This document shows positions 1 through 64,000 of a DNA stretch of 64,000 nucleotides, one piece after another. Numbering within the stretch: the stretch's first letter is position 1; each line of letters begins with the position of its first letter. Position numbers and translations under genes: made by a program. The notes under the pieces are model-generated. The model was not told the DNA's origin, made no database searches, and saw nothing but the letters and a program-made list of their open reading frames with translations. The DNA is from Clostridia bacterium (GTDB lineage: Bacteria; Bacillota; Clostridia; Oscillospirales; CAG-382), in the NCBI GenBank assembly GCA_017399965.1, contig JAFQAP010000016.1:53489-117488 (forward strand), given 5' to 3'.

Positions 1-2
1 AC

Positions 3-1319
3 GTATTCACCATGGCTGTAAGCCCTCTTGACTGTATGGGTTGTACTCTCTGCGTTTCCGCTTGTCCCGCAAAGGAAAAGGCGCTCGTTATGAAGAGTCA
101 GGAATCCCAGTCCGCACAGGCAGAAGCTTGGTCTTACTGTGTAGATAAGGTAAGCAAGAAGGATCTTCCTTTTGCGGCAAACACTCTTAAGGGCAGCCAG
201 TTCCAGCAGCCTCTCCTCGAGTTCTCCGGATCTTGCGCAGGCTGTGCTGAAACCTCTTACGCACGTCTTATCACCCAGCTCTTTGGTGAGAGAATGTATA
301 TATCCAACGCTACCGGATGTTCTTCCATCTGGGGCGGCTCCGCACCTGCTACTCCTTACACCGTAAACAGAGACAGCGGCCGCGGTCCCGCTTGGGCGAA
401 CAGCTTGTTTGAAGACAACGCTGAACACGGTTTGGGTATCCACCTCGGTCAGAAGGCTATCCGTGAGCGTCTTATCGGTTACGTTAAGGAACTCAAGGCA
501 GACAATGAAGCTGATCAGGCAGTAATCGATAACTATCTCAACACCGTTAATGACGGCAAGGCAAACGAGCCTGCTACCGCAGCTCTCGTAGAACTTCTTG
601 AAAAATGGTCCGCAGCAGGCTGCGAAGCTTCCAAGAAGATCCTTGCAGAAAAGGATTACCTTGCAAAGAAATCCGTATGGATATTCGGCGGCGACGGTTG
701 GGCATACGATATCGGCTTCGGCGGTCTCGACCACGTTATCGCTTCCGGTGAAGATGTTAATATTATGGTATTCGATACCGAAGTATACTCCAATACCGGC
801 GGACAGGCTTCCAAGGCTTCTCAGATCGGTCAGGTAGCTCAGTTTGCGGCAGCAGGTAAGGCTATCGGTAAGAAGAACCTTGCGGCTATCGCAATGTCTT
901 ACGGCTACGTTTACGTTGCACAGATAGCTATGGGCGCAGATAAGAATCAGACTCTCAAGGCTATACTTGAAGCAGAAGCTTATCCCGGACCTTCTCTCGT
1001 CATCGGCTACGCTCCTTGCGAAATGCACGGTGTAAAGGGCGGTATGGCAAACTGCCAGAACGAAATGAAGCGTGCGGTTGACGCAGGCTACTGGCAGATG
1101 TTCCGTTACAATCCTCTCCTTAAGGCAGAAGGAAAGAATCCCTTCGTGCTCGATTCCAAGGCTCCCACTGCAGATTATATCGACTTTATCAGCAGCGAGA
1201 CCAGATACAGCCGTCTTGTTCAGGCGTTCCCCGAAAGAGCAAAAGAACTCTTCGAAAAGGCAAAAGAGCAGGCTGCTATCAAGTACGAAACTTACAAGGA
1301 ACTTGCAGAACAAAAATAG
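3..1319 (+). CDS. nifJ: Pyruvate:ferredoxin/flavodoxin oxidoreductase, C-terminal part (5' end outside the window)
   Basis: 4Fe-4S motif DCMGCTLCVSACP, FSGSCAGCAET, TPP-binding GGDGWAYDIG...DTEVYSNTGGQ; frame open to window edge. Confidence 0.95.
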   Translation, partial: VFTMAVSPLDCMGCTLCVSACPAKEKALVMKSQESQSAQAEAWSYCVDKVSKKDLPFAANTLKGSQFQQPLLEFSGSCAGCAETSYARLITQLFGERMYISNATGCSSIWGGSAPATPYTVNRDSGRGPAWANSLFEDNAEHGLGIHLGQKAIRERLIGYVKELKADNEADQAVIDNYLNTVNDGKANEPATAALVELLEKWSAAGCEASKKILAEKDYLAKKSVWIFGGDGWAYDIGFGGLDHVIASGEDVNIMVFDTEVYSNTGGQASKASQIGQVAQFAAAGKAIGKKNLAAIAMSYGYVYVAQIAMGADKNQTLKAILEAEAYPGPSLVIGYAPCEMHGVKGGMANCQNEMKRAVDAGYWQMFRYNPLLKAEGKNPFVLDSKAPTADYIDFISSETRYSRLVQAFPERAKELFEKAKEQAAIKYETYKELAEQK

Positions 1320-1347
1320 TTTAATTCTAAATTAACGGAGGTTAGTT

Positions 1348-2310
1348 ATGTCAAGAGATAAGTACTCATCCGGCGACGGGTACATGTATGTATATTTGTT
1401 GTCCATTGTCGCCTGCGTAGTTGTCGCTTTGGTTGTTGCGCTAATGGTCTTCGGCTCCGGATTGTTTAAAAAGCCGAATCCTTCGGGACCTGTGGATAAC
1501 AATTCGTCTGTTTCCACCCCTTCGCAACCGGATAACGAAATCTCCGGATTCCTCGGTAACGAGAGTGAACCTTCACGGTTCACTCTGGCTTCCGTCGATA
1601 ATTCAGAGGTCAACAACGGATTGCTCATTTTGGTCAATGCCGATAACCGATATGCATTTCCTGCGGAAACCGATATGGTCAATCTTTATGCATCGTTGAA
1701 AGACAGTAACGTTTCCTTCAGCGGCTCGGGATTGTACCTTAACGCTACCGCCGCGAAATCTCTCAAGGCTATGTGCGAAGCATTCTATGCCGAAACCGGA
1801 CTTAATTCCGGAGTTCTTGTTCATGATGCCTACCTTTCTTACGAAAAAGCATTGGAAAAAGAAGGCGCTGATATTGCGGGCGCAAGCGATTATCATATCG
1901 GCAATTCCGTAAGACTTATGGCTTGGCCTTCAAAAGTGGGAACCATAGGGGAGGGAACCTTCTCTTGGTTTCTGGATAATTGCTATTCCTACGGATTTAT
2001 TCTAAGATATCCGGAGGGGAAGGACGCAATTACAAGCCATGCGTCGCATAAGGGTATATACCGCTACGTTGGTGTTTGCCATGCATATTATATGTACAAA
2101 AACAATTTGTGCCTGGAAGAATATCTGGAATTACTCAAGCAGTATACTCCTGAGGAACCGCTGATCATCGACGTTCAAAATAAATCCTACGAAGTGTATT
2201 ATCAGCCTATGGAGGATGGACTCACCTCCGGCATCAACGTGCCCAACGATTCCGCCTACCTTATATCCGGTAATAACTACGATGGATTTATAATTACCGT
2301 TACCGGCTAA
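1348..2310 (+). CDS. Membrane-anchored VanY/LdcB-like (M15B D,D-carboxypeptidase fold) protein with degenerate catalytic motifs
   Basis: RBS GGAGG; N-terminal TM helix, Ser/Pro/Asn linker; LILVN, WFLDNCYSYGFILRYPEGK..IT, YRYVG and LCLEEYL signatures. Confidence 0.8.
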   Translation: MSRDKYSSGDGYMYVYLLSIVACVVVALVVALMVFGSGLFKKPNPSGPVDNNSSVSTPSQPDNEISGFLGNESEPSRFTLASVDNSEVNNGLLILVNADNRYAFPAETDMVNLYASLKDSNVSFSGSGLYLNATAAKSLKAMCEAFYAETGLNSGVLVHDAYLSYEKALEKEGADIAGASDYHIGNSVRLMAWPSKVGTIGEGTFSWFLDNCYSYGFILRYPEGKDAITSHASHKGIYRYVGVCHAYYMYKNNLCLEEYLELLKQYTPEEPLIIDVQNKSYEVYYQPMEDGLTSGINVPNDSAYLISGNNYDGFIITVTG

Positions 2311-2324
2311 ACTGTAATCTCATT

Positions 2325-2355
2325 AAGAAGGAAGCTTTGTCTTCCTTCTTTTTTT
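2325..2355 (+). terminator. Rho-independent terminator
   Basis: AAGAAGGAAG-ctttgt-CTTCCTTCTT followed by TTTTT. Confidence 0.85.
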
Positions 2356-2374
2356 GTCGGGGTCCCCGAGGAGC
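2354..2374 (+). repeat. Partial copy of the 41-bp hairpin repeat (locus 1)
   Basis: TTGTCGGGGTCCCCGAG matches the first 17 nt of the consensus, then GAGC instead of AAGC, then diverges. Confidence 0.75.
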
Positions 2375-2893
2375 AGGTGGACTGAAAGGTGCGATGCGTG
2401 CCGCCTGAAAAACCGGAGTTTGCTTAAAGTGAACATTTTCGGAAGATTGCTGCGCAAATTTGGTCAAATTTGCGCCCAAAAAACGCAGAACGGATGTTTT
2501 GTGACCGTCGGCGAAACGACGAAATTGCGCTTTGGTTTTTGTGCATAGTGCACATTGAAGAAAGGCGGTAGAGAGACGTTTTTTTGCACAAAAACGCGAA
2601 AATCTGCTGCGGTAGACAGAATGTGAAATTTTGGTTTACAATTTATTTGCGTTGAATTTCACATGCACGCGCCGTATGTGAAACAGCAAGTCGAAAAAAG
2701 CTTGAAAATACGGGGAAACTACTGTATTTTTAACATTGAAATTTCAAGGATGTTACAAATTGTACCCGTTTTTACGCTTGGCGAGTTTTGTGCAGTTTAT
2801 TACATATATATTAATAGATTAAAAACAATATTTTTTTCGTTAGTGCAAATAGGTAAAAAGCGCACAAAAAACTACCTTCATATATATACACTA

Positions 2894-2922
2894 TTGACAA
2901 AACGGGGGAGTAGTGGTATTAT
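2894..2922 (+). promoter_or_regulatory. sigmaA-type promoter of the carbohydrate ABC cluster
   Basis: TTGACA-17 bp-TATTAT with extended -10 TG. Confidence 0.75.
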
Positions 2923-2992
2923 TCATAGTATCGAATATAATGCGTATAGATTTACGCATTTTTCTCAGTATTTATTTGGGAGGAACTTTTCA

Positions 2993-5900
2993 ATGACCAG
3001 GTTTAAGAACTGCTTTTCCAAACTGATGGCGGTCCTGCTTGTTTGCGTAATGCTGTTGGGCGATTATGCTCTTCTCGGCGCATATGCAAAGGTAGAATCT
3101 GTCGACGGTTCGGATTCTTTGGTTCGCACCTCGCTTAGTGAGATCGAAAAACTTCTTACTTCGGTTTCCTATTCGAGCTATCTTGAAATCTACAAGGATG
3201 TCAAGAATGCGGACAAAGAAATTGTTATCGATCTTTCTGCTTACAAGGAAGACAGCACTGCTACCGTTAACCTTAAAGAAGGTTACGAGGGCGCAGAAGG
3301 CACCGTCCTTTTAATGGGCGATGACGGTAAGATCGTATTTGATATCGACGTTCCCGAAACGGCAATGTATTCTGTTTACATAGAATACTGGACAGGCGAT
3401 ATCGAAGTACTTGATGCTTCCGGCGCTGTTGCCGCTGTCGGCAAGTCTGCGGATATCGAACGTATTATTTATTTTGACGAATCGGTTTCCTTTAAGGAAT
3501 CCCGTTCTCTTACATTCACTCGTGCGTGGAAGGATGTTTACACCAAGATCGAAGATGATAAGTCCAAGTCTTTCTTTGATTCCGTTAGTGATTTCTTCCT
3601 CGATTTCGTACGTGACCAGGCGAACATGTCTCCTGACAGCGGCCGTCTTTTCCCGTATGATACCAACGGCAACGAAGCAAAGCCTACCAAAGAGATCTAC
3701 GGTATGTGGACCGGCTCCTTTGCTTACGATACCAGCGGATATTACCCCAACCCTCTCAAATATTATCTCACCGAAGGTGCTCATACCCTTAATATTGAGA
3801 CAATAACCGAGCCTATGGCTATTAAGCAGATAGTTCTTAAGGCTGCTCCCGAAGCTCCGTCTTACGATGAATATATCGAAATGCACACTGCAGCGGGCGC
3901 AAAGGACTACACCGGCGAAACTCTTAAGATTCAGGCTGAGTATCCCGTTCTTACTTCCGACCGTACTCTTTACCAGATAAATGATCGTAAGTCCTCTTTT
4001 TCCGAGCCTCAGGACTCCACGCTCATCCGTTACAACAGTATCGGTTCCAATAAGTGGCAGTATGTCGGACAGTGGATAGAGTATACCATTGATGTTACGG
4101 AATCCGGATTCTATACCATAATTCCTCGTTCCAAGCAGGAAGAATTTATGGGTTCGTTTGTTTCCAGAATGATCCTCATAGATGGTGAGCTTCCTTTCGT
4201 AGAGGCTCAGAATCTCAGATTTAACTATTCTACTTCCTGGCGTACGGATGTACTCAATAACGGCGTTACCGATTTCAAATTCTATCTTAAAGAAGGTTTG
4301 CATACCATTCGTTTCCAGGTTGTTCTCGGTGATATGTCCGATATTCTCGGTCGTGTTTCCGATTCTCTTTCAAACCTTAACGAATACTACAGAAAAATAC
4401 TTATGATCACCGGTGCAGAACCCGATGATACCCGTGACTATAAGTTCCAGAAACTTATTCCCGACGTACTCAAGGGATTTAAGGAAGAAGCGGAAAATCT
4501 TAACCAGATCGCAGAAGAGATCATCCAGATCTCCGGTAGTGCCGGCGACCAGACCGGTACGCTTAAGAAAGTTGCTGTTATAGTTGAGCGTATGGGTAAA
4601 CACCCCTCCGAGATCGCAGGCTATATGAACACTCTTAAGGAATATACCGCTACTCTCGGTACTTGGCTTTCCGATAATACTTCTCAGCCTCTGCTTCTCG
4701 ATTACGTTGCATTCCAGGCTGTAGATGCAAATCCTCCCAAGGCGGAAGCAGGCTTCTTTGCTTCCATGTGGGCAGAAATACTTAAGTTCTTCGGTTCCTT
4801 CTCTGCGGATTACAACTCTATCGGTTCTCTTGTTGAAAAGGATTACTCCGATGAAGCACTTCAGGAGTGCGCTATTGAAGTTTGGACAGCTAACTCCCGT
4901 GAAGAAGCTACCATTATACGTAACCTGGTAGACGATTCCTTCAATGAACGTTACAGCATCCCCGTAACCGTTAAGCTGGTTGTAGGCGGCACCTTGCTTC
5001 CCGCAACTCTTGCAGGTACCGGTCCCGACGTTTATATGGGCGCTGCCCAGAGCGATCCTGTTAACTATGCTATCCGTTCTGCGGTTTACTCTCTTAACAG
5101 CGAAGCTCACGGCTATAACTTCAATGATCTTTCCAAGTGGGCAGATCACCCCGTATATGGCGAATTTATTGATGATATCGCCACATTTGACGAAGTAACA
5201 AAGCGTTTTGCTCCTGCTGCAATGGTTCCTTTCACTCTTTACGGTGAAGCTTACGCTATTGCAGATACGATGTCCTTCTCTATGATGTTCTACAGAAAAG
5301 ACCTTTTTGTTGAACTCGGACTTGAAGTTCCCAATACTTGGGAAGATTTCTACGATCTCATTTACACTATGCAGTCCAATTCTCTTGATATCGGTTTCCC
5401 TCAGGGCACCGGCGGCTCTTTCATTTGGGCATATCAGCAGAATGATGACCTTTTCGTAACCTATACCGACGAAGAATATGATGCATATCTTGATCAGCTT
5501 CTTACTCAGTACACCATGGACGAACTGGTTGAAATGGGCTGGGTATACACTGATGCAAACGGCAAGGTACGTCCCAAGATCGACGGTATGGAGATCAACC
5601 TGGGCAGTAACACCATGCTTGAAACCTTTAAGAAGGTTTGCGAACTGTTCACTGACTACGACTTCCCGTATTCTTACAGTATCGCAACTCGTTTCCGTCA
5701 GGGTATTATGCCTTTGGCAATAGCAGATTACACTTCTACATATAATACTATGGTAATCTTTGCTCCCGAAATTTCCGGTTTGTGGGAATTCACTCCTCTT
5801 CCCGGTACTTACGATCCCGAGACCGAAACGATCAATAACAGCACTATCGCAGCTGTTTCCTCTCTTATTATGATGAGAGGCGCAACTGAGAAAAACGCAC

Positions 5901-6298
5901 TTTCCGCTTGGACATTTATGCAGTGGTGGTCCAGCGCAGAGGTTCAGTCTACCTTCGGTAACGAAAAGATAGCTCTGCTCGGTCCTTCCGCTAAGTATTC
6001 TACCGCAAACATTGAAGCGCTGCAGAAGATGAGCTGGTCCAAAGATGAGCTTGATAATCTGGTAGCACAGTTCAACGCAGTTGAATGTACTCCCGAATAT
6101 CCCGGTTCCTACATTATCGGACGTTTCACCAACTTCGCATTCTTGGGCGCTTATAACAACGATGACAACCCTGTAGAAAAAATGCGTTCTTACCTTGACG
6201 ATATCAACGCAGAGCTTACTCGTAAGCGTCAGGAATTCGATCTGCCTACTACGGATACCTTTAAAGATATCGGTTCCGTTGCAGATGAAGATAAATAA
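2993..6298 (+). CDS. Very large extracellular solute-binding protein (1101 aa): N-terminal CBM-like beta domains, helical region, C-terminal sugar SBP domain
   Basis: Start reassigned to ATG 2993 (RBS GGGAGG, signal peptide ending AYA-K); IQAEY and GQWIEYTIDV.ESG.Y CBM-like motifs; SBP motifs MFYRKDLF..LGL..P.TW and WEF.PLPG. Confidence 0.85.
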   Translation: MTRFKNCFSKLMAVLLVCVMLLGDYALLGAYAKVESVDGSDSLVRTSLSEIEKLLTSVSYSSYLEIYKDVKNADKEIVIDLSAYKEDSTATVNLKEGYEGAEGTVLLMGDDGKIVFDIDVPETAMYSVYIEYWTGDIEVLDASGAVAAVGKSADIERIIYFDESVSFKESRSLTFTRAWKDVYTKIEDDKSKSFFDSVSDFFLDFVRDQANMSPDSGRLFPYDTNGNEAKPTKEIYGMWTGSFAYDTSGYYPNPLKYYLTEGAHTLNIETITEPMAIKQIVLKAAPEAPSYDEYIEMHTAAGAKDYTGETLKIQAEYPVLTSDRTLYQINDRKSSFSEPQDSTLIRYNSIGSNKWQYVGQWIEYTIDVTESGFYTIIPRSKQEEFMGSFVSRMILIDGELPFVEAQNLRFNYSTSWRTDVLNNGVTDFKFYLKEGLHTIRFQVVLGDMSDILGRVSDSLSNLNEYYRKILMITGAEPDDTRDYKFQKLIPDVLKGFKEEAENLNQIAEEIIQISGSAGDQTGTLKKVAVIVERMGKHPSEIAGYMNTLKEYTATLGTWLSDNTSQPLLLDYVAFQAVDANPPKAEAGFFASMWAEILKFFGSFSADYNSIGSLVEKDYSDEALQECAIEVWTANSREEATIIRNLVDDSFNERYSIPVTVKLVVGGTLLPATLAGTGPDVYMGAAQSDPVNYAIRSAVYSLNSEAHGYNFNDLSKWADHPVYGEFIDDIATFDEVTKRFAPAAMVPFTLYGEAYAIADTMSFSMMFYRKDLFVELGLEVPNTWEDFYDLIYTMQSNSLDIGFPQGTGGSFIWAYQQNDDLFVTYTDEEYDAYLDQLLTQYTMDELVEMGWVYTDANGKVRPKIDGMEINLGSNTMLETFKKVCELFTDYDFPYSYSIATRFRQGIMPLAIADYTSTYNTMVIFAPEISGLWEFTPLPGTYDPETETINNSTIAAVSSLIMMRGATEKNALSAWTFMQWWSSAEVQSTFGNEKIALLGPSAKYSTANIEALQKMSWSKDELDNLVAQFNAVECTPEYPGSYIIGRFTNFAFLGAYNNDDNPVEKMRSYLDDINAELTRKRQEFDLPTTDTFKDIGSVADEDK

Positions 6299-6318
6299 TT
6301 AAAGGAGGGAATTATCTA

Positions 6319-7257
6319 ATGGCTAAAAAAGAACAAGCTGTCGTCAGGAAAGACATTTCCAGATTCAGATGGACTTTGAGCGAGATAAAGAAACATAAGG
6401 TAGCATATCTTATGGTTGCACCCTTCTTTATACTCTTCATAATGTTCTATGTTGTTCCTGTCGTTTTGTCCGTAGTATTGAGCTTTACAGTGTTCAATAT
6501 GCTGGAGTTCCCCGAATTCGTATTCTTTGATAACTATATACGACTTCTGTTTGATGACGAAGTATTTATTACAGCTATCAAAAATACTCTTATATTCGCT
6601 GTAATTACCGGCCCCGCTTCTTATTTGCTTTCACTTTTCTTCGCTTGGTTCATCAACGAACTCCGCCCCAAGCTTCGTGCTTTCCTTACCTTGATATTCT
6701 ACGCTCCTTCTATTTCCGGTGCGGTGTATCTTATCTGGGCAGTGTTCTTCTCCAGTGACCAATACGGTTTCGTGAACGCATACCTTATCGAATTCGGTAT
6801 TATAAACGAGCCTATACTTTGGTTCCAGGATACCGATACCATCTTCCCCCTCATCATCGTAGTAGCATTGTGGACCTCTTTGGGTACCAGCTTCCTTACC
6901 TTTATCGCAGGTTTCCAGGTTGTTAATAAAGACCTTTACGAAGCAGGCGCTATCGACGGTATCAAGAACCGTTGGCAGGAACTTTGGTATATCACCCTTC
7001 CTTCCATGCGTCCTCAGATGATGCTTTCCGCAATTCTCTCCATCACCGGTGCTTTCGGTTTCGGCGGCGTTATTACAGCTCTCGTTGGCTTCCCGTCTCC
7101 CGACTACTGCGTACATACCATAATGCACCATCTTGATGACTACGGCGGAGCCCGTTACGAAATGGGTTACGCTTCCGCAATAGCAACCATATTGTTCTTT
7201 ATGATGATCGGTTGTAACCTGTTGATCACTCGAATTCTCAGAAAGGTAGGTTCATAA
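6319..7257 (+). CDS. Carbohydrate ABC transporter permease
   Basis: Multiple TM helices; EAA loop LYEAGAIDGIKNRWQELWYITLP. Confidence 0.92.
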   Translation: MAKKEQAVVRKDISRFRWTLSEIKKHKVAYLMVAPFFILFIMFYVVPVVLSVVLSFTVFNMLEFPEFVFFDNYIRLLFDDEVFITAIKNTLIFAVITGPASYLLSLFFAWFINELRPKLRAFLTLIFYAPSISGAVYLIWAVFFSSDQYGFVNAYLIEFGIINEPILWFQDTDTIFPLIIVVALWTSLGTSFLTFIAGFQVVNKDLYEAGAIDGIKNRWQELWYITLPSMRPQMMLSAILSITGAFGFGGVITALVGFPSPDYCVHTIMHHLDDYGGARYEMGYASAIATILFFMMIGCNLLITRILRKVGS

Positions 7258-7259
7258 TT

Positions 7260-8177
7260 ATGTTCAAAAAACTTTCCGAGAAAATAGAAATGCGCCGCGT
7301 TGCAAAAGGCAAGCAGCCCAAAGAGCAGTTCAAACGCTCTATTAACCGTTCTGCCGGCGGTGACTTTGGCGTATTGTTTTTCCTTGTTGTATGTGCGTTG
7401 GCAATGTCTTTGCCCGTAATATACGCTATCGGTCAGTCATTTAAGCCTCTTGATGAGCTTTGGCTGTTCCCCCCTCACTTCTTCCCCAACAGATGGGTTA
7501 TCGATAACTTCGTTGACCTGTTCAGATTGATGGGAGATTCTTGGGTACCTTTCTCCAGATACATCTTTAATACGGTTCTTATTTCCATATCCGGTACGTT
7601 TGGTAACGTAATTCTGTCTTCTTTCGCTGCATACGCAATCGCAAAGATTCCTTTCCCCGGAAGAAACATGCTGTTCCAGACTATAGTTTATTCTTTGATG
7701 TTTAACTCTACCGTTACCGGTATTACCAACTTCCTTCTTATGAGCTATCTCAAGATGATAGATACATATTGGGCAGTTATCGTTCCTGCTTGTTGTACAA
7801 CCTTCGGTCTGTACCTTATGAAGCAGTTTATGGAATCCTCCGTTACAGATGCTGTTCTCGAATCCGCTCGTATCGACGGTGCAGGGGAGTTCAGAATCTT
7901 CTGGAAGATCGCAATGCCTATGGTTAAGCCCGCTTGGATCACACTTATTATCTTTGCTTTCAAAGATCTGTGGAACTCCGGCGCCAGCACCTATATTTAC
8001 AGTGAAGAACTTAAAACCTTTAACTATGCAATCAGCCAGTTGGTAACCAGCGGTGTAGCACGTACCGGTGTATCTGCCGCTTCTACCGTGGTAATGATGA
8101 TAGTACCCTGTGCGGTATTCTATATTACACAGAGTAACGTTATTCAGACGATGTCCACTTCGGGCATGAAAGACTAA
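7260..8177 (+). CDS. Carbohydrate ABC transporter permease
   Basis: EAA loop VLESARIDGAGEFRIFWKIAMP; FKPLDEL, FPGRN motifs. Confidence 0.92.
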   Translation: MFKKLSEKIEMRRVAKGKQPKEQFKRSINRSAGGDFGVLFFLVVCALAMSLPVIYAIGQSFKPLDELWLFPPHFFPNRWVIDNFVDLFRLMGDSWVPFSRYIFNTVLISISGTFGNVILSSFAAYAIAKIPFPGRNMLFQTIVYSLMFNSTVTGITNFLLMSYLKMIDTYWAVIVPACCTTFGLYLMKQFMESSVTDAVLESARIDGAGEFRIFWKIAMPMVKPAWITLIIFAFKDLWNSGASTYIYSEELKTFNYAISQLVTSGVARTGVSAASTVVMMIVPCAVFYITQSNVIQTMSTSGMKD

Positions 8178-8194
8178 GAGAGGAGATTTATTAT

Positions 8195-10354
8195 ATGAAG
8201 AAAATACTTACAAAATCTCTCCTCTTTTGTGTCACTTTCCTTCTTATAGGCATATTCGTATTTCCTGTGGAAGCAGGCGCTACCGTACCGTATACAACGT
8301 ATACCTACGATATAGACGCTTTCATGCAGGAAAGCCCTGATGTTTACGTGCCTTATAAGCAGATAACGACCGCTTCTTTGATCGCTTCTCTTAATGAATC
8401 CAATCCTGCCTCTGCTAAGTATTCTGCCGAGGATTTCGGTGCTCTCGCAACACCTAAGGACGTATTTGTAGATGATCTTAATTACGTATACATTGCCGAT
8501 ACCGGCAACAGCCGTATCGTAATTTTGGATGAACAGTATCGCCTGCATCTCATCATTAAGGAATTCGTAAATGACCAGGGTGTTCCCGATTCCTTGGCTT
8601 CACCCGAAGGCGTATTTGCAACCGAGACCGAAATCTACGTTGCAGATACCGAAAAATCCCGTATCGTTATTTTCGATAAGCTGGGTAACTTCAGAGATAT
8701 CGTTCACGAACCTGTTTCCGAGGTTATGCCCGAGAACTCCGTTTACAAGCCTTCTGCTGTAGCAGTTGACTCTGCAGGACGTATTTACGTTGTAGGTAAG
8801 GCTACCAACTACGGTATTATTTCTCTTAACCGTGACGGTTCCTTTAACGGATTCGTTGGTGCTATTACTCAGCAGGCAAACGCTTGGGATATGTTCTGGA
8901 GAAACTTCCAGACTCAGGAACAGATCGACGCCAGCCAGTCTGTAGTTTCTATCGAGTACAATAACATCACTATCGACGCAGACGGATTTGTATATGCTAC
9001 CCAGAGTGCAGATACAACTCAGGTTCCTATTAAGAAGCTCAACCCTAAGGGAAGTGACGTTCTTAACAGAAACGGTTTCCATCCGCCGTCCGGTGAAGTT
9101 ACCGTAACCTCTACAAACAGCACTGATTACACCGTAACCGGTAACTCTACCATTGTAGACGTAGCTCTCGGTCAGGCTAATACCTGGTCTATCATCGACC
9201 AGAAGCGTAGCCGCGTATTTACCTACGATAGTAACGGTAACCTGCTGTTTGCTTTCGGTGATATGGGTGATCAGTTTGGTAACATTCAGCGTCTTACCGC
9301 TATGGATTACCAGGGTTCCTATATGCTTTTACTTGATGAAAGCACAAACTCTATTACAATTTACAAGCGTACCGAATACGGTGATCTGCTGATATCTGCT
9401 GTACAGTCTATCGAAGACGGTGATTATGCTGCTTCTGTTGACTATTACATGGGTATTCTTCAGAGAAACAACAACTTTGACCAGGCTTATATCGCTATCG
9501 GTGATGCAAAGTTCCGTGAAGGTGATTACGTAACCGCAATGCAGTACTACAAGTACGCATACGATCAGGAAAGCTATTCCGAAGCTTACCGTCTCTACCG
9601 TAAGGATTGGATGGAGACTAACCTTTGGATACTTGCCGTAATAATCGTAGTTATTCTCGTAGCAGTTCTTATGTTTGCAAAGTGGGTCAACAAAGTTAAC
9701 GCACGCGGTATCAAGTATTCCGAAAAACGTAAGTGGTACGAAGAGGTCTGCTACGGATTCCACGTTATAGTACATCCTTTCGATGGTTTCTGGGACCTCA
9801 AGCACGAAAAACGCGGTTCAGTACGCGGTGCTACCATCATTCTGCTTCTCACTGTTTTCACGTTCGTATATCAGTCTGTGGGCAGAGGCTTCCTTTATAA
9901 TAAATATGAAGGAACCGGCGTTAACTACGTATTGCAGATAAGCTCTATCGTGCTTCCCGTTATTTTGCTTACCGTTTCCAACTGGTGTCTTACCACATTG
10001 TTTGACGGCGAAGGAAGCCTTTCCGATGTTTACATCGCAACCTGCTATTCCTTGCTTCCCGTTGTAATGCTCGTTCTTCCTACAGTTATGGTATCCAATT
10101 TCGTTACCGTGAGCGAACAGGGTATTCTTACTATGATCGAGACTATCGCTTGGGGCTGGACAGCATTGCTCTGGTTCTTCGGTATGATGGTTATCCACGA
10201 TTACAGCTTGTTTAAAAATATTATTATCACTGTTGCAACAGTTATCTTTATGATGTTTGTAATGTTCGTAGCCGTTCTGTTCACAAGCTTGCTTAGCAGA
10301 GTATTCACCTTCTTCTATAATATCTATGCTGAGCTCTCGTACAGATGGTCATAA
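8195..10354 (+). CDS. NHL beta-propeller + TPR + YIP1-like multi-pass membrane protein
   Basis: NHL repeats (YIADTGNSRIV, YVADTEKSRIV, AVAVDSAGRIYV); TPR-like AYIAIGDAKFREGDYVTAMQYY; HPFDGFWDLKHEKRGS followed by TM helices. Confidence 0.8.
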   Translation: MKKILTKSLLFCVTFLLIGIFVFPVEAGATVPYTTYTYDIDAFMQESPDVYVPYKQITTASLIASLNESNPASAKYSAEDFGALATPKDVFVDDLNYVYIADTGNSRIVILDEQYRLHLIIKEFVNDQGVPDSLASPEGVFATETEIYVADTEKSRIVIFDKLGNFRDIVHEPVSEVMPENSVYKPSAVAVDSAGRIYVVGKATNYGIISLNRDGSFNGFVGAITQQANAWDMFWRNFQTQEQIDASQSVVSIEYNNITIDADGFVYATQSADTTQVPIKKLNPKGSDVLNRNGFHPPSGEVTVTSTNSTDYTVTGNSTIVDVALGQANTWSIIDQKRSRVFTYDSNGNLLFAFGDMGDQFGNIQRLTAMDYQGSYMLLLDESTNSITIYKRTEYGDLLISAVQSIEDGDYAASVDYYMGILQRNNNFDQAYIAIGDAKFREGDYVTAMQYYKYAYDQESYSEAYRLYRKDWMETNLWILAVIIVVILVAVLMFAKWVNKVNARGIKYSEKRKWYEEVCYGFHVIVHPFDGFWDLKHEKRGSVRGATIILLLTVFTFVYQSVGRGFLYNKYEGTGVNYVLQISSIVLPVILLTVSNWCLTTLFDGEGSLSDVYIATCYSLLPVVMLVLPTVMVSNFVTVSEQGILTMIETIAWGWTALLWFFGMMVIHDYSLFKNIIITVATVIFMMFVMFVAVLFTSLLSRVFTFFYNIYAELSYRWS

Positions 10355-10369
10355 GAAAGGAGTAGCAAT

Positions 10370-13267
10370 ATGAGCAAACTTTTAAAATCAATACTGGCAT
10401 TTGCACTCTGCTTGCTGCTCTGCCTTCCCGTGCTTTCTTCCGTTTCCGGTCTCTTTGCTTTTGCTGCAGAAACCAGTGACGATGAAAACAGCAAAGACGT
10501 AGATATCTGGGATACTAAAGGTCCCGCATATATGTCCGTAAGCTTTTCCAGCGTAAAATCAAGAATTTTGGGTAACACCTCTCTTGATGCACTTGAACTT
10601 TATCTTGCACCTACCGAAGCTATTCCTTACGCAATGTACGTAGATAAGCTTACCGGTGAAGTTATCGTTCTCCGCTGCAAAGACGACGATAAAAACGGCG
10701 AATTTGATACAAGTGCAGACGGCGTATATCTTTATCAGTCTTACTGGTGCTCCAACCCCTACAATGCGGGTGCAAGTACCAACCCCTCCAAGCAGGCTTC
10801 TACCGACTCTATCAAGCAGCTGCTTTATTCTCAGATCATTATAAAGTACGTTGATAAGAGCTCCAGCAATACCGAAAACGAAATGACTTCTTATAAGGAT
10901 TCTGCAAGAAATAACCAGATCACCGTTAAGAAGATCGCAAACGGTATTCGTGTTGAATATAAGTTGGGCCGTGCAGAAAATACATATATGGTTCCTCGTG
11001 TTATCAAGCTTGAAAAATTCCAGGCTTTGCTTGAGCAGATCAGAACCAACTGCACCGAAACCAGACCTGCTAACCGTTTTGAATCTTTCTATACTATCAA
11101 GGATGTAAACGATCCTAACATTTCCGATAAGAGTAAAGAAGAGTATAAAAAGAAGTATCCCATCTGCGAACAGTTCCCTATAGCTGTTTGTGAACCCGCA
11201 ATCTCCGTTCAGGAACTTAAGACTCTTGAAGGTTGGTTGAAGATGTATACCGATTACTCTCTTGAACAGCTCCAGATCGACCATGACGAAGTTGAATATG
11301 TAAACAAGGACGCAGCTCCCGCACAGTTCAAACTCGCGCTGGAATATAAGCTGGACGGTGACGGACTCACTGTTCGTTGTAACATGGGTAACGTCCGTTT
11401 CGATTCTTCCGTTTATTCTTTGAAGAATATCAGCATTCTGCCTTACGCAGGAAGCGGTAACGTTGTTTCCAACGAAGGTTACGTTTTCACTCCTGATGGT
11501 TCCGGCACCTTATTTAACTTCGCTGATATTATGGGAAGTCAGTTCAAGAATACCAGCAAGATATATGGTCAGGACTATGCTTACAGCGAAATCAGCGGAT
11601 CTAACAAACAGGCCGTCAGACTTCCTGTTTACGGCATAATCGAAACCAAGAATAACTCTTATACAGAGAAGGTTATTACCACCGAATACGATGAAGACGG
11701 CAACGAGGTACAGGTAGAAACTACCAAATATCTCAAGAACGGCTATTTCGCTATCGTAGAGGAAGGTGAATCTCTGGTTAACCTTACTCTCGAAAACGGC
11801 GGCGCTACTCACATGTTCGTATCCTGCTACGGTACGATCAACCCCCGTCCTTCCGATAACATAACTCTTGACGCAGGTCTTTCCGCCGGTTCCGCTTCTT
11901 CTTGGACCGTTGAATGTGACCGTAAATACACCAAGGATTACAAAGTAAGAGTATTCCTGCTTAACGACGAGGAAGCGAGCATTGCAGGTATGGCGAACAT
12001 TTACCGCGAGTATCTTTTGAAGAAGGGAATTCTTACTCCCATTAAGGAAGAAGAAACTCCCGAGGATATTCCTCTTTATATCGAAACTCTCTGCGCGCTT
12101 GAAGCTTCCGCTTCCTTCTTGGGTGTTCCCATTAACAAGATGTATTCGCTCGCAAGCTTCGATAAGATCATCGAAATGCTTCAGCTTCTCGGAGAAGACG
12201 CTGATATTACCAATGTTAAGCTTAGACTTATGGGCTGGCAGGACGGCGGTATCGGTGATACCGTTCCCAACGGCGTAAAGGTCGAGGACGTTATCGGCGG
12301 CGAAGAAGGCTTCAAGAAGCTTATCGAGTATGCAAAGTCCAGCGGCGCTACTCTGTATCCCGATTTCGACTTTGTTTATGCTCATAACGACAGATGGTTC
12401 GATGGTTTCTCTCAGTCTGATGACCTTGCAAAGACCATTAACGATCGTTACGCAAGACATCAGTTCTACAGCGCACTTTATCAGGGATATGACAGATCCG
12501 GTATGGGTGTTATCTCTGCAAGTGTAATGAACAAATTCTATTCCAATTCCTGGGAAGACTATAAAGAATACAACGTAGGCAGCATCTCTGTCGGTGTATT
12601 GGGCGAATCCCTTTCTTCCGATTTTGACGAAGATGAACCTTACAACCGTGAAGACACCAAGACCCTTATCACCAAACTGTTCGCTCAGATCAAGGAAGAT
12701 AACGGCAAGGTAATGATCAGCGGCGGTAATGCGTATGCATTCCCTTATGTTACCGATATCGTCAACATTGCACTTGATGACTCCGGTTACAAGTCTTCCG
12801 CAACCAGTGTTCCTTTCCTCGGAATGGTTCTCCACGGCTATATCGAATACACCGGTGAGGCTATCAACCTTGCAGGTGACTACCGCCATACCGTACTTAA
12901 GACTATCGAAAACGGTGCTAACCCTTACTTTGTACTTGCTATGGAAAATACTTCCGAGCTTAAGAAACTCAACTATTGGTACGAAGTTTCCGGTTACTAC
13001 TCCGTACGCTACAACATCTGGCTTAACGATATGGTTACCACTTATAACGAGCTTAACGAAGCATTGGCAGATGTTAAGACTTCAAATATCGTTGACCACC
13101 AGTTCCTTGACGACGAATATGACGTTGTTTTGGTAACTTACAGTAATGGAATTTCCTTCATAATCAACTACGATCTCAATGCAGCTACCGTAGAGTTTGA
13201 GGGCAAATCTTATACCATCGGCGCCGAAGACTTCATCAAGCTCGACGCTGACGGAAATGAAATTTAA
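10370..13267 (+). CDS. Secreted DUF5696-like protein (965 aa)
   Basis: Signal peptide; family-like motifs GYVFTPDGSG, LPVYG, MGWQDGG, MISGGNAY, VPFLGMVLHGYIEY; position typical of this cluster type. Confidence 0.7.
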   Translation: MSKLLKSILAFALCLLLCLPVLSSVSGLFAFAAETSDDENSKDVDIWDTKGPAYMSVSFSSVKSRILGNTSLDALELYLAPTEAIPYAMYVDKLTGEVIVLRCKDDDKNGEFDTSADGVYLYQSYWCSNPYNAGASTNPSKQASTDSIKQLLYSQIIIKYVDKSSSNTENEMTSYKDSARNNQITVKKIANGIRVEYKLGRAENTYMVPRVIKLEKFQALLEQIRTNCTETRPANRFESFYTIKDVNDPNISDKSKEEYKKKYPICEQFPIAVCEPAISVQELKTLEGWLKMYTDYSLEQLQIDHDEVEYVNKDAAPAQFKLALEYKLDGDGLTVRCNMGNVRFDSSVYSLKNISILPYAGSGNVVSNEGYVFTPDGSGTLFNFADIMGSQFKNTSKIYGQDYAYSEISGSNKQAVRLPVYGIIETKNNSYTEKVITTEYDEDGNEVQVETTKYLKNGYFAIVEEGESLVNLTLENGGATHMFVSCYGTINPRPSDNITLDAGLSAGSASSWTVECDRKYTKDYKVRVFLLNDEEASIAGMANIYREYLLKKGILTPIKEEETPEDIPLYIETLCALEASASFLGVPINKMYSLASFDKIIEMLQLLGEDADITNVKLRLMGWQDGGIGDTVPNGVKVEDVIGGEEGFKKLIEYAKSSGATLYPDFDFVYAHNDRWFDGFSQSDDLAKTINDRYARHQFYSALYQGYDRSGMGVISASVMNKFYSNSWEDYKEYNVGSISVGVLGESLSSDFDEDEPYNREDTKTLITKLFAQIKEDNGKVMISGGNAYAFPYVTDIVNIALDDSGYKSSATSVPFLGMVLHGYIEYTGEAINLAGDYRHTVLKTIENGANPYFVLAMENTSELKKLNYWYEVSGYYSVRYNIWLNDMVTTYNELNEALADVKTSNIVDHQFLDDEYDVVLVTYSNGISFIINYDLNAATVEFEGKSYTIGAEDFIKLDADGNEI

Positions 13268-13281
13268 CAGGAGGGAATATA

Positions 13282-14280
13282 ATGGATAAGGCGCTTAAAA
13301 CAAACGAGCAAACTACCGTTGAAGTAAAGCCTTTGAAGGTTAAAAAGAGAAAAGCAAAGTCTCTTGAAAAACAAAAATCAACCTTCGGTTGGCTGTTTAT
13401 ACTTCCGTTCCTTCTTGGTTTCATTCTCATTTATCTTCCCATGATATTATCTTCTATCCAGATATCTTTCAGCTCCATCGCTTACGAAGATATCGGTCAG
13501 GTTCTTACCTGGGTAGGATTTGAGAACTATTCAAAAGCACTTTTGGAAGAAGCAGATTTCACCAAGACACTCGTTGAGTGTCTTGGCGGAATGGCATTCG
13601 ATATTCCCGCAATCATCATATTCTCTCTGTTTATGGCAATTTTGCTTAACCAGGATATGAAGGGTAGAGCAGCCTTCCGTGCAATCTTCTTCGTTCCCGT
13701 TATAGTATCTACCGGTATTATCGAATCTATCGACCTACAGAATACCCTCGCTCAGCTTGGCGACCAGGTATCCAACCTTAACGGAGACGGTGTTGAGGGC
13801 GCTGTAAATGCCGGTACCGAGATCATTAACGCTATAGACGTTGAGCGGTTCTTCGGGTCTATGAAAATAGGTTCCGAGCTTGCCGGCGTGGTTAGTGGAT
13901 GGGCAAACAACGTATATAACATCGTAAACCGTTCCGGTGTTCAGATGCTTATATTCCTTGCAGCACTTCAGTCTATATCTCCTTCGATATACGAATCCTG
14001 TAAGGTTGAAGGTGCTACCGGTTGGGAAACCTTCTGGAAGATCACTTTCCCCATGATCAGCCCCATGATCCTCGTTAACCTCGTTTATACTATAATCGAC
14101 TCCTTTACCACCAAGTCCAATATAATGATGTCGTTTATCACTACTGCAAGTAACGAAGCTAACGGTAAACCTCTCGGTACTGCAATGGCTTGGCTGTACT
14201 TCCTTATTGTAATGATCATTCTTGCAATTTGTGCAGCATTCGCTTCGCTGTTTGTATTCTATCAGCGTCGTGAAAAGTAA
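13282..14280 (+). CDS. Carbohydrate ABC transporter permease
   Basis: EAA loop IYESCKVEGATGWETFWKITFP; TM helices. Confidence 0.9.
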   Translation: MDKALKTNEQTTVEVKPLKVKKRKAKSLEKQKSTFGWLFILPFLLGFILIYLPMILSSIQISFSSIAYEDIGQVLTWVGFENYSKALLEEADFTKTLVECLGGMAFDIPAIIIFSLFMAILLNQDMKGRAAFRAIFFVPVIVSTGIIESIDLQNTLAQLGDQVSNLNGDGVEGAVNAGTEIINAIDVERFFGSMKIGSELAGVVSGWANNVYNIVNRSGVQMLIFLAALQSISPSIYESCKVEGATGWETFWKITFPMISPMILVNLVYTIIDSFTTKSNIMMSFITTASNEANGKPLGTAMAWLYFLIVMIILAICAAFASLFVFYQRREK

Positions 14281-14291
14281 GGAGGTGCGTT

Positions 14292-15404
14292 ATGAGTTTT
14301 TCTGAAAAATTAAAAGGTCTTTTTGCAAAAAAGCAAAAGCCCGAAAAAATTTTAACCGGTAACGCAAAGATAGACGTCGAAACTTCTTTGTGGGAGCGTT
14401 TTAAAGCTAAATACTTTAATATGTTCTTCGTAAAGAAACTCGGTTGGATTATCTTCAGATTGGTTCTTCTTATCGGTATTTCCTATGTAATTATCTATCC
14501 TTATTTCTCCAAAGTTACAACCTCTCTTATGGCGAGGGAAGACTTTGTTGATACCACCGTTCTTATGATTCCTCGTAACTGGACGTTGGATACTTACAAG
14601 GCTATTATCAACGATAACAAGTACTTTACCGCATTGTTCAACACCACAACTCTCTCTTTACTTTGCGGTGTTTCCCAGACCTTGATCTGCGCTATCGTAG
14701 GCTACGGCTTTGCGAAGTTCAAGTTTAAGTTTAAGGGTGCTTTGTTCCTGCTGGTAATCTTTACCATGGTAGTTCCTCACGAAACTATCCGTCAGGCGAT
14801 GATACTGCGATTCCGTTATATGGATCTAATCGGTATCATACCGCAGTTAAACGGTTGGATATTCAATATGTTTGACGGCGGTTCTATTTCCCCTGAAACT
14901 TATGAAAAGTTTACCGATTTTATCGCTATGATCCCCAACGCACTTAATACATACTGGCCTATGGCGATCCTTTCACTTACCGGTCTTGCATTTAAGAACG
15001 GTCTGTATATCTTCATGATGCGTCAGTACTACAGAGGCGTTCCCGACGAATTGGAGGAAGCTGCATACGTTGACGGCGCAGGCGTTATCAAAACGTTTGT
15101 ACGAATTATTCTGCCTATGTCAACCGCGATGTTGGTAACTATCTTTATGTTCTCCTTCTCGTGGCAGTGGACAGATACGTTCTACACAGATCTGTTTATG
15201 CCCGCTTCCGGCGGTAATATATTGCTTAACAATATCGTTTCGATACCTAAGTCTTTGGATACTGAGTTTGCGGGCCAATTGGCTTACGAAACTGCTATCA
15301 GAAATGGTTGCGGAATACTCATACTCATTCCTCTGCTTATTATGTATCTCTTCGGTCAGCGTACCCTTATCGAAGGCGTTGAGCGTTCCGGTATTACAGG
15401 CTAA
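14292..15404 (+). CDS. Carbohydrate ABC transporter permease
   Basis: EAA loop LEEAAYVDGAGVIKTFVRIILP; TM helices. Confidence 0.9.
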   Translation: MSFSEKLKGLFAKKQKPEKILTGNAKIDVETSLWERFKAKYFNMFFVKKLGWIIFRLVLLIGISYVIIYPYFSKVTTSLMAREDFVDTTVLMIPRNWTLDTYKAIINDNKYFTALFNTTTLSLLCGVSQTLICAIVGYGFAKFKFKFKGALFLLVIFTMVVPHETIRQAMILRFRYMDLIGIIPQLNGWIFNMFDGGSISPETYEKFTDFIAMIPNALNTYWPMAILSLTGLAFKNGLYIFMMRQYYRGVPDELEEAAYVDGAGVIKTFVRIILPMSTAMLVTIFMFSFSWQWTDTFYTDLFMPASGGNILLNNIVSIPKSLDTEFAGQLAYETAIRNGCGILILIPLLIMYLFGQRTLIEGVERSGITG

Positions 15405-15414
15405 TAAACCAATT

Positions 15415-15446
15415 AAAAAGAGTTGCTTTCAAAAAGCAACTCTTTT
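15415..15446 (+). terminator. Rho-independent terminator of the ABC cluster
   Basis: AAAAGAGTTGCT-ttcaaaa-AGCAACTCTTTT. Confidence 0.85.
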
Positions 15447-15447
15447 G

Positions 15448-15570
15448 TTATCGGGGTCCCCGAGAAGCCTTTGGGCTTCTTGGGGTGATTGTCGGGGTTC
15501 CCAAGAAGCCGTTAGACTTCTTGGGGTGATTGTCGGGGTTCCCGAGAAGCCGTTAGGCTTCTTGGGGTGA
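15448..15570 (+). repeat. Three tandem copies of the 41-bp hairpin repeat (locus 2)
   Basis: Units 15448-15488, 15489-15529, 15530-15570, head-to-tail, no spacers. Confidence 0.95.
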
Positions 15571-15599
15571 TTGTAATTTTAGAATTAGCGTGTTATAAT
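15571..15599 (+). promoter_or_regulatory. sigmaA-type promoter of the GNAT gene; -35 abuts the repeat array
   Basis: TTGTAA-17 bp-TATAAT with extended -10 TG. Confidence 0.6.
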
Positions 15600-15628
15600 T
15601 ATAAAAACGGCAAAGGCGGTATAAGCGA

Positions 15629-16063
15629 ATGGAAATTGTTATTCGCAGATGTGTTTTGAGTGATTCCGATTCATTATATACACTAAATTCAAATGAAATG
15701 GGATATTTTTATCCGGCAGAGCAAACAACCAATCAGCTAAGTACCATTTTAAATGACAGCACCAATGCGGTTTTCGTCGCTGTTAATGGCGGAGAAGTGA
15801 TCGGATATATTCACGGTGCCGTATACAATGTTTTGTACGCCGATCCTATGGTAAATGTACTCGGGATAGCAGTGTGCGAGCGGTATCGCAGAATGGGCGT
15901 GGGAAGATCGCTTTTGGATGCTCTTGAAAATTGGGCGCTTGAAAACGGCATATCTTCAATGCGCTTGACATCCGGTGCAGAGCGTACTTCCGCGCATGAC
16001 TTTTATAAAAAATGCGGTTACGTTTTAAAAAAATCACAGTTGAACTTCAAAAAGAATATATAA
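15629..16063 (+). CDS. GNAT family N-acetyltransferase
   Basis: Acetyl-CoA motif A VCERYRRMGVGRSLL; motif B AHDFYKKCGY. Confidence 0.9.
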   Translation: MEIVIRRCVLSDSDSLYTLNSNEMGYFYPAEQTTNQLSTILNDSTNAVFVAVNGGEVIGYIHGAVYNVLYADPMVNVLGIAVCERYRRMGVGRSLLDALENWALENGISSMRLTSGAERTSAHDFYKKCGYVLKKSQLNFKKNI

Positions 16064-16067
16064 GTCT

Positions 16068-16099
16068 AAAAAATCCCCGAATTTTTCGGGGATCTTTTT
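16068..16099. terminator. Bidirectional terminator between convergent GNAT and CDF genes
   Basis: AAAAAATCCCCGAA-ttt-TTCGGGGATCTTTTT. Confidence 0.8.
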
Positions 16100-16117
16100 G
16101 AATAACCGGTTGATTGT

Positions 16118-17287
16118 TTATTTAACGTATACGTTATCAATATTGAAAACGGGATAAAAGTTTCCGTCAATGGTAGAAATAAGAGTGTTTACTCTTTCGG
16201 TAACTGTTTTTTTGTCCATTTTCAATTCATAGGGAATGACAATATCGAAAATAAGATTTGTGTGGGTAGGTCCGGTAACCACACGGAAATCGTGAATACT
16301 TACACCTTCGCCGATAGTGGAAAGAAGGTCTGCAACAATTTTCTTGAGTCTGTTTGTGGTCTCATCATCGGTCAATATGGGGTCCATATGTATGACCGCT
16401 TCGCAGTTAAGCTCCTGCCGCAGTCTGCGTTCTATATTATCTATAGCATCGTGAGTCTCGAGCATATCCGCATCCGCGGGAACCTCTGCGTGCAGGGAGA
16501 TCATAACTCTGCCGGGGCCGTAATCGTGAACCACAAGGTCGTGTATGCCGTGTACGCATTCTTCGGATAGAACAATTGCTTCTATACTGTCTACAAATTC
16601 TTTTTCCGGCGGCTGACCCAAAAGGGGAGATATGGTTTCCTTTGCCGCCTTAAATCCGTTGTAAAGTATAAACGCCGAAACAGCAAGGCCGCACCAAGCG
16701 TCAATATTAACATCCCAGACCTTTGAGATGATCATTGACCCCAAAATAACAGTAGTCGCAATACAATCGGAAAGTGAATCGGCAGCGGTAGCAGAAAGGG
16801 AAGGCGAATTTATCTTCTTGTGCACGGCACGGTTGTAAAACGCCATATACAGCTTTATCAATACCGAGATAACAAGGATTATAATGGTAATATACGAAAA
16901 CTCCACTTGTGCAGGGGTGATTATTTTGCTTATGGATTCGGTTGCCAATTCAAAGCCCATAAGCATTATTAGCATAGCCACCATAAGCGCCGTTATATAT
17001 TCGTATCTACCGTGTCCGAAGGGGTGGTCGGAATCCGGTTTTGAGCCGGAAAGCTTGAATCCGATAAGCGTGATTATAGACGTACCCGCATCAGAGAGAT
17101 TGTTAAAGGCATCTGCCATAATTGATATGGCGCCGGAAAGTGTTCCCGCAATGAATTTAATGGCAAACAGTAATACGTTAAGACATATACCTACAATTCC
17201 GCATAGCATGCCGTAAGCGCGCCTGACGGCAGGCAAGCGGAAGTTTTGGCGGTCTTTTATAAATATTGAAGCCAGCAGTTTTATCAT
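16118..17287 (-). CDS. Cation diffusion facilitator family transporter
   Basis: ADAFNNLSD, HPFGHGRYEY, DSLSD motifs; C-terminal dimerisation domain; start moved to ATG 17287 for RBS GGAGG spacing. Confidence 0.92.
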   Translation of the reverse strand: MIKLLASIFIKDRQNFRLPAVRRAYGMLCGIVGICLNVLLFAIKFIAGTLSGAISIMADAFNNLSDAGTSIITLIGFKLSGSKPDSDHPFGHGRYEYITALMVAMLIMLMGFELATESISKIITPAQVEFSYITIIILVISVLIKLYMAFYNRAVHKKINSPSLSATAADSLSDCIATTVILGSMIISKVWDVNIDAWCGLAVSAFILYNGFKAAKETISPLLGQPPEKEFVDSIEAIVLSEECVHGIHDLVVHDYGPGRVMISLHAEVPADADMLETHDAIDNIERRLRQELNCEAVIHMDPILTDDETTNRLKKIVADLLSTIGEGVSIHDFRVVTGPTHTNLIFDIVIPYELKMDKKTVTERVNTLISTIDGNFYPVFNIDNVYVK

Positions 17288-17346
17288 AAGCATACCTCCA
17301 AGATAACCGCATTCAGTATACCATGATTTACAGTTATTTGCAACTG

Positions 17347-17715
17347 TTATTTGTTTTTGCTTTTAAAGAGCACTGACCACAAAAGTGCAAAAAGAATTGC
17401 CGCAGTAATTCCCGCCGCCGTAGCGGATATACCGCCGTAAATAATTCCAAAGGCTCCGTCTTCTTGTATTGCCTTCTTTACACCTTCGGCAAGTGTGTTT
17501 CCAAACCCCGTGAGAGGCACTGTAGCGCCCGCTCCTGCCCATTTTACAAGCTTGGGGTAGATCCCCAACCCGTTAAGCAAAACACCGCCGCAAACGTATC
17601 CGACCAAAATGTAAGCGGGAGTAAGTTTTGTTTTGTCTATTAAAATCTGGGCGATAACGCATAAAATGCCGCCTACCAAAAAAGCTTTAAGGATCAAAAG
17701 ATAGTCAATTTGCAT
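17347..17715 (-). CDS. spoVAE: Stage V sporulation protein AE
   Basis: AFLVGGILCVIAQILIDKTKLTP...AGAGATVPLTGFG; third gene of the spoVA operon. Confidence 0.9.
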   Translation of the reverse strand: MQIDYLLILKAFLVGGILCVIAQILIDKTKLTPAYILVGYVCGGVLLNGLGIYPKLVKWAGAGATVPLTGFGNTLAEGVKKAIQEDGAFGIIYGGISATAAGITAAILFALLWSVLFKSKNK

Positions 17716-17716
17716 T

Positions 17717-18706
17717 TTAATACCTCTCAAAACAGACTAAATGAGCAACGCTGGGAATAATTTTATTTTGGATAATGCTTTTTGGAGAAAGGAGCGCACC
17801 CGTACCTATCAAAAGAACGTTTTTTAACTCTCCGTCAGCAATCCTCGGGCAGATATCTGCCGCAAAAACGCTGGCTGAGCATCCGCAACCGCTGCCGCCC
17901 GATTGTACGTCCTGGGTGTCGAGGTCGTATATCATCATACCGCAATCTATAAAGTTGTCGCCTAAAATCAGTCCGGTGCTTTTTGCATATTCTTTTGCCA
18001 GCTCAAATCCTTCGTGCCCAAGATCACCGGTGGCAATTACGTCAAAATCTTCTAAAGACTTTTCCGAATTCTTCAAATAGCGTGTAAGCGTATCGATTGC
18101 GGCGGTTGCCATTGCGGCACCCATATTGTTTGCGTCGGAAATGCCGTTATCCTGAATTTTTCCGACTACAGCTTCGGTTATCTTTACGTTGCTTTTGTTT
18201 TGACTTAATAAAAAACTGCCGCAACCTGTAACAGTATTTTGGGCTGTAGGTGTTCGTTGGCTTCCGTATTCCAAGGGAAATCTGTATTGCCTCTCCGCAG
18301 AACAAAAGTGAGAGGAGGCGACTGTGCTCACAACCATTCCTTTTTCTACAAAAGCGGATCCTATTATCAGCCCTTCTGCCGCCGTGGAACAGGCGCCGTA
18401 AAGACCGAGATAGGGAATACCGTTGTTATTTACCGCGTGGGAAGTAGCGATACATTGGTCCAGCAGATCTCCCCCTGCCATTAAGTCTATATCGTTCCAA
18501 TCGTATTTGCTCTTCGCAATTAAAGATTCGAGCGTTCTTTTAACCATTTCTGTTTCGGATTTTTCCCAGGTATCCTGCCCGAAACGGTCATCTTCACAAA
18601 AACTGTCGAATTTTTCTCCCAATGGTCCTTCTCGTTCTTTTGAACCGACAACCGCAGCTGTTTGGTTCAGGAATACGTTTTTGTATTTAATGATCTGTGT
18701 TTTCAT
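17717..18706 (-). CDS. spoVAD: Stage V sporulation protein AD
   Basis: EGPLG..FD, GDLLDQC, GLYGACST, SSHFCSAERQYRFPLEYG, GSGCGCS. Confidence 0.95.
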   Translation of the reverse strand: MKTQIIKYKNVFLNQTAAVVGSKEREGPLGEKFDSFCEDDRFGQDTWEKSETEMVKRTLESLIAKSKYDWNDIDLMAGGDLLDQCIATSHAVNNNGIPYLGLYGACSTAAEGLIIGSAFVEKGMVVSTVASSHFCSAERQYRFPLEYGSQRTPTAQNTVTGCGSFLLSQNKSNVKITEAVVGKIQDNGISDANNMGAAMATAAIDTLTRYLKNSEKSLEDFDVIATGDLGHEGFELAKEYAKSTGLILGDNFIDCGMMIYDLDTQDVQSGGSGCGCSASVFAADICPRIADGELKNVLLIGTGALLSPKSIIQNKIIPSVAHLVCFERY

Positions 18707-19152
18707 ATATTACCTGCAATCATCATATAAATATAGTAAATTATGCCGTATATTACACTGGAAGCGGAGCCGTAAACAATAACCGGCCCTGCAATTACAA
18801 ACATTTGTGTTGCAACACCTTTTATATATCCTTCGCTTTTTCCTTCAATGGCAGGGGATGCAACGGCGTTTGCAAAGCCGGTTATGGGCACAAGAGTCCC
18901 TGCACCTGCTAAGTTTGCAAGCTTATCAAAAAGTCCAAGTCCCGTAAAAAGACCGGCTAAAAAGACCAGCGTTACCGAAACCAACGAATATGCGCCTTTT
19001 TCATCTTTCATAAAGGTGCTGTATACAAAGAAAAGCAGTTGACCGATAACACATATTAAACCGCCGGTCACAAAAGCCCAAATACAGTTTTTTACAGAAG
19101 AAGTGCGCTTTGCACGTCTTTCGGCAAACTCAATATATTGTTTTCTGTTCAC
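18703..19152 (-). CDS. spoVAC: Stage V sporulation protein AC
   Basis: AFVTGGLICVIGQ, AGAGTLVPITGFANAVASPAIE, AGPVIVYG; likely GTG start at 19152 after AGAGGTG. Confidence 0.93.
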   Translation of the reverse strand: MNRKQYIEFAERRAKRTSSVKNCIWAFVTGGLICVIGQLLFFVYSTFMKDEKGAYSLVSVTLVFLAGLFTGLGLFDKLANLAGAGTLVPITGFANAVASPAIEGKSEGYIKGVATQMFVIAGPVIVYGSASSVIYGIIYYIYMMIAGNI

Positions 19153-19176
19153 ATTTTCACCTCTTTTTCTTAAAGA

Positions 19177-19206
19177 TAATCTGTGCGAAAAACACAAAAT
19201 TTATAC
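19177..19206 (-). promoter_or_regulatory. sigmaG-type forespore promoter of spoVAC-AD-AE
   Basis: Minus strand GTATA-18 bp-CAGATTA matches the sigmaG consensus; spoVA is a known sigmaG target. Confidence 0.65.
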
Positions 19207-19213
19207 AATTCTC

Positions 19214-19241
19214 TTGACAATATTGATGTTTGGGGTATAAT
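19214..19241 (+). promoter_or_regulatory. sigmaA-type promoter of the ligase-ACP operon
   Basis: TTGACA-16 bp-TATAAT. Confidence 0.75.
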
Positions 19242-19278
19242 ATAGGATGACTATTAAATTGGAAGGTTATGTGATAAA

Positions 19279-20988
19279 TTGAAAAAGGTAAAAGAAACAA
19301 AGCCCAGATATCCGCTTTTTAATTCAATGCACGATATCATAAACTTTGTAGCAGATTCTTATGGCGATAATGTTTTATATAAGTATTACGTAGGCAAGGA
19401 GATCCGCGAAGTAAGTTTTAACCGTTATAAAGATTGGTTTGTGGGAATGGGTACAACCCTTTTCAATCGCGGTTGGAACGGAAAGCGATTTGCTATCGTT
19501 GGTGAAAGCAAGCCTGAATGGATGTGTGCATTTCTTTCTGTAATGTCTGCGGGCGGCGTTATCGTTCCTCTTGATAAAGAACTTTTTGCAGAACAGATCT
19601 GCAACTTCGTTGAATACGCAGAGTGCGACGGTGTTATTTATACCGAATCTCATTATGAAAAGGTAAAGGATGCTAAGCCTTCTCAAGGTCTTTTTATAAA
19701 TCTTGACGATTGCCAAGCAACCGAGAGCAGAGGACATTATACCTTCTCCAATCTTATGGAAGAAGGACTTGAGGATTATAACAAGGGCAATAAGACTTTT
19801 TATAATTATCGTCCCGATACATCTGTTTTGGCATCTCTTGTATTTACCTCCGGTACTACCGGAACCAGCAAGGGTGTAATGCTTTCTCAGAATAACCTTC
19901 TGTTCAACGCATATCAGTGCGTAAACGAAGTTGATTTTACCTCGGATGATGTTAATATTTCCGCACTTCCTCTCCACCATACATATGAATGTACCGCAGG
20001 CAATATCGCTGCAATGATATGCGGTGTTACCATCTGCTTTAATAACAGCCTTAAGTACTTTATGAAGAACGTGGCTATCTTCAAGCCTACCGGATTGGTT
20101 CTTGTGCCTTTGTTTGTAAATACTATTTACAGACGTATTACCGATGAGATTGAGAAAAAGGGCAAATCCGGCACCGTAAAGACCGGTATGGCAATTACCG
20201 GCGTTGCTCGTAAAGTCGGTCTTGACCTCCGCAGAAATATGTTTAAAGAGATTATAGATAATCTCGGCGGTAACATAACCAAGATAGTTTGCGGCGGCGC
20301 GGCAGTTAACCCCGATATAGTTAAGTGGTTTGATTCCGTTGGTATCAGAATAGAGCAGGGATACGGTATTACCGAATGTTCTCCTCTCGTTGCAGTTAAC
20401 CCCTCTTCTACACATAAGTTAGGCTCTGTGGGCCGTGCGGCTATCGGCTCCAGCGTAAAGATTATCGTTGATAATAACTACGGTGTGGTTTACGAAGCAG
20501 AAACCGGTGAGATAGGTGAAATATGCGTTAAAGGTCCCAACGTCATGCTTGGCTACTATAAGAATCCCGAAGCAACCAAGGATGCCTTCACCGCAGACGG
20601 ATACTTCCGCACCGGAGATTACGGTTATCTCGATAAAGACGGATACATATTTATCAGCGGCAGAAAGAAGAATATAATAGTTCTTACCAACGGTAAAAAC
20701 GTATATCCCGAAGAAATCGAAGAATATCTCGAAAATATTGATATTATTAAAGAATGTGTCGTAGTCGGCAGAGAAAACGATGATGACGTAGTGCTCACCG
20801 CTGTTCTGTTCCCCGATTATGATAAATTCAAGGGCGTGTCCGAAGAAGACATATCCGCCGCATTAAGAGCGCAGATAATGAACGTAAACCGTCGTCTGCC
20901 TTCCTTCAAGCAAATACGCGGAATTGAGATCAGACGTGTTGAGTTTGAAAAGACTCCCACCAAGAAGATCATCCGCAGTAAAATATAA
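19279..20988 (+). CDS. Long-chain fatty acid-CoA/ACP ligase (AMP-binding, ANL family)
   Basis: FTSGTTGTSKG, QGYGITE, FRTGDYG, GRKKN, KIIR A10 lysine; TTG start. Confidence 0.92.
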   Translation: MKKVKETKPRYPLFNSMHDIINFVADSYGDNVLYKYYVGKEIREVSFNRYKDWFVGMGTTLFNRGWNGKRFAIVGESKPEWMCAFLSVMSAGGVIVPLDKELFAEQICNFVEYAECDGVIYTESHYEKVKDAKPSQGLFINLDDCQATESRGHYTFSNLMEEGLEDYNKGNKTFYNYRPDTSVLASLVFTSGTTGTSKGVMLSQNNLLFNAYQCVNEVDFTSDDVNISALPLHHTYECTAGNIAAMICGVTICFNNSLKYFMKNVAIFKPTGLVLVPLFVNTIYRRITDEIEKKGKSGTVKTGMAITGVARKVGLDLRRNMFKEIIDNLGGNITKIVCGGAAVNPDIVKWFDSVGIRIEQGYGITECSPLVAVNPSSTHKLGSVGRAAIGSSVKIIVDNNYGVVYEAETGEIGEICVKGPNVMLGYYKNPEATKDAFTADGYFRTGDYGYLDKDGYIFISGRKKNIIVLTNGKNVYPEEIEEYLENIDIIKECVVVGRENDDDVVLTAVLFPDYDKFKGVSEEDISAALRAQIMNVNRRLPSFKQIRGIEIRRVEFEKTPTKKIIRSKI

Positions 20989-21000
20989 GAGGTACAAACT

Positions 21001-21222
21001 ATGTTTGAAAAACTTAAATCCATTCTTGTTGAGGAAATGAACATCAACGCAGATGAAATCACTCTTGATTCCGAGCTTACCAACGATCTCGGCTTCAATT
21101 CTCTTGAACTGGCAGACTTGGTTCTCCTTTGCGAAGAAAAGTTTGACATCACCTTTGATGATGAAGATCTTGCTTCTCTCATCACTGTTCGTGACGTTGT
21201 AAACTATCTGGAAAACAGATAA
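21001..21222 (+). CDS. Acyl carrier protein
   Basis: Acidic 73 aa; DLGFNSLE phosphopantetheine site; EEKFDI and TVRDVVNYL. Confidence 0.9.
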   Translation: MFEKLKSILVEEMNINADEITLDSELTNDLGFNSLELADLVLLCEEKFDITFDDEDLASLITVRDVVNYLENR

Positions 21223-21235
21223 TCAGCAAGCCCTT

Positions 21236-21268
21236 AAAAAACGCACTCACAGGAGTGCGTTTTGTTTT
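21236..21268 (+). terminator. Rho-independent terminator
   Basis: AAAACGCACTC-acag-GAGTGCGTTTT then GTTTT. Confidence 0.85.
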
Positions 21269-21293
21269 ATAAATTTTTTAATTTCCGTTAACC

Positions 21294-21326
21294 AAACCTT
21301 TATCTGCTTTACTATATGAATGAAAG
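21294..21326 (+). promoter_or_regulatory. Putative ECF-type promoter motif upstream of extended ECF 1
   Basis: AAACC-12 bp-ACTATATGAATGAAAG; same layout upstream of ECF 2 at 33051. Confidence 0.5.
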
Positions 21327-21365
21327 CTTTCAAAACCAACACTTTACCGAAAGGAGACTGCAGGC

Positions 21366-22898
21366 ATGGCAAATTACAACGCAGTGCAATTCGTTGAAGA
21401 AAATATGAAAACCATATTCGCATATGCTCTTGCACGTGTTTCAAATAAAGCGGATGCAGAGGATCTGGCAAGCGATATAATACTTGCAATTCTTCAAAGT
21501 AAGGATAAAATTAAAGATCCCACCGCTTTTTACGGTTTCGTATGGGGAATAGCCGCAAATACTTATAAAAGCTTTTTGCGCAAAAGACATAAAAATTCTT
21601 TTGCCGAGCTTGATGAAAGTATTCCCTATAACGACGGAGCTTTGGATGAGCTTTGTTCCAAAGAAGAACTGAATGTTTTGCGAAGGGAGCTAAGCTTACT
21701 TTCAAAGGAGTACCGTGAATGTACGGTTGCATATTATTTTGATGGACTTTCCTGCGCAGACACTGCCAAGAAACTGGGAATCTCTTTAGAAATGGTAAAG
21801 TACTACTTATTCAAAACCAGAAAAATTTTGAAAGAAGGTATAGGTATGGAAAGAGAATACGGTGAAAAAAGCTACAGACCCGCAAAGTTTGAGTTTGTAA
21901 CGATTTTTTCGGGAAGCTACAATGCGGAATACAGAAATCTGTTTAACAGAAAGCTGCCGGGAAATATTTTGCTCAGCACTTATTACACACCGATGACTAT
22001 ACGGGAGCTTTCCTTGGAGCTGGGTGTTGCGACGCCTTATCTTGAGGATGAAATAGGTATGCTTGAAAAGTACGGACTTTTGCAAAATCTCGGGGGCGGT
22101 AAATATCAGACAAATCTGGTTATATTTACCGAAGCGTTTACAAAAGAGTTTTACAAAACCGCCGAAGCTGCTTGTACAGATCGTGTCAAGAATATCTTAA
22201 GCGGAATCAAAGCAAAGCTTGGCGATATACGTAAGGTAGGATTTGTAGGATGCGGCTTGGATGATAACCGTCTTTTGTGGGCATTTTTGTGGATGTGTAT
22301 GCGCAAAGGACATCAGCTTTTTGAAGATAAGCATCCCGAATACAGAGAAAGAGAAAAGATCTACAACGGTGCTATGGGTACAAACTACGGTGTGGATTAT
22401 TACGATCTTCCCAATAACAGCAAGTACGATTGTCCTGCTTTTGCGGGATACGCAGGGCTGGACAATGATTTTGCTATGTCATTTGCGAATTTCGGAGCGC
22501 TTCCCGATAAGAATCACTGTAGTGTAAATAATGAAGAATATAAACAAAAGCTTTATGCAGCGTTGGCAGATAAAACAAAAGCTGAGTTTGCAGTTATGAC
22601 AAATGATGATCTGAATGCGGTAGAAACTATTATTTCCGATGAAATAACCGAAATGTCGAAGGTGTATGGCTATCTTACGGAAAAAGCGACGGAGATAATG
22701 CGCGTTCACGCACCCGAACACATACGAGATCAAGGCGAACATGTTGTGGGAAGCACTATTTTCTTCCGCACGGTCGGATTGATCGGTGCATGCGCCGCCG
22801 AATCAGGTATGGTTGGTGTTCCCACTCACGACGGAGCAGTTGCACTTTACGCATATAGAACCAAATACAGCGAAGAAAAATGCGGTGATGTTTGTTAA
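21366..22898 (+). CDS. ECF sigma factor with ~350-aa C-terminal extension (winged-helix-like + unknown domain)
   Basis: Region 2 ADAEDLASDI...WGIAANT; region 4 LSKEYREC...GLSCADTAKKLGISLEMVKYYLFKTRK; HTH-like MTIRELSLELGVATPYLEDEI. Confidence 0.85.
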   Translation: MANYNAVQFVEENMKTIFAYALARVSNKADAEDLASDIILAILQSKDKIKDPTAFYGFVWGIAANTYKSFLRKRHKNSFAELDESIPYNDGALDELCSKEELNVLRRELSLLSKEYRECTVAYYFDGLSCADTAKKLGISLEMVKYYLFKTRKILKEGIGMEREYGEKSYRPAKFEFVTIFSGSYNAEYRNLFNRKLPGNILLSTYYTPMTIRELSLELGVATPYLEDEIGMLEKYGLLQNLGGGKYQTNLVIFTEAFTKEFYKTAEAACTDRVKNILSGIKAKLGDIRKVGFVGCGLDDNRLLWAFLWMCMRKGHQLFEDKHPEYREREKIYNGAMGTNYGVDYYDLPNNSKYDCPAFAGYAGLDNDFAMSFANFGALPDKNHCSVNNEEYKQKLYAALADKTKAEFAVMTNDDLNAVETIISDEITEMSKVYGYLTEKATEIMRVHAPEHIRDQGEHVVGSTIFFRTVGLIGACAAESGMVGVPTHDGAVALYAYRTKYSEEKCGDVC

Positions 22899-22904
22899 AA
22901 TTAA

Positions 22905-22931
22905 AAGCCGCGGCAGTTAATGCCGCGGCTT
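22905..22931. terminator. Terminator hairpin between convergent genes
   Basis: AAGCCGCGGCA-gttaa-TGCCGCGGCTT; better U-tract on the minus strand. Confidence 0.75.
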
Positions 22932-22934
22932 GAA

Positions 22935-22974
22935 TTGTCGGGGTCCCCGAGAAGCCGTAGGATTCTTGGGGTGA
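22935..22974 (+). repeat. Single 40-bp slightly degenerate copy of the hairpin repeat (locus 3)
   Basis: TTGTCGGGGTCCCCGAGAAGCCGTAGGATTCTTGGGGTGA. Confidence 0.92.
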
Positions 22975-22976
22975 CT

Positions 22977-24386
22977 TTATATATGGCTGAACTTTTTGTA
23001 GGTTTCAAGATCAGCGTGCATAAGCATCCATTCAAGCTCCGCATCGCCCATTACGGTGGTGCGTCCGTCCGCATACAGCTTGTCTATCTCGTTCTTCATG
23101 GTCTGAATAAATGGCGCGTGTTTATCAACTGTAATTCCGCGCTCCTCCAGACGGTAGAAGCGGTTGAGCCAATGGGCTATACCGGCAAGACCGCTGTGTA
23201 CGTCAACCGCTACGGAAGCGGGACGGTTTAATATTTTGGAGGTGTTGAATATGTTGTAGATCTCTTCATTTTTCAGCAGTCCGTCGGCGTGGATGCCTGC
23301 GCGTGTTACGTTAAAATCACGGCCCACAAAAGGAGTTCTCGGGGGAATTTCGTAGGAAAGCTCGTCTTCAAAATAACGGGCGATCTCGGTAATAACCGAA
23401 AGATCCATTCCGTCCGTTGTTCCTCTGAGTGAAGCGTATTCGATAGCCATCGCCTCAAGAGGACAGTTGCCGGTACGCTCGCCGATACCCAAAAGGGAAC
23501 AGTTTACGCCTGATGCGCCGTATAACCACGCTGTAGAAGCGTTTGTAACGACTTTATAAAAATCGTTGTGTCCGTGCCATTCTATCATATCCGAGGTTAT
23601 ACCCGCGTAATGCTGAAGACCGTATATAATTCCCTGTACGCTTCTGGGCAGTGCCGCGCCGGGATAGGATACACCGTAGCCCATAGTATCGCAGGCTCTG
23701 ATTTTAACGGGAACACCGTATTCGTCTCCCAGCTCTTTTAAAGCAGAAGCAAACGGCACTACAAACCCGTAAAAATCTGCACGGGTAATATCTTCAAAAT
23801 GGCATCTGGGGTGAATGCCGTTTTCCAGAACGGAGCGCACTATGCCCAGATATTTTTCCAAAGCGCTTTTTCTGGTCAGCCCCATCTTTTTGTAAATGTG
23901 GTAATCGGAGCAAGATACGAGTACACCGGTTTCTTTAAGACCGAGATCCTTTATTATCTGAAAATCTTTTTCGTTTGCACGGATCCAGCTTGTAACCTCG
24001 GGGAATTCGTAGCCCAACTCAAGACACTTTTCAACTGCTTTTCTGTCTTTTTCCGTGTATACGAAAAATTCACTTTGGCGTACGATGCCGTTTTTTCCGC
24101 CCAGCTTGTGCAGCATTTTAAAAAGCGCCACTATTTGTTCTACGGTAAAGGGGGAAGTGGACTGTTGACCGTCCCTGAAGGTGGTGTCGGTTATCCATAT
24201 CTTCTCCGGCATATTGATGGGAACGTTTCTGTGGTTGAAAGAAACCTTGGGTATAGAATCATATTCAAACAGATTCCTGTATAACTGCGGGTCTTTCCGC
24301 TCCTGCAAACTGTATTTATAAGCTGCTTGTTCCAATAGATTTGTGTTTTCGGAAAAGAAAAGTTCTCCTGCGTGGTCCTTATGCAT
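22977..24386 (-). CDS. Re-citrate synthase (DRE-TIM metallolyase / isopropylmalate synthase family)
   Basis: ITDTTFRDGQQS, EWHGHND, GIGERTGN; N-terminal LYRNLFEYDSIPKV and RQSEFF segments resemble clostridial Re-citrate synthases. Confidence 0.8.
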   Translation of the reverse strand: MHKDHAGELFFSENTNLLEQAAYKYSLQERKDPQLYRNLFEYDSIPKVSFNHRNVPINMPEKIWITDTTFRDGQQSTSPFTVEQIVALFKMLHKLGGKNGIVRQSEFFVYTEKDRKAVEKCLELGYEFPEVTSWIRANEKDFQIIKDLGLKETGVLVSCSDYHIYKKMGLTRKSALEKYLGIVRSVLENGIHPRCHFEDITRADFYGFVVPFASALKELGDEYGVPVKIRACDTMGYGVSYPGAALPRSVQGIIYGLQHYAGITSDMIEWHGHNDFYKVVTNASTAWLYGASGVNCSLLGIGERTGNCPLEAMAIEYASLRGTTDGMDLSVITEIARYFEDELSYEIPPRTPFVGRDFNVTRAGIHADGLLKNEEIYNIFNTSKILNRPASVAVDVHSGLAGIAHWLNRFYRLEERGITVDKHAPFIQTMKNEIDKLYADGRTTVMGDAELEWMLMHADLETYKKFSHI

Positions 24387-24541
24387 ACTCTTCTCCTTGG
24401 GTGTGAATTTTTATTTATATATGTGTAATATTATACACGTGATTTTTGTTAAATCAACACTAAAATCCGTATTTTTAAAATTTTGTAAAGTTGGTTATAT
24501 GTATATGTACACATCCGTTCGGTATAGTGCATTTTGCCAAA

Positions 24542-24582
24542 TCACCCCAAGAAGCCTAACGGCTTCTCGGGGACCCCGATAA
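24542..24582 (-). repeat. Single copy of the 41-bp hairpin repeat (locus 4)
   Basis: Minus strand TTATCGGGGTCCCCGAGAAGCCGTTAGGCTTCTTGGGGTGA. Confidence 0.95.
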
Positions 24583-24611
24583 AAACAATGCCGCCTTTAA
24601 AAAGCGGCATT
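24581..24611 (-). terminator. Terminator downstream of recR
   Basis: Minus strand AATGCCGC-loop-GCGGCATT then GTTTTT. Confidence 0.8.
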
Positions 24612-24614
24612 AAA

Positions 24615-25202
24615 TTAAAACTCCGTTCTTCCTTCAATAGCTTTAAGCAGAGTAACGCTGTCAGCATATTCAAGAGTTGCGCCGACGGGCAGACCGTAGG
24701 CGAGACGTGTAACCTTTATACCAAGAGGCTTTATAAGACGGCTGAGATACATTGCGGTCGCCTCTCCTTCAACACTGGGATTTGTGGCAATTATTATCTC
24801 CTTCACGTTTTCATCGAGCCTCGCAAGAAGCTCTTTGATCTTTAATTTATCGGGACCGATACCGTCGATAGGGGAGATAACCCCGTGTAAAACGTGGTAG
24901 CTTCCGTTGAATTCGTGTAATTCCTCAACAGCTTCTGCGGCGCGGGTGTCCTCCACCACGCAGATAACGCTTTTATCGCGGGAAGGCGATTTACATACGG
25001 CGCACAAGCCGTCCTCGGAAAAGGTCATGCAGCAAGGACAGAGAGAAACCTGAGATTTGGCTTTTAATATAGCGTTTGCAAAATCTTCCGCTTCCGCTTC
25101 GGAAAGAGCGAGAATATGGTACGCAAGACGAATTGCAGATTTTCTGCCTATTCCGGGCAGGGAGGCGAACTTGCTTATAAGATTTTCAAGACTTGGTGTC
25201 AT
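24615..25202 (-). CDS. recR: Recombination protein RecR
   Basis: LPGIGRKSAIRLAY, C4 zinc finger, YHVLHG.ISP.DGIGP, IIATNPSVEGEATA. Confidence 0.97.
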   Translation of the reverse strand: MTPSLENLISKFASLPGIGRKSAIRLAYHILALSEAEAEDFANAILKAKSQVSLCPCCMTFSEDGLCAVCKSPSRDKSVICVVEDTRAAEAVEELHEFNGSYHVLHGVISPIDGIGPDKLKIKELLARLDENVKEIIIATNPSVEGEATAMYLSRLIKPLGIKVTRLAYGLPVGATLEYADSVTLLKAIEGRTEF

Positions 25203-25203
25203 A

Positions 25204-25542
25204 TCAGAACAAGCCGGGCATACCGAGCGAGCCGGTAATTTTTTGCATTTCTTCGTTATTGGTGGTTTCTACCGTCTTTATTGCTTCGTTAACAGCGGCA
25301 ACAAGGATATCCTGCAAAGTTTCGATATCGTCGGGGTCTACGATCTCGGGCTTGATATCTATGGAAAGAATTTCTTTTTTACCGTTAATGGTTACGGTTG
25401 CCATTCCGCCGCCTGCGTTGACGGTGTATTCCTTGGCGTCAAGTTCTTCCTGAAGGGCTGCCATATCCTCCTGCATTTTCTGCGCTTGCTTAAGCATCTG
25501 ATTCATATTTCCGGGACCTTGGTTAGGGATTCTTACTTTCAT
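25204..25542 (-). CDS. ybaB: YbaB/EbfC family nucleoid-associated protein
   Basis: MLKQAQKMQ, AGGGMATVTING, DDIETLQD; located between dnaX and recR. Confidence 0.93.
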   Translation of the reverse strand: MKVRIPNQGPGNMNQMLKQAQKMQEDMAALQEELDAKEYTVNAGGGMATVTINGKKEILSIDIKPEIVDPDDIETLQDILVAAVNEAIKTVETTNNEEMQKITGSLGMPGLF

Positions 25543-25553
25543 TTTATCCTCCG

Positions 25554-27125
25554 TTATTCGCCCAGAGAATCCAGCAGGGAAGTCTGCATCTCATCTTGGA
25601 CAGAATTGTTTTGTTTTATTTCGATTTTTATATTTTTATTGGTGGCAGAGCGAACCGCATCATTTAAGGCAATAATCGCATCGGGCTTGCTCAAAAGGGA
25701 ATGACCGATAAAATCCGTACGGATAATAAGGGTGTTCCCCCGTAATTTAACGTCTGCCTTGGAAACAAAGGAAGCAAGGTCGCTTCTTGCGCTCAAAGCT
25801 TCTATAAATTCCGCAAAGAATTCAAATTCTTCTTCAATTTGCTTTTCGGCGTATTCCGTTTTTTCTGCGGGTGCAGACGCCTTGGGCTGTGCAGGCACAG
25901 AATCAACCGTTAAGGGAATAGGCGGTTCTTCCGTGGGTGCGGGAATGTCCTCAAAAACCGCCGGCGCAGGTGCGGGACGCTTTTCAAGCTCTGCTATACG
26001 CGCAAGCAGGGCTTTGTTGGAATCGTCCAGTTTAAGATCGCACATTCGTATGACCGCAAGCTCGATAAGCACCTTTTTGTTAAGTGCATAACGTGACATT
26101 CTGGATTGAGTATCCTCAAGTACCGTGGAAAAATACAGTAGTTTTTCTATACCGCATTTTTTTGCAACGTCTTTTAATATGGCTTCTGCCGTGCCGGAAT
26201 AATAGGTTCCCGTTTTTGCAAAATTGGCGGGAGAATACTTCAGCATAAGCAGATCTCTGGTCATACCGATAAGCTCATCCAAAAGCGAGGAAAGGTTTTT
26301 CGCACTTCTGTGCAGATTATCAATAAGCTCCAAGGAATCCGCAATATTTCCGTCTGCAATAAGAGAATACAGCTTTGCAACGGAATCGTTATTTGCAACG
26401 CCCAATTGCTGTGCTACGTATTCGGAGGTTATGGTCTTGCCCGTGTTTCCCGCTGTGCAGGATTCCAGAAGGGACAAGGCGTCTCTCATACCGCCGTCTG
26501 CCAGCTTTGCGATAAGGGATGCCGCCTGAGGATCAATAGAAATATCCTCTGCAGATGCAACGCGGTTGATATGCGCCTCAATGGAAGCGTCATCTATTCT
26601 GCGGAATTCGTACCTTTGGCAGCGGGAGAGAATGGTGGCAGGTATTTCGTTAAGCTCGGTTGTTGCCAGAATAAATATAACGTATTCGGGCGGCTCTTCC
26701 AAGGTCTTAAGCAATGCATTGAAAGCACTGCCGGATAACATATGTACCTCGTCGATTATATAAACACGCTTTTTTAAAAGGGAAGGGGGGTAAAGCAATT
26801 CTTCTCTCAGATCGCGGATATTATCAACACCGTTGTTGGAAGCAGCGTCTATCTCAAGCACGTCAGTAGCACTGCCGCTGTCTATAGAGCGGCACGCTTC
26901 ACACTCGCAGCAGGGATTGCCGTTTACGGGAGAAAGGCAGTTTACTGCTTTTGCCAGAATTTTTGCGCAGGAGGTTTTTCCCGTTCCTCTGGTTCCGCAA
27001 AAAAGATATGCGTGGGAAACCTTATTTTCGGCACTTTGGTTTTTTAATATGGTGGTAATGTGCTCTTGTCCCACAACTTCGTCAAAGGTACGGGACCGCC
27101 ACTTTCTGTATAAAGCCTGATACAC
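25554..27125 (-). CDS. dnaX: DNA polymerase III subunit gamma/tau
   Basis: MYQALYRKWR, GTRGTGKTS, EIDAASN, IIDEVHML, SRCQ; GTG start with RBS AGGAGG. Confidence 0.97.
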   Translation of the reverse strand: MYQALYRKWRSRTFDEVVGQEHITTILKNQSAENKVSHAYLFCGTRGTGKTSCAKILAKAVNCLSPVNGNPCCECEACRSIDSGSATDVLEIDAASNNGVDNIRDLREELLYPPSLLKKRVYIIDEVHMLSGSAFNALLKTLEEPPEYVIFILATTELNEIPATILSRCQRYEFRRIDDASIEAHINRVASAEDISIDPQAASLIAKLADGGMRDALSLLESCTAGNTGKTITSEYVAQQLGVANNDSVAKLYSLIADGNIADSLELIDNLHRSAKNLSSLLDELIGMTRDLLMLKYSPANFAKTGTYYSGTAEAILKDVAKKCGIEKLLYFSTVLEDTQSRMSRYALNKKVLIELAVIRMCDLKLDDSNKALLARIAELEKRPAPAPAVFEDIPAPTEEPPIPLTVDSVPAQPKASAPAEKTEYAEKQIEEEFEFFAEFIEALSARSDLASFVSKADVKLRGNTLIIRTDFIGHSLLSKPDAIIALNDAVRSATNKNIKIEIKQNNSVQDEMQTSLLDSLGE

Positions 27126-27167
27126 CTTAGGTTTCCTCCTTAAAACAAAAATAATAATGGATACAGA

Positions 27168-27444
27168 GTACGGTCATACAGCAAAAGTCGAACGCCTGCT
27201 ACACCCGAAAACGAAGCTTTCCTCTTCCGGACAGGCACTCCCGCAACACATCCGCTCTTCCGCTTAATGCTGCTTGGTTCCCCATCTGACATGGTTCACG
27301 GACGCAAATTGTGCAGGACCCATCCTTCAACAGATTCTTGCTCCGCCCGGCGGCACAGCAAACGGCCTCATAAAGCCATTCACCCCTGCTGTAGCGGATC
27401 TCAGGTTCAGGGCACCGCTAACTCCCCGGTTAGTATGACCGTAC
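27168..27444 (-). ncRNA. ffs: Large bacterial SRP RNA with Alu domain
   Basis: Minus strand GGGGAGTTAGCGGTGCCCTG...CCGCTACAGCAGGG Alu; domain IV GAACCATGTCAG...GGAA...AGCAGCATTAAG; 12-bp complementary ends; upstream of dnaX. Confidence 0.92.
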
Positions 27445-27463
27445 CCCATATCCATTGTCTTTT

Positions 27464-27492
27464 TATTATAACAGAAAATATTTGCTTTTTCA
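27464..27492 (-). promoter_or_regulatory. sigmaA promoter of ffs-dnaX
   Basis: Minus strand TTGAAA-17 bp-TATAAT with extended TG. Confidence 0.7.
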
Positions 27493-27517
27493 ATACGTTT
27501 ATTAAAAATTCCTTGTA

Positions 27518-27546
27518 TTGACTTTACGGCAGTTGGTGTGTATAAT
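27518..27546 (+). promoter_or_regulatory. sigmaA promoter of the DUF2812-hprK operon
   Basis: TTGACT-17 bp-TATAAT. Confidence 0.75.
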
Positions 27547-27567
27547 ATAATGAAAGGAAGTGATAAT

Positions 27568-28170
27568 GTGAAATCAGTTTACAAAATCTTTTTTGGTTTT
27601 ATGGATCTGGAAAAATGGCTTAACAAACAAGGAGAAAAGTGTTTACAGCTTACCAATGTTTCGGACAGTAAATATACCTTTATTAAATGCGATTCTCCTA
27701 TCAGGTATTTTGTTGACCATACCGACGATTCTCCTTTTACCGATGCAAACGGCGAATATATCCATGCAAAAGAAGCGGAAGGATATGAGCTTGTCTGTAT
27801 GAACGGTCGTACCTTGTTTTTCTGCGCACCGTTAGAAAAAGAAGATTATTCACAAAGATATAAAAATATGCTTTCACATGTCAGACTTGTGCTTTTATCC
27901 GTATTTTCTCTTTTTGTTATATCCATGAGTGTGATGATATACGAAATGAAACAGATAAAAATTTTGGAACACGCGGTATTTGAGAGAATAACACCCCGCA
28001 CGGTTGCATATCTGCTTATCGTTCCCGCGGCGCTTTCTCTCGGTGCAACAGTGATATATTTTATGGAAATGCTTTCGCTTTCCCAAAAAAGGAAGGAGGT
28101 AGTTAAGATTGAGCAGCTCAACAAGGCCACAGAACAGGATCAAGTTGAAGGCGATAGTGCAGGAGTTTGA
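27568..28170 (+). CDS. DUF2812-like membrane protein
   Basis: EKWLNKQGEK.L.L..V...Y.F.KC...RY.VD pattern, two C-terminal TM helices; GTG start 27568 because ATG 27538 lies inside the promoter. Confidence 0.65.
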   Translation: MKSVYKIFFGFMDLEKWLNKQGEKCLQLTNVSDSKYTFIKCDSPIRYFVDHTDDSPFTDANGEYIHAKEAEGYELVCMNGRTLFFCAPLEKEDYSQRYKNMLSHVRLVLLSVFSLFVISMSVMIYEMKQIKILEHAVFERITPRTVAYLLIVPAALSLGATVIYFMEMLSLSQKRKEVVKIEQLNKATEQDQVEGDSAGV

Positions 28171-29047
28171 TCTTAAACCCTTTTACGAACCTCCCCATAC
28201 AGACGATATCTACGTGGTGCGGCCGGACGTTTCCCGTCCCGGTTTGCCTCTTGCGGGCTTTTACAAGGATTTTGAAAACGAGCGTATTCAGCTTATCGGT
28301 AATATGGAAAACAGTTATCTGGAATCTCTTTCGCCGGAAGCAAGGTACAAATCCTTGGATACCTTTTTTTCACAAAATTTGATTTGTCTTATTCTTACCA
28401 ACGGTATTGTTCCTTATCCGGAAATGCTTTCTCTTGCGGAAAAGTATAAAGTGCCCCTTTATTCATCTTCTTCATCCACTTCGGACATCACTGCCGCAAT
28501 GAACAACAGACTTCACGTTATGCTGGCAGAGCGAATTACCGTTCACGGTGTTTTGGTAGAGGTTTACGGTGAAGGCGTGCTTATTTTGGGTGATTCGGGT
28601 ATCGGTAAGAGCGAAACCGCCATAGAGCTTGTAAAGCGCGGTCACCGTCTTATTGCCGATGATTCCGTTGATATCAAAAAGGTTTCCACTACCACGCTTG
28701 TGGGCGAAGCGCCGGAGCTTATACGTCACTATATAGAGCTTCGCGGTATCGGTATTGTTGATGTAAGCCGTATATTCGGTATGGGTTCCGTTAAGAATTC
28801 CGAAAAGATAGAGCTTATTATTAATTTCGAGCACTGGGAACCGGGAAAAGAATACGAGCGTCTGGGATTGGACGAAATTACCACCGAAATAATGGGAATT
28901 TCCGTTCCTTCCATCACAGTCCCGGTTCAGCCCGGCAGAAACCTTGCGGTAATTATAGAAATTGCGGCTATGAACAACCGTCAGAAAAAGATGGGATACA
29001 ATGCGGCTGCGGAATTAAATAAAAAAATAATCAGTTACGATAAATAA
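28109..29047 (+). CDS. hprK: HPr kinase/phosphorylase
   Basis: HGVLVEVYGEGVLILGDSGIGKSETAIELVKRGHRLIADD; ELRGIGIV; TTG start with RBS AGGAGG. Confidence 0.96.
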   Translation: MSSSTRPQNRIKLKAIVQEFDLKPFYEPPHTDDIYVVRPDVSRPGLPLAGFYKDFENERIQLIGNMENSYLESLSPEARYKSLDTFFSQNLICLILTNGIVPYPEMLSLAEKYKVPLYSSSSSTSDITAAMNNRLHVMLAERITVHGVLVEVYGEGVLILGDSGIGKSETAIELVKRGHRLIADDSVDIKKVSTTTLVGEAPELIRHYIELRGIGIVDVSRIFGMGSVKNSEKIELIINFEHWEPGKEYERLGLDEITTEIMGISVPSITVPVQPGRNLAVIIEIAAMNNRQKKMGYNAAAELNKKIISYDK

Positions 29048-29060
29048 AGGAGAATTTATT

Positions 29061-30014
29061 ATGTTTTATCTTGGTATAGACCTCGGCGGTACAAATATGG
29101 CAGCAGGAATCTGCGATGAAAACGGTAAGATCATATTAAAAAAATCCATTCCCGCACTTCCCGAGCGCGAAGCAGACCTTATAATGGACGATATGGCAAA
29201 GCTTTGCCTTGATCTTATTGCCGAAGCGGGTCTTTCCGTTTCCGATATAGCTTACGCAGGTATTGCGTCCCCCGGTATTGCAGACCCAATCCACGGCGAG
29301 ATAGTTTATTCCTGCAATTTCCCCACGTTTGTTAACTATCCCATTTGCGATGTGCTTGCAAAAAAAATGGGAATAGATAAGGTTTTGGTTGCCAACGATG
29401 CCAATGCGGCCGCAAAAGGCGAAGCTGTATGCGGTGCGGCAAAGGGCTATTCGGACTCCGTGTTTGTTACGCTGGGCACCGGTGTTGGCGGCGGTATTAT
29501 TATAGATAAAAAGATACTCACCGGCTTTAACTTTGCAGGCGCAGAGATCGGCCATATCGTTATAAGCCATGGCGGCAGACAGTGTAACTGCGGAAGAAAA
29601 GGCTGCTTTGAAGCTTATGCGTCCGCTACCGGTCTTATAAAGACCACCAAGGAAAAAATGCTTGCAAACAAGGACAGTCTTATGTGGGAAGAATGCGGCG
29701 GCAATATTGATGCTGTTAACGGCAGAACTTCCTTCGATGCCATGCGCAAGGGCGACGCTTCCGCAAAAGAAGCGGTTGACGAATATATCAGCTATCTTGC
29801 CTGCGGCGTAACCGATATCATAAATATTTTCCAGCCCGAGATACTTTCCATCGGCGGCGGTATAAGCAACGAAAAAGAATACCTGCTTGCTCCTCTGCGT
29901 GAAATAGTAGAAAGAGAGCAGTATTCCAGAAGCTGTGAAAAGAAGACGGAACTTCGTATAGCACAGCTTGGTAACGATGCCGGCATTATCGGTGCCGCAA
30001 TGCTGGGATTATAA
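29061..30014 (+). CDS. ROK family sugar kinase (glucokinase-like)
   Basis: GIDLGGT, NDANAAA, GTGVGGG, EIGH, CNCGRKGCFEAYAS. Confidence 0.92.
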   Translation: MFYLGIDLGGTNMAAGICDENGKIILKKSIPALPEREADLIMDDMAKLCLDLIAEAGLSVSDIAYAGIASPGIADPIHGEIVYSCNFPTFVNYPICDVLAKKMGIDKVLVANDANAAAKGEAVCGAAKGYSDSVFVTLGTGVGGGIIIDKKILTGFNFAGAEIGHIVISHGGRQCNCGRKGCFEAYASATGLIKTTKEKMLANKDSLMWEECGGNIDAVNGRTSFDAMRKGDASAKEAVDEYISYLACGVTDIINIFQPEILSIGGGISNEKEYLLAPLREIVEREQYSRSCEKKTELRIAQLGNDAGIIGAAMLGL

Positions 30015-30040
30015 ACAACAGTTAATTTTTGGAGAAAATA

Positions 30041-32377
30041 ATGTCACTTACAGAAATAGCAGCAGAGCTGCTCATACTCAATACCGTGTGTATGCGCGGT
30101 ATCGTAATATTTCCCGGAGTATCCGCAACCTTTGAGATAGGCAGAAAAGCATCTGTATGTGCGGTAAGAGAGGCTGTCAATGAAGACGGCCTTCTTTTCC
30201 TGCTTTGCCAAAAGGACGCATCCGAGATAGAACCCAAAGCGAAGGACCTGCACACCGTAGGTACCGTTGTCCGTGTCACACACTTTTCCAAGCTTTCCAA
30301 CGGTAATTATCAGGTAATGGTGGACGGTTTATCCAGAGGAATTGCAGAGCGGGTGGTTTTGGACGGAGGACGCTATGTTTCCACCGTTACCGTTTATAAC
30401 TCCGATAACCCTCAAAGCCATGAAGAAGATGAAAGAGATGCCATTCACGATGTGATGGCCGCATTCTCTTCATACGTGAAATATATTGCAAAGCCTGTTC
30501 CCGATGTTCTTGAGCGTATTAAAATTATGGACAGCGCAGATGAGCTTGCGGATTTTCTGGCAAACGAATTTTTGGTTAAATCCGAGGACAGACAGGAAGC
30601 GCTGAACGCCTTGGAGCCCGTAAGCCGTCTGGGAGTTATTGCTGAAATATTTGAGCGTGAAACCCAGCTTTTGGATACGGAAAACGAAATTCAGCAAAAG
30701 GTAAGAGTCCGTCTTCAGAAAGCACAAAAGGATATGTATCTACGCGAGCAGCTCAACGTAATAAAGCAAGAGCTGGGAATTGGATATGATGACGATGACG
30801 ACGGCGATGAGTACTACGAAAAGATAACATCTGCAGATCTTCCCGATGAAGTACGCCAAAAGCTTTATGAAGAAAATACCAAATTAGGCAAAATGCCCTT
30901 CGGTACCGCAGAAGGCACGGTAATACGTAATTATATAGAGACCGTACTGGAATTGCCTTGGAATTCTTTAAGCAAGGACAGATCCGACGTACGAATGGCG
31001 GAAAAGATACTTAACGAAGACCATGACGGCTTGGATAAGGTTAAAGAGAGAATTCTTGAATATATGGCTGTACGCCAGCTTTCTCCCCAGCTCAACGGAC
31101 AAATTCTTTGTCTTGTAGGCCCTCCCGGTGTTGGTAAGACTTCTATCGGAAAATCCATAGCACGCGCCACCAACAGAAAATACGTGCGTATTTCCTTGGG
31201 CGGTGTTCGTGACGAGGCGGAGATAAGAGGTCACAGAAAGACATATATCGGCTCTATGCCGGGCAGAATTATGAACGGTATGAAGCTGGCGGGAACAAGA
31301 AACCCCGTAATGCTTCTGGATGAGGTTGATAAGCTTACCCGCGATGCTCACGGCGATCCTACCAGCGCACTGTTGGAGGTTTTGGATTCCGAACAAAACC
31401 GTTCTTTCCGCGATCATTTTATCGAACTGCCCTTCGATCTTTCCGAGTGTATGTTCATAACCACCGCGAACACCGTAGAAACCATTCCTCAACCTCTGCT
31501 TGACAGAATGGAAGTTATATTTATGGACAGTTATTCCTTTGAGGAAAAAATGTCCATAGCAAAAAATCACCTTATACGCAAGCAGCTGAAAAGACACGGT
31601 CTGAGCGGCCGCACCGTTCGCTTTACGGACGGCGGTATCGCCATGATAATTCAGCGATATACCAAGGAAAGCGGAGTTCGTAATCTTGACAGAGAAATAG
31701 CCTCCGTTTGCCGTAAGATCGCAAAGCTTATGGTATCCGAGGGAATAAAATCCTACCGTGTGGACGAAAAATCCGTAATTGCTTTGCTGGGCCCCGAAAA
31801 ATATCTGCCCGATCTTATATACGATAAGGACGAGGTGGGCGTTGTCAACGGTCTTGCGTGGACCTCTTTAGGCGGAGAAATGCTCCGCGTGGAATGTGTC
31901 ACTATGGCAGGCACCGGCAGATTGGAGCTCACGGGTCATCTTGGCGACGTTATGAAGGAATCCGCAAAAGCGGCGGTAAGCTATATCCGCAAGCACTCAG
32001 ATGCTTTGGGTGTAAGCAAGGATTTCCACAAGGAATTGGATATTCATATTCACGTTCCCGAAGGAGCAATTCCCAAAGACGGACCTTCTGCAGGTGTTAC
32101 CATTACCACAGCCCTTGTTTCCGAACTAACGGGCAAGAGCGTAAAGCAGTCCGTTGCTATGACAGGCGAAATAACACTTACCGGCAGAGTACTTCCTATC
32201 GGCGGCTTGAAGGAAAAATGTATGGCGGCAAAAAAAGCAGGTATTACCCGGGTAATTATCCCCAAGGATAACCTTAAGGATACCGTAAATTTTGCTCCCG
32301 AGCTTAAAGAAGGTCTGGAGTTCGTTCCCGTTTCCGAAGTTGGCGAGGTACTTAAGACCGCCCTTAACGAGAGGTAA
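30041..32377 (+). CDS. lon: ATP-dependent Lon protease
   Basis: GPPGVGKTS, LLDEVDK, HVPEGAIPKDGPSAG, IGGLKEK; start set at ATG 30041. Confidence 0.96.
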   Translation: MSLTEIAAELLILNTVCMRGIVIFPGVSATFEIGRKASVCAVREAVNEDGLLFLLCQKDASEIEPKAKDLHTVGTVVRVTHFSKLSNGNYQVMVDGLSRGIAERVVLDGGRYVSTVTVYNSDNPQSHEEDERDAIHDVMAAFSSYVKYIAKPVPDVLERIKIMDSADELADFLANEFLVKSEDRQEALNALEPVSRLGVIAEIFERETQLLDTENEIQQKVRVRLQKAQKDMYLREQLNVIKQELGIGYDDDDDGDEYYEKITSADLPDEVRQKLYEENTKLGKMPFGTAEGTVIRNYIETVLELPWNSLSKDRSDVRMAEKILNEDHDGLDKVKERILEYMAVRQLSPQLNGQILCLVGPPGVGKTSIGKSIARATNRKYVRISLGGVRDEAEIRGHRKTYIGSMPGRIMNGMKLAGTRNPVMLLDEVDKLTRDAHGDPTSALLEVLDSEQNRSFRDHFIELPFDLSECMFITTANTVETIPQPLLDRMEVIFMDSYSFEEKMSIAKNHLIRKQLKRHGLSGRTVRFTDGGIAMIIQRYTKESGVRNLDREIASVCRKIAKLMVSEGIKSYRVDEKSVIALLGPEKYLPDLIYDKDEVGVVNGLAWTSLGGEMLRVECVTMAGTGRLELTGHLGDVMKESAKAAVSYIRKHSDALGVSKDFHKELDIHIHVPEGAIPKDGPSAGVTITTALVSELTGKSVKQSVAMTGEITLTGRVLPIGGLKEKCMAAKKAGITRVIIPKDNLKDTVNFAPELKEGLEFVPVSEVGEVLKTALNER

Positions 32378-32382
32378 CGTTT

Positions 32383-32988
32383 ATGGAAATGAACGTAAGC
32401 GGACTTAATTTACATAATACCGTGTTGGACGTTACCGCAGGCGCACCTAAACAGCTTTTAAAAGAGGGCTTGCCCCAGATAGCTTTATCGGGACGCTCCA
32501 ACGTGGGAAAAAGCTCTCTGGTCAATTGCTTGCTGGGCAGAAAAAAGCTTGCCCGCGTAAGCTCCGAGCCGGGAAAGACTATTACGGTAAACTTTTATCT
32601 TGTAGATAAATCCTTGTATCTTGTGGATCTTCCCGGATACGGATTTGCAAGAAGAAGTGAAAGTGACAAACGGCGTTGGTCCAACCTTACACAAGGTTAT
32701 TTTAAAGATAACAACGCTCTTTGCCACGTTTTACAGCTTATAGATATCAAGGTCGGCATAACTGCCGACGATGCTGATATGATCGCATATATGAATCACT
32801 ATGAGATACCTTATACAATAGTGGCTACCAAGTGCGATAAACTCAATAAAACCACTCTTGCAGCCTCCGCTCAAAAGCTGGTTTCGGACCTGCGCATCCG
32901 ACACGGAACCGAATGTATACTTTTCTCTTCCGAAAAAGGTCTGGGCAGGGAAGAAGTATGGAAGCGTGTCGTCCGATATAAGCAGTAA
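32383..32988 (+). CDS. ysxC: Ribosome biogenesis GTPase YsxC/YihA
   Basis: GRSNVGKSS, PGKT, DLPGYG, TKCDK; follows lon. Confidence 0.95.
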   Translation: MEMNVSGLNLHNTVLDVTAGAPKQLLKEGLPQIALSGRSNVGKSSLVNCLLGRKKLARVSSEPGKTITVNFYLVDKSLYLVDLPGYGFARRSESDKRRWSNLTQGYFKDNNALCHVLQLIDIKVGITADDADMIAYMNHYEIPYTIVATKCDKLNKTTLAASAQKLVSDLRIRHGTECILFSSEKGLGREEVWKRVVRYKQ

Positions 32989-32992
32989 CATC

Positions 32993-33024
32993 AAAGTGCG
33001 TACTTTAAAATGTACGCACTTTTT
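32993..33024 (+). terminator. Rho-independent terminator
   Basis: AAAGTGCGTAC-tttaaaat-GTACGCACTTTTT. Confidence 0.85.
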
Positions 33025-33050
33025 AGAATTTTTTTATAATTTACCCAATA

Positions 33051-33083
33051 AAACCACTCCTTGAAGCACTTAATAAACGAAAG
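33051..33083 (+). promoter_or_regulatory. Putative ECF-type promoter motif upstream of extended ECF 2
   Basis: AAACC-12 bp-ACTTAATAAACGAAAG; matches the motif at 21294. Confidence 0.5.
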
Positions 33084-33096
33084 GACGGTGAGAACA

Positions 33097-34644
33097 ATGG
33101 AAAACGGTATTATTGCCGAGTATACCGAAAGAGTGTTTGCTTATGCATTAAAGCGTACCTTTAATTACGATGAGGCGGAAGAGCTTTCTCAAGAAATACT
33201 CGTAACTGCAATAAAGGAACTTCACAAGCTTAAAAATGAAGAAAGCTTTGAACCTTGGCTTTGGGGTATAGCAGGCAATGTAACAAAAGCCTTCAGCCGT
33301 AAAATGGGAAAACAGCGCGCGATGTTTTCTTATGACGTTCCCGAAGATATCGTCTACGACGACGGCACCGACGATAAGAGTGAACAAGAACTTTCTGTAT
33401 TAAGAGCTCAAATCGCAATGCTTTCAAAAGCATACCGTGATATCATTGTTTTTCATTATTACGATAACCTTTCGGTGAAGCAAATCTCTGAACGCCTGTC
33501 TATTCCGGAGGGCACGGTAACGTGGCGCCTTTCAGAAGCGCGGCGAAAGCTTACAAAGGAGTGTAACGAAATGAACGAAACAGCTCTCAGACCTAAAACA
33601 ATGCATATTAATATTCACGGTAACGGAAATTATAACGGTATCACCGTTCCGTTCCCCACGGTTTATATTGATGATGCTTTGTCCCAGAATATACTTTGTT
33701 ATTGCTACGAAGAAGCTCATACTATCGAGGAATTATCCAAATACTGCGGTGTTCCCGCATATTATATCGAGGATCGTGTAGATAATCTTGTTAAACGAAA
33801 TGCGGTCATAGAGCAAACAAAGGGGAAGTACCGCACGGATTTTGTCGTCTGGTCGGATAAATACGGCATTTATCTTGAAGAAAATGCGGAAAAATGCCTG
33901 CTTCCTATGATGGATAAGCTTTTTGATGCTTTAAAAATGATAGCAAAAGAAGCGAAAAATATCGATTTTTACAGAGGCGGCAAAAGTGAAGATGATCTGT
34001 TTTATCTTTACGGCGTACAAGCGTTTAATTATATGGGTCCCGCTTATTGTAAAATTCCCCATGTAGAGATAAAGCCCAAATACGACGGCTACCGCTGGGC
34101 GTATATTGGCAGTGTCGAAACCGGCGCCCATCCCAGGATAGGACTTTCAGTAAACCGCTGCGGTAATTACGGAACAAACGGCGGATATTCCCACGACGTA
34201 TACTGCCATTTCGGAGGCATCCGCTACCGTCCTTTTATGACCGATAATATGATAAACGCCTGTGTTGATATAGTTCTTCACGGCAAGAGTGATGATACGG
34301 AAAGCGTGGCTGATGCTATTCAAAAGGGATATATCAAGCGTAACGAAAACGGTTCTCTGTTTGTTACTGTTCCGCTTTTCAAAAAGGAACAAAGGGACGA
34401 ATTTTTCAGTCTTACCGAGAAATATCTCTTCCCCTTGGGCGAGGAATACGCGCAGTGTGTGGATTCACTTCTTGCAGGCTACAAAAAGCTGTTCCCCAAG
34501 CATTTGAAGGACGAAGCAGACTTTTTTACCCGTCATTTGTTCTTTTCGTTGTATGCGGTTTTAATTAACTGTTGGCAACGCAGGGGACAGATTAAAATGC
34601 CTTCCGAAGATTTCAATTGCGACGTACTGCGGAATTTCGATTAG
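33097..34644 (+). CDS. ECF sigma factor with ~355-aa C-terminal extension (same architecture as 21366-22898)
   Basis: DEAEELSQEI, FEPWLWGIAGN, LSVKQISERLSIPEGTVTWRLSEARR; HTH-like HTIEELSKYCGVPAYYIEDRV; start set at ATG 33097. Confidence 0.85.
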   Translation: MENGIIAEYTERVFAYALKRTFNYDEAEELSQEILVTAIKELHKLKNEESFEPWLWGIAGNVTKAFSRKMGKQRAMFSYDVPEDIVYDDGTDDKSEQELSVLRAQIAMLSKAYRDIIVFHYYDNLSVKQISERLSIPEGTVTWRLSEARRKLTKECNEMNETALRPKTMHINIHGNGNYNGITVPFPTVYIDDALSQNILCYCYEEAHTIEELSKYCGVPAYYIEDRVDNLVKRNAVIEQTKGKYRTDFVVWSDKYGIYLEENAEKCLLPMMDKLFDALKMIAKEAKNIDFYRGGKSEDDLFYLYGVQAFNYMGPAYCKIPHVEIKPKYDGYRWAYIGSVETGAHPRIGLSVNRCGNYGTNGGYSHDVYCHFGGIRYRPFMTDNMINACVDIVLHGKSDDTESVADAIQKGYIKRNENGSLFVTVPLFKKEQRDEFFSLTEKYLFPLGEEYAQCVDSLLAGYKKLFPKHLKDEADFFTRHLFFSLYAVLINCWQRRGQIKMPSEDFNCDVLRNFD

Positions 34645-34651
34645 AAATCAA

Positions 34652-34701
34652 TAAAAAACAAGGACACAATGCCCGTTTTTGACGGATATTGTGTCCTTTT
34701 T
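34652..34701. terminator. Bidirectional terminator between convergent genes
   Basis: AAGGACACAAT...ATTGTGTCCTT flanked by A- and T-tracts. Confidence 0.8.
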
Positions 34702-34702
34702 G

Positions 34703-34784
34703 TTGTCGGGGTCCCCGAGAAGCCGCAAGGCTTCTTGGGGTGATTGTCGGGGTCCCCGAGAAGCCGCAAGGCTTCTTGGGGTGA
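34703..34784 (+). repeat. Two identical tandem copies of the 41-bp hairpin repeat (locus 5)
   Basis: Units 34703-34743 and 34744-34784; loop GCAA. Confidence 0.95.
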
Positions 34785-34809
34785 TTTGTCGCTTTGTTTT
34801 ACTTAAAGC

Positions 34810-35808
34810 TTATTTCATTGCCTCTTCAACTGCAACTGCACAAGCAACGGTAGCACCAACCATGGGGTTGTTACCCATACCGATAAGTCCCATCATCTCT
34901 ACGTGAGCGGGAACGGAGGAGGAGCCTGCGAACTGTGCGTCGGAGTGCATACGGCCCATAGTATCGGTCATACCGTAGGAAGCGGGACCTGCAGCCATAT
35001 TATCGGGGTGGAGAGTACGTCCTGTACCGCCGCCGGAAGCAACGGAGAAGTAGCTTACGCCGTTTTCGGTACACCACTTCTTATAGGTACCTGCAACGGG
35101 ATGCTGGAATCTGGTGGGGTTGGTGGAGTTACCGGTAATGGAAACGCCAACGTTCTCCAGCTTCATTATAGCAACGCCTTCGGGAACGTTATCTGCACCG
35201 TAGCACTTAACGTTTGCACGGGGACCGTTGGAATAAGGAGTTTCGGAAACAACGGTTACGGTTTCGGTGTAAGGATCAAACTCGGTCTGAACATAGGTAA
35301 AGCCGTTGATACGGGAGATGATGAAGGCAGCGTCCTTGCCGAGACCGTTGAGGATAACACGGAGAGGCTGAGTTCTAACCTTGTTTGCATTGAGAGCGAT
35401 CTTTATAGCGCCTTCAGCTGCAGCAAAGGATTCATGTCCTGCCAGGAAGCAGAAGCATTCGGTTTCTTCGGAAAGAAGCATTTTGCCCAGGTTACCGTGG
35501 CCGAGACCAACCTTACGGTTTTCAGCAACAGAACCGGGGATACAGAAGGACTGAAGTCCGATACCGATAGCGGCAGCAGCATCTGCAGCTTTAACGCAAC
35601 CGGTCTTAACTGCGATAGCACAGCCAACTGTGTATGCCCATACTGCATTTTCAAAGCAGATAGGCTGGGTCTCTCTTACGATCTTATCGCAATCGATACC
35701 CTTTGCAAGAGTGATCTCTTTGCATTCTTCGATGGAGTTGATACCATATTCTTTAAGCACAGCGAGGATCTTGTCCGCGCGGCGTTCATAGCTTTCAAAA
35801 AGTGCCAT
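34810..35808 (-). CDS. GGGtGRT family protein
   Basis: Signature ASGGGTGRTLHPDN; MALFESYERR N-terminus. Confidence 0.92.
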   Translation of the reverse strand: MALFESYERRADKILAVLKEYGINSIEECKEITLAKGIDCDKIVRETQPICFENAVWAYTVGCAIAVKTGCVKAADAAAAIGIGLQSFCIPGSVAENRKVGLGHGNLGKMLLSEETECFCFLAGHESFAAAEGAIKIALNANKVRTQPLRVILNGLGKDAAFIISRINGFTYVQTEFDPYTETVTVVSETPYSNGPRANVKCYGADNVPEGVAIMKLENVGVSITGNSTNPTRFQHPVAGTYKKWCTENGVSYFSVASGGGTGRTLHPDNMAAGPASYGMTDTMGRMHSDAQFAGSSSVPAHVEMMGLIGMGNNPMVGATVACAVAVEEAMK

Positions 35809-35822
35809 ATTTCGTTACCTCC

Positions 35823-36518
35823 TTACTGTTTGCGGGGATCGATGTAGGTCTTGCCGTCATCGAATCTGCCGTAGTGGCCGAGAGCCTTGTTGTAAGCGGT
35901 GGTGGGATCGTCGCCCTTCTTGATGAAATCGGTCATCTTGCCGAGAGAAACGAACTCATAGCCGATAACCTGATTATTTTCGTCAAGAGCCATACGGGTA
36001 ACATAGCCTTCTGCCATTTCAAGGTAACGAACACCCTTTGCCTTGGTACCGTACATTGTACCAACCTGAGAGCGTGCGCCCTTGCCGAGGTCTTCAAGAC
36101 CGGCGCCGATGGAAAGACCGTCATCAGAGAAAGCGGACTGGGAACGTCCGTAAACGATCTGGAGGAAGAGTTCGCGCATTGCGGTATTGATAGCGTCGCA
36201 AACCAAGTCGGTGTTGAGAGCTTCGAGAATGGTCTTGCCGGGAAGGATCTCTGCTGCCATAGCTGCGGAGTGAGTCATACCGGAGCAACCGATAGTCTCT
36301 ACGAGAGCTTCTTCGATAATACCGTTTTTAACGTTAAGGGAAAGTTTGCAAGCGCCCTGCTGAGGTGCGCACCAGCCTACACCGTGTGTAAAAGCGGAAA
36401 TGTCGCTTACTTCTTTAGCCTTTACCCATTTTCCTTCCTCGGGAATGGGAGCGGGACCGTGGTTGGGACCCTTGGCTACGACACACATATGCTCGACTTC
36501 TTTTGAATAGTTGATCAT
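35823..36518 (-). CDS. NifU/IscU-like protein of the GGGtGRT-associated type
   Basis: HGVGWCAPQQGACKL, ETIGCSGMTHS, LVCDAIN; start set at MINYS (36518). Confidence 0.8.
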   Translation of the reverse strand: MINYSKEVEHMCVVAKGPNHGPAPIPEEGKWVKAKEVSDISAFTHGVGWCAPQQGACKLSLNVKNGIIEEALVETIGCSGMTHSAAMAAEILPGKTILEALNTDLVCDAINTAMRELFLQIVYGRSQSAFSDDGLSIGAGLEDLGKGARSQVGTMYGTKAKGVRYLEMAEGYVTRMALDENNQVIGYEFVSLGKMTDFIKKGDDPTTAYNKALGHYGRFDDGKTYIDPRKQ

Positions 36519-36543
36519 ACTTTTAGTCCTTTCTGGTTTATGT

Positions 36544-37119
36544 TTATTTTTTAATAATTTCTGCGGTGTAAGAACCAAACGCATTTGCGGCGTTGGATTC
36601 GTCGGTATCAATATGCATTGCGTCTGCAAAAGAGGGGCTTACTCTGATTACAACGTCATCAAAAATAAGAGCGCGGGGAGTATCAAGCTTTGCCAAAACT
36701 ATCTCTTTATCGGAAACGCCGAACTTTTCTGCAGTTTCGGGAGTGAGATGTACGTGGCGCTGTGCTGCGATAGCTCCTTCGGTAAGCTCAACTTCTCCTG
36801 CGGGACCGACAAGCTTTACGGGTGAGCTTCCCTTAAGGTCGCCGGATTCTCTCACAGGAACGCTTATGCCGAGTGTTCTTGCATCGGTAAGAGAAACTTC
36901 AACCTGAGAAGCTTTGCGTGCGGGACCGAGAACGGAAACGTTTTTAATAGTGTTTTTGGGACCTACTACGTCAACACGTTCTTCGCAAGCAAACTGACCG
37001 GGCTGGGACAGCATTTTTTTAACGGTAAGCTCGTGTCCTACGCCGAAAAGGGTTTGTATGTCGGCTTCGGAAAGGTGCACGTGGCGTGCGGAGGTCTCCA
37101 CAAGTACTGTGTTTGCCAT
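36544..37119 (-). CDS. pduL: Phosphate propanoyl/acetyltransferase PduL
   Basis: SARHVHLS, LSQPGQFA, AAQRHVH, MHIDTDESNA. Confidence 0.93.
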   Translation of the reverse strand: MANTVLVETSARHVHLSEADIQTLFGVGHELTVKKMLSQPGQFACEERVDVVGPKNTIKNVSVLGPARKASQVEVSLTDARTLGISVPVRESGDLKGSSPVKLVGPAGEVELTEGAIAAQRHVHLTPETAEKFGVSDKEIVLAKLDTPRALIFDDVVIRVSPSFADAMHIDTDESNAANAFGSYTAEIIKK

Positions 37120-37151
37120 ATATTGTATCTCCTTACATTATTTTTCATAGT

Positions 37152-37180
37152 ATTATACTATAAAATGCTGTTCTTGTAAA
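37152..37180 (-). promoter_or_regulatory. sigmaA promoter of pduL-nifU-like-GGGtGRT
   Basis: Minus strand TTTACA-17 bp-TATAAT. Confidence 0.65.
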
Positions 37181-37257
37181 CAACAAAATGCAAAAAACTG
37201 TTGAATTTTTTCATAATATATGGTAATATAATTTGGATATTAATGTGGGGTAGTATT

Positions 37258-38445
37258 ATGGATTACAGGATATCACAAAATGTTAGGAACGTAAAGCCTT
37301 CCGCAATACGTGAAATATTCAAATTTTTGTCTGTTCCCGGGCTTATTTCTTTTGCCGCCGGCAATCCTTCTCCCGAATCATTTCCTACGGAAGCAATGCA
37401 AAAAGCATCAGACGCTGTTTTTCAAAACAGTGCATCTGCCGCTTTGCAGTACGGAACGACGGAGGGACACACACCTTTACGGGATTGGGTTAAAAACCGT
37501 CTTATAAACAAGTTTTCTTCCTTTACCGAAAATGACGAAGTTATAATAACCACGGGCGGTCAGCAGGGAATCGACCTTTTTGCAAGAGTTATGCTTGACC
37601 CCGGCGATACCGTAATATGCGAAAGTCCGTCCTTTATCGGCGCACTCAACGCTTTCCGCGTCTGTGGCGCAAATACCGTGGGCGTTGATATGGAAGTTGA
37701 CGGAATTTCCGTTTCAGGTTTGGAAAACGCGTTAAAGAATAATCCGAACACCAAATTTATATATCTTATTCCCACATTTCACAATCCTACGGGAATAACG
37801 GCAAGTCAGGAAAAACGCAAAGAAATATACCGTCTTGCACTTAAATACGGCGTTTTGATTTTAGAGGACAACCCCTACGGCGAACTGCGTTTTGCGGGGG
37901 AAGATGTTCCTACCATAAAATCTCTTGATACAGAGGGTATTGTGGTATACACCTCCTCTTTTTCAAAGATACTCTCTTCGGGTATGCGTGTGGGATATTT
38001 GTGCGGTCCCAAGCAGATTATTGACAGATGCGTGGTAGTTAAACAGGCAAACGACGTTCATACCAATTTGTTTTTCCAAATGCTGGTTTCGAAATATCTT
38101 GAAGATAATGATATAGATAAACACATTCAAACAATAAAAGAATTATACAAAAGAAAAGCATCGTTAATGATAAACGGACTTGAAAACGGTCTTTCGGCAG
38201 ATGTTGGTTTTACCAAGCCGGAGGGCGGACTGTTCCTGTGGGTTACTTTACCTAAAACGGATTCAAGTGAAATTTTCAAAGCGTGTATTCAAAAAAATGT
38301 CGCAGTGGTAGATGGAAAGGCGTTTTTGCCGCAGCCTGCGTCCTGCAGCTCCGTAAGACTTAATTACTCCATGCCCACCGACGAACAGATAACGCGGGGA
38401 ACGGAAATTTTTTGTGCTACCGTTAACGAATTTGTAAAGAGGTAA
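37258..38445 (+). CDS. PLP-dependent class I/II aminotransferase
   Basis: ISFAAGNP, QYG.TEG, EDNPYGEL, SFSKILSSGMRVG, PEGGLFLW; start set at ATG 37258. Confidence 0.9.
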   Translation: MDYRISQNVRNVKPSAIREIFKFLSVPGLISFAAGNPSPESFPTEAMQKASDAVFQNSASAALQYGTTEGHTPLRDWVKNRLINKFSSFTENDEVIITTGGQQGIDLFARVMLDPGDTVICESPSFIGALNAFRVCGANTVGVDMEVDGISVSGLENALKNNPNTKFIYLIPTFHNPTGITASQEKRKEIYRLALKYGVLILEDNPYGELRFAGEDVPTIKSLDTEGIVVYTSSFSKILSSGMRVGYLCGPKQIIDRCVVVKQANDVHTNLFFQMLVSKYLEDNDIDKHIQTIKELYKRKASLMINGLENGLSADVGFTKPEGGLFLWVTLPKTDSSEIFKACIQKNVAVVDGKAFLPQPASCSSVRLNYSMPTDEQITRGTEIFCATVNEFVKR

Positions 38446-38450
38446 ATGCT

Positions 38451-39464
38451 ATGGCGGAATTTTCAAAAGAAAAAAAGACAATACTTTCCGGTATAAAGCC
38501 CTCCGGTGAATTGACACTGGGCTCTTATATAGGCGCTATCCGCAACTGGAAACAGCTTCAAGAAGATTACAATTGTATATACTGTATTGCTGACCTTCAC
38601 GCTATTACCGTAAGGCAGGATCCTGCGCTTTTAAGAAAGCGCACCATTATGCAGCTTGCTCAGTATATTGCCTGCGGTCTTGACCCCGAAAAGAACGTAC
38701 TCTTTTTACAAAGCCACGTTCCCGCTCACGCAGAGCTTGGTTGGGTGCTCAATTGCTACACCATGGTGGGTGAGCTTAACCGTATGACCCAGTTTAAAGA
38801 TAAATCCGCAAAGCACGCCGATAATATCAACGCAGGTCTTTACGATTATCCCGTTTTAATGGCTGCAGACATTCTTCTTTATCAAACTGATCTTGTTCCC
38901 GTAGGCGAGGACCAAAAACAGCACGTAGAGCTTTGCCGCGATATCGCAAACCGTTTCAACGGCGTATACGGCGACGTATTTAAAATGCCCGAGCCTTTTA
39001 TTCCCAAGCTTGGCGCGAGAATAATGAGCCTTTCAGACCCTGAATCCAAGATGAGTAAATCCGAAAGCGATTCCGGATGTATCACTCTTCTTGACAGACC
39101 GGAGGATATCATGGCTCGCTTTAAGCGCGCGGTTACCGACAGCGAAACCTGCGTGCGCTTTGACCCCGTGAATAAAAAGGGAATTTCCAACCTTATGACA
39201 ATTTGCTCCGCCGCTACCGGAATGTCTTTCGAACAGATAGAAGATCAGTTCGCCGGCAAGGGTTACGGAGATTTCAAGGCGTTTGTGGGCGAAGCTGTTG
39301 TGGAATTGCTCCGTCCCGTAAAAGAAGAAACCGAAAGACTGCTTAAGGATAAAGCATATCTTAATTCCGTTCTGGATAACGGTGCGCAGCAGGCGTCTTA
39401 TCTTGCAAGACGTACTCTTTCCAAGGTTTACCGCAAGGTAGGCTTTTATTCCACAGATAAATAA
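38451..39464 (+). CDS. trpS: Tryptophan--tRNA ligase
   Basis: SGIKPSG, ADLHAIT, YPVLMAADIL, VPVGEDQKQH, KMSKS. Confidence 0.97.
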   Translation: MAEFSKEKKTILSGIKPSGELTLGSYIGAIRNWKQLQEDYNCIYCIADLHAITVRQDPALLRKRTIMQLAQYIACGLDPEKNVLFLQSHVPAHAELGWVLNCYTMVGELNRMTQFKDKSAKHADNINAGLYDYPVLMAADILLYQTDLVPVGEDQKQHVELCRDIANRFNGVYGDVFKMPEPFIPKLGARIMSLSDPESKMSKSESDSGCITLLDRPEDIMARFKRAVTDSETCVRFDPVNKKGISNLMTICSAATGMSFEQIEDQFAGKGYGDFKAFVGEAVVELLRPVKEETERLLKDKAYLNSVLDNGAQQASYLARRTLSKVYRKVGFYSTDK

Positions 39465-39482
39465 TTTTTTTGAGGTGTCTTC

Positions 39483-41465
39483 GTGTCCAAGAAAAAGCCC
39501 GAATACGACAGCCATTCAATATCATCACTCAAAGGCGCAGACAGAGTTCGTTTGCGTCCTGCGGTCATCTTCGGAAGTGACGGTCTTGAGGGCTGCGAGC
39601 ATTCATTTTTCGAAATACTTTCAAACTCAATAGATGAAGCCAGAGAAGGCTACGGCAACGTAATAAATGTAACCGTATTTAACGATCACGCTATGATCGT
39701 AGAAGACTTCGGCAGGGGAGTCCCTCTTGATTGGAACGAAAAAGAGGGAAGATATAACTGGGAGCTTGTATACTGTGAACTTTACGCAGGCGGTAAGTAC
39801 GATAAACAGGGCGGAAGTCCCTACGGATACTCTTTGGGTACCAATGGCTTGGGCGCCTGTGCTACTCAGTATGCTTCCGAGTATATGACAGTAACCTCCT
39901 GCTCCCGCGGTGTAAAATCCACTATGGAATTTTCCAAAGGCAATCCTATAGGCGAACTGCAGAAAGAGCCCTGCGCAAAAGGAAAAAGCGGTACCACCGT
40001 TAAGTGGAAGCCTGATTACGATGTATTTACCGATATTTCCATTCCTTACGAATTCTTTACAGAGGTTTTAAAACGTCAGGCTGTTGCAAATGCAGGACTT
40101 ACCTTGGTTCTTAACTGGCAAAACGGTGACGGAAGCTGGAAAAAGGACGAATATTTGTATCCCAACGGAATAATGGATTATATCAATGAAAATGTTGGTA
40201 TGGGATATTTGACAGAGCCCGTCCAGTATTCCTGTGAACGTGTGGGCAGAGACAGAGCTGATCAGCCCGATTACAGCCTGCTTATAAATTTTGCGTTTTG
40301 TTTTTCAAACGAGTCCAACTTTATAGAATATTATCATAACTCGTCTTTTCTTGAACACGGCGGTTCTCCCGAAAAAGCTGCCAAGACAGCATTTGTTTAC
40401 GCAATAGATAAATATCTTAAAGATAACGGAAAATATACAAAATCCGAAAGCAAGGTTACCTGGAACGACGTAGCGGATTCTTTGGTGCTGGTAACCAACT
40501 GCTTTTCCACGGCAACTTCCTATTCCAACCAGACGAAAAAAGCCATAACCAACGTGTTTATTGCCGATGCTATGGCAGATTTCTTTAAGCAAAAGCTTGA
40601 GGTGTATTTTGCGGAAAATCCCGCGGCGGCAGATAAAGCCTGCCAGCAGGTATTGGTCAACAAAAGAAGCCGTGAATCTGCGGAAAGTATGCGTCTTAAC
40701 GTAAAGAAAAAGCTTACTACGACTTTGGATATAAACAACACGGTTGAAAAGTTCGTAAACTGCCGCAGCAAGGACCCCGAGGTATGCGAATTGTATATAG
40801 TTGAGGGTGATTCGGCACTTACCAGCTGTAAGCTTGCAAGAGATCCGTCTTTCCAAGCAATTATTCCCGTACGCGGTAAGACACTTAACTGTCTTAAAGC
40901 GTCATACGAGGCTATCTTTAAAAGCGATATTATAGTGGATCTTCTCAAGGTTATCGGCTGCGGTGTAGAGATAAAGGCAAAGGGCAGCAAGAATCTTACC
41001 GAATTCAATCTTGCCGCTTTGCGCTGGTCAAAAATAATTATCTGTACCGATGCTGATGAAGACGGTTACCAGATAAGAACTCTTATTCTCACCTTGTTTT
41101 ACCGCCTTCTTCCCACTCTCATAAGAGAGGGCAGGGTGTATATTGCGGAAACTCCTCTGTATGAGATAACAACAAAGGACGATACATTCTTTGCTTATGA
41201 TGAGCAGGAAAAAGCTTCTATTCTTTCCAAGATAGGAAATTCAAAGTACATGATCCAGCGTTCGAAAGGTCTCGGCGAAAACGATGCGGATATGATGTCA
41301 CGCACTACTATGGCGCCCGCTACCAGAAAGCTTGTGCGTATCACTCCGGCTGACGAGGCTAAAACCTATGAAATGTTCGATGTTTTGTTAGGTGATAACC
41401 TTGCGGGAAGAAAACAGTTTATTGCCGAAAACGGCGCAAGATATCTTGATCTTGCGGATTATTGA
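39483..41465 (+). CDS. Type IIA topoisomerase subunit B (GyrB/ParE-like, divergent clostridial type)
   Basis: EILSNSIDE, DFGRG, IVEGDSA, PVRGKTLN, TDADEDG, SKGLGE. Confidence 0.9.
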   Translation: MSKKKPEYDSHSISSLKGADRVRLRPAVIFGSDGLEGCEHSFFEILSNSIDEAREGYGNVINVTVFNDHAMIVEDFGRGVPLDWNEKEGRYNWELVYCELYAGGKYDKQGGSPYGYSLGTNGLGACATQYASEYMTVTSCSRGVKSTMEFSKGNPIGELQKEPCAKGKSGTTVKWKPDYDVFTDISIPYEFFTEVLKRQAVANAGLTLVLNWQNGDGSWKKDEYLYPNGIMDYINENVGMGYLTEPVQYSCERVGRDRADQPDYSLLINFAFCFSNESNFIEYYHNSSFLEHGGSPEKAAKTAFVYAIDKYLKDNGKYTKSESKVTWNDVADSLVLVTNCFSTATSYSNQTKKAITNVFIADAMADFFKQKLEVYFAENPAAADKACQQVLVNKRSRESAESMRLNVKKKLTTTLDINNTVEKFVNCRSKDPEVCELYIVEGDSALTSCKLARDPSFQAIIPVRGKTLNCLKASYEAIFKSDIIVDLLKVIGCGVEIKAKGSKNLTEFNLAALRWSKIIICTDADEDGYQIRTLILTLFYRLLPTLIREGRVYIAETPLYEITTKDDTFFAYDEQEKASILSKIGNSKYMIQRSKGLGENDADMMSRTTMAPATRKLVRITPADEAKTYEMFDVLLGDNLAGRKQFIAENGARYLDLADY

Positions 41466-41480
41466 TAGGGAGGTATAACT

Positions 41481-43703
41481 ATGGCTAAAAAGAAAAAAGT
41501 CGAGCCGGCTCCTATCAAACTTGCCGAAGTTGTCAATACTCCCATTACAGAGATACTTGAAAGCAACTATATGCCCTACGCTATGAGCGTTATCGTTTCC
41601 CGCGCTATTCCCGAAATAGACGGTCTTAAGCCTTCTCACAGAAAGCTTTTGTACTCTATGTATAAAATGGGACTTATGACAGGTCAAAAGGTAAAAAGCG
41701 CAAAAGTAGTTGGACAGACAATGATGCTCAACCCTCACGGTGATGCCGCTATATACGAGACTCTCGTCCGTCTTACTACGGGCAGAGAATCTCTTTTGCA
41801 TCCTCTTATAGAATCCAAGGGTGCTTTCGGAAAGCAGTATTCCGATATGGTGTTTTCCGCTTCCCGTTATACCGAATGTAAATTAGCTCCCATTTGCGAA
41901 GAGCTTTTTGACGGTATAGACAGGGACGGCGTTGATTTTGTGGATAATTACGACGGAACCATGAAGGAGCCTACGCTTCTTCCCGTTTCGTTCCCCAATA
42001 TTCTCGTTGCTCCCAACAACGGTATTGCTGTCGGTATGACCAGCCGTATATGCTCTTTTAATCTGGCGGAGCTTTGCGATGCGACCTCAATGTATCTCAA
42101 AAACGGCAATATTACCGTGCCCGAGCTTTTGGAAATAATGCCTGCCCCCGATTTTTCTACGGGCGGTCAGCTTATTTACGATAAGGATAAAATGGCGGAT
42201 ATTTATTCCACAGGTGTGGGAACCTTCCGTGTTCGCTCCAAGTGGCGTGTAGAGGGTAATCATATTGAAATATACGAGATTCCGTACACTACCACTGCGG
42301 AAAAAATAAAAGATTCCATTGTAAAGCTGGTTAAAGAAGGCAAGGTTAAGGAAATTTCCGATGTACGTGATGAAATCGGTCTTAACGGTCTTACTCTTAC
42401 CATTGATATTAAGCGCGGTGCCGAGCCGGATAAGCTTATGGCTAAATTGTGCAAGTCCACTCCTTTGGAGGATACGTTTGGATGTAATTTCAATATCCTT
42501 ATCGGCGGTGTTCCCCGTACTTTGGGAATTCCCGATATCATCGAAGAGTGGAGCGCATTCCGAGTCGAATGTCTTCGCCGTAATTATATTTACGATCTGG
42601 GCAAAAAGAGCGATAAGCTCCATCTATTATACGGTCTGCGCAAGATCCTGCTGGATATCGACAAGGCTATTGCCATTATCCGCCATACCGAAAACGAAAA
42701 AGACGTTGTTCCCAATTTGATGAGCGGATTTGATATCGACAAGATCCAGGCGGAGTTTGTTGCAGATATTAAACTTCGAAATCTAAACAGAGAATATATT
42801 CTCAACCGCACGGAAGAGATAGGCGATCTTGAAAAAGAGATTGAAAATCTTAAGAGCCTTATTGCTTCCGAGCGTAAGATACGAAACGTAATTATAAAAC
42901 AGCTTGGCAAGATAAAGGAAAAATACGGCAAGCCACGTAAAACCGAGGTGCTCAGCTCCGAATCCGTTACCGCTGTTTCCGATGAACCTAAATTTGAAGA
43001 TTATCCTTGCTTTATGTTCGTAAGCAGGGAAGGATATTTCAAAAAATGTCTTCCCGCATCCTTGCGCGGAAGTGACGTGCAAAAGTTCAAGGAAGGCGAT
43101 GAATTGCTTATCAGCACCGAAACGACCAACGGTGCGGAAGTGCTGTTCTTTACCAATCACGCCCAAGTTTACAAGGCTCATATGTATGATTTTGACGATG
43201 TCAAAGCATCTGCATTGGGCGAATACGTGCCTGCAAAGCTTGGCTTTGACGAGGGCGAAAAGGTTATTGCGGCACATGCAATGTCCGATTTCAACGGTAA
43301 TTTTGTTGTATTCTATGAAAACGGTAAAGCCGTTAAATTCCCGGCAGAGGTTTATAAAACAGTTACAAACCGTAAAAAACTGACCAATGCTCTTGCATCA
43401 GGATCCGTAGCAGTCGGTGTATTCAGAGGCGGAAACGAAAAACAGGAATATCTTATTATTTCTTCCGCTTCGAGAGCGTTGCTTATAAAAGAAAAGCAAA
43501 TTACCGAAAAATCCACCCGAAGTGCTTCCGGCGCAACGGTTATGACACTCAAAAAAGGTCATACCGTTGTAAGCGCATCCGTATACGATCCAAGCGTACG
43601 TGCGCTGGAAAAAGAAAGCAGATATCGTAAATCCACATTGCCTTCTACCGGAGGACTTTTCGAGGATGACGATCCCGAGCTTAACCAAATGTCGTTGATC
43701 TAA
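41481..43703 (+). CDS. Type IIA topoisomerase subunit A (ParC-like; no GyrA-box seen)
   Basis: RAIPEIDGLKPSHR, NPHGD, SASRYTE catalytic Tyr, GIAVGM. Confidence 0.9.
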   Translation: MAKKKKVEPAPIKLAEVVNTPITEILESNYMPYAMSVIVSRAIPEIDGLKPSHRKLLYSMYKMGLMTGQKVKSAKVVGQTMMLNPHGDAAIYETLVRLTTGRESLLHPLIESKGAFGKQYSDMVFSASRYTECKLAPICEELFDGIDRDGVDFVDNYDGTMKEPTLLPVSFPNILVAPNNGIAVGMTSRICSFNLAELCDATSMYLKNGNITVPELLEIMPAPDFSTGGQLIYDKDKMADIYSTGVGTFRVRSKWRVEGNHIEIYEIPYTTTAEKIKDSIVKLVKEGKVKEISDVRDEIGLNGLTLTIDIKRGAEPDKLMAKLCKSTPLEDTFGCNFNILIGGVPRTLGIPDIIEEWSAFRVECLRRNYIYDLGKKSDKLHLLYGLRKILLDIDKAIAIIRHTENEKDVVPNLMSGFDIDKIQAEFVADIKLRNLNREYILNRTEEIGDLEKEIENLKSLIASERKIRNVIIKQLGKIKEKYGKPRKTEVLSSESVTAVSDEPKFEDYPCFMFVSREGYFKKCLPASLRGSDVQKFKEGDELLISTETTNGAEVLFFTNHAQVYKAHMYDFDDVKASALGEYVPAKLGFDEGEKVIAAHAMSDFNGNFVVFYENGKAVKFPAEVYKTVTNRKKLTNALASGSVAVGVFRGGNEKQEYLIISSASRALLIKEKQITEKSTRSASGATVMTLKKGHTVVSASVYDPSVRALEKESRYRKSTLPSTGGLFEDDDPELNQMSLI

Positions 43704-43737
43704 TTAAACTTAACTTTATCGGAAAGGAGTGTTCACG

Positions 43738-45738
43738 TTGAAGAAAGTATTTTCAAACTATATTGCGGAAATTTTATCATTTTCGGCACTTTTGATATCA
43801 GCCTTGGTTTCTTTTGCTGCGAAGAATATCGCGGCGGGGTGGATATGTCTTGCCGTTGCGGTGGTATTTGCCGTTATAGTGGTTTGCGTGCGGCTGATCA
43901 AATCCAGATGGAAGCTGCCGGAGCAAACAGAAAAATCCATTTCTGCTCTTACCGTTAGCTTTTTGATGAAACTTGAGCATCCCGCTCTCCTCATAGATGA
44001 TCACGGTAAGGTCATCTGGCACAACGAAGCACTTTCTGCAATTGACAAATCCAAATCCGCAAAGCACGGTGCTAATGTAAGCGGCCTTTTTGACGGTGTT
44101 CTTTTGCCTCGTAAAAACGATGAGGAACCTTACGAGTATATGGCAGATAACCGCCATTTTACCGTCCAGCATTATCCTGTGTTCGGTTCGGCTAAAAAAT
44201 ACGATCTTTGCATTATGTATGATGATACCGGCTTGTTTGAAAGCAAAAAGTATATCAAAATGCATAATCCTGCAGTAATGTATATTGTTGTGGACAACTT
44301 TTCCGAACTCGCACAGGGACTTAAGGATAATTACCGCGCCTCCTCAGCAAAGGTTAGCTCTGTTCTTACCGAATGGGCGGCTACCTTTAACGGTCTTATA
44401 AAAGAGTTTGAGCGCGATAAATATATCTGTGTATTTGATGAGCAGTACGTTGCCGATATGATCGAATCGGATTTTGACATTATTGATCTGGTTTCTGCGG
44501 TAACAGCATCTGACGGCGGCGCGCCTTTGACTATATCTATAGGCGTTGCTGCAACGGATGGCGCTTTTTCCGAAAAGGAAGAGATCGCCATGCAGGCGCT
44601 TCAGCTTGCTTTGCAAAAGGGCGGCGCGCAGGCTGTGGTTCGTGACAGAACTCAAGCGCGCAATTACGGCGCAAGAATAAGAGCTGCAAAGAAAGACAGT
44701 AAAGGTCCGTCACGTAATGCCGCTTTTGCCCTTTCCAATCTTATGGAAAAATGTTCAAACGTTATAATAATGGGCCACAAAAATCCCGATTTCGATTCTA
44801 TTGCGGCATGCGTGGGTATCGCAAGACTTGCTTTTATGCACGGCAAGCGCCCCTTTATTATTACCGGCGACAGAGATGCGGATATCGCTCCTGCTTTACG
44901 TTTGATTTCGGGACTGCCCGAATACAAGAATGTGTTTGTTGACGATATCTACGCGCAGGAACTTATTACACCTTCTGCATTATTGGTTATCGTAGACGTT
45001 AACAACGTGGATATGTTTGCTTCCGCAGAGGTATATAATAACGCTTCTCAAGTGGTTATAATCGACCACCATATAAAGAAAGAAGACTTTACAAAGCCCA
45101 TTTCTCTTGAATTTATAGATCCTTCCGCATCTTCCGCATCCGAGCTTATAAGCGAGATACTGGAAGAAAAGCTTTCTGCAGGAACTATGAAAAAGGAAGA
45201 AGCGGTCTTGCTGTTTTCCGGAATTTTGCTGGATACGCAAAACTTTACCCGCGGTACCGGTGTGCGCACTTTTGGTGCATCCTTTTATCTGCGCAGTCTC
45301 GGCGCAGACCCCGGAGAGGCAAAGGAACTGTTTAAAAACGATATGGATGAGTATATAAAACTTGCCCGTATCGAGCGAAATATTTACCGTTATAAAGATA
45401 ATATTGCCGTTTCTTTCTTTGACGGAATAGGAAACGACGTGGATTACCGTTTGTGCTGTACTGTTGCGGACCGTATGCTTACCATTGAAAATGTGGATGC
45501 ATCCTTTGTGGTCTGCCAGGTTGGCAATGATGTGCGTATTTCCGCACGTTCCCGCAGCGACGAACTTAACGTCGGCACGGTAATGACCTATTTCGGCGGC
45601 GGCGGCAGATTTGACGCGGCGGCTTGTAAGATAGAAAACACAGAAACAAATGAAGTTTTAAAACAATTGGAAAACGCAATAGATGATTTTTGCGAAGGAA
45701 AGTTAAGGAGGAAAGAAGATGAAAGTACTGCTTCTTGA
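43738..45738 (+). CDS. gdpP: GdpP-like c-di-AMP phosphodiesterase (TM-PAS-degenerate GGDEF-DHH/DHHA1)
   Basis: [28 protein letters not shown]; TTG start 43738 fits RBS AAGGAG; precedes rplI-dnaB. Confidence 0.85.
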
Positions 45739-46162
45739 AGATGTACGCAGTCAGGGTAAAAAGGGTGAGATTATCGAAGCTTCCGATGGATACGCAAGGA
45801 ACTTTCTCATACCCCGTAAACTTGCCGTAGAGGCAACGCCCCAGATACTTACCGAATATAAAAACAGAAAGGCATCCGAAGCACATAAAAAAGCCGAAGA
45901 TAAAAAAGCGGCACAGGAAGCCGCCGCAAAGATCGACGGAAAAAGCATCGTTTATAAGGCTACAGGCGGTGCGGACGGCAGACTTTATGCGGCTGTAACC
46001 GCATCCGATCTCAGCGAAAAAATAAACGAAACCTTCGGTATCAACGTAGATAAGCGCAAGCTTGTTCTTAACGATAATATTAAAAATGTCGGTGAATACA
46101 ACGTAACCGTAAAACTCTATCCCGAAATTTCCGCAAAATTAAAAGTTATAGTACAAAACTAA
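45719..46162 (+). CDS. rplI: 50S ribosomal protein L9
   Basis: [19 protein letters not shown]...GYARNFLIP. Confidence 0.97.
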
Positions 46163-46178
46163 GAAACGGAAGATAAAA

Positions 46179-47528
46179 ATGGCTGAAATTGATTCTATTC
46201 GACAAATGCCATACTCTCTGGAAGCAGAGCAGGCCATACTTGGAATAATTCTCGTAGACCCGCAGAAGATCGCAAAAATAAGCGAACAAGTAAAAGCGGA
46301 AGATTTTTATCTTGAACGTCACGCGGTAATTTTTAATGCGATGACAGGTATGTTTCGCAGCAATGTGGAGATCGATATAGTCACCCTTATTGAGCAGATA
46401 ACCAAGATGGGTTCCTATTCCGAAGGCGACGCGGCGAAATATATAAAGCAGTTGGTAGATATGTCATCCGCTGCTACGAATATTGATGAATACGTACGCA
46501 TTATAAAGGATAAGACTGTACTCAGACAGCTTATTGACGCCGCACGGAATATTTCCGATAACGCATATTCCGAAATAGGGGAAGTAAGAGATATCGTTGA
46601 TTCGGCAGAAAAAGCAATATACGATATTTCCGCAGACAAATATTCGGATCGTTTTATGCATATCCGCGAGGCTATCGTTCAGGCATTGGATAATTATCAC
46701 GAACTGGAAAAGAACCCCGAAGGTGCAACAGGACATAAAACCGGATTTTCTTCTTTGGACAGATATCTGCTTGGTATCGGCCCCGGCGATCTCGTTATTC
46801 TGGGTGCACGACCCGGTGTGGGTAAAACTTCTTTTGCGTTGAATATAGCATCCAATATCGCCCGCTCCTCCAGAAAAGAAGTTGCCATATTCTCTTTGGA
46901 AATGACAGCGGATCAGCTTGTAAACCGTATGCTTTCCACAGAGGCGGCTGTTCACAGCTCTGCGCTCCGTACAGGCAGAATTCTGCCCGAGGAATGGAGT
47001 AGAATCGCTACCGCAGCATCATCTCTGTCTTCTTTGGATATTCTCATTGATGATACGTCCGATATCACTACAACTGCAATGAAAGCAAAGCTTCGCAGAT
47101 GCAAAAATCTCGGGCTTGTGGTTATCGACTATCTCCAGCTTATCCGCGGAGAAAGCCATACGGATAATAAGGTTCTGGAAGTTGCCGCTATCACCCGTGA
47201 TCTTAAGCTTATGGGCAAGGATCTCGGTGTTCCCATTATTCTTCTCTCCCAGCTGGCAAGACGAAGCGAGCAGCGCAACGAAAAGCGCCCGATGCTTTCC
47301 GATCTGCGCGATTCAGGTGCCATTGAGCAGGATGCGGATATGGTTATATTTCTTAACAAAGAAACAGCTTCCGATAAAAATGCGCCTCCCACACAAGGTG
47401 ATTTTGAGGCGGTGGAATGTATTGTTGCAAAGAACAGACACGGCGCGCAGGGTATATCCAAGCTTGCTTGGTACGGAAGTACCTTCCGTTTCGTTTCTGT
47501 TGATGAGGATACGAATGAACCCGATTAA
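46179..47528 (+). CDS. dnaB: Replicative DNA helicase
   Basis: PYSLEAEQAILG, GARPGVGKTS, FSLEM, DYLQL, LSQLAR, DLRDSGAIEQDAD. Confidence 0.96.
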   Translation: MAEIDSIRQMPYSLEAEQAILGIILVDPQKIAKISEQVKAEDFYLERHAVIFNAMTGMFRSNVEIDIVTLIEQITKMGSYSEGDAAKYIKQLVDMSSAATNIDEYVRIIKDKTVLRQLIDAARNISDNAYSEIGEVRDIVDSAEKAIYDISADKYSDRFMHIREAIVQALDNYHELEKNPEGATGHKTGFSSLDRYLLGIGPGDLVILGARPGVGKTSFALNIASNIARSSRKEVAIFSLEMTADQLVNRMLSTEAAVHSSALRTGRILPEEWSRIATAASSLSSLDILIDDTSDITTTAMKAKLRRCKNLGLVVIDYLQLIRGESHTDNKVLEVAAITRDLKLMGKDLGVPIILLSQLARRSEQRNEKRPMLSDLRDSGAIEQDADMVIFLNKETASDKNAPPTQGDFEAVECIVAKNRHGAQGISKLAWYGSTFRFVSVDEDTNEPD

Positions 47529-48810
47529 AAGCGTTTCGGCGTTTCTTGAACGTATAGAAAACGGGCGAATTTTAGTGGCGCTTTCCGGCGGAGGAGATTC
47601 CGTGTGTCTGCTTTCCGTTCTTAAAGGACTGGGGGCGGATATATGCGCTTTCCATCTTAACCACGGTATAAGAGGAGAAGAAGCGGACAGAGATCAGGAC
47701 TTTTGCCGCAGGCTATGTGAAAAACTTTCTGTTCCGTTTTATACAAAAAAGGTCGATATTCCCGCACTTTCCAAAGAGTATGGGAAAGGACTTGAAGAAA
47801 CAGCCCGTGTTGTGAGGTATCAGCTTTTAGAGGATGCCGCAAACGAAACAAAATCCCGTTATATTGCTACTGCTCATAACGGTGATGATAATACAGAGAC
47901 AGTTATATTTAACCTTGTTCGGGGCTGTGGTGCCGATGGTCTTTGCGGTATTCCCGCAATAAGAGGCAGAATAATAAGACCGCTTCTTAACAGCACCCGT
48001 GCAGAGATAGACATATATCTGAAAGAACTTCAATTACAGTACGTAACAGACAGCACCAATTCCGACGAAAGCTATACCCGCAACAAAATAAGACATTCCG
48101 TAATGCCGGTATTGCGCAGTATAAATCCTTCTGTCGTTACCGCCGTTTCCCGCTTGTGCGAATCGGTTAAAAACGATAAAAGCTTTTTTGAAGAAGCTCT
48201 TTCGGATAGCGAAGATAAATTACCGGCTGACCTGCCGTTATCTTTGTTAACAAGGCAGATATCAAAGCGTTACGAAGCAAAAACGGGTCTTTCTTTGGAT
48301 TTTTCACATATTAATGAAATAGCCGAAGCTGTAAAAAAACGTATTTGCACCACCTTCGATCTTCCGGGAAAAGTGTGTGTTTACGTTTATTACGGCGGCT
48401 ATTCTTTTGAAAAACGTATGGTCTCTGCCCAATACCGCATTCCCGTAACAGCGGGAATTACCGAAATTCCGCAAAAAAACACAAAGATTTTTTACGGAAA
48501 CGAAAATGTTTACAAATTGTCAACATCAGTGGCGGTAGATTGTGGTAAAATAGTTGGCAGTTTGTACGCACGTCCAAGAATGGAAGGGGACCGAATAAAA
48601 GTGTTCGGCGTTTCCAAAAGCGTGCGAAAAGAATTTATAAATAAAAAAATACCGCTTTGCGTCCGCAACGATATTCCCGTTATTTGCGATGACGAGGGAA
48701 TAGTTTACGTCCCATATATCGGTGCAGACGACAGAGTGTTTTCAAATTCAGGGCGGCATATTTTGGGGCTGCTCTGTTCCGAAACGGAGAAGAATAATGA
48801 AAAAAAGTAA
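47515..48810 (+). CDS. tilS: tRNA(Ile)-lysidine synthetase
   Basis: [36 protein letters not shown]; start set at ATG 47515. Confidence 0.93.
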
Positions 48811-50791
48811 CACCGGTTGGGGATTATTTTGGCTTGTTGCTATAGTAGCCATAATAGTTGCCGCTTTTGTAATGGGCGGAACCGAATCAAGCAAACCGAT
48901 TAACTACGCGAAGGTAAGCGAGTATTTCCACGATGAGCAAGTAGTGGAATTTACCGTTTCAAAGACAAATAAGCTTACTATGAAGCTTAAAAACGGTGAG
49001 ACCGTTTCTCATAATCTTCGCGATCTGTCTATATTCTACTATGATTTCAGCGAACTTATAGAAGAACAGCATTCCTCGGGAATTATAAAAACCTTTGAGT
49101 ATGAGGCTCCCACGCCAACACCGGCATGGCTTAAGTTTATGCCTATAATACTCGTGGTCATCGTTATGATCGTGCTTTGGTGGCTCTTCTTCGCCAGAAT
49201 GAATTCAAGTAATTCCTCCGGCGGCGGTATGGGCGGTATCGGCAGAATGAACTCTTTCTCCAAATCCCGTGCAAAGCTCGGTTCCGATGAATCCAAAAAG
49301 GTTTTGTTCACCGATGTTGCAGGTGCAGACGAGGAAAAAGAAGAACTGCGTGAAGTTGTTGAATTTTTGAAAAACCCCAAAAAGTTCAGTTCTTTGGGTG
49401 CAAGAATTCCCAAGGGCGTGCTTTTGGTAGGCGCACCCGGTACAGGTAAGACCTTGTTGGCAAAAGCAGTTGCAGGTGAATCCTCCGTGCCCTTCTATTC
49501 TTTGTCAGGTTCCGATTTCGTTGAGCTTTACGTTGGTGTCGGCGCGTCCCGTGTAAGAGATCTGTTTGAGACCGCAAAAAAAACCGCACCTTGTATCATT
49601 TTCATCGATGAGATCGATGCTGTAGGCAGACACAGAGGCGCAGGCTGGGGCGGCGGACACGATGAGCGTGAGCAGACGCTTAACCAGTTACTTGTTGAAA
49701 TGGACGGTTTCGGCGTTAACGATGGTGTTATTGTTATTGCCGCTACCAACAGACCCGATATTTTGGACCCTGCGTTGCTTCGTCCCGGTCGTTTTGACAG
49801 ACAGGTAACGGTATCATATCCCGATATCAAGGGCCGTACGGAAATACTTGCCGTACACGCAAGAAACAAACCTCTTTCCGATGATGTTGATCTTGAAACC
49901 ATAGCTAAGTCCACTCCCGGATTTACCGGTGCGGATCTTTCCAACCTGCTTAATGAAGCCGCTCTCCTTGCTGCACGTAAGGGTGAAGCCGTTATCTCTA
50001 TGGAAGATATCGAAGAGGCTTCCATCAAGGTTATTGTCGGTACTCAAAAGCGTTCCAGAATCATTAAGCCCGAAGAAAAGCGCAAGACCGCTATCCACGA
50101 GGCCGGCCACGCTATTATTTCCCGTGTGCTTAATCCCGATGATTTTGTACGTCAGATATCCGTTATTCCCAGCGGCAGCGCTTTGGGTTACACTCTTTCT
50201 TTGCCCAAGGAAGACAGATGGAGTGTTTACCGCGGTGAGCTTCAGAATAAGATATCCGAGCTTTTGGGCGGACGTGTTGCGGAGGAGCTTTGCTGTGACG
50301 ATATTTCCGGCGGTGCTTCCAACGATATTCAGCGTGCTACCGAAATTGCCCGTAAAATGGTTACAACTTACGGTATGAGCGATAAGCTCGGTCCCATCGT
50401 ATTCGGCACCGGACACGATGAGGTGTTCTTAGGTAAGGATTATTCCACTCAGCGCAATTACTCCGAAGAGATCGCATCCGAAATAGATGCTGAGATCCAC
50501 CGCATAATTACGGAAGCGCACGATAAGGCTAAAAAGATACTTGCCGAAAATATGGATAAGCTCAATCTTATTGTGGAATATCTTGTGGCTTACGAAATTA
50601 TGGACGAAGAACAGTTCAACGCCGTTTTTGAAGAAAACTGCAGTTTGGAAATTCTGGAGAAGATGCGGGATGAAAAGACCGAGCGTATCCGTGTTGCAAA
50701 CGAAAAACGCCGCGAAGAATTGAGAGCAAACGAGGAAAATAAAGAGGATCCCGAGGATTCAGATAAAAACGAAGACGTAATTCCTCACTAA
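48797..50791 (+). CDS. ftsH: ATP-dependent zinc metalloprotease FtsH
   Basis: [29 protein letters not shown]; start set at ATG 48797. Confidence 0.97.
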
Positions 50792-50804
50792 TAAATAAAA
50801 GTTA

Positions 50805-50839
50805 AGTGCGTATCTTAAACGGATACGCACTGTCTTTTT
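50805..50839 (+). terminator. Rho-independent terminator after ftsH
   Basis: AGTGCGTATC-ttaaacg-GATACGCACT then GTCTTTTT. Confidence 0.82.
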
Positions 50840-50919
50840 GTCGGGGTCCCCAAGAAGCCGCATGGCTTCTTGGGGTGATTGTCGGGGTCCCCAAGAAGCC
50901 GCATGGCTTCTTGGGGTGA
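50838..50919 (+). repeat. Two identical tandem copies of the 41-bp hairpin repeat (locus 6)
   Basis: Units 50838-50878 and 50879-50919; loop GCAT; fully paired 12-bp stem. Confidence 0.95.
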
Positions 50920-50980
50920 TTATTGAGGATAAATTTCGCAAAAACGGTAAACAATACCATATAAGAAAAGAGGTATTGTT

Positions 50981-52045
50981 ATGAACAAAAAAACTTTATT
51001 TACCGCGTCCCTTATTACTGCTTTGGCAATCATTTTTGTAATACTTATTGCAATCGCAATTTTTGGTAATCAACCGGAGGATACTCTTCCGAACAGCGGG
51101 GGAGATGAAACAAGCGATAATTCGGTTTTGGATGAAAAAGCCATAGAAAGAGGCTGGGTTATCAACAGCCTGGGATATTCGTATCTGTATTATGACAGAG
51201 CGCTTCAGCAGTTTAACGGTACGGTATATACCGGACAGCGTTATGCGGATGTTTTGAACAGCTTTGCAGAGAAAACCGATTGCACAAAAATATTCAGCAT
51301 TACCGTGCCCACCCAAGCGGAATATCTTGATATTCCCATAGCAGTAATGGCAGAGGATAATTTTTACTGTAATTCACAAAAGGAAGCCGTGTTTGCCTCT
51401 TCGCTTGCTATGGATAAGGTAAAAAATATTGATATTTATGACGTTTTGTACGCTCACAAGGATGAATACATCTACTTCCGTACCGATTATAACTGGACAG
51501 CGCTGGGTGCGTATTACGCATACAGAGAATTCTGCAAAGCTGCAAATTTACAACCGGTGCCTTTGGAGAATTACGAAACGGTGGAGCTTGATAACTATCT
51601 GGGCTGGTTTTATACAGCAACAAAAAGCCAAATGCTTCTTGACAATGCGGATACTATAGTTTATTATCGTATAGAGAAAGAACACCCTTGTTATATCACG
51701 TCTTATGAAGATGGATATATGACTCACACTCTCAAATATATCGGTACCGAGATTTCGGCGGCATCGGGATACAATGTATTTGTAGGGGATGAAAAGCCTG
51801 TATATAAGTTTGAAACCAGATCCAAAGGCGGTACACTTGCAATAATCGGTGATACATCCGCCCATGCTTTTATTCCGTTTTTACTGCCTCATTATAAAGA
51901 GATCACCTTGTACAATCCCAATATGCTGAAGGGCACCGATGATATTGATATAGATTCAGACACGGTTTTGTTTTTGTCTTATGCGACAAATGCAAACAGC
52001 TCTGTTTTTTGCGAAAATATTGAAAGGCTGTATAAAAATGAATGA
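50981..52045 (+). CDS. Membrane-anchored DHHW-family (AlgJ/AlgX-like) protein with altered motif
   Basis: N-terminal TM helix; YIYFRTDYNWTALGAYYAY resembles YYRTDHHWT.LGAYYAY; YLG.F.. and IIGDT..HAF. Confidence 0.7.
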   Translation: MNKKTLFTASLITALAIIFVILIAIAIFGNQPEDTLPNSGGDETSDNSVLDEKAIERGWVINSLGYSYLYYDRALQQFNGTVYTGQRYADVLNSFAEKTDCTKIFSITVPTQAEYLDIPIAVMAEDNFYCNSQKEAVFASSLAMDKVKNIDIYDVLYAHKDEYIYFRTDYNWTALGAYYAYREFCKAANLQPVPLENYETVELDNYLGWFYTATKSQMLLDNADTIVYYRIEKEHPCYITSYEDGYMTHTLKYIGTEISAASGYNVFVGDEKPVYKFETRSKGGTLAIIGDTSAHAFIPFLLPHYKEITLYNPNMLKGTDDIDIDSDTVLFLSYATNANSSVFCENIERLYKNE

Positions 52046-52844
52046 TACTACTGTTATATGCGGATACATTTCGGTGTCTGCCGCCATACGCGGCGGCAAA
52101 CGCCGTATAGACCGCATTATACTTGACACAGAGCGATATAACAAAGTTATGCGCAGTAAGTACCACTATAACGAAAAAAAGCAATACGCCGCTTTAAAAG
52201 CAAGCGGCATACAGCTTGATTTCGTTTCACCCGATGAGTTTTTGACTCTTACTTCGGGAGATACTGCAGGCGGAATTGCGGCAGAGGTAGGAGAGCGCAG
52301 ATTTTGCCGTCCTGAAAAACTGTTGTGCAATAAAAAAGGCTATATCCTGGTTATTGACGGCATAGAAGACCCATACAACTTCGGCTACGTTTTGCGCACC
52401 GTATATGCTGCCGGAGCAGACGGTGTTATTTTGCCGGAACGGAATTTCTTTGTATCCTCGGATATTGTAATTCGTTCTTCCGCAGGGGCTTCCGAATATC
52501 TTGAGGTAGCTGTTACCGACGATCTGGGTGCTGCTGTTTCCTTGGCTTCCGCCGCAGGATATACAGTTGCCGCCACTGCAAAGAGTGAAAACTCCGTAAG
52601 CGTTTACAACACAGTCCTTTCAAGGCCTCTTTGTCTTATATTGGGCGGGGAAAAGCGGGGGATCTCCAAAAATGTTTTGGAAAAAGCGGATATTACTTTA
52701 AGTATACCGTACCCCAGAAACTGTCAGTATTCCTTGTCTGCCTCTGCGGCGGCAAATATTATCGCGTTTCAGATAGGCTCAATCATCGCTCCCCCAGACG
52801 ATTCCGGGAACCTTGCCGATGATGACTGTCTGGGCAATACATAG
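52038..52844 (+). CDS. TrmH/SpoU family RNA methyltransferase
   Basis: DGIEDPYNFGYVLRT, SSAGASE, LILGGEKRGIS, SLSASAAA; start set at ATG 52038. Confidence 0.88.
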   Translation: MNDTTVICGYISVSAAIRGGKRRIDRIILDTERYNKVMRSKYHYNEKKQYAALKASGIQLDFVSPDEFLTLTSGDTAGGIAAEVGERRFCRPEKLLCNKKGYILVIDGIEDPYNFGYVLRTVYAAGADGVILPERNFFVSSDIVIRSSAGASEYLEVAVTDDLGAAVSLASAAGYTVAATAKSENSVSVYNTVLSRPLCLILGGEKRGISKNVLEKADITLSIPYPRNCQYSLSASAAANIIAFQIGSIIAPPDDSGNLADDDCLGNT

Positions 52845-53396
52845 TTCGGTTTTTATTTCTCTGGTTTCCGTGAATAACGGACCGGATATTTCCACACAAG
52901 CAATAAATTCGATATAAAGCTCGTATTTTGTCTGGTTAACACCGCCGGACACAAGCGAGCTTTTTGTTTTTGAAACCACGTTTCCGACAGGAGTCGCTCT
53001 TATGGGAATTTCCGGACCCAAGCCGGAGAATGCGTAGCTGTTTAATGCATTTCCCAAAGGTATACCGAAATCCAAATATTTGTATTCCGTAAGCTTTTCT
53101 ATAATATCAAGGGTGAGTCTGCTTTTTATAAGATTAACGTATTCTGTGTTTATATCAATAAGTGCTATATTTCCGTTTTGATCTTTTTCTATTATCAACA
53201 CGTCGTCTTTGTTGTAATCCTCGTAGGTGTGTAATATGCGGTTGTTTATCAGCCTGCTTATCTCTCTTACGATCACCTGGTCGCAATAACGGGACGCTAC
53301 TTCCGGAAAGTGCTTCTCTATACGTATGGTAATAAGAATTATGCTCGCCGCTGTAAACAGGCAAATAATAACAAGAACTATCTTTATCTTTTTCAT
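52779..53396 (-). CDS. yunB: Sporulation protein YunB
   Basis: N-terminal TM; IPLGNALNSYAFSGLGPEIPI..PVG.V, GVNQTKY, IIIGKVP-type C-terminus. Confidence 0.85.
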   Translation of the reverse strand: MKKIKIVLVIICLFTAASIILITIRIEKHFPEVASRYCDQVIVREISRLINNRILHTYEDYNKDDVLIIEKDQNGNIALIDINTEYVNLIKSRLTLDIIEKLTEYKYLDFGIPLGNALNSYAFSGLGPEIPIRATPVGNVVSKTKSSLVSGGVNQTKYELYIEFIACVEISGPLFTETREIKTELCIAQTVIIGKVPGIVWGSDD

Positions 53397-53460
53397 AAAT
53401 ATCTCTCCCCGGAAAATAATATTAACATTATTACATTTTTATTAATGATTTGTCTTATCG

Positions 53461-53490
53461 GTATTCCAAGCTCTCTTTCTGGCAAAAATA
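53461..53490 (+). promoter_or_regulatory. sigmaF/sigmaG-type promoter of sigG
   Basis: GTATT-15 bp-GGCAAAAATA matches GYATA-15-GGnnAnAHTR. Confidence 0.65.
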
Positions 53491-53512
53491 GATTTGAGCA
53501 AAAACGGAGGCA

Positions 53513-54289
53513 ATGAATATGTATAATAAAGTTGAAATATGCGGTGTTAACACATCAAAGCTGCCCATGCTTTCGGACGCTAAAAAGGCAGAATTGTTAA
53601 AACGTGCCCACGAGGGTGATTCCTACGCCAGAGATGAACTGATAAACGGAAATTTAAGATTGGTTTTAAGCGTTATCCAATCTTTTGCAGGCAGAGGAGA
53701 GAATCCCGATGATCTGTTTCAGGTAGGATGTATCGGACTAATAAAAGCAGTTGATAATTTCGACACCACTTTGGACGTTAAATTTTCTACCTACGCAGTT
53801 CCTATGATACTGGGGGAAATAAGAAGATATCTTCGGGATAACAACACCATTCGTGTATCCCGTTCCGTGCGCGATATGGCGTATCGCGCTTTGCAGGCGA
53901 AGGAAGCGCTTTCAAACAAGCTTAACCGCGATCCCACTATCGAAGAGATAGCAAAAGAAACGGGCTTTTCGAGAGAAGATATTGTAAATGCGTTGGAAGC
54001 CATTGTCGAACCGGTTTCGTTATACGAACCCATATATTCTGACGGCGGGGATTCTTTATACGTTATGGACCAGATCAAGGACACTAAAAATACGGACGAA
54101 AGCTGGCTTACGGGAATAGCTCTGACAGAAGCTATAGCTACGCTTAATGAGAGGGAAAAAAGAATACTGCTCTTGCGTTTCTACCGCGGAAAAACTCAAA
54201 CTGAAGTTTCCGCAGAAATAGGCATTTCCCAAGCACAGGTCAGCCGCCTTGAAAAAGGAGCATTGGAAAAAATAAGAAAACAATTATAA
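53513..54289 (+). CDS. sigG: Sporulation sigma factor SigG
   Basis: NKVEICGVNTSKLP N-terminus; GNLRLVLSVIQ, KFSTYAVPMILGEIRRYLRDN. Confidence 0.95.
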   Translation: MNMYNKVEICGVNTSKLPMLSDAKKAELLKRAHEGDSYARDELINGNLRLVLSVIQSFAGRGENPDDLFQVGCIGLIKAVDNFDTTLDVKFSTYAVPMILGEIRRYLRDNNTIRVSRSVRDMAYRALQAKEALSNKLNRDPTIEEIAKETGFSREDIVNALEAIVEPVSLYEPIYSDGGDSLYVMDQIKDTKNTDESWLTGIALTEAIATLNEREKRILLLRFYRGKTQTEVSAEIGISQAQVSRLEKGALEKIRKQL

Positions 54290-54327
54290 ATTTGCCCCAA
54301 AAAGTTATCGGATTTTCAGTAACCAAA

Positions 54328-54368
54328 TCACCCCAAGAAGCCTTACGGCTTCTCGGGGACCCCGACAA
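54328..54368 (-). repeat. Single copy of the 41-bp hairpin repeat (locus 7)
   Basis: Minus strand TTGTCGGGGTCCCCGAGAAGCCGTAAGGCTTCTTGGGGTGA. Confidence 0.95.
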
Positions 54369-54397
54369 AAAAGAGTGGACGATTATTGTCCACTCTT
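54367..54397 (-). terminator. Terminator of the 54416-55411 gene
   Basis: Minus strand AAGAGTGGAC-aataatc-GTCCACTCTTTTTT. Confidence 0.85.
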
Positions 54398-54415
54398 AAC
54401 TGTTTTTATATGGTT

Positions 54416-55411
54416 TTATTTTACAAAGGGCTCAATAGAAAAACCGGATTTCTTTTCGGAATTGAAAAGACCGAAAGCAAATATCGCAAGAGCGACAAGA
54501 CCAAACAGCGCATCGATTATGAGCGATTGATAAATGTTTAAGCCGTCAACGGGAGTAGAGAAGGGGAGGCGTATAAAGGATGCGGGGGTGCGCAAAGCAA
54601 CCGAAAGAGAATAGCCGTACTGATTAAGCACCTGATATGCGGAAATAAGGATACGTGCCGCAGCGTTGAACAAAAGAGAAAATGCGCAAACCGATATAGT
54701 GGAAGCAAGGCACTTCTTTTTGCCTATTAACTTTGCAAACAAGAAGGTTATGATAGCGGAAACAAAGCAAAGAAGGGAAAAGCCGTATGTAAAAGCAGTG
54801 CCGAAGGAGAGTAGTTTTCCTAAACCGAGCGCAACACCCATAAGCACACCGGTACCGACAACAGCACCGATAAAGGCACCAAGTACGCTTTTAATGCTCT
54901 GGCTCTTTGTTGCCTTTTCGGCGGCTTTCTTTTTATTGTTATTAAGGCTTTCGCTTAATGCGCAGCTTTCACAAACAAGGGAAAGTACGCCGTCCGCGTT
55001 CATAACCATAATCTTTTTGTGGGCAAATGATGCTCCGCACTTGATACATTTATCGGAGTAAGGAATTTCGTTGGCAATCAGCATATCTGCCGTTGCATCA
55101 ATAATTTGTCTGAATTCCGTAAGCTCACAACTTGCGGAAACCGTAATTCCGTCTGATTCAACGGTACATATACATTTTGCAAATTCGTTTACTGTTTCGG
55201 TTAGCGCCTGTGAAAACTCAAAGGCAAACACGGAATCCTCATCGGTGTTAAAAGGACAGCCGAAAAAGGCGATTTTCTTTCCGTCCTTTTCGCTTATAGC
55301 GAGCAGATAATTTCGGTAAATGCCGAAGGCACGCTCGTCCTTTGTGCCGCCGAAAGCAATATTTTTAAGCCCTAAATCTTTTGCAAGAATTTCGGTAGAT
55401 TTTGTAAGCAT
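54416..55411 (-). CDS. Hypothetical membrane protein (soluble N-terminal domain, CxxC...CxxC putative Zn ribbon, ~4 TM helices)
   Basis: RBS GAGAGG; CIKC and CESC pairs; hydrophobic C-terminal half. Confidence 0.7.
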   Translation of the reverse strand: MLTKSTEILAKDLGLKNIAFGGTKDERAFGIYRNYLLAISEKDGKKIAFFGCPFNTDEDSVFAFEFSQALTETVNEFAKCICTVESDGITVSASCELTEFRQIIDATADMLIANEIPYSDKCIKCGASFAHKKIMVMNADGVLSLVCESCALSESLNNNKKKAAEKATKSQSIKSVLGAFIGAVVGTGVLMGVALGLGKLLSFGTAFTYGFSLLCFVSAIITFLFAKLIGKKKCLASTISVCAFSLLFNAAARILISAYQVLNQYGYSLSVALRTPASFIRLPFSTPVDGLNIYQSLIIDALFGLVALAIFAFGLFNSEKKSGFSIEPFVK

Positions 55412-55574
55412 TTTAAACCTCTCATAAGTTTATTGTCTCTTATATTTTATCAATAATTTGCACAAAATTGGTTAACAAAATGTTAACATTTTTGTGTTTT
55501 GAAAAGTGTTTTGAACATCGTGCCGAAAGAAGCAAAAAATAGGTCGGTTTTTTTATTATTTTTCGCCGTAATTA

Positions 55575-55603
55575 TTGACAAAACCTTAAAAAAACTGTAT
55601 ATT
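55575..55603 (+). promoter_or_regulatory. sigmaA promoter of potABCD
   Basis: TTGACA-17 bp-TATATT with extended TG. Confidence 0.7.
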
Positions 55604-55640
55604 TTACTTGTAAAAATTTTTGTTTTTTCGGAGGTCTGAA

Positions 55641-56759
55641 ATGAGCAATAAATTGCTTGATTTGAAAAATATTTCGGTTTGTTTTGACGATACGGTTATC
55701 CTTAAAAATATAAACCTTTATATTTGTGACGGTGAGTTTATTACACTTTTGGGCCCCTCCGGATGCGGCAAGACCACCACGCTTCGTATTATTGCCGGAT
55801 TTGTTAATCCTGACACCGGCGACGTATTGTTTGAAGGCAAGCGTATCAATGATATTCCTTCTTATAAAAGAGAGATAAACACAATTTTCCAGAAGTACGC
55901 TTTGTTTCCTCATCTTAATGTTTACGAGAACATAGCATTCGGTCTTCGCCTTAAAAAAATGCCCGAAAAAGAGATAAAGAACACAGTAGAAGAAATGCTC
56001 TCGCTGGTTAACTTAAAGGGCTTTGGAAAAAGAAATATAAACTCTCTTTCCGGCGGTCAGCAGCAGAGAGTTGCCATCGCCCGCGCTCTGGCGGTCCGTC
56101 CCCGTGTTTTGCTGTTGGATGAGCCTTTGGGAGCATTGGACCTTAAGCTTCGTAAGGATATGCAGAACGAACTTAAGTCGATACAGCAAAGATTGGGAAT
56201 TACCTTTATTTACGTTACTCACGATCAGGAAGAAGCCCTCTCTATGTCCGATACCGTTGTGGTTATGGATAACGGTGAGATACAGCAGATCGGCACACCT
56301 CTTGATATTTATAACGAGCCGAAAAACGCTTTCGTTGCAGATTTTATCGGCGAAAGTAATATACTTGACGGAAAGATGCTTGATGATTACCGTTGCTTTT
56401 TCTCCGGCAAGGAATTCAAATGTCTTGATACAGGCTTTGAAAAGAACGAGCCTGTAGACGTTGTTGTCCGCCCGGAGGATGTTGATGTTGTCCCCGTTGA
56501 AGAGGGCATGGTATGCGGTACCGTAACCAACCTTACCTTTAAGGGCGTTCATTACGAAATCATCGTGGATATCGGTAACTTCAAGTGGATGATCCAGACT
56601 ACCGATTATCAGCCGGTGGGAGCTCATATCGGTCTTAAAATAGATCCCGATGCAATACACGTTATGAAAAAGAGCGAATATTCCGGCAAGTTCGGCGATT
56701 ACAGCACCTTCTCCGACGAGATCGAAGAAATGTCTATTAACGACGAGGAGCAGGAATAA
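55641..56759 (+). CDS. potA: Spermidine/putrescine ABC transporter ATPase
   Basis: [33 protein letters not shown]; start set at ATG 55641 (RBS GGAGG). Confidence 0.93.
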
Positions 56760-57601
56760 TGAAAAAGAACAATACTCTTGCTCAGCGTTTGCTGGCGGCG
56801 CCCCATATTTTATGGTCGGTGCTGTTTATAGTGGCGCCTCTTGCCATTGTTGTTTTTTACGCTTTTACGGATTCATCCTTTAGCTTTTCTTTTTCCAATT
56901 TTTCCAAGCTGTTTAACGACGGTACCGTAGAGGTGTTTACGCTTTCTCTGGCGTTTGCTTTTTGCGCCACCTGTATTTGTCTTGTGGTTGCATATCCTTT
57001 GGCGTATTTTATTTCAAGAACCAGCAAAAAAACTCAAAACACCTTGGTTATGCTTTCCATGCTTCCGATGTGGATGAATTTTTTGCTTCGTACATACGCT
57101 CTCTCCTTTTTAATGGAAGACACAGGCTTTTTGAATAATATTCTTAATTCAATAGGTATTGACGGTGTTTCTCTTATTAACACTCCCGGCGCGGTTATTT
57201 TCGGTATGGTATATAATTTCCTGCCTTATATGATCCTGCCTATCCATTCCGTTATATCGAAGATAGATAAAAATGTTATAGAAGCTGCAGAAGATCTGGG
57301 CTGCAACCGTTTGCGGGTTATTTCCAGAGTAATAATGCCGCTTAGTCTTCCTGGCATCGTTTCAGGTATAACTATGGTGTTTGTACCCTCTGTCAGCACC
57401 TTCTATATTTCTCAGCAGTTGGGACCTACGGATTTCGTTTTGATAGGCGACGTTATCGAAACCTATTTCAAATCCTCTGCCGCATCCTCTTATCATCTCG
57501 GATCTGCAATTTCTTTGGTTCTTATGATCCTGATATTTATTTGCATGGCGGTAATGAACCACTTCTCCGATGATGAATCCAAAGGAGGTATAATCGTATG
57601 A
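56759..57601 (+). CDS. potB: Spermidine/putrescine ABC permease
   Basis: LPMWMNFLLRTYA, MVYNFLPYMILP, IEAAEDLG. Confidence 0.9.
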   Translation: MKKNNTLAQRLLAAPHILWSVLFIVAPLAIVVFYAFTDSSFSFSFSNFSKLFNDGTVEVFTLSLAFAFCATCICLVVAYPLAYFISRTSKKTQNTLVMLSMLPMWMNFLLRTYALSFLMEDTGFLNNILNSIGIDGVSLINTPGAVIFGMVYNFLPYMILPIHSVISKIDKNVIEAAEDLGCNRLRVISRVIMPLSLPGIVSGITMVFVPSVSTFYISQQLGPTDFVLIGDVIETYFKSSAASSYHLGSAISLVLMILIFICMAVMNHFSDDESKGGIIV

Positions 57602-58410
57602 AGATAGGATCCAAGCTTTATATGGCTCTTGTTTTCCTTCTGTTATATGCTCCCATAGTTGTTTTGATCGTGTTTTCCTTTAACTCTTCAAACAGTATGG
57701 CGGTTTTTGAAGGATTTTCACTTAAGTGGTATAAAGAGCTGTTTAATAACGATGCGGCAATATCCGCATTGCTTAATTCTCTTATACTCGCATTTTCTTC
57801 CGCAATAATTTCTACGGTTTTAGGCACTGTAGCGGCTGTGGGAATACATAAAATGCGTTCAAAGTACATTAAGTCTGCCGTTATGAACGTAACCAACATC
57901 CCTATGATGAATCCGGATATTGTTACCGGTATTTCTATGATGTTGTTGTTTGCTCTCTGCGGTACGCTTATCGGCTTTGGTATTCTGGGCTTCTGGACAT
58001 TGCTTATCGCTCATATTACGTTTAACATTCCTTACGTAATACTTTCTGTAATGCCCAAACTTAAGCAGATGGACTCGCGTTTGCCCGAAGCGGCAATGGA
58101 CCTCGGCTGCACTCCTCTTCAGGCGTTCTTTAAGGTAGAGTTCCATGAAATTCTTCCCGGTATCTTTTCGGGATTGCTTATGGCATTCACCTTGTCGCTG
58201 GATGATTTTGTTATAAGTTATTTTTGTGCAGGTAACACCTTCCAGACATTGCCTATATTCATTTATTCACAAACCAAAAAGCGCGTAACGCCTGATATGA
58301 ATGCGTTGTGTGCCATCATCTTTATCACGATCCTTGTTCTGCTGCTTGTTCGTAATTTTGCCACAGACAGACAGCTCGGCAAAAACAGCAGAAGAAAGGC
58401 ACGTAACTGA
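57598..58410 (+). CDS. potC: Spermidine/putrescine ABC permease
   Basis: LYAPIVVLIVFSFN, AHITFNIPYV, EAAMDLG, FTLSLDDF. Confidence 0.9.
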   Translation: MKIGSKLYMALVFLLLYAPIVVLIVFSFNSSNSMAVFEGFSLKWYKELFNNDAAISALLNSLILAFSSAIISTVLGTVAAVGIHKMRSKYIKSAVMNVTNIPMMNPDIVTGISMMLLFALCGTLIGFGILGFWTLLIAHITFNIPYVILSVMPKLKQMDSRLPEAAMDLGCTPLQAFFKVEFHEILPGIFSGLLMAFTLSLDDFVISYFCAGNTFQTLPIFIYSQTKKRVTPDMNALCAIIFITILVLLLVRNFATDRQLGKNSRRKARN

Positions 58411-58431
58411 TTATTTAAAGGAGATAAAGAA

Positions 58432-59706
58432 TTGTCCAAAAAGTTTTTTGCGGTTTTTATCGTTATTACGGCAATTTTGTGTCCGTTTTTATGCGGTTGT
58501 TCCGATGGCGAAGAAGAAATTGAATTTTTCGTAACCGAGGACACCGCTTCCATAGATTACTCCAAATACGAAGGGGTTACCCTTAACGTATATAACTGGG
58601 GTGAGTATATTTCTGACGGAAGCGACGGTTCTGTGGATATTAACGCGGAATTCACCAAATTGACCGGTATAAAAATTAACTATACCAACTTCACCAGTAA
58701 CGAAGATATGTATAACAAGATAGTTAACGGCGGCGTTTCCTATGATATTATCATTCCTTCGGATTATATGATCGAAAAGCTAATCAAGGAAGAGCTTGTT
58801 CTCCCATTGGATTTTAAAAATATTCCCAATTACAAGTATATTTCTTCCGAGTATAAAGATCTGTATTTCGATCCTCAAAACGCATACAGCGTGCCGTACT
58901 GCGTGGGTATGGTTGGACTCATCTATAATATGTCTATCGTAAAAGAAGAGCTGGACAGCTGGAGCGCCTTGTGGAGCGAAAAGTACGACGGTCAGATACT
59001 TATGTTCAATAATCCCCGCGATGCATTCGGTGTAGCGCAATTTCTTGAGGGAATAGACATAAATACTCAAAGTGCAGCGGAGTGGGAAATTGCCAAAAAC
59101 AAGCTTTCCGAGCAAAAGCCTTTTGTAAAGGCATATGTTATGGATGAAATCTATAACAAAATGGAAAGCGGTGCGGCGGCTATCGCTCCTTATTATGCCG
59201 GCGATTATTTCAGTATGTACGAGAATAATCCGGATCTCGATTTCGTATATCCTAAAGAAGGCACCAACATATTTGTGGATTCGGTTTGCATTCCCGCAAG
59301 CACAAAAAATAAAGAAGCTGCGGAGCTTTACATCAATTTCTTGATGGACCCCAACGTTGCTTTGCAAAACGCATATATGATATGCTACGCTTCTCCCAAC
59401 GCTGCGGTTGTTGAAAACGAAGAGTATCTTGAGTTTTTGGATGAACTTCATCCCGAAGCGTATGATATTCTTTATATGGATATGAGCGAGTATTACGGCG
59501 GGATAGACGTAAGAGGCTATTACTTCCGCGACCTGCCTGACGAAACACTTAATACCATGAACTCTCTCTGGAATAGCCTGAAGATTGAGTCCACAGAAGA
59601 AAGTTCAACAGATTTTGTGTATTATTTCTGTGCGGTAGTTATTACGTTTTTGCTTGTAATGTTTATTGTCAATAAGATAAAAAAATACAGACGGGAACAC
59701 GTTTGA
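58432..59706 (+). CDS. potD: Spermidine/putrescine-binding protein with C-terminal TM helix
   Basis: LNVYNWGEYI, YDIIIPSDYMI, PKEGTNIFVD; TTG start. Confidence 0.88.
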   Translation: MSKKFFAVFIVITAILCPFLCGCSDGEEEIEFFVTEDTASIDYSKYEGVTLNVYNWGEYISDGSDGSVDINAEFTKLTGIKINYTNFTSNEDMYNKIVNGGVSYDIIIPSDYMIEKLIKEELVLPLDFKNIPNYKYISSEYKDLYFDPQNAYSVPYCVGMVGLIYNMSIVKEELDSWSALWSEKYDGQILMFNNPRDAFGVAQFLEGIDINTQSAAEWEIAKNKLSEQKPFVKAYVMDEIYNKMESGAAAIAPYYAGDYFSMYENNPDLDFVYPKEGTNIFVDSVCIPASTKNKEAAELYINFLMDPNVALQNAYMICYASPNAAVVENEEYLEFLDELHPEAYDILYMDMSEYYGGIDVRGYYFRDLPDETLNTMNSLWNSLKIESTEESSTDFVYYFCAVVITFLLVMFIVNKIKKYRREHV

Positions 59707-59725
59707 TTATAAAAAGGAGATTTGT

Positions 59726-62700
59726 ATGGGCAAGAAGATTTTTTCACTGTTTTTGGCATCTTTAATGTTACTTTCCTTGGGTGCGGGTATGAGCGGTTGT
59801 AAAGAAACACCGGCTGATTACAGCGGCGAGGATAGCGGCATAACATTTGTTCTTGACAAAACAGATTTTTCCGTGAATACACTTAACTTGCCTCTTACAA
59901 ACCAAGATATTGCGCTTTTTGACCGTTTTTATACGATAGACGGGGAAGCCACTGCTTTTGTCGGTGGAGATCATACCGGCAGAACCTTGGTCACAGTTCG
60001 TTACAACCCTTCGTATAACGAATTTACCGTTTTGGCTATTGACAATTCGGAAGGCGAAAAAGCAGAAACACTTATTCCCGTAAACGGTTTTGTTGCAAGT
60101 ATCCCTAACGCTATGCTTGAGGGCTTGAGAGTAAGAGAATCACAGGTTGTCACTGTTATCGGTTACGATACCAAAAAGTGCGAGCGTATGGATTTGGCTT
60201 CTTTTATTCCTACAGATTCTGCCCTTGCCCGCCGTATTTATTATGTTGATCCTGTCGAAATTCCTGCTGAAGACCTAATATATTTCGTTTCCGAAGAATT
60301 CGGCAAGGATATTACTCTCGGTAACGGTGTGATAGCCGCAAAGCTTGAGAAAAAGAATTCAAACAGCTATTCGGTTTCAAAAATTCTTAGTGAGGGAACT
60401 TTGAGCGCAGGAACTTGCGCCATAGTTTTCAACGGAAAATACAACTGCGAATATGCAAAGACAGTTTTAAAGCAAGGAGCCTTTGTAATGCTTTCCGATC
60501 TTGATTCCGCAAATTCCGTTTGCCACGAAGCGGCTATAAAACTTAATGATACCGTTTATAAAATCGGCGAAAAACATACCAATGTCTCTCCTGAAGAAGA
60601 CGGCATATATCTCTATGATTCTGCATATTCCGCAGGCGCCACCCCAAAGAGCGAAAAAGATTTCATCGCAATCGCAGTTAATGACGGCGTAGTTGTTTAC
60701 ACCGGCGAAAAGAACGAGCGATTGGTTATTCCCACCAACACAGGATATGTTTTATTGTTCTGTGGTGACAGCATCTCCTTGGCTGAAAACTATACTATGG
60801 GCGATTCTGTCGAAGAAATGCTTATTTTCCCCGAAAACACTCCCGAAAAATTTGTAAAGATAAATAATTACTGCTACTCCTTTGAAAATATAGACATTTT
60901 TGTAAAAGATGTTCCCGTGCTTTTTACATCCAACTTTGGAAAAACTACCGGTACTTCCGGCAACGTAGTTGAGATCGCCGTTAAAGACGGAAAGGTTGTA
61001 TCCGTTACCACCTCTGTTGGAAATACGGAAATTCCCGAAAACGGATACGTTCTTTGTTTTCCCGCTAAAGGCATAAATCTTGCAAACAGTAAGACTGTTA
61101 ACGCAGGTGACCCCGCACGTGTGGCTTTGGATAAGTGTGAATATAACTTAGAGCAGCTTGATATAAGCGTATTTAACGATGTTCGTTATACAGATTTCCT
61201 TGTTATTTACGATAAAAGCAACACTCGCACAGGCACCAACCAGTATGGTTTTGAGATCGGCGTAGATGCGGACGGCAAAATGATCTCCTGCTCCAATTTA
61301 GGCAATATGTTGGTTCCTGACGGAGGATTTGTAATATCCGGTCACGGCAAGATGCATGATGCGATCTCCGCTAACTATATTTACGGCGGTTCAGTTAAGC
61401 TTTTAAAAGACGAGAAAAAGGTTGTATTTTATTCCACGCCTCTCTCTATACAGACTGACGTAACCGCTGCGCTCAACAACGTCAAGGAAAAGTTTACTCA
61501 GGCAGAGCACGCTCTTTACGATATTGATTATCAGTTTATTTCCGCAAAGCTTGACGCTTGCAAAACTTTGATAGAATCTGTTGAATCTTCTGCAAAAGAC
61601 GGAGATCCCGTAAATGCTGTCAACGCTTTGTACGAGATCACCATCCAGCTTGCAGATCTTGAAGAAGCCATGATCACCGAAAAGGCTGTTGAAGAACGCT
61701 CCGTATGGTATCGCTCCAACGTAAAGAGCGATGAAGACGTATTGGCTGTAATCAATAAGTGCGTTGAATACAATATAAACGCCATTTACGTTGAAACATG
61801 GTATAACGGAAAGACTATCGGTTCTACCAAAAATCCTCTTATTCAGCATTATACCGCTCAGCACGGCGATTATGATGCTTTGGAAGGTTTTGTCCGTATA
61901 GCTCACGAGCACGGAATACAGATCCACGCTTGGGTTGAAAACTTCTTTATCGGTACTACTTCCCAGATGTCCGGCGATCCCGACCACGTAGGACACCACA
62001 ACGAAGACTGGATACTTTTGGATAAAGACGGAAAGAATTACTATATTTCTCCCGAATACGGCAACTTTGTATTCCTTAATCCTCAAAACCGTGAATGCAG
62101 AGATCTCGTTCTCGAAGTTTACCGCGAACTTCTTGAAAATTACGATATCGACGGACTGCATTTGGATTATATACGTTATCCCGAACATAACGGAAATGCG
62201 GATTTCGGTTATAACGAAGATACCATAAAGGCATTCCAAAAAGAATACGGATATACGACCGATCCTCATAACTATAAAGCCGGTTCCAAAGAATACAAAG
62301 ATTGGATCGCCTTCAGACAAAATGTGATCACTACTTTTGTGAAAGAGGTTAACGATCTGGTTAAGGAAGTTAGACCCGAAGTCTGGATAACTGCGGCTTG
62401 CTATCCTTCTCTTACCGATGCTCCCAACCAGATTTACCAGTACACTTCCCAGTGGGTTAAGCTTGGCTATATTGACCAGGTATTCTCTATGACCTATTCC
62501 AACGGCACAGAGTATGTTAAGAATAATGCGGAAAGCTTTATTAATGCTTGCAAAGATAAGGCTCTTTATTCCACCGGTCTTACGCTGTTCTCGGGCAACT
62601 CCGGTGAAGAACTGCTCAGCCAGATAAGAGGTGTTCGTGAAGTTGGCGCAACGGGTCAGGCATTCTTCTCATTAAGTTCCCTTTTGGGCTTTGAAGAATA

Positions 62701-63085
62701 TGAAAATATCATTATAAACCACGCTTACCGCACCAAGGCTGTATCCTTGTTTGATGTTGACGGCGCAGTTCTTGCTTATGCAAACGATCTTTTGGAAAAG
62801 TGCGACGGTGTGTACTCACAGCGCACCGAAGGTGAAGAAGAGGTTATCGCAAAGGTTAAAGAACTTCTCACCGAAATAAAGGTTGAAGCAGAAAAACAGG
62901 AATATGTTACCGTAGAGGAGCAGAAAGCCCTTCTGGTGTACGCTCTCGAAAGAACCGAGGCAATTCTCGCAGAAGCTGAAAATGCCGGCAGCAGCCTTAA
63001 AAACGCCCTTGAGCGCGAGGTAGGGGAGATGGATTATAACCTTTCTATCCTCCACCTTCGTATGGAAGCGAAAACCGCACAGTGA
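59726..63085 (+). CDS. Lipoprotein with repeated N-terminal modules and a C-terminal GHL10 (DUF187/YddW-like) glycoside hydrolase domain
   Basis: Lipobox MSGC; ERSVWYR, IQIHAWVENF, DIDGLHLDYIRYP. Confidence 0.8.
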   Translation: MGKKIFSLFLASLMLLSLGAGMSGCKETPADYSGEDSGITFVLDKTDFSVNTLNLPLTNQDIALFDRFYTIDGEATAFVGGDHTGRTLVTVRYNPSYNEFTVLAIDNSEGEKAETLIPVNGFVASIPNAMLEGLRVRESQVVTVIGYDTKKCERMDLASFIPTDSALARRIYYVDPVEIPAEDLIYFVSEEFGKDITLGNGVIAAKLEKKNSNSYSVSKILSEGTLSAGTCAIVFNGKYNCEYAKTVLKQGAFVMLSDLDSANSVCHEAAIKLNDTVYKIGEKHTNVSPEEDGIYLYDSAYSAGATPKSEKDFIAIAVNDGVVVYTGEKNERLVIPTNTGYVLLFCGDSISLAENYTMGDSVEEMLIFPENTPEKFVKINNYCYSFENIDIFVKDVPVLFTSNFGKTTGTSGNVVEIAVKDGKVVSVTTSVGNTEIPENGYVLCFPAKGINLANSKTVNAGDPARVALDKCEYNLEQLDISVFNDVRYTDFLVIYDKSNTRTGTNQYGFEIGVDADGKMISCSNLGNMLVPDGGFVISGHGKMHDAISANYIYGGSVKLLKDEKKVVFYSTPLSIQTDVTAALNNVKEKFTQAEHALYDIDYQFISAKLDACKTLIESVESSAKDGDPVNAVNALYEITIQLADLEEAMITEKAVEERSVWYRSNVKSDEDVLAVINKCVEYNINAIYVETWYNGKTIGSTKNPLIQHYTAQHGDYDALEGFVRIAHEHGIQIHAWVENFFIGTTSQMSGDPDHVGHHNEDWILLDKDGKNYYISPEYGNFVFLNPQNRECRDLVLEVYRELLENYDIDGLHLDYIRYPEHNGNADFGYNEDTIKAFQKEYGYTTDPHNYKAGSKEYKDWIAFRQNVITTFVKEVNDLVKEVRPEVWITAACYPSLTDAPNQIYQYTSQWVKLGYIDQVFSMTYSNGTEYVKNNAESFINACKDKALYSTGLTLFSGNSGEELLSQIRGVREVGATGQAFFSLSSLLGFEEYENIIINHAYRTKAVSLFDVDGAVLAYANDLLEKCDGVYSQRTEGEEEVIAKVKELLTEIKVEAEKQEYVTVEEQKALLVYALERTEAILAEAENAGSSLKNALEREVGEMDYNLSILHLRMEAKTAQ

Positions 63086-63093
63086 TAAAAAAT

Positions 63094-63124
63094 TTGAACG
63101 CCTGATACTTTTTCAGGCGTTCAA
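63094..63124 (+). terminator. Stem-loop after the GHL10 gene (weak U-tract)
   Basis: TTGAACGCCTGA-tactttt-TCAGGCGTTCAA. Confidence 0.55.
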
Positions 63125-63141
63125 TTAGTAAAGGGAAATTT

Positions 63142-63816
63142 ATGAAAATCACGATAAACGATAATTTAATAAAACATTACCTTCAAAACGTGTATTTTAT
63201 TAACGGGCACAGCTATGCGGGAAAATCTACAATGGTAAAAATGCTTTCCGAGAGATACGATATGATCCATTGCGGCGAAAATTACCACGATGTTTTTCCC
63301 CGTGAAAAGCTTTCCCGCTGGGATCAGCCCGGTCTTTGCTATTTTGAGACAATGAACGGTTGGGAAGAGTGGCTTAATATGACACCGGAACAGCACTATA
63401 ACTGGATGCAGGCGGTTTCCGAAGAATGTGCGGAAATTGAAATTCTTGAACTTATAAAACTATCTGCAACCGGCAAGAAAATTATTGTAGATACAAATAT
63501 TTCCCCGGAAATACTACGTAAAATCTCGGATTACGATCACGTGGCAATAATGCTTTGTGACCCTCCGGATATAAGCCATACCCGCTTTTTTGACAGAGAA
63601 GACCCGGAAAAGAAGTTTATGTATGAACAAATACAAAAATGTAAAGACCCGGAGGCTACCCTTGCAAATTTCAATTCGTGGGTGTTGTATCATCCGGAAA
63701 ACGAGACCGACTGGAATAACACGGGCTTTTACACTGTTACACGTTCCGATTTTGAAACAGATACACGTGAAGAAACTTTACAAAAATTGATCAATCATTT
63801 TGGTTTGGAGAAATAG
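63142..63816 (+). CDS. Hypothetical P-loop NTPase/kinase-like protein
   Basis: Walker A GHSYAGKST; IIVDT Walker B-like. Confidence 0.65.
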   Translation: MKITINDNLIKHYLQNVYFINGHSYAGKSTMVKMLSERYDMIHCGENYHDVFPREKLSRWDQPGLCYFETMNGWEEWLNMTPEQHYNWMQAVSEECAEIEILELIKLSATGKKIIVDTNISPEILRKISDYDHVAIMLCDPPDISHTRFFDREDPEKKFMYEQIQKCKDPEATLANFNSWVLYHPENETDWNNTGFYTVTRSDFETDTREETLQKLINHFGLEK

Positions 63817-63819
63817 ATA

Positions 63820-64000
63820 ATGACTATTCACGAAATGCAGAATTTGAACCGTGCCACTATTGATTATGCATCAACAATTATTGTCCCCGGTATGTCTCTT
63901 GTTGAACTTCGCAATTTGTGTGAAGCTTATATGCTTTCTCATGGAGCGGATTCTTTTTGGTATTGGGATATAGGCGCTTTTGTTTTCTCCGGTGATAAAA
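63820..64000 (+). CDS. Probable M24 family metallopeptidase, N-terminal part (truncated by window edge)
   Basis: My translation: MTIHEMQNLNRATIDYASTIIVPGMSLVELRNLCEAYMLSHGADSFWYWDIGAFVFSGDK, resembling a pita-bread domain start; RBS GGAG. Confidence 0.55.
   Translation, partial: MTIHEMQNLNRATIDYASTIIVPGMSLVELRNLCEAYMLSHGADSFWYWDIGAFVFSGDK

Follow-up and report, generated by a model that had tools for sequence, protein, structure and literature searches.

The 64-kb window (the whole stretch of DNA that was analyzed) contains a family of short hairpin repeats, each lying behind a hairpin of the host sequence. A search for the core GGGGTCCCCRAGAAGCC, allowing at most two mismatches, returned 11 occurrences in the window compared to 0.02 expected by chance. 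These comprise 10 full units of the 41-nt type and one 5' fragment spread over seven loci, in line with the 11 copies at seven loci described in an earlier sequence-only reading. It was noted that an unrelated hairpin lies immediately upstream of the unit in the same polarity at every one of the seven loci, as that reading had also claimed, with 2-6 nt between the end of the hairpin and the TTRTC of the unit. The features are listed below; the name recR was taken from Pfam hits on the syntenic locus L160.

2325..2350, plus strand: terminator-like hairpin behind ORF 1348-2310, AAGAAGGAAGC-TTTG-TCTTCCTTCTT and then a T run, hosting the partial copy
2354..2375, plus strand: 5' unit fragment TTGTCGGGGTCCCCGAGGAGCA, its 3' half absent, with no GGGGTGA end downstream
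15417..15445, plus strand: terminator hairpin behind ORF 14292-15404, dG -14.5 kcal/mol, also flagged by the consensus scan
15448-15488, 15489-15529 and 15530-15570, plus strand: head-to-tail array of three 41-nt units
22905..22931, plus strand: hairpin with a weak plus-strand T-tract, behind the sigma-70-family gene 21366-22898, conserved in relatives
22935..22974, plus strand: single unit of 40 nt with the 3-nt loop GTA
24542..24582, minus strand: single unit with the loop GTTA, behind the recR terminator
24586..24612, minus strand: terminator hairpin behind recR (24615-25202, minus strand)
34662..34696, plus strand: terminator hairpin behind ORF 33061-34644, dG -19.4 kcal/mol
34703-34743 and 34744-34784, plus strand: array of two identical units with the loop GCAA
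50805..50831, plus strand: terminator hairpin behind ORF 48722-50791, conserved in six species
50838-50878 and 50879-50919, plus strand: array of two identical units with the AAGAAGCC stem and the loop GCAT
54328..54368, minus strand: single unit with the loop GTAA
54371..54397, minus strand: terminator hairpin behind ORF 54416-55411 (minus strand), dG -14.7 kcal/mol, conserved in four species

The GGGGTTCCC variant is common to the second and third units of the 15448..15570 array, a sign of local duplication. The poor T-tract of the hairpin ahead of the unit at 22935, remarked upon previously, was seen here as well. Our own predictor returned approximately 11-12 separate terminator-like sites in the window that follow an ORF on the same strand. 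The repeat occupies seven of them, which matches the earlier estimate of seven occupied among 11.

The gene-less 41-nt unit can be written as TT-RTC-GGGGT-[CCCC-RAGAAGCC-G(Y/N)A-GGCTTCTT-GGGG]-TGA-TT. It is one subfamily within a larger GGGGTCCCC...GGGGTG hairpin superfamily of the source genome, with totals of 77 units in 59-61 arrays for the subfamily and 152 units for the superfamily. Conservation extends over 43 positions, including the TT on either side, and the only variable positions are position 3, position 15 and the two middle bases of the loop. TT flanks both sides in 97-98% of copies, and the TTGTC form of the 5' tag is found in 66% of units. The termini are asymmetric (5' RTCGGGGT, 3' GGGGTGA) and do not form terminal inverted repeats, the inverted repeat being internal: a single subterminal 12-bp hairpin whose stem begins with CCCC. 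As single-stranded DNA, the top strand folds at -13.0 kcal/mol compared to -10.4 for the bottom strand, and the unit stems contain 116 G:T pairs versus 6 A:C pairs. Among 32 distinct stems, 96% of positions are paired, compared to 76% with shuffled partners. The loops fit a G..A pattern (GNNA or GNA), and loops of these types are very stable DNA mini-hairpin loops. As a putative terminator, the unit would offer a 12-bp stem with the tail TGATTK; in the consensus scan, a single unit (the last of the 34703-34784 array, followed by TGATTT) scores as terminator-like, and it ranks as the top site. No match to the repeat and no intron hit was returned by Rfam in gathering or E-value mode, no relevant match was found in the viral, plasmid and phage collections IMG/VR, PLSDB and INPHARED, and a full-text literature search for the box sequence found nothing relevant.

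The association with terminators proposed from the window was found to be extreme both genome-wide and in other species. Across the source genome, 47/59 arrays start within 0-7 nt downstream of a terminator-like hairpin of unrelated sequence and matching polarity, compared to a null of 1.6% of intergenic oriented positions (binomial; p about 1e-73), and just 10.7% of intergenic runs of at least four T are preceded by such a hairpin. A same-strand ORF lies upstream of 47/59 arrays, and the median distance between the stop codon and the box is 53 nt. This adjacency is peculiar to the subfamily, as other stems showed it in 1/15 and 0/8 cases. In eight other species, 31/35 sampled copies sit just behind a terminator-like hairpin in the same way, a count made by aligning 35 hand-picked upstream regions. 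Units were also found away from terminators; in an Acetothermia MAG, for example, the location is between two tRNA genes. The mean hairpin dG was -16.9 kcal/mol for occupied and -15.2 kcal/mol for unoccupied terminators, so that occupied terminators are not weaker, and they showed no excess at convergent gene pairs. Replication-strand bias was absent by local GC skew, a weak proxy (17 leading and 12 lagging for occupied terminators, 264 and 216 for unoccupied ones). To the extent that this proxy holds, the result speaks against the classic single-strand route via the lagging strand. A second copy of the host hairpin was found downstream in 0/47 arrays. We conclude that the unit enters at a TT in a T-rich tail, a few nt 3' of a stable hairpin and in one fixed orientation, and that the host hairpin, in practice an intrinsic terminator, is not duplicated and the upstream gene is undisturbed.

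Comparison with relatives showed both empty-site and copy-number polymorphism at orthologous sites, with strain differences taken from ENA scaffolds. An empty relative was found at 5/5 orthologous terminators examined, and exact 41- or 82-nt differences were seen. The array at 50838 corresponds to an exact 82-nt (2 x 41) gap in the relatives G004 and G009; G002, G003 and G007 likewise lack units at this site. At 22935, conspecific strains carry three units versus one here and a relative at 76% identity is empty; at 24542, a conspecific strain carries three units with the loop GCCA versus one here, and two relatives are empty. Unit number thus differs between conspecific strains at both sites compared (1 vs 3). 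The 54328 site is empty in G002, and G009 and G004 carry units of other subfamilies at the same terminator. The position C9:14731 of G000 is empty, and G003 and G004 have exactly 41 nt between ...TTTTTC[TT] and [TT]GAAG. The exact-pattern copy number per species within the genus ranges from 0 to 43, and one old shared insertion is 41/41 identical in three species despite differing flanks. The empty sites, the 41- and 82-nt differences and the variation in unit number indicate an element that is mobile or very rapidly turning over. Neither an excision circle nor a de novo insertion was observed. A within-species joint that skips 41 nt (50837/50879), encountered in Logan contigs of three runs, was not counted as excision because assembly at k=31 can merge tandem units that are identical.

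The arrays (48 singles, 10 doublets and 3 triplets) are all in direct, head-to-tail orientation. The two units share a loop in 12/16 adjacent pairs compared to 18% expected (p = 1e-6), and arrays grow mostly through local duplication of a neighboring unit. Neighboring units share a single TT, and TT occurs once at empty sites. Given the 2-nt TT ambiguity, a 2-bp target duplication is possible. A conventional MITE, mobilized in cut-and-paste fashion through a DDE transposase with a 2-bp TT target duplication, would account for the TT seen on both sides of nearly all copies and once at empty sites. We consider this very improbable, since the ends RTCGGGGT and GGGGTGA do not form an inverted repeat, virtually all units face the same way with respect to the hairpin, one TT is common to neighboring units in arrays, and the assembly lacks a multi-copy transposase gene. 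The anatomy resembles that of REP and IS200/IS605-type single-strand elements and not that of DDE-type MITEs, from which the unit differs by having no inverted repeats at its very ends and only an ambiguous TT duplication.

The same positions could also reflect selection rather than targeting, with units retained because they serve the host: they might provide a second terminator or an insulator, shield read-through RNA with a 3' stem-loop, or bind a protein (e.g. gyrase-type) where transcription units end. E. coli REPs, reported as 3'UTR terminators and stabilizers (bioRxiv 10.64898/2026.03.23.713779), provide a precedent, and the terminator-like score of a unit followed by TGATTT, the strong conservation of stem and box while the loop drifts, and the identity of the old shared insertion in three species with differing flanks all fit. 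Such retention is nonetheless improbable given the fast turnover of sites, with an empty relative at all five and a differing unit number at both conspecific sites, and given that occupied terminators are neither weaker nor in excess at convergent pairs. Because the units sit behind strong terminators, little RNA should reach them, and selection alone leaves the fixed 0-7 nt start from the hairpin unexplained. That the element is mobile and targeted to terminator tails is, in our assessment, very probable.

The source genome contains one intact RAYT-like Y1/HUH gene, located outside the window at C8:11141-11704. Its product matches NF047646 REP_Tyr_transpos with E = 9e-17 and 61 bits, below the curated cut-off of 80, and PF01797 with 17.6 bits, below the cut-off of 23; it also matches the E. 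coli TnpA-REP chain in PDB 4er8 (E = 0.009). HUH (HIH) and EYI tyrosine motifs were recognized by eye, and homologues carry the JGI name RayT. The repeat does not flank this gene, the nearest unit being 6.6 kb away, and the most common 16-mer in its 300-nt flanks occurs twice in the genome compared to 31-48 times for unit 16-mers. In all, flanking repeats were absent from the RAYT-like genes of G000, G003 and four more distant homologues, the last four being followed by ordinary terminators; superfamily units lie near RAYT-like paralogues only in G005 and G024. Among 41 relatives, presence of the gene was associated with presence of the repeat (Fisher p = 0.004, a naive test that ignores phylogeny). 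However, the repeat is present in the sister genome G004 (95% complete) and in G009, neither of which gave a RAYT-like hit, and seven genomes have RAYT-like genes without this repeat subfamily. Since the gene is unflanked and only loosely tracks the repeat across relatives, we regard it as a candidate enzyme only. No canonical TnpA or TnpB and no multi-copy transposase gene were found in the assembly, in which response regulators, a tyrosine recombinase and conjugation-type proteins make up the paralogue families. The sequence-only reading had proposed a non-autonomous REP-like element at terminator tails, handled by HUH enzymes; the first part is borne out by the enrichment and the polymorphism, whereas the HUH link is weakened by the unflanked gene and by the repeat in G004 without it.

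IS200/IS605 elements such as IS608 and ISDra2, together with their miniature derivatives, are single-strand "peel and paste" elements that depend on TnpA(Y1), carry two subterminal hairpins, insert without duplication on the 3' side of a fixed target of 4-5 nt, and show a lagging-strand bias. Like them, the Clostridia unit has asymmetric ends, forms a subterminal hairpin for which one strand folds better than the other, and inserts in a set orientation 3' of a short sequence (TT) with no clear target duplication. It differs in having one hairpin, a target that seems to need a neighboring host hairpin, no replication-strand bias by the GC skew proxy, and no PF01797 hit above the cut-off. Like the REP/REPIN-RAYT systems of E. 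coli and Pseudomonas (PMC3337134, PMC5581495), the unit is a short multi-copy extragenic hairpin, mostly 3' of genes, in tandem clusters whose copy number varies between species and strains, in a genome with a single-copy candidate RAYT-like gene bearing HUH and Tyr motifs. Unlike these systems, its host is a member of the Clostridia, its 5' foot has TTRTC-GGGGT and no GTAG tag, its units are single or head-to-tail with no inverted doublets as in REPINs, its insertion point is strict and lies in the T-tail behind a terminator hairpin foreign to the element, and the RAYT-like gene is not flanked by abundant 16-mers (PMC5581495).

The CGTC/TGTC-tagged repeats (Di Nocera, De Gregorio & Rocco 2013, PMC3733652), for which Firmicutes are absent from the phyla listed, similarly carry a TGTC-type tag at one terminus and a short tail, left unpaired, at the opposite one, lie mostly downstream of coding regions and have no flanking dedicated transposase. 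In those repeats, the tag abuts an 8-9 bp stem with an A-T start and a 4-5 nt loop, the tail is CCA, and dimers are head-to-head; in the Clostridia unit, a 5-nt GGGGT separates the tag from a 12-bp stem with a CCCC start, the tail is TGA, and arrays are head-to-tail. Group IIC introns, according to the account of Robart et al. 2007 cited in PMC4424553, insert after intrinsic-terminator motifs of any sequence and in terminator polarity, and the Clostridia unit behaves alike. Those introns are six-domain ribozyme retroelements with a reverse transcriptase, whereas the unit is a 41-nt DNA hairpin with neither. IS1272 and IS1182-type elements (PMC5678879) also target an inverted-repeat structure rather than a specific sequence, but here the host hairpin remains intact, neither replaced nor duplicated (0/47).

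A further alternative is spread without a dedicated transposase or via RNA, either by template switching or gene conversion between hairpin-plus-T-tail sites during replication, or by transcription-coupled or reverse-transcriptase joining where terminated transcripts end. The junction does lie in the T-tract, where transcripts end, with a polarity that tracks transcription and not replication; group IIC introns show that retroelements can read terminator motifs (PMC4424553), and CGTC-tagged repeats are likewise without a dedicated transposase (PMC3733652). We give this alternative very little weight, as there is neither a ribozyme nor an open reading frame in the 41-nt unit, units also occur off terminators, and the exact 41-nt modularity and conserved asymmetric ends look enzyme-defined.

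The best overall explanation, with a probability of about 60%, is a non-autonomous REP-like element targeted to terminator tails and moved as single-stranded DNA by a trans-acting enzyme. A single-strand HUH-type mechanism, taken separately, is possible at somewhat less than even odds. The unit would move as REP and IS200/IS605-type elements do, the sole candidate enzyme seen being the product of the single RAYT-like gene. The target, a hairpin plus about 5 nt ending in TT, may mimic the unit's own 3' end (hairpin plus TGATT), which would account at once for the choice of terminators and for the head-to-tail arrays. A more speculative extension, which we think rather unlikely, is that the unit is a minimal single-hairpin single-strand transposon for which any stable hairpin plus short T-tail is read as its own 3' end, the host terminator in effect being borrowed as the second hairpin. 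The exposed strand might then be the non-template strand where RNA polymerase pauses at the T-tract, and this would make sense of a polarity following transcription and not replication. A domesticated RAYT-like protein that works at a distance from the gene encoding it could be the enzyme, as could another protein.

Very few mobile elements are known to choose intrinsic terminators as such, the examples found being group IIC introns and some hairpin-targeting insertion sequences. The Clostridia unit is far smaller than these, has no ribozyme, and lies 3' of the hairpin without interrupting or duplicating the terminator. The terminator tail would be a "safe landing site" for a REP-like element of an uncultured gut Clostridia bacterium, and the system is a clean one for asking how DNA shape, not sequence, guides integration. 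It also bears on the role that single-copy RAYT-like genes play in Firmicutes. If the minimal-transposon proposal were true, the system would be a natural "safe-harbor" integrase for gene ends. Discovery of the enzyme could provide a tool for inserting DNA just behind genes while leaving them undisturbed.

Metatranscriptome runs holding the region contained short contigs only, mostly of a conserved neighboring gene from other organisms, and yielded no transcript 3' ends of use. The repeat likely breaks or collapses short-read assemblies, and it accounts for spurious ORF calls such as 15268-15570. Its arrays could also act as variable-number strain markers, differing even between conspecific gut strains.

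The core GGGGTCCCCRAGAAGCC occurred 11 times in the window compared to 0.02 expected, and a stricter pattern recovered 10 complete units of a 41-nt hairpin repeat and one 5' fragment. These fell at the seven loci that the sequence-only reading had named.

Repeat units in the window and the hairpins upstream of them
2354-2375, plus strand: 5' unit fragment only; hairpin at 2325-2350
15448-15570, plus strand: 3 units; hairpin at 15417-15445
22935-22974, plus strand: 1 unit; hairpin at 22905-22931
24542-24582, minus strand: 1 unit; hairpin at 24586-24612 (minus)
34703-34784, plus strand: 2 units; hairpin at 34662-34696
50838-50919, plus strand: 2 units; hairpin at 50805-50831
54328-54368, minus strand: 1 unit; hairpin at 54371-54397 (minus)

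At 7/7 loci the hairpin lies 2-6 nt upstream of the unit, shares its polarity and follows an ORF on that strand, and the host hairpins were mutually unrelated, as that reading had described. It was noted that a 100-aa ORF (15268-15570) crosses the three-unit array and is almost certainly spurious; hairpin repeats of this type are able to seed false gene calls. The window also carries a bacterial large SRP RNA on the minus strand (27174-27438; RF01854, 164 bits). Contig depth was very high at 34500-36500, over minus-strand genes at 34810-36629, in all metagenome and metatranscriptome runs, which is uninformative on the source genome because these genes are conserved, highly expressed and common to many other organisms. 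The window corresponds to C10:53489-117488 of the source genome (G000; 2.09 Mb, 45% GC, 35 contigs), which appears to belong to an uncultured gut Clostridia or Oscillospiraceae-like lineage, and its relatives derive from ruminant and other gut samples.

A structural search of the source genome for a box, two paired arms and a GGGGTG tail identified a superfamily, GGGG(T)CCCC-N8-loop-N8'-GGGGTG, of 152 units with 32 distinct 8-bp stems, in which 96% of stem positions were paired compared to 76% with partners shuffled. The 41-nt unit represents one subfamily of 77 units in about 60 arrays, whose stems are GAGAAGCC, AAGAAGCC, AAGAAGTC and near variants of these. Terminator-like sites, for which we required a T-rich tract behind a hairpin with a folding energy of -7 kcal/mol or better, numbered 2734 over both strands by our own crude gene and terminator predictions. 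From this examination, 47 of the 59 subfamily arrays started 0-7 nt past a terminator-like hairpin in the same polarity, a placement available at only 1.6% of oriented positions in intergenic DNA (binomial p = 1e-73). Most of the 12 exceptional arrays had a hairpin that was imperfect or lacked a T-tract, or else an older-unit remnant (...GGGGTGA) between terminator and unit. A hairpin preceded only 10.7% of intergenic tracts of at least four T, and therefore the T run alone is not the target. Arrays also lay 3' of a same-strand ORF in 47/59 cases, the median distance between stop codon and box being 53 nt. Arrays with the stems GAAAACGC and GCGAATGC were behind terminators in 1/15 and 0/8 cases and were found in other repeat contexts; the terminator association is specific to the 41-nt subfamily. 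Among at least eight other species, 31 of 35 sampled copies followed a stable hairpin (-13 kcal/mol or better) whose end was at most about 6 nt from the unit start, and the sole feature common to the upstream sequences was a T-rich tail. The enrichment beside terminators that had been proposed from seven loci thus extends across the source genome and beyond it.

The unit had no match in Rfam, IMG/VR, PLSDB or INPHARED, and a full-text literature search for the box sequence gave no relevant paper. It lacks defining features of GTAG REPs/REPINs and of CGTC-tagged REPs, and probably also of IS200/IS605 miniature elements, although it appears to work alike. New here is a quantified insertion into terminator tails that is specific to this subfamily, fixed in polarity and accompanied by clean empty sites.

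We compared orthologous sites over the genus and metagenome assemblies, in which G002-G009 denote related genomes.

Occupied and empty orthologous terminators
Window 50838: 2 units in the source genome; six species conserve the terminator; an exact 82-nt gap is the sole break in colinearity with G004 and G009; G002, G003 and G007 empty
Window 54328: 1 unit in the source genome; G002 empty; two units of other subfamilies in G009; one degenerate unit in G004
Window 22935: 1 unit in the source genome; no unit in a relative at 76% protein identity, which has the terminator and, in it, a normal T-tract; three units in conspecific strains (98% identity)
Window 24542: 1 unit, loop GTTA, in the source genome; two relatives empty; three units, loop GCCA, in a conspecific strain
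Contig C9:14731: source genome empty (...TTTTTC-TT-GAAG); exactly 41 nt more in G003 and G004 (...TTTTTC-TT-[ATC...GGGGTGA-TT]-GAAG)

Empty and occupied orthologues were thus found at five terminators, as anticipated for a mobile repeat, and conspecific strains differed in unit number at two sites. The terminator at window 54328 is one that has been struck repeatedly. An insertion at C30:5873 was common to three species, with the unit 41/41 identical and the flanks differing. Exact-pattern copies ranged from 0 to 43 per species in the genus and were almost absent outside it (41 relatives). Such variation in sites and copy number is what would be expected of a mobile element with rapid turnover; neither a de novo insertion nor an excision product was observed directly. 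The fast turnover argues against retention of the units for a host function, whether as back-up terminator, RNA stabiliser or gyrase-type site, as do their placement behind strong terminators and the finding that they are associated neither with weak terminators nor with convergent genes.

Over 62 units, we found 43 conserved positions, TT-RTC-GGGGTCCCC-RAGAAGCC-G(Y/N)A-GGCTTCTT-GGGGTGA-TT, with variation confined to position 3, the two central bases of the loop, and position 15 (G/A, in which A converts a G:T pair to A:T). The true stem is 12 bp, CCCC plus 8. In the superfamily, G:T outnumbered A:C pairs (116 vs 6), partly by ascertainment since the detector was more tolerant of G:T. Loops were of the G..A type (GCAA, GTTA, GTAA, with GCA in other subfamilies), and many of them are not GNRA. 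The classic hyper-stable DNA mini-hairpins are those with a GNA or GNNA loop and a C-G closing pair, which favours a DNA structure over an RNA one. The top strand folded at -13.0 kcal/mol compared to -10.4 for the bottom strand. Adjacent units shared the same loop in 12/16 pairs (18% expected), indicating array growth mainly by copying of the adjacent unit.

The unit has asymmetric ends, RTCGGGGT on the 5' side and TGA on the 3' side, which do not form inverted repeats of each other. TT flanks filled sites on both sides and is single at empty sites, which leaves a 2-nt boundary ambiguity: the unit either enters after TT and duplicates nothing, or duplicates 2 bp. A DDE MITE with a TT duplication would accommodate the latter but is disfavoured by the fixed polarity and by termini that are not inverted. 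The asymmetry of the ends, the single subterminal hairpin with its strand bias, the constant orientation and the absence of a clear duplication suggest instead a single-strand logic as in REP and IS200/IS605-type elements. Insertion occurred about 2-9 nt past the host hairpin (mode 4-5), the unit's own end lies 5 nt (TGATT) past its hairpin, and a unit with a TGATTT tail was the best terminator-like site in a consensus scan; because of this, the target of host hairpin and short tail may mimic the element's own 3' end. Such mimicry would account for both terminator targeting and head-to-tail arrays. A circle junction from a single-unit locus, if formed, would read ...GGGGTGATT joined to RTCGGGG.... 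No copy of the host hairpin was found on the far side of the array in any of 47 arrays. RNA-mediated or template-switch spread is a less likely alternative: unit polarity follows transcription, no replication-strand bias was seen (by local GC skew, a weak proxy for replication direction), and group IIC introns offer a precedent for reading terminators (PMC4424553), while the modular 41-nt unit and its conserved asymmetric ends look enzyme-defined. Adjacency statistics, empty sites and anatomy support the earlier reading of a REP-like mobile element of terminator tails; its movement in trans by an HUH enzyme is a mechanism that we infer.

The Pfam Y1_Tnp model found one weak place in the whole source genome. 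The 187-aa ORF at that place (C8:11141-11704) matched E. coli TnpA-REP (PDB 4er8) and, with a score under the cut-off, NCBIfam REP_Tyr_transpos (E = 9e-17), carries an HIH and an ...EYIANNP tyrosine motif, and has homologues named RayT by JGI. This candidate RAYT-like gene is single-copy and wedged between two genes. The proposed flanking of an HUH gene by the repeat was not borne out, as no repeat was found in its flanks; four more distant homologues abut their upstream gene and are followed by ordinary terminators. The assembly contained no multi-copy transposase. Repeat and RAYT-like gene co-occurred above chance among 41 relatives (7/9 vs 7/32; Fisher p = 0.004, in a test that ignores phylogeny), and G004 (95% complete) possessed the repeat with no such gene. 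An unlinked or absent enzyme is not unusual, because Bertels et al. (PMC5581495) reported strong flanking by abundant repeats for RAYT groups 2 and 3 only, and according to Di Nocera et al. (PMC3733652) CGTC/TGTC-tagged REPs have no transposase dedicated to them.

Several variant forms were also noted. Variants of ~90 nt with the same termini (GGGGTCCCC GAGAAAG ... CTTTCTT GGGGTGA) and a ~55-nt extra loop insert were also behind terminators (C9:12848, C14:8917, C12:24122, C28:17942, C28:18035) and could represent nested or ancestral versions of the unit. Arrays were in places accompanied by 'solo' TTRTC-GGGGTGA motifs or by remnants consisting of GGGGTGA alone (extracted locus L027, 5041-5055; several source-genome sites, for example upstream of C14:8958 and C29:22431), as expected if the hairpin were deleted between its two flanking GGGGT direct repeats. 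A deep-subsurface Acetothermia MAG (MTNI01000224.1; L073, 890-970) carried an exact subfamily unit with the AAGAAGCC stem between two tRNA genes, adjoining an inverted unit of a different stem, through either cross-phylum transfer or mis-binning.

Around RAYT-like genes, the sole REPtron-like arrangement seen was in the related genome G005 (C7; L110, 1300-2150), in which a paralogue 35% identical to the source gene is bracketed by direct copies of a ~100-nt repeat. This repeat comprises, in order, heptamer words (GAGAAAT/GAGGAAT), an ATTTTTG...CAAAAAT hairpin and CTTCCATACC..., and a superfamily unit (GGGGTCCCC GCAAAACC TT GGTTTTGT GGGGTG) lies at its 3' end. In G024 (C12; L105, 2140-2240), a RAYT-like gene 49% identical to the source gene was preceded, 150-200 nt upstream, by two superfamily units whose inner stems are swapped (GCAAC/GTTGT and GTTGC/GCAAT) but whose loop orientation is the same. 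The source ORF contains a GC-rich palindrome, GTAGGGCAGGGGCTTGCCCCTGCC (C8:11290-11330), and four intergenic repeats elsewhere (C20:472, C34:38053, C34:124388 and C34:128175) have an almost identical outer stem whose loop holds a superfamily unit. In several gut Clostridia (L165-L173), the start of the RAYT-like gene coincides with, or lies no more than a few bases from, the stop codon of an unrelated upstream gene that differs by genome (CitMHS, RHH_1, GH38, aldo-keto reductase), and it looks as if the gene had itself landed at gene ends.
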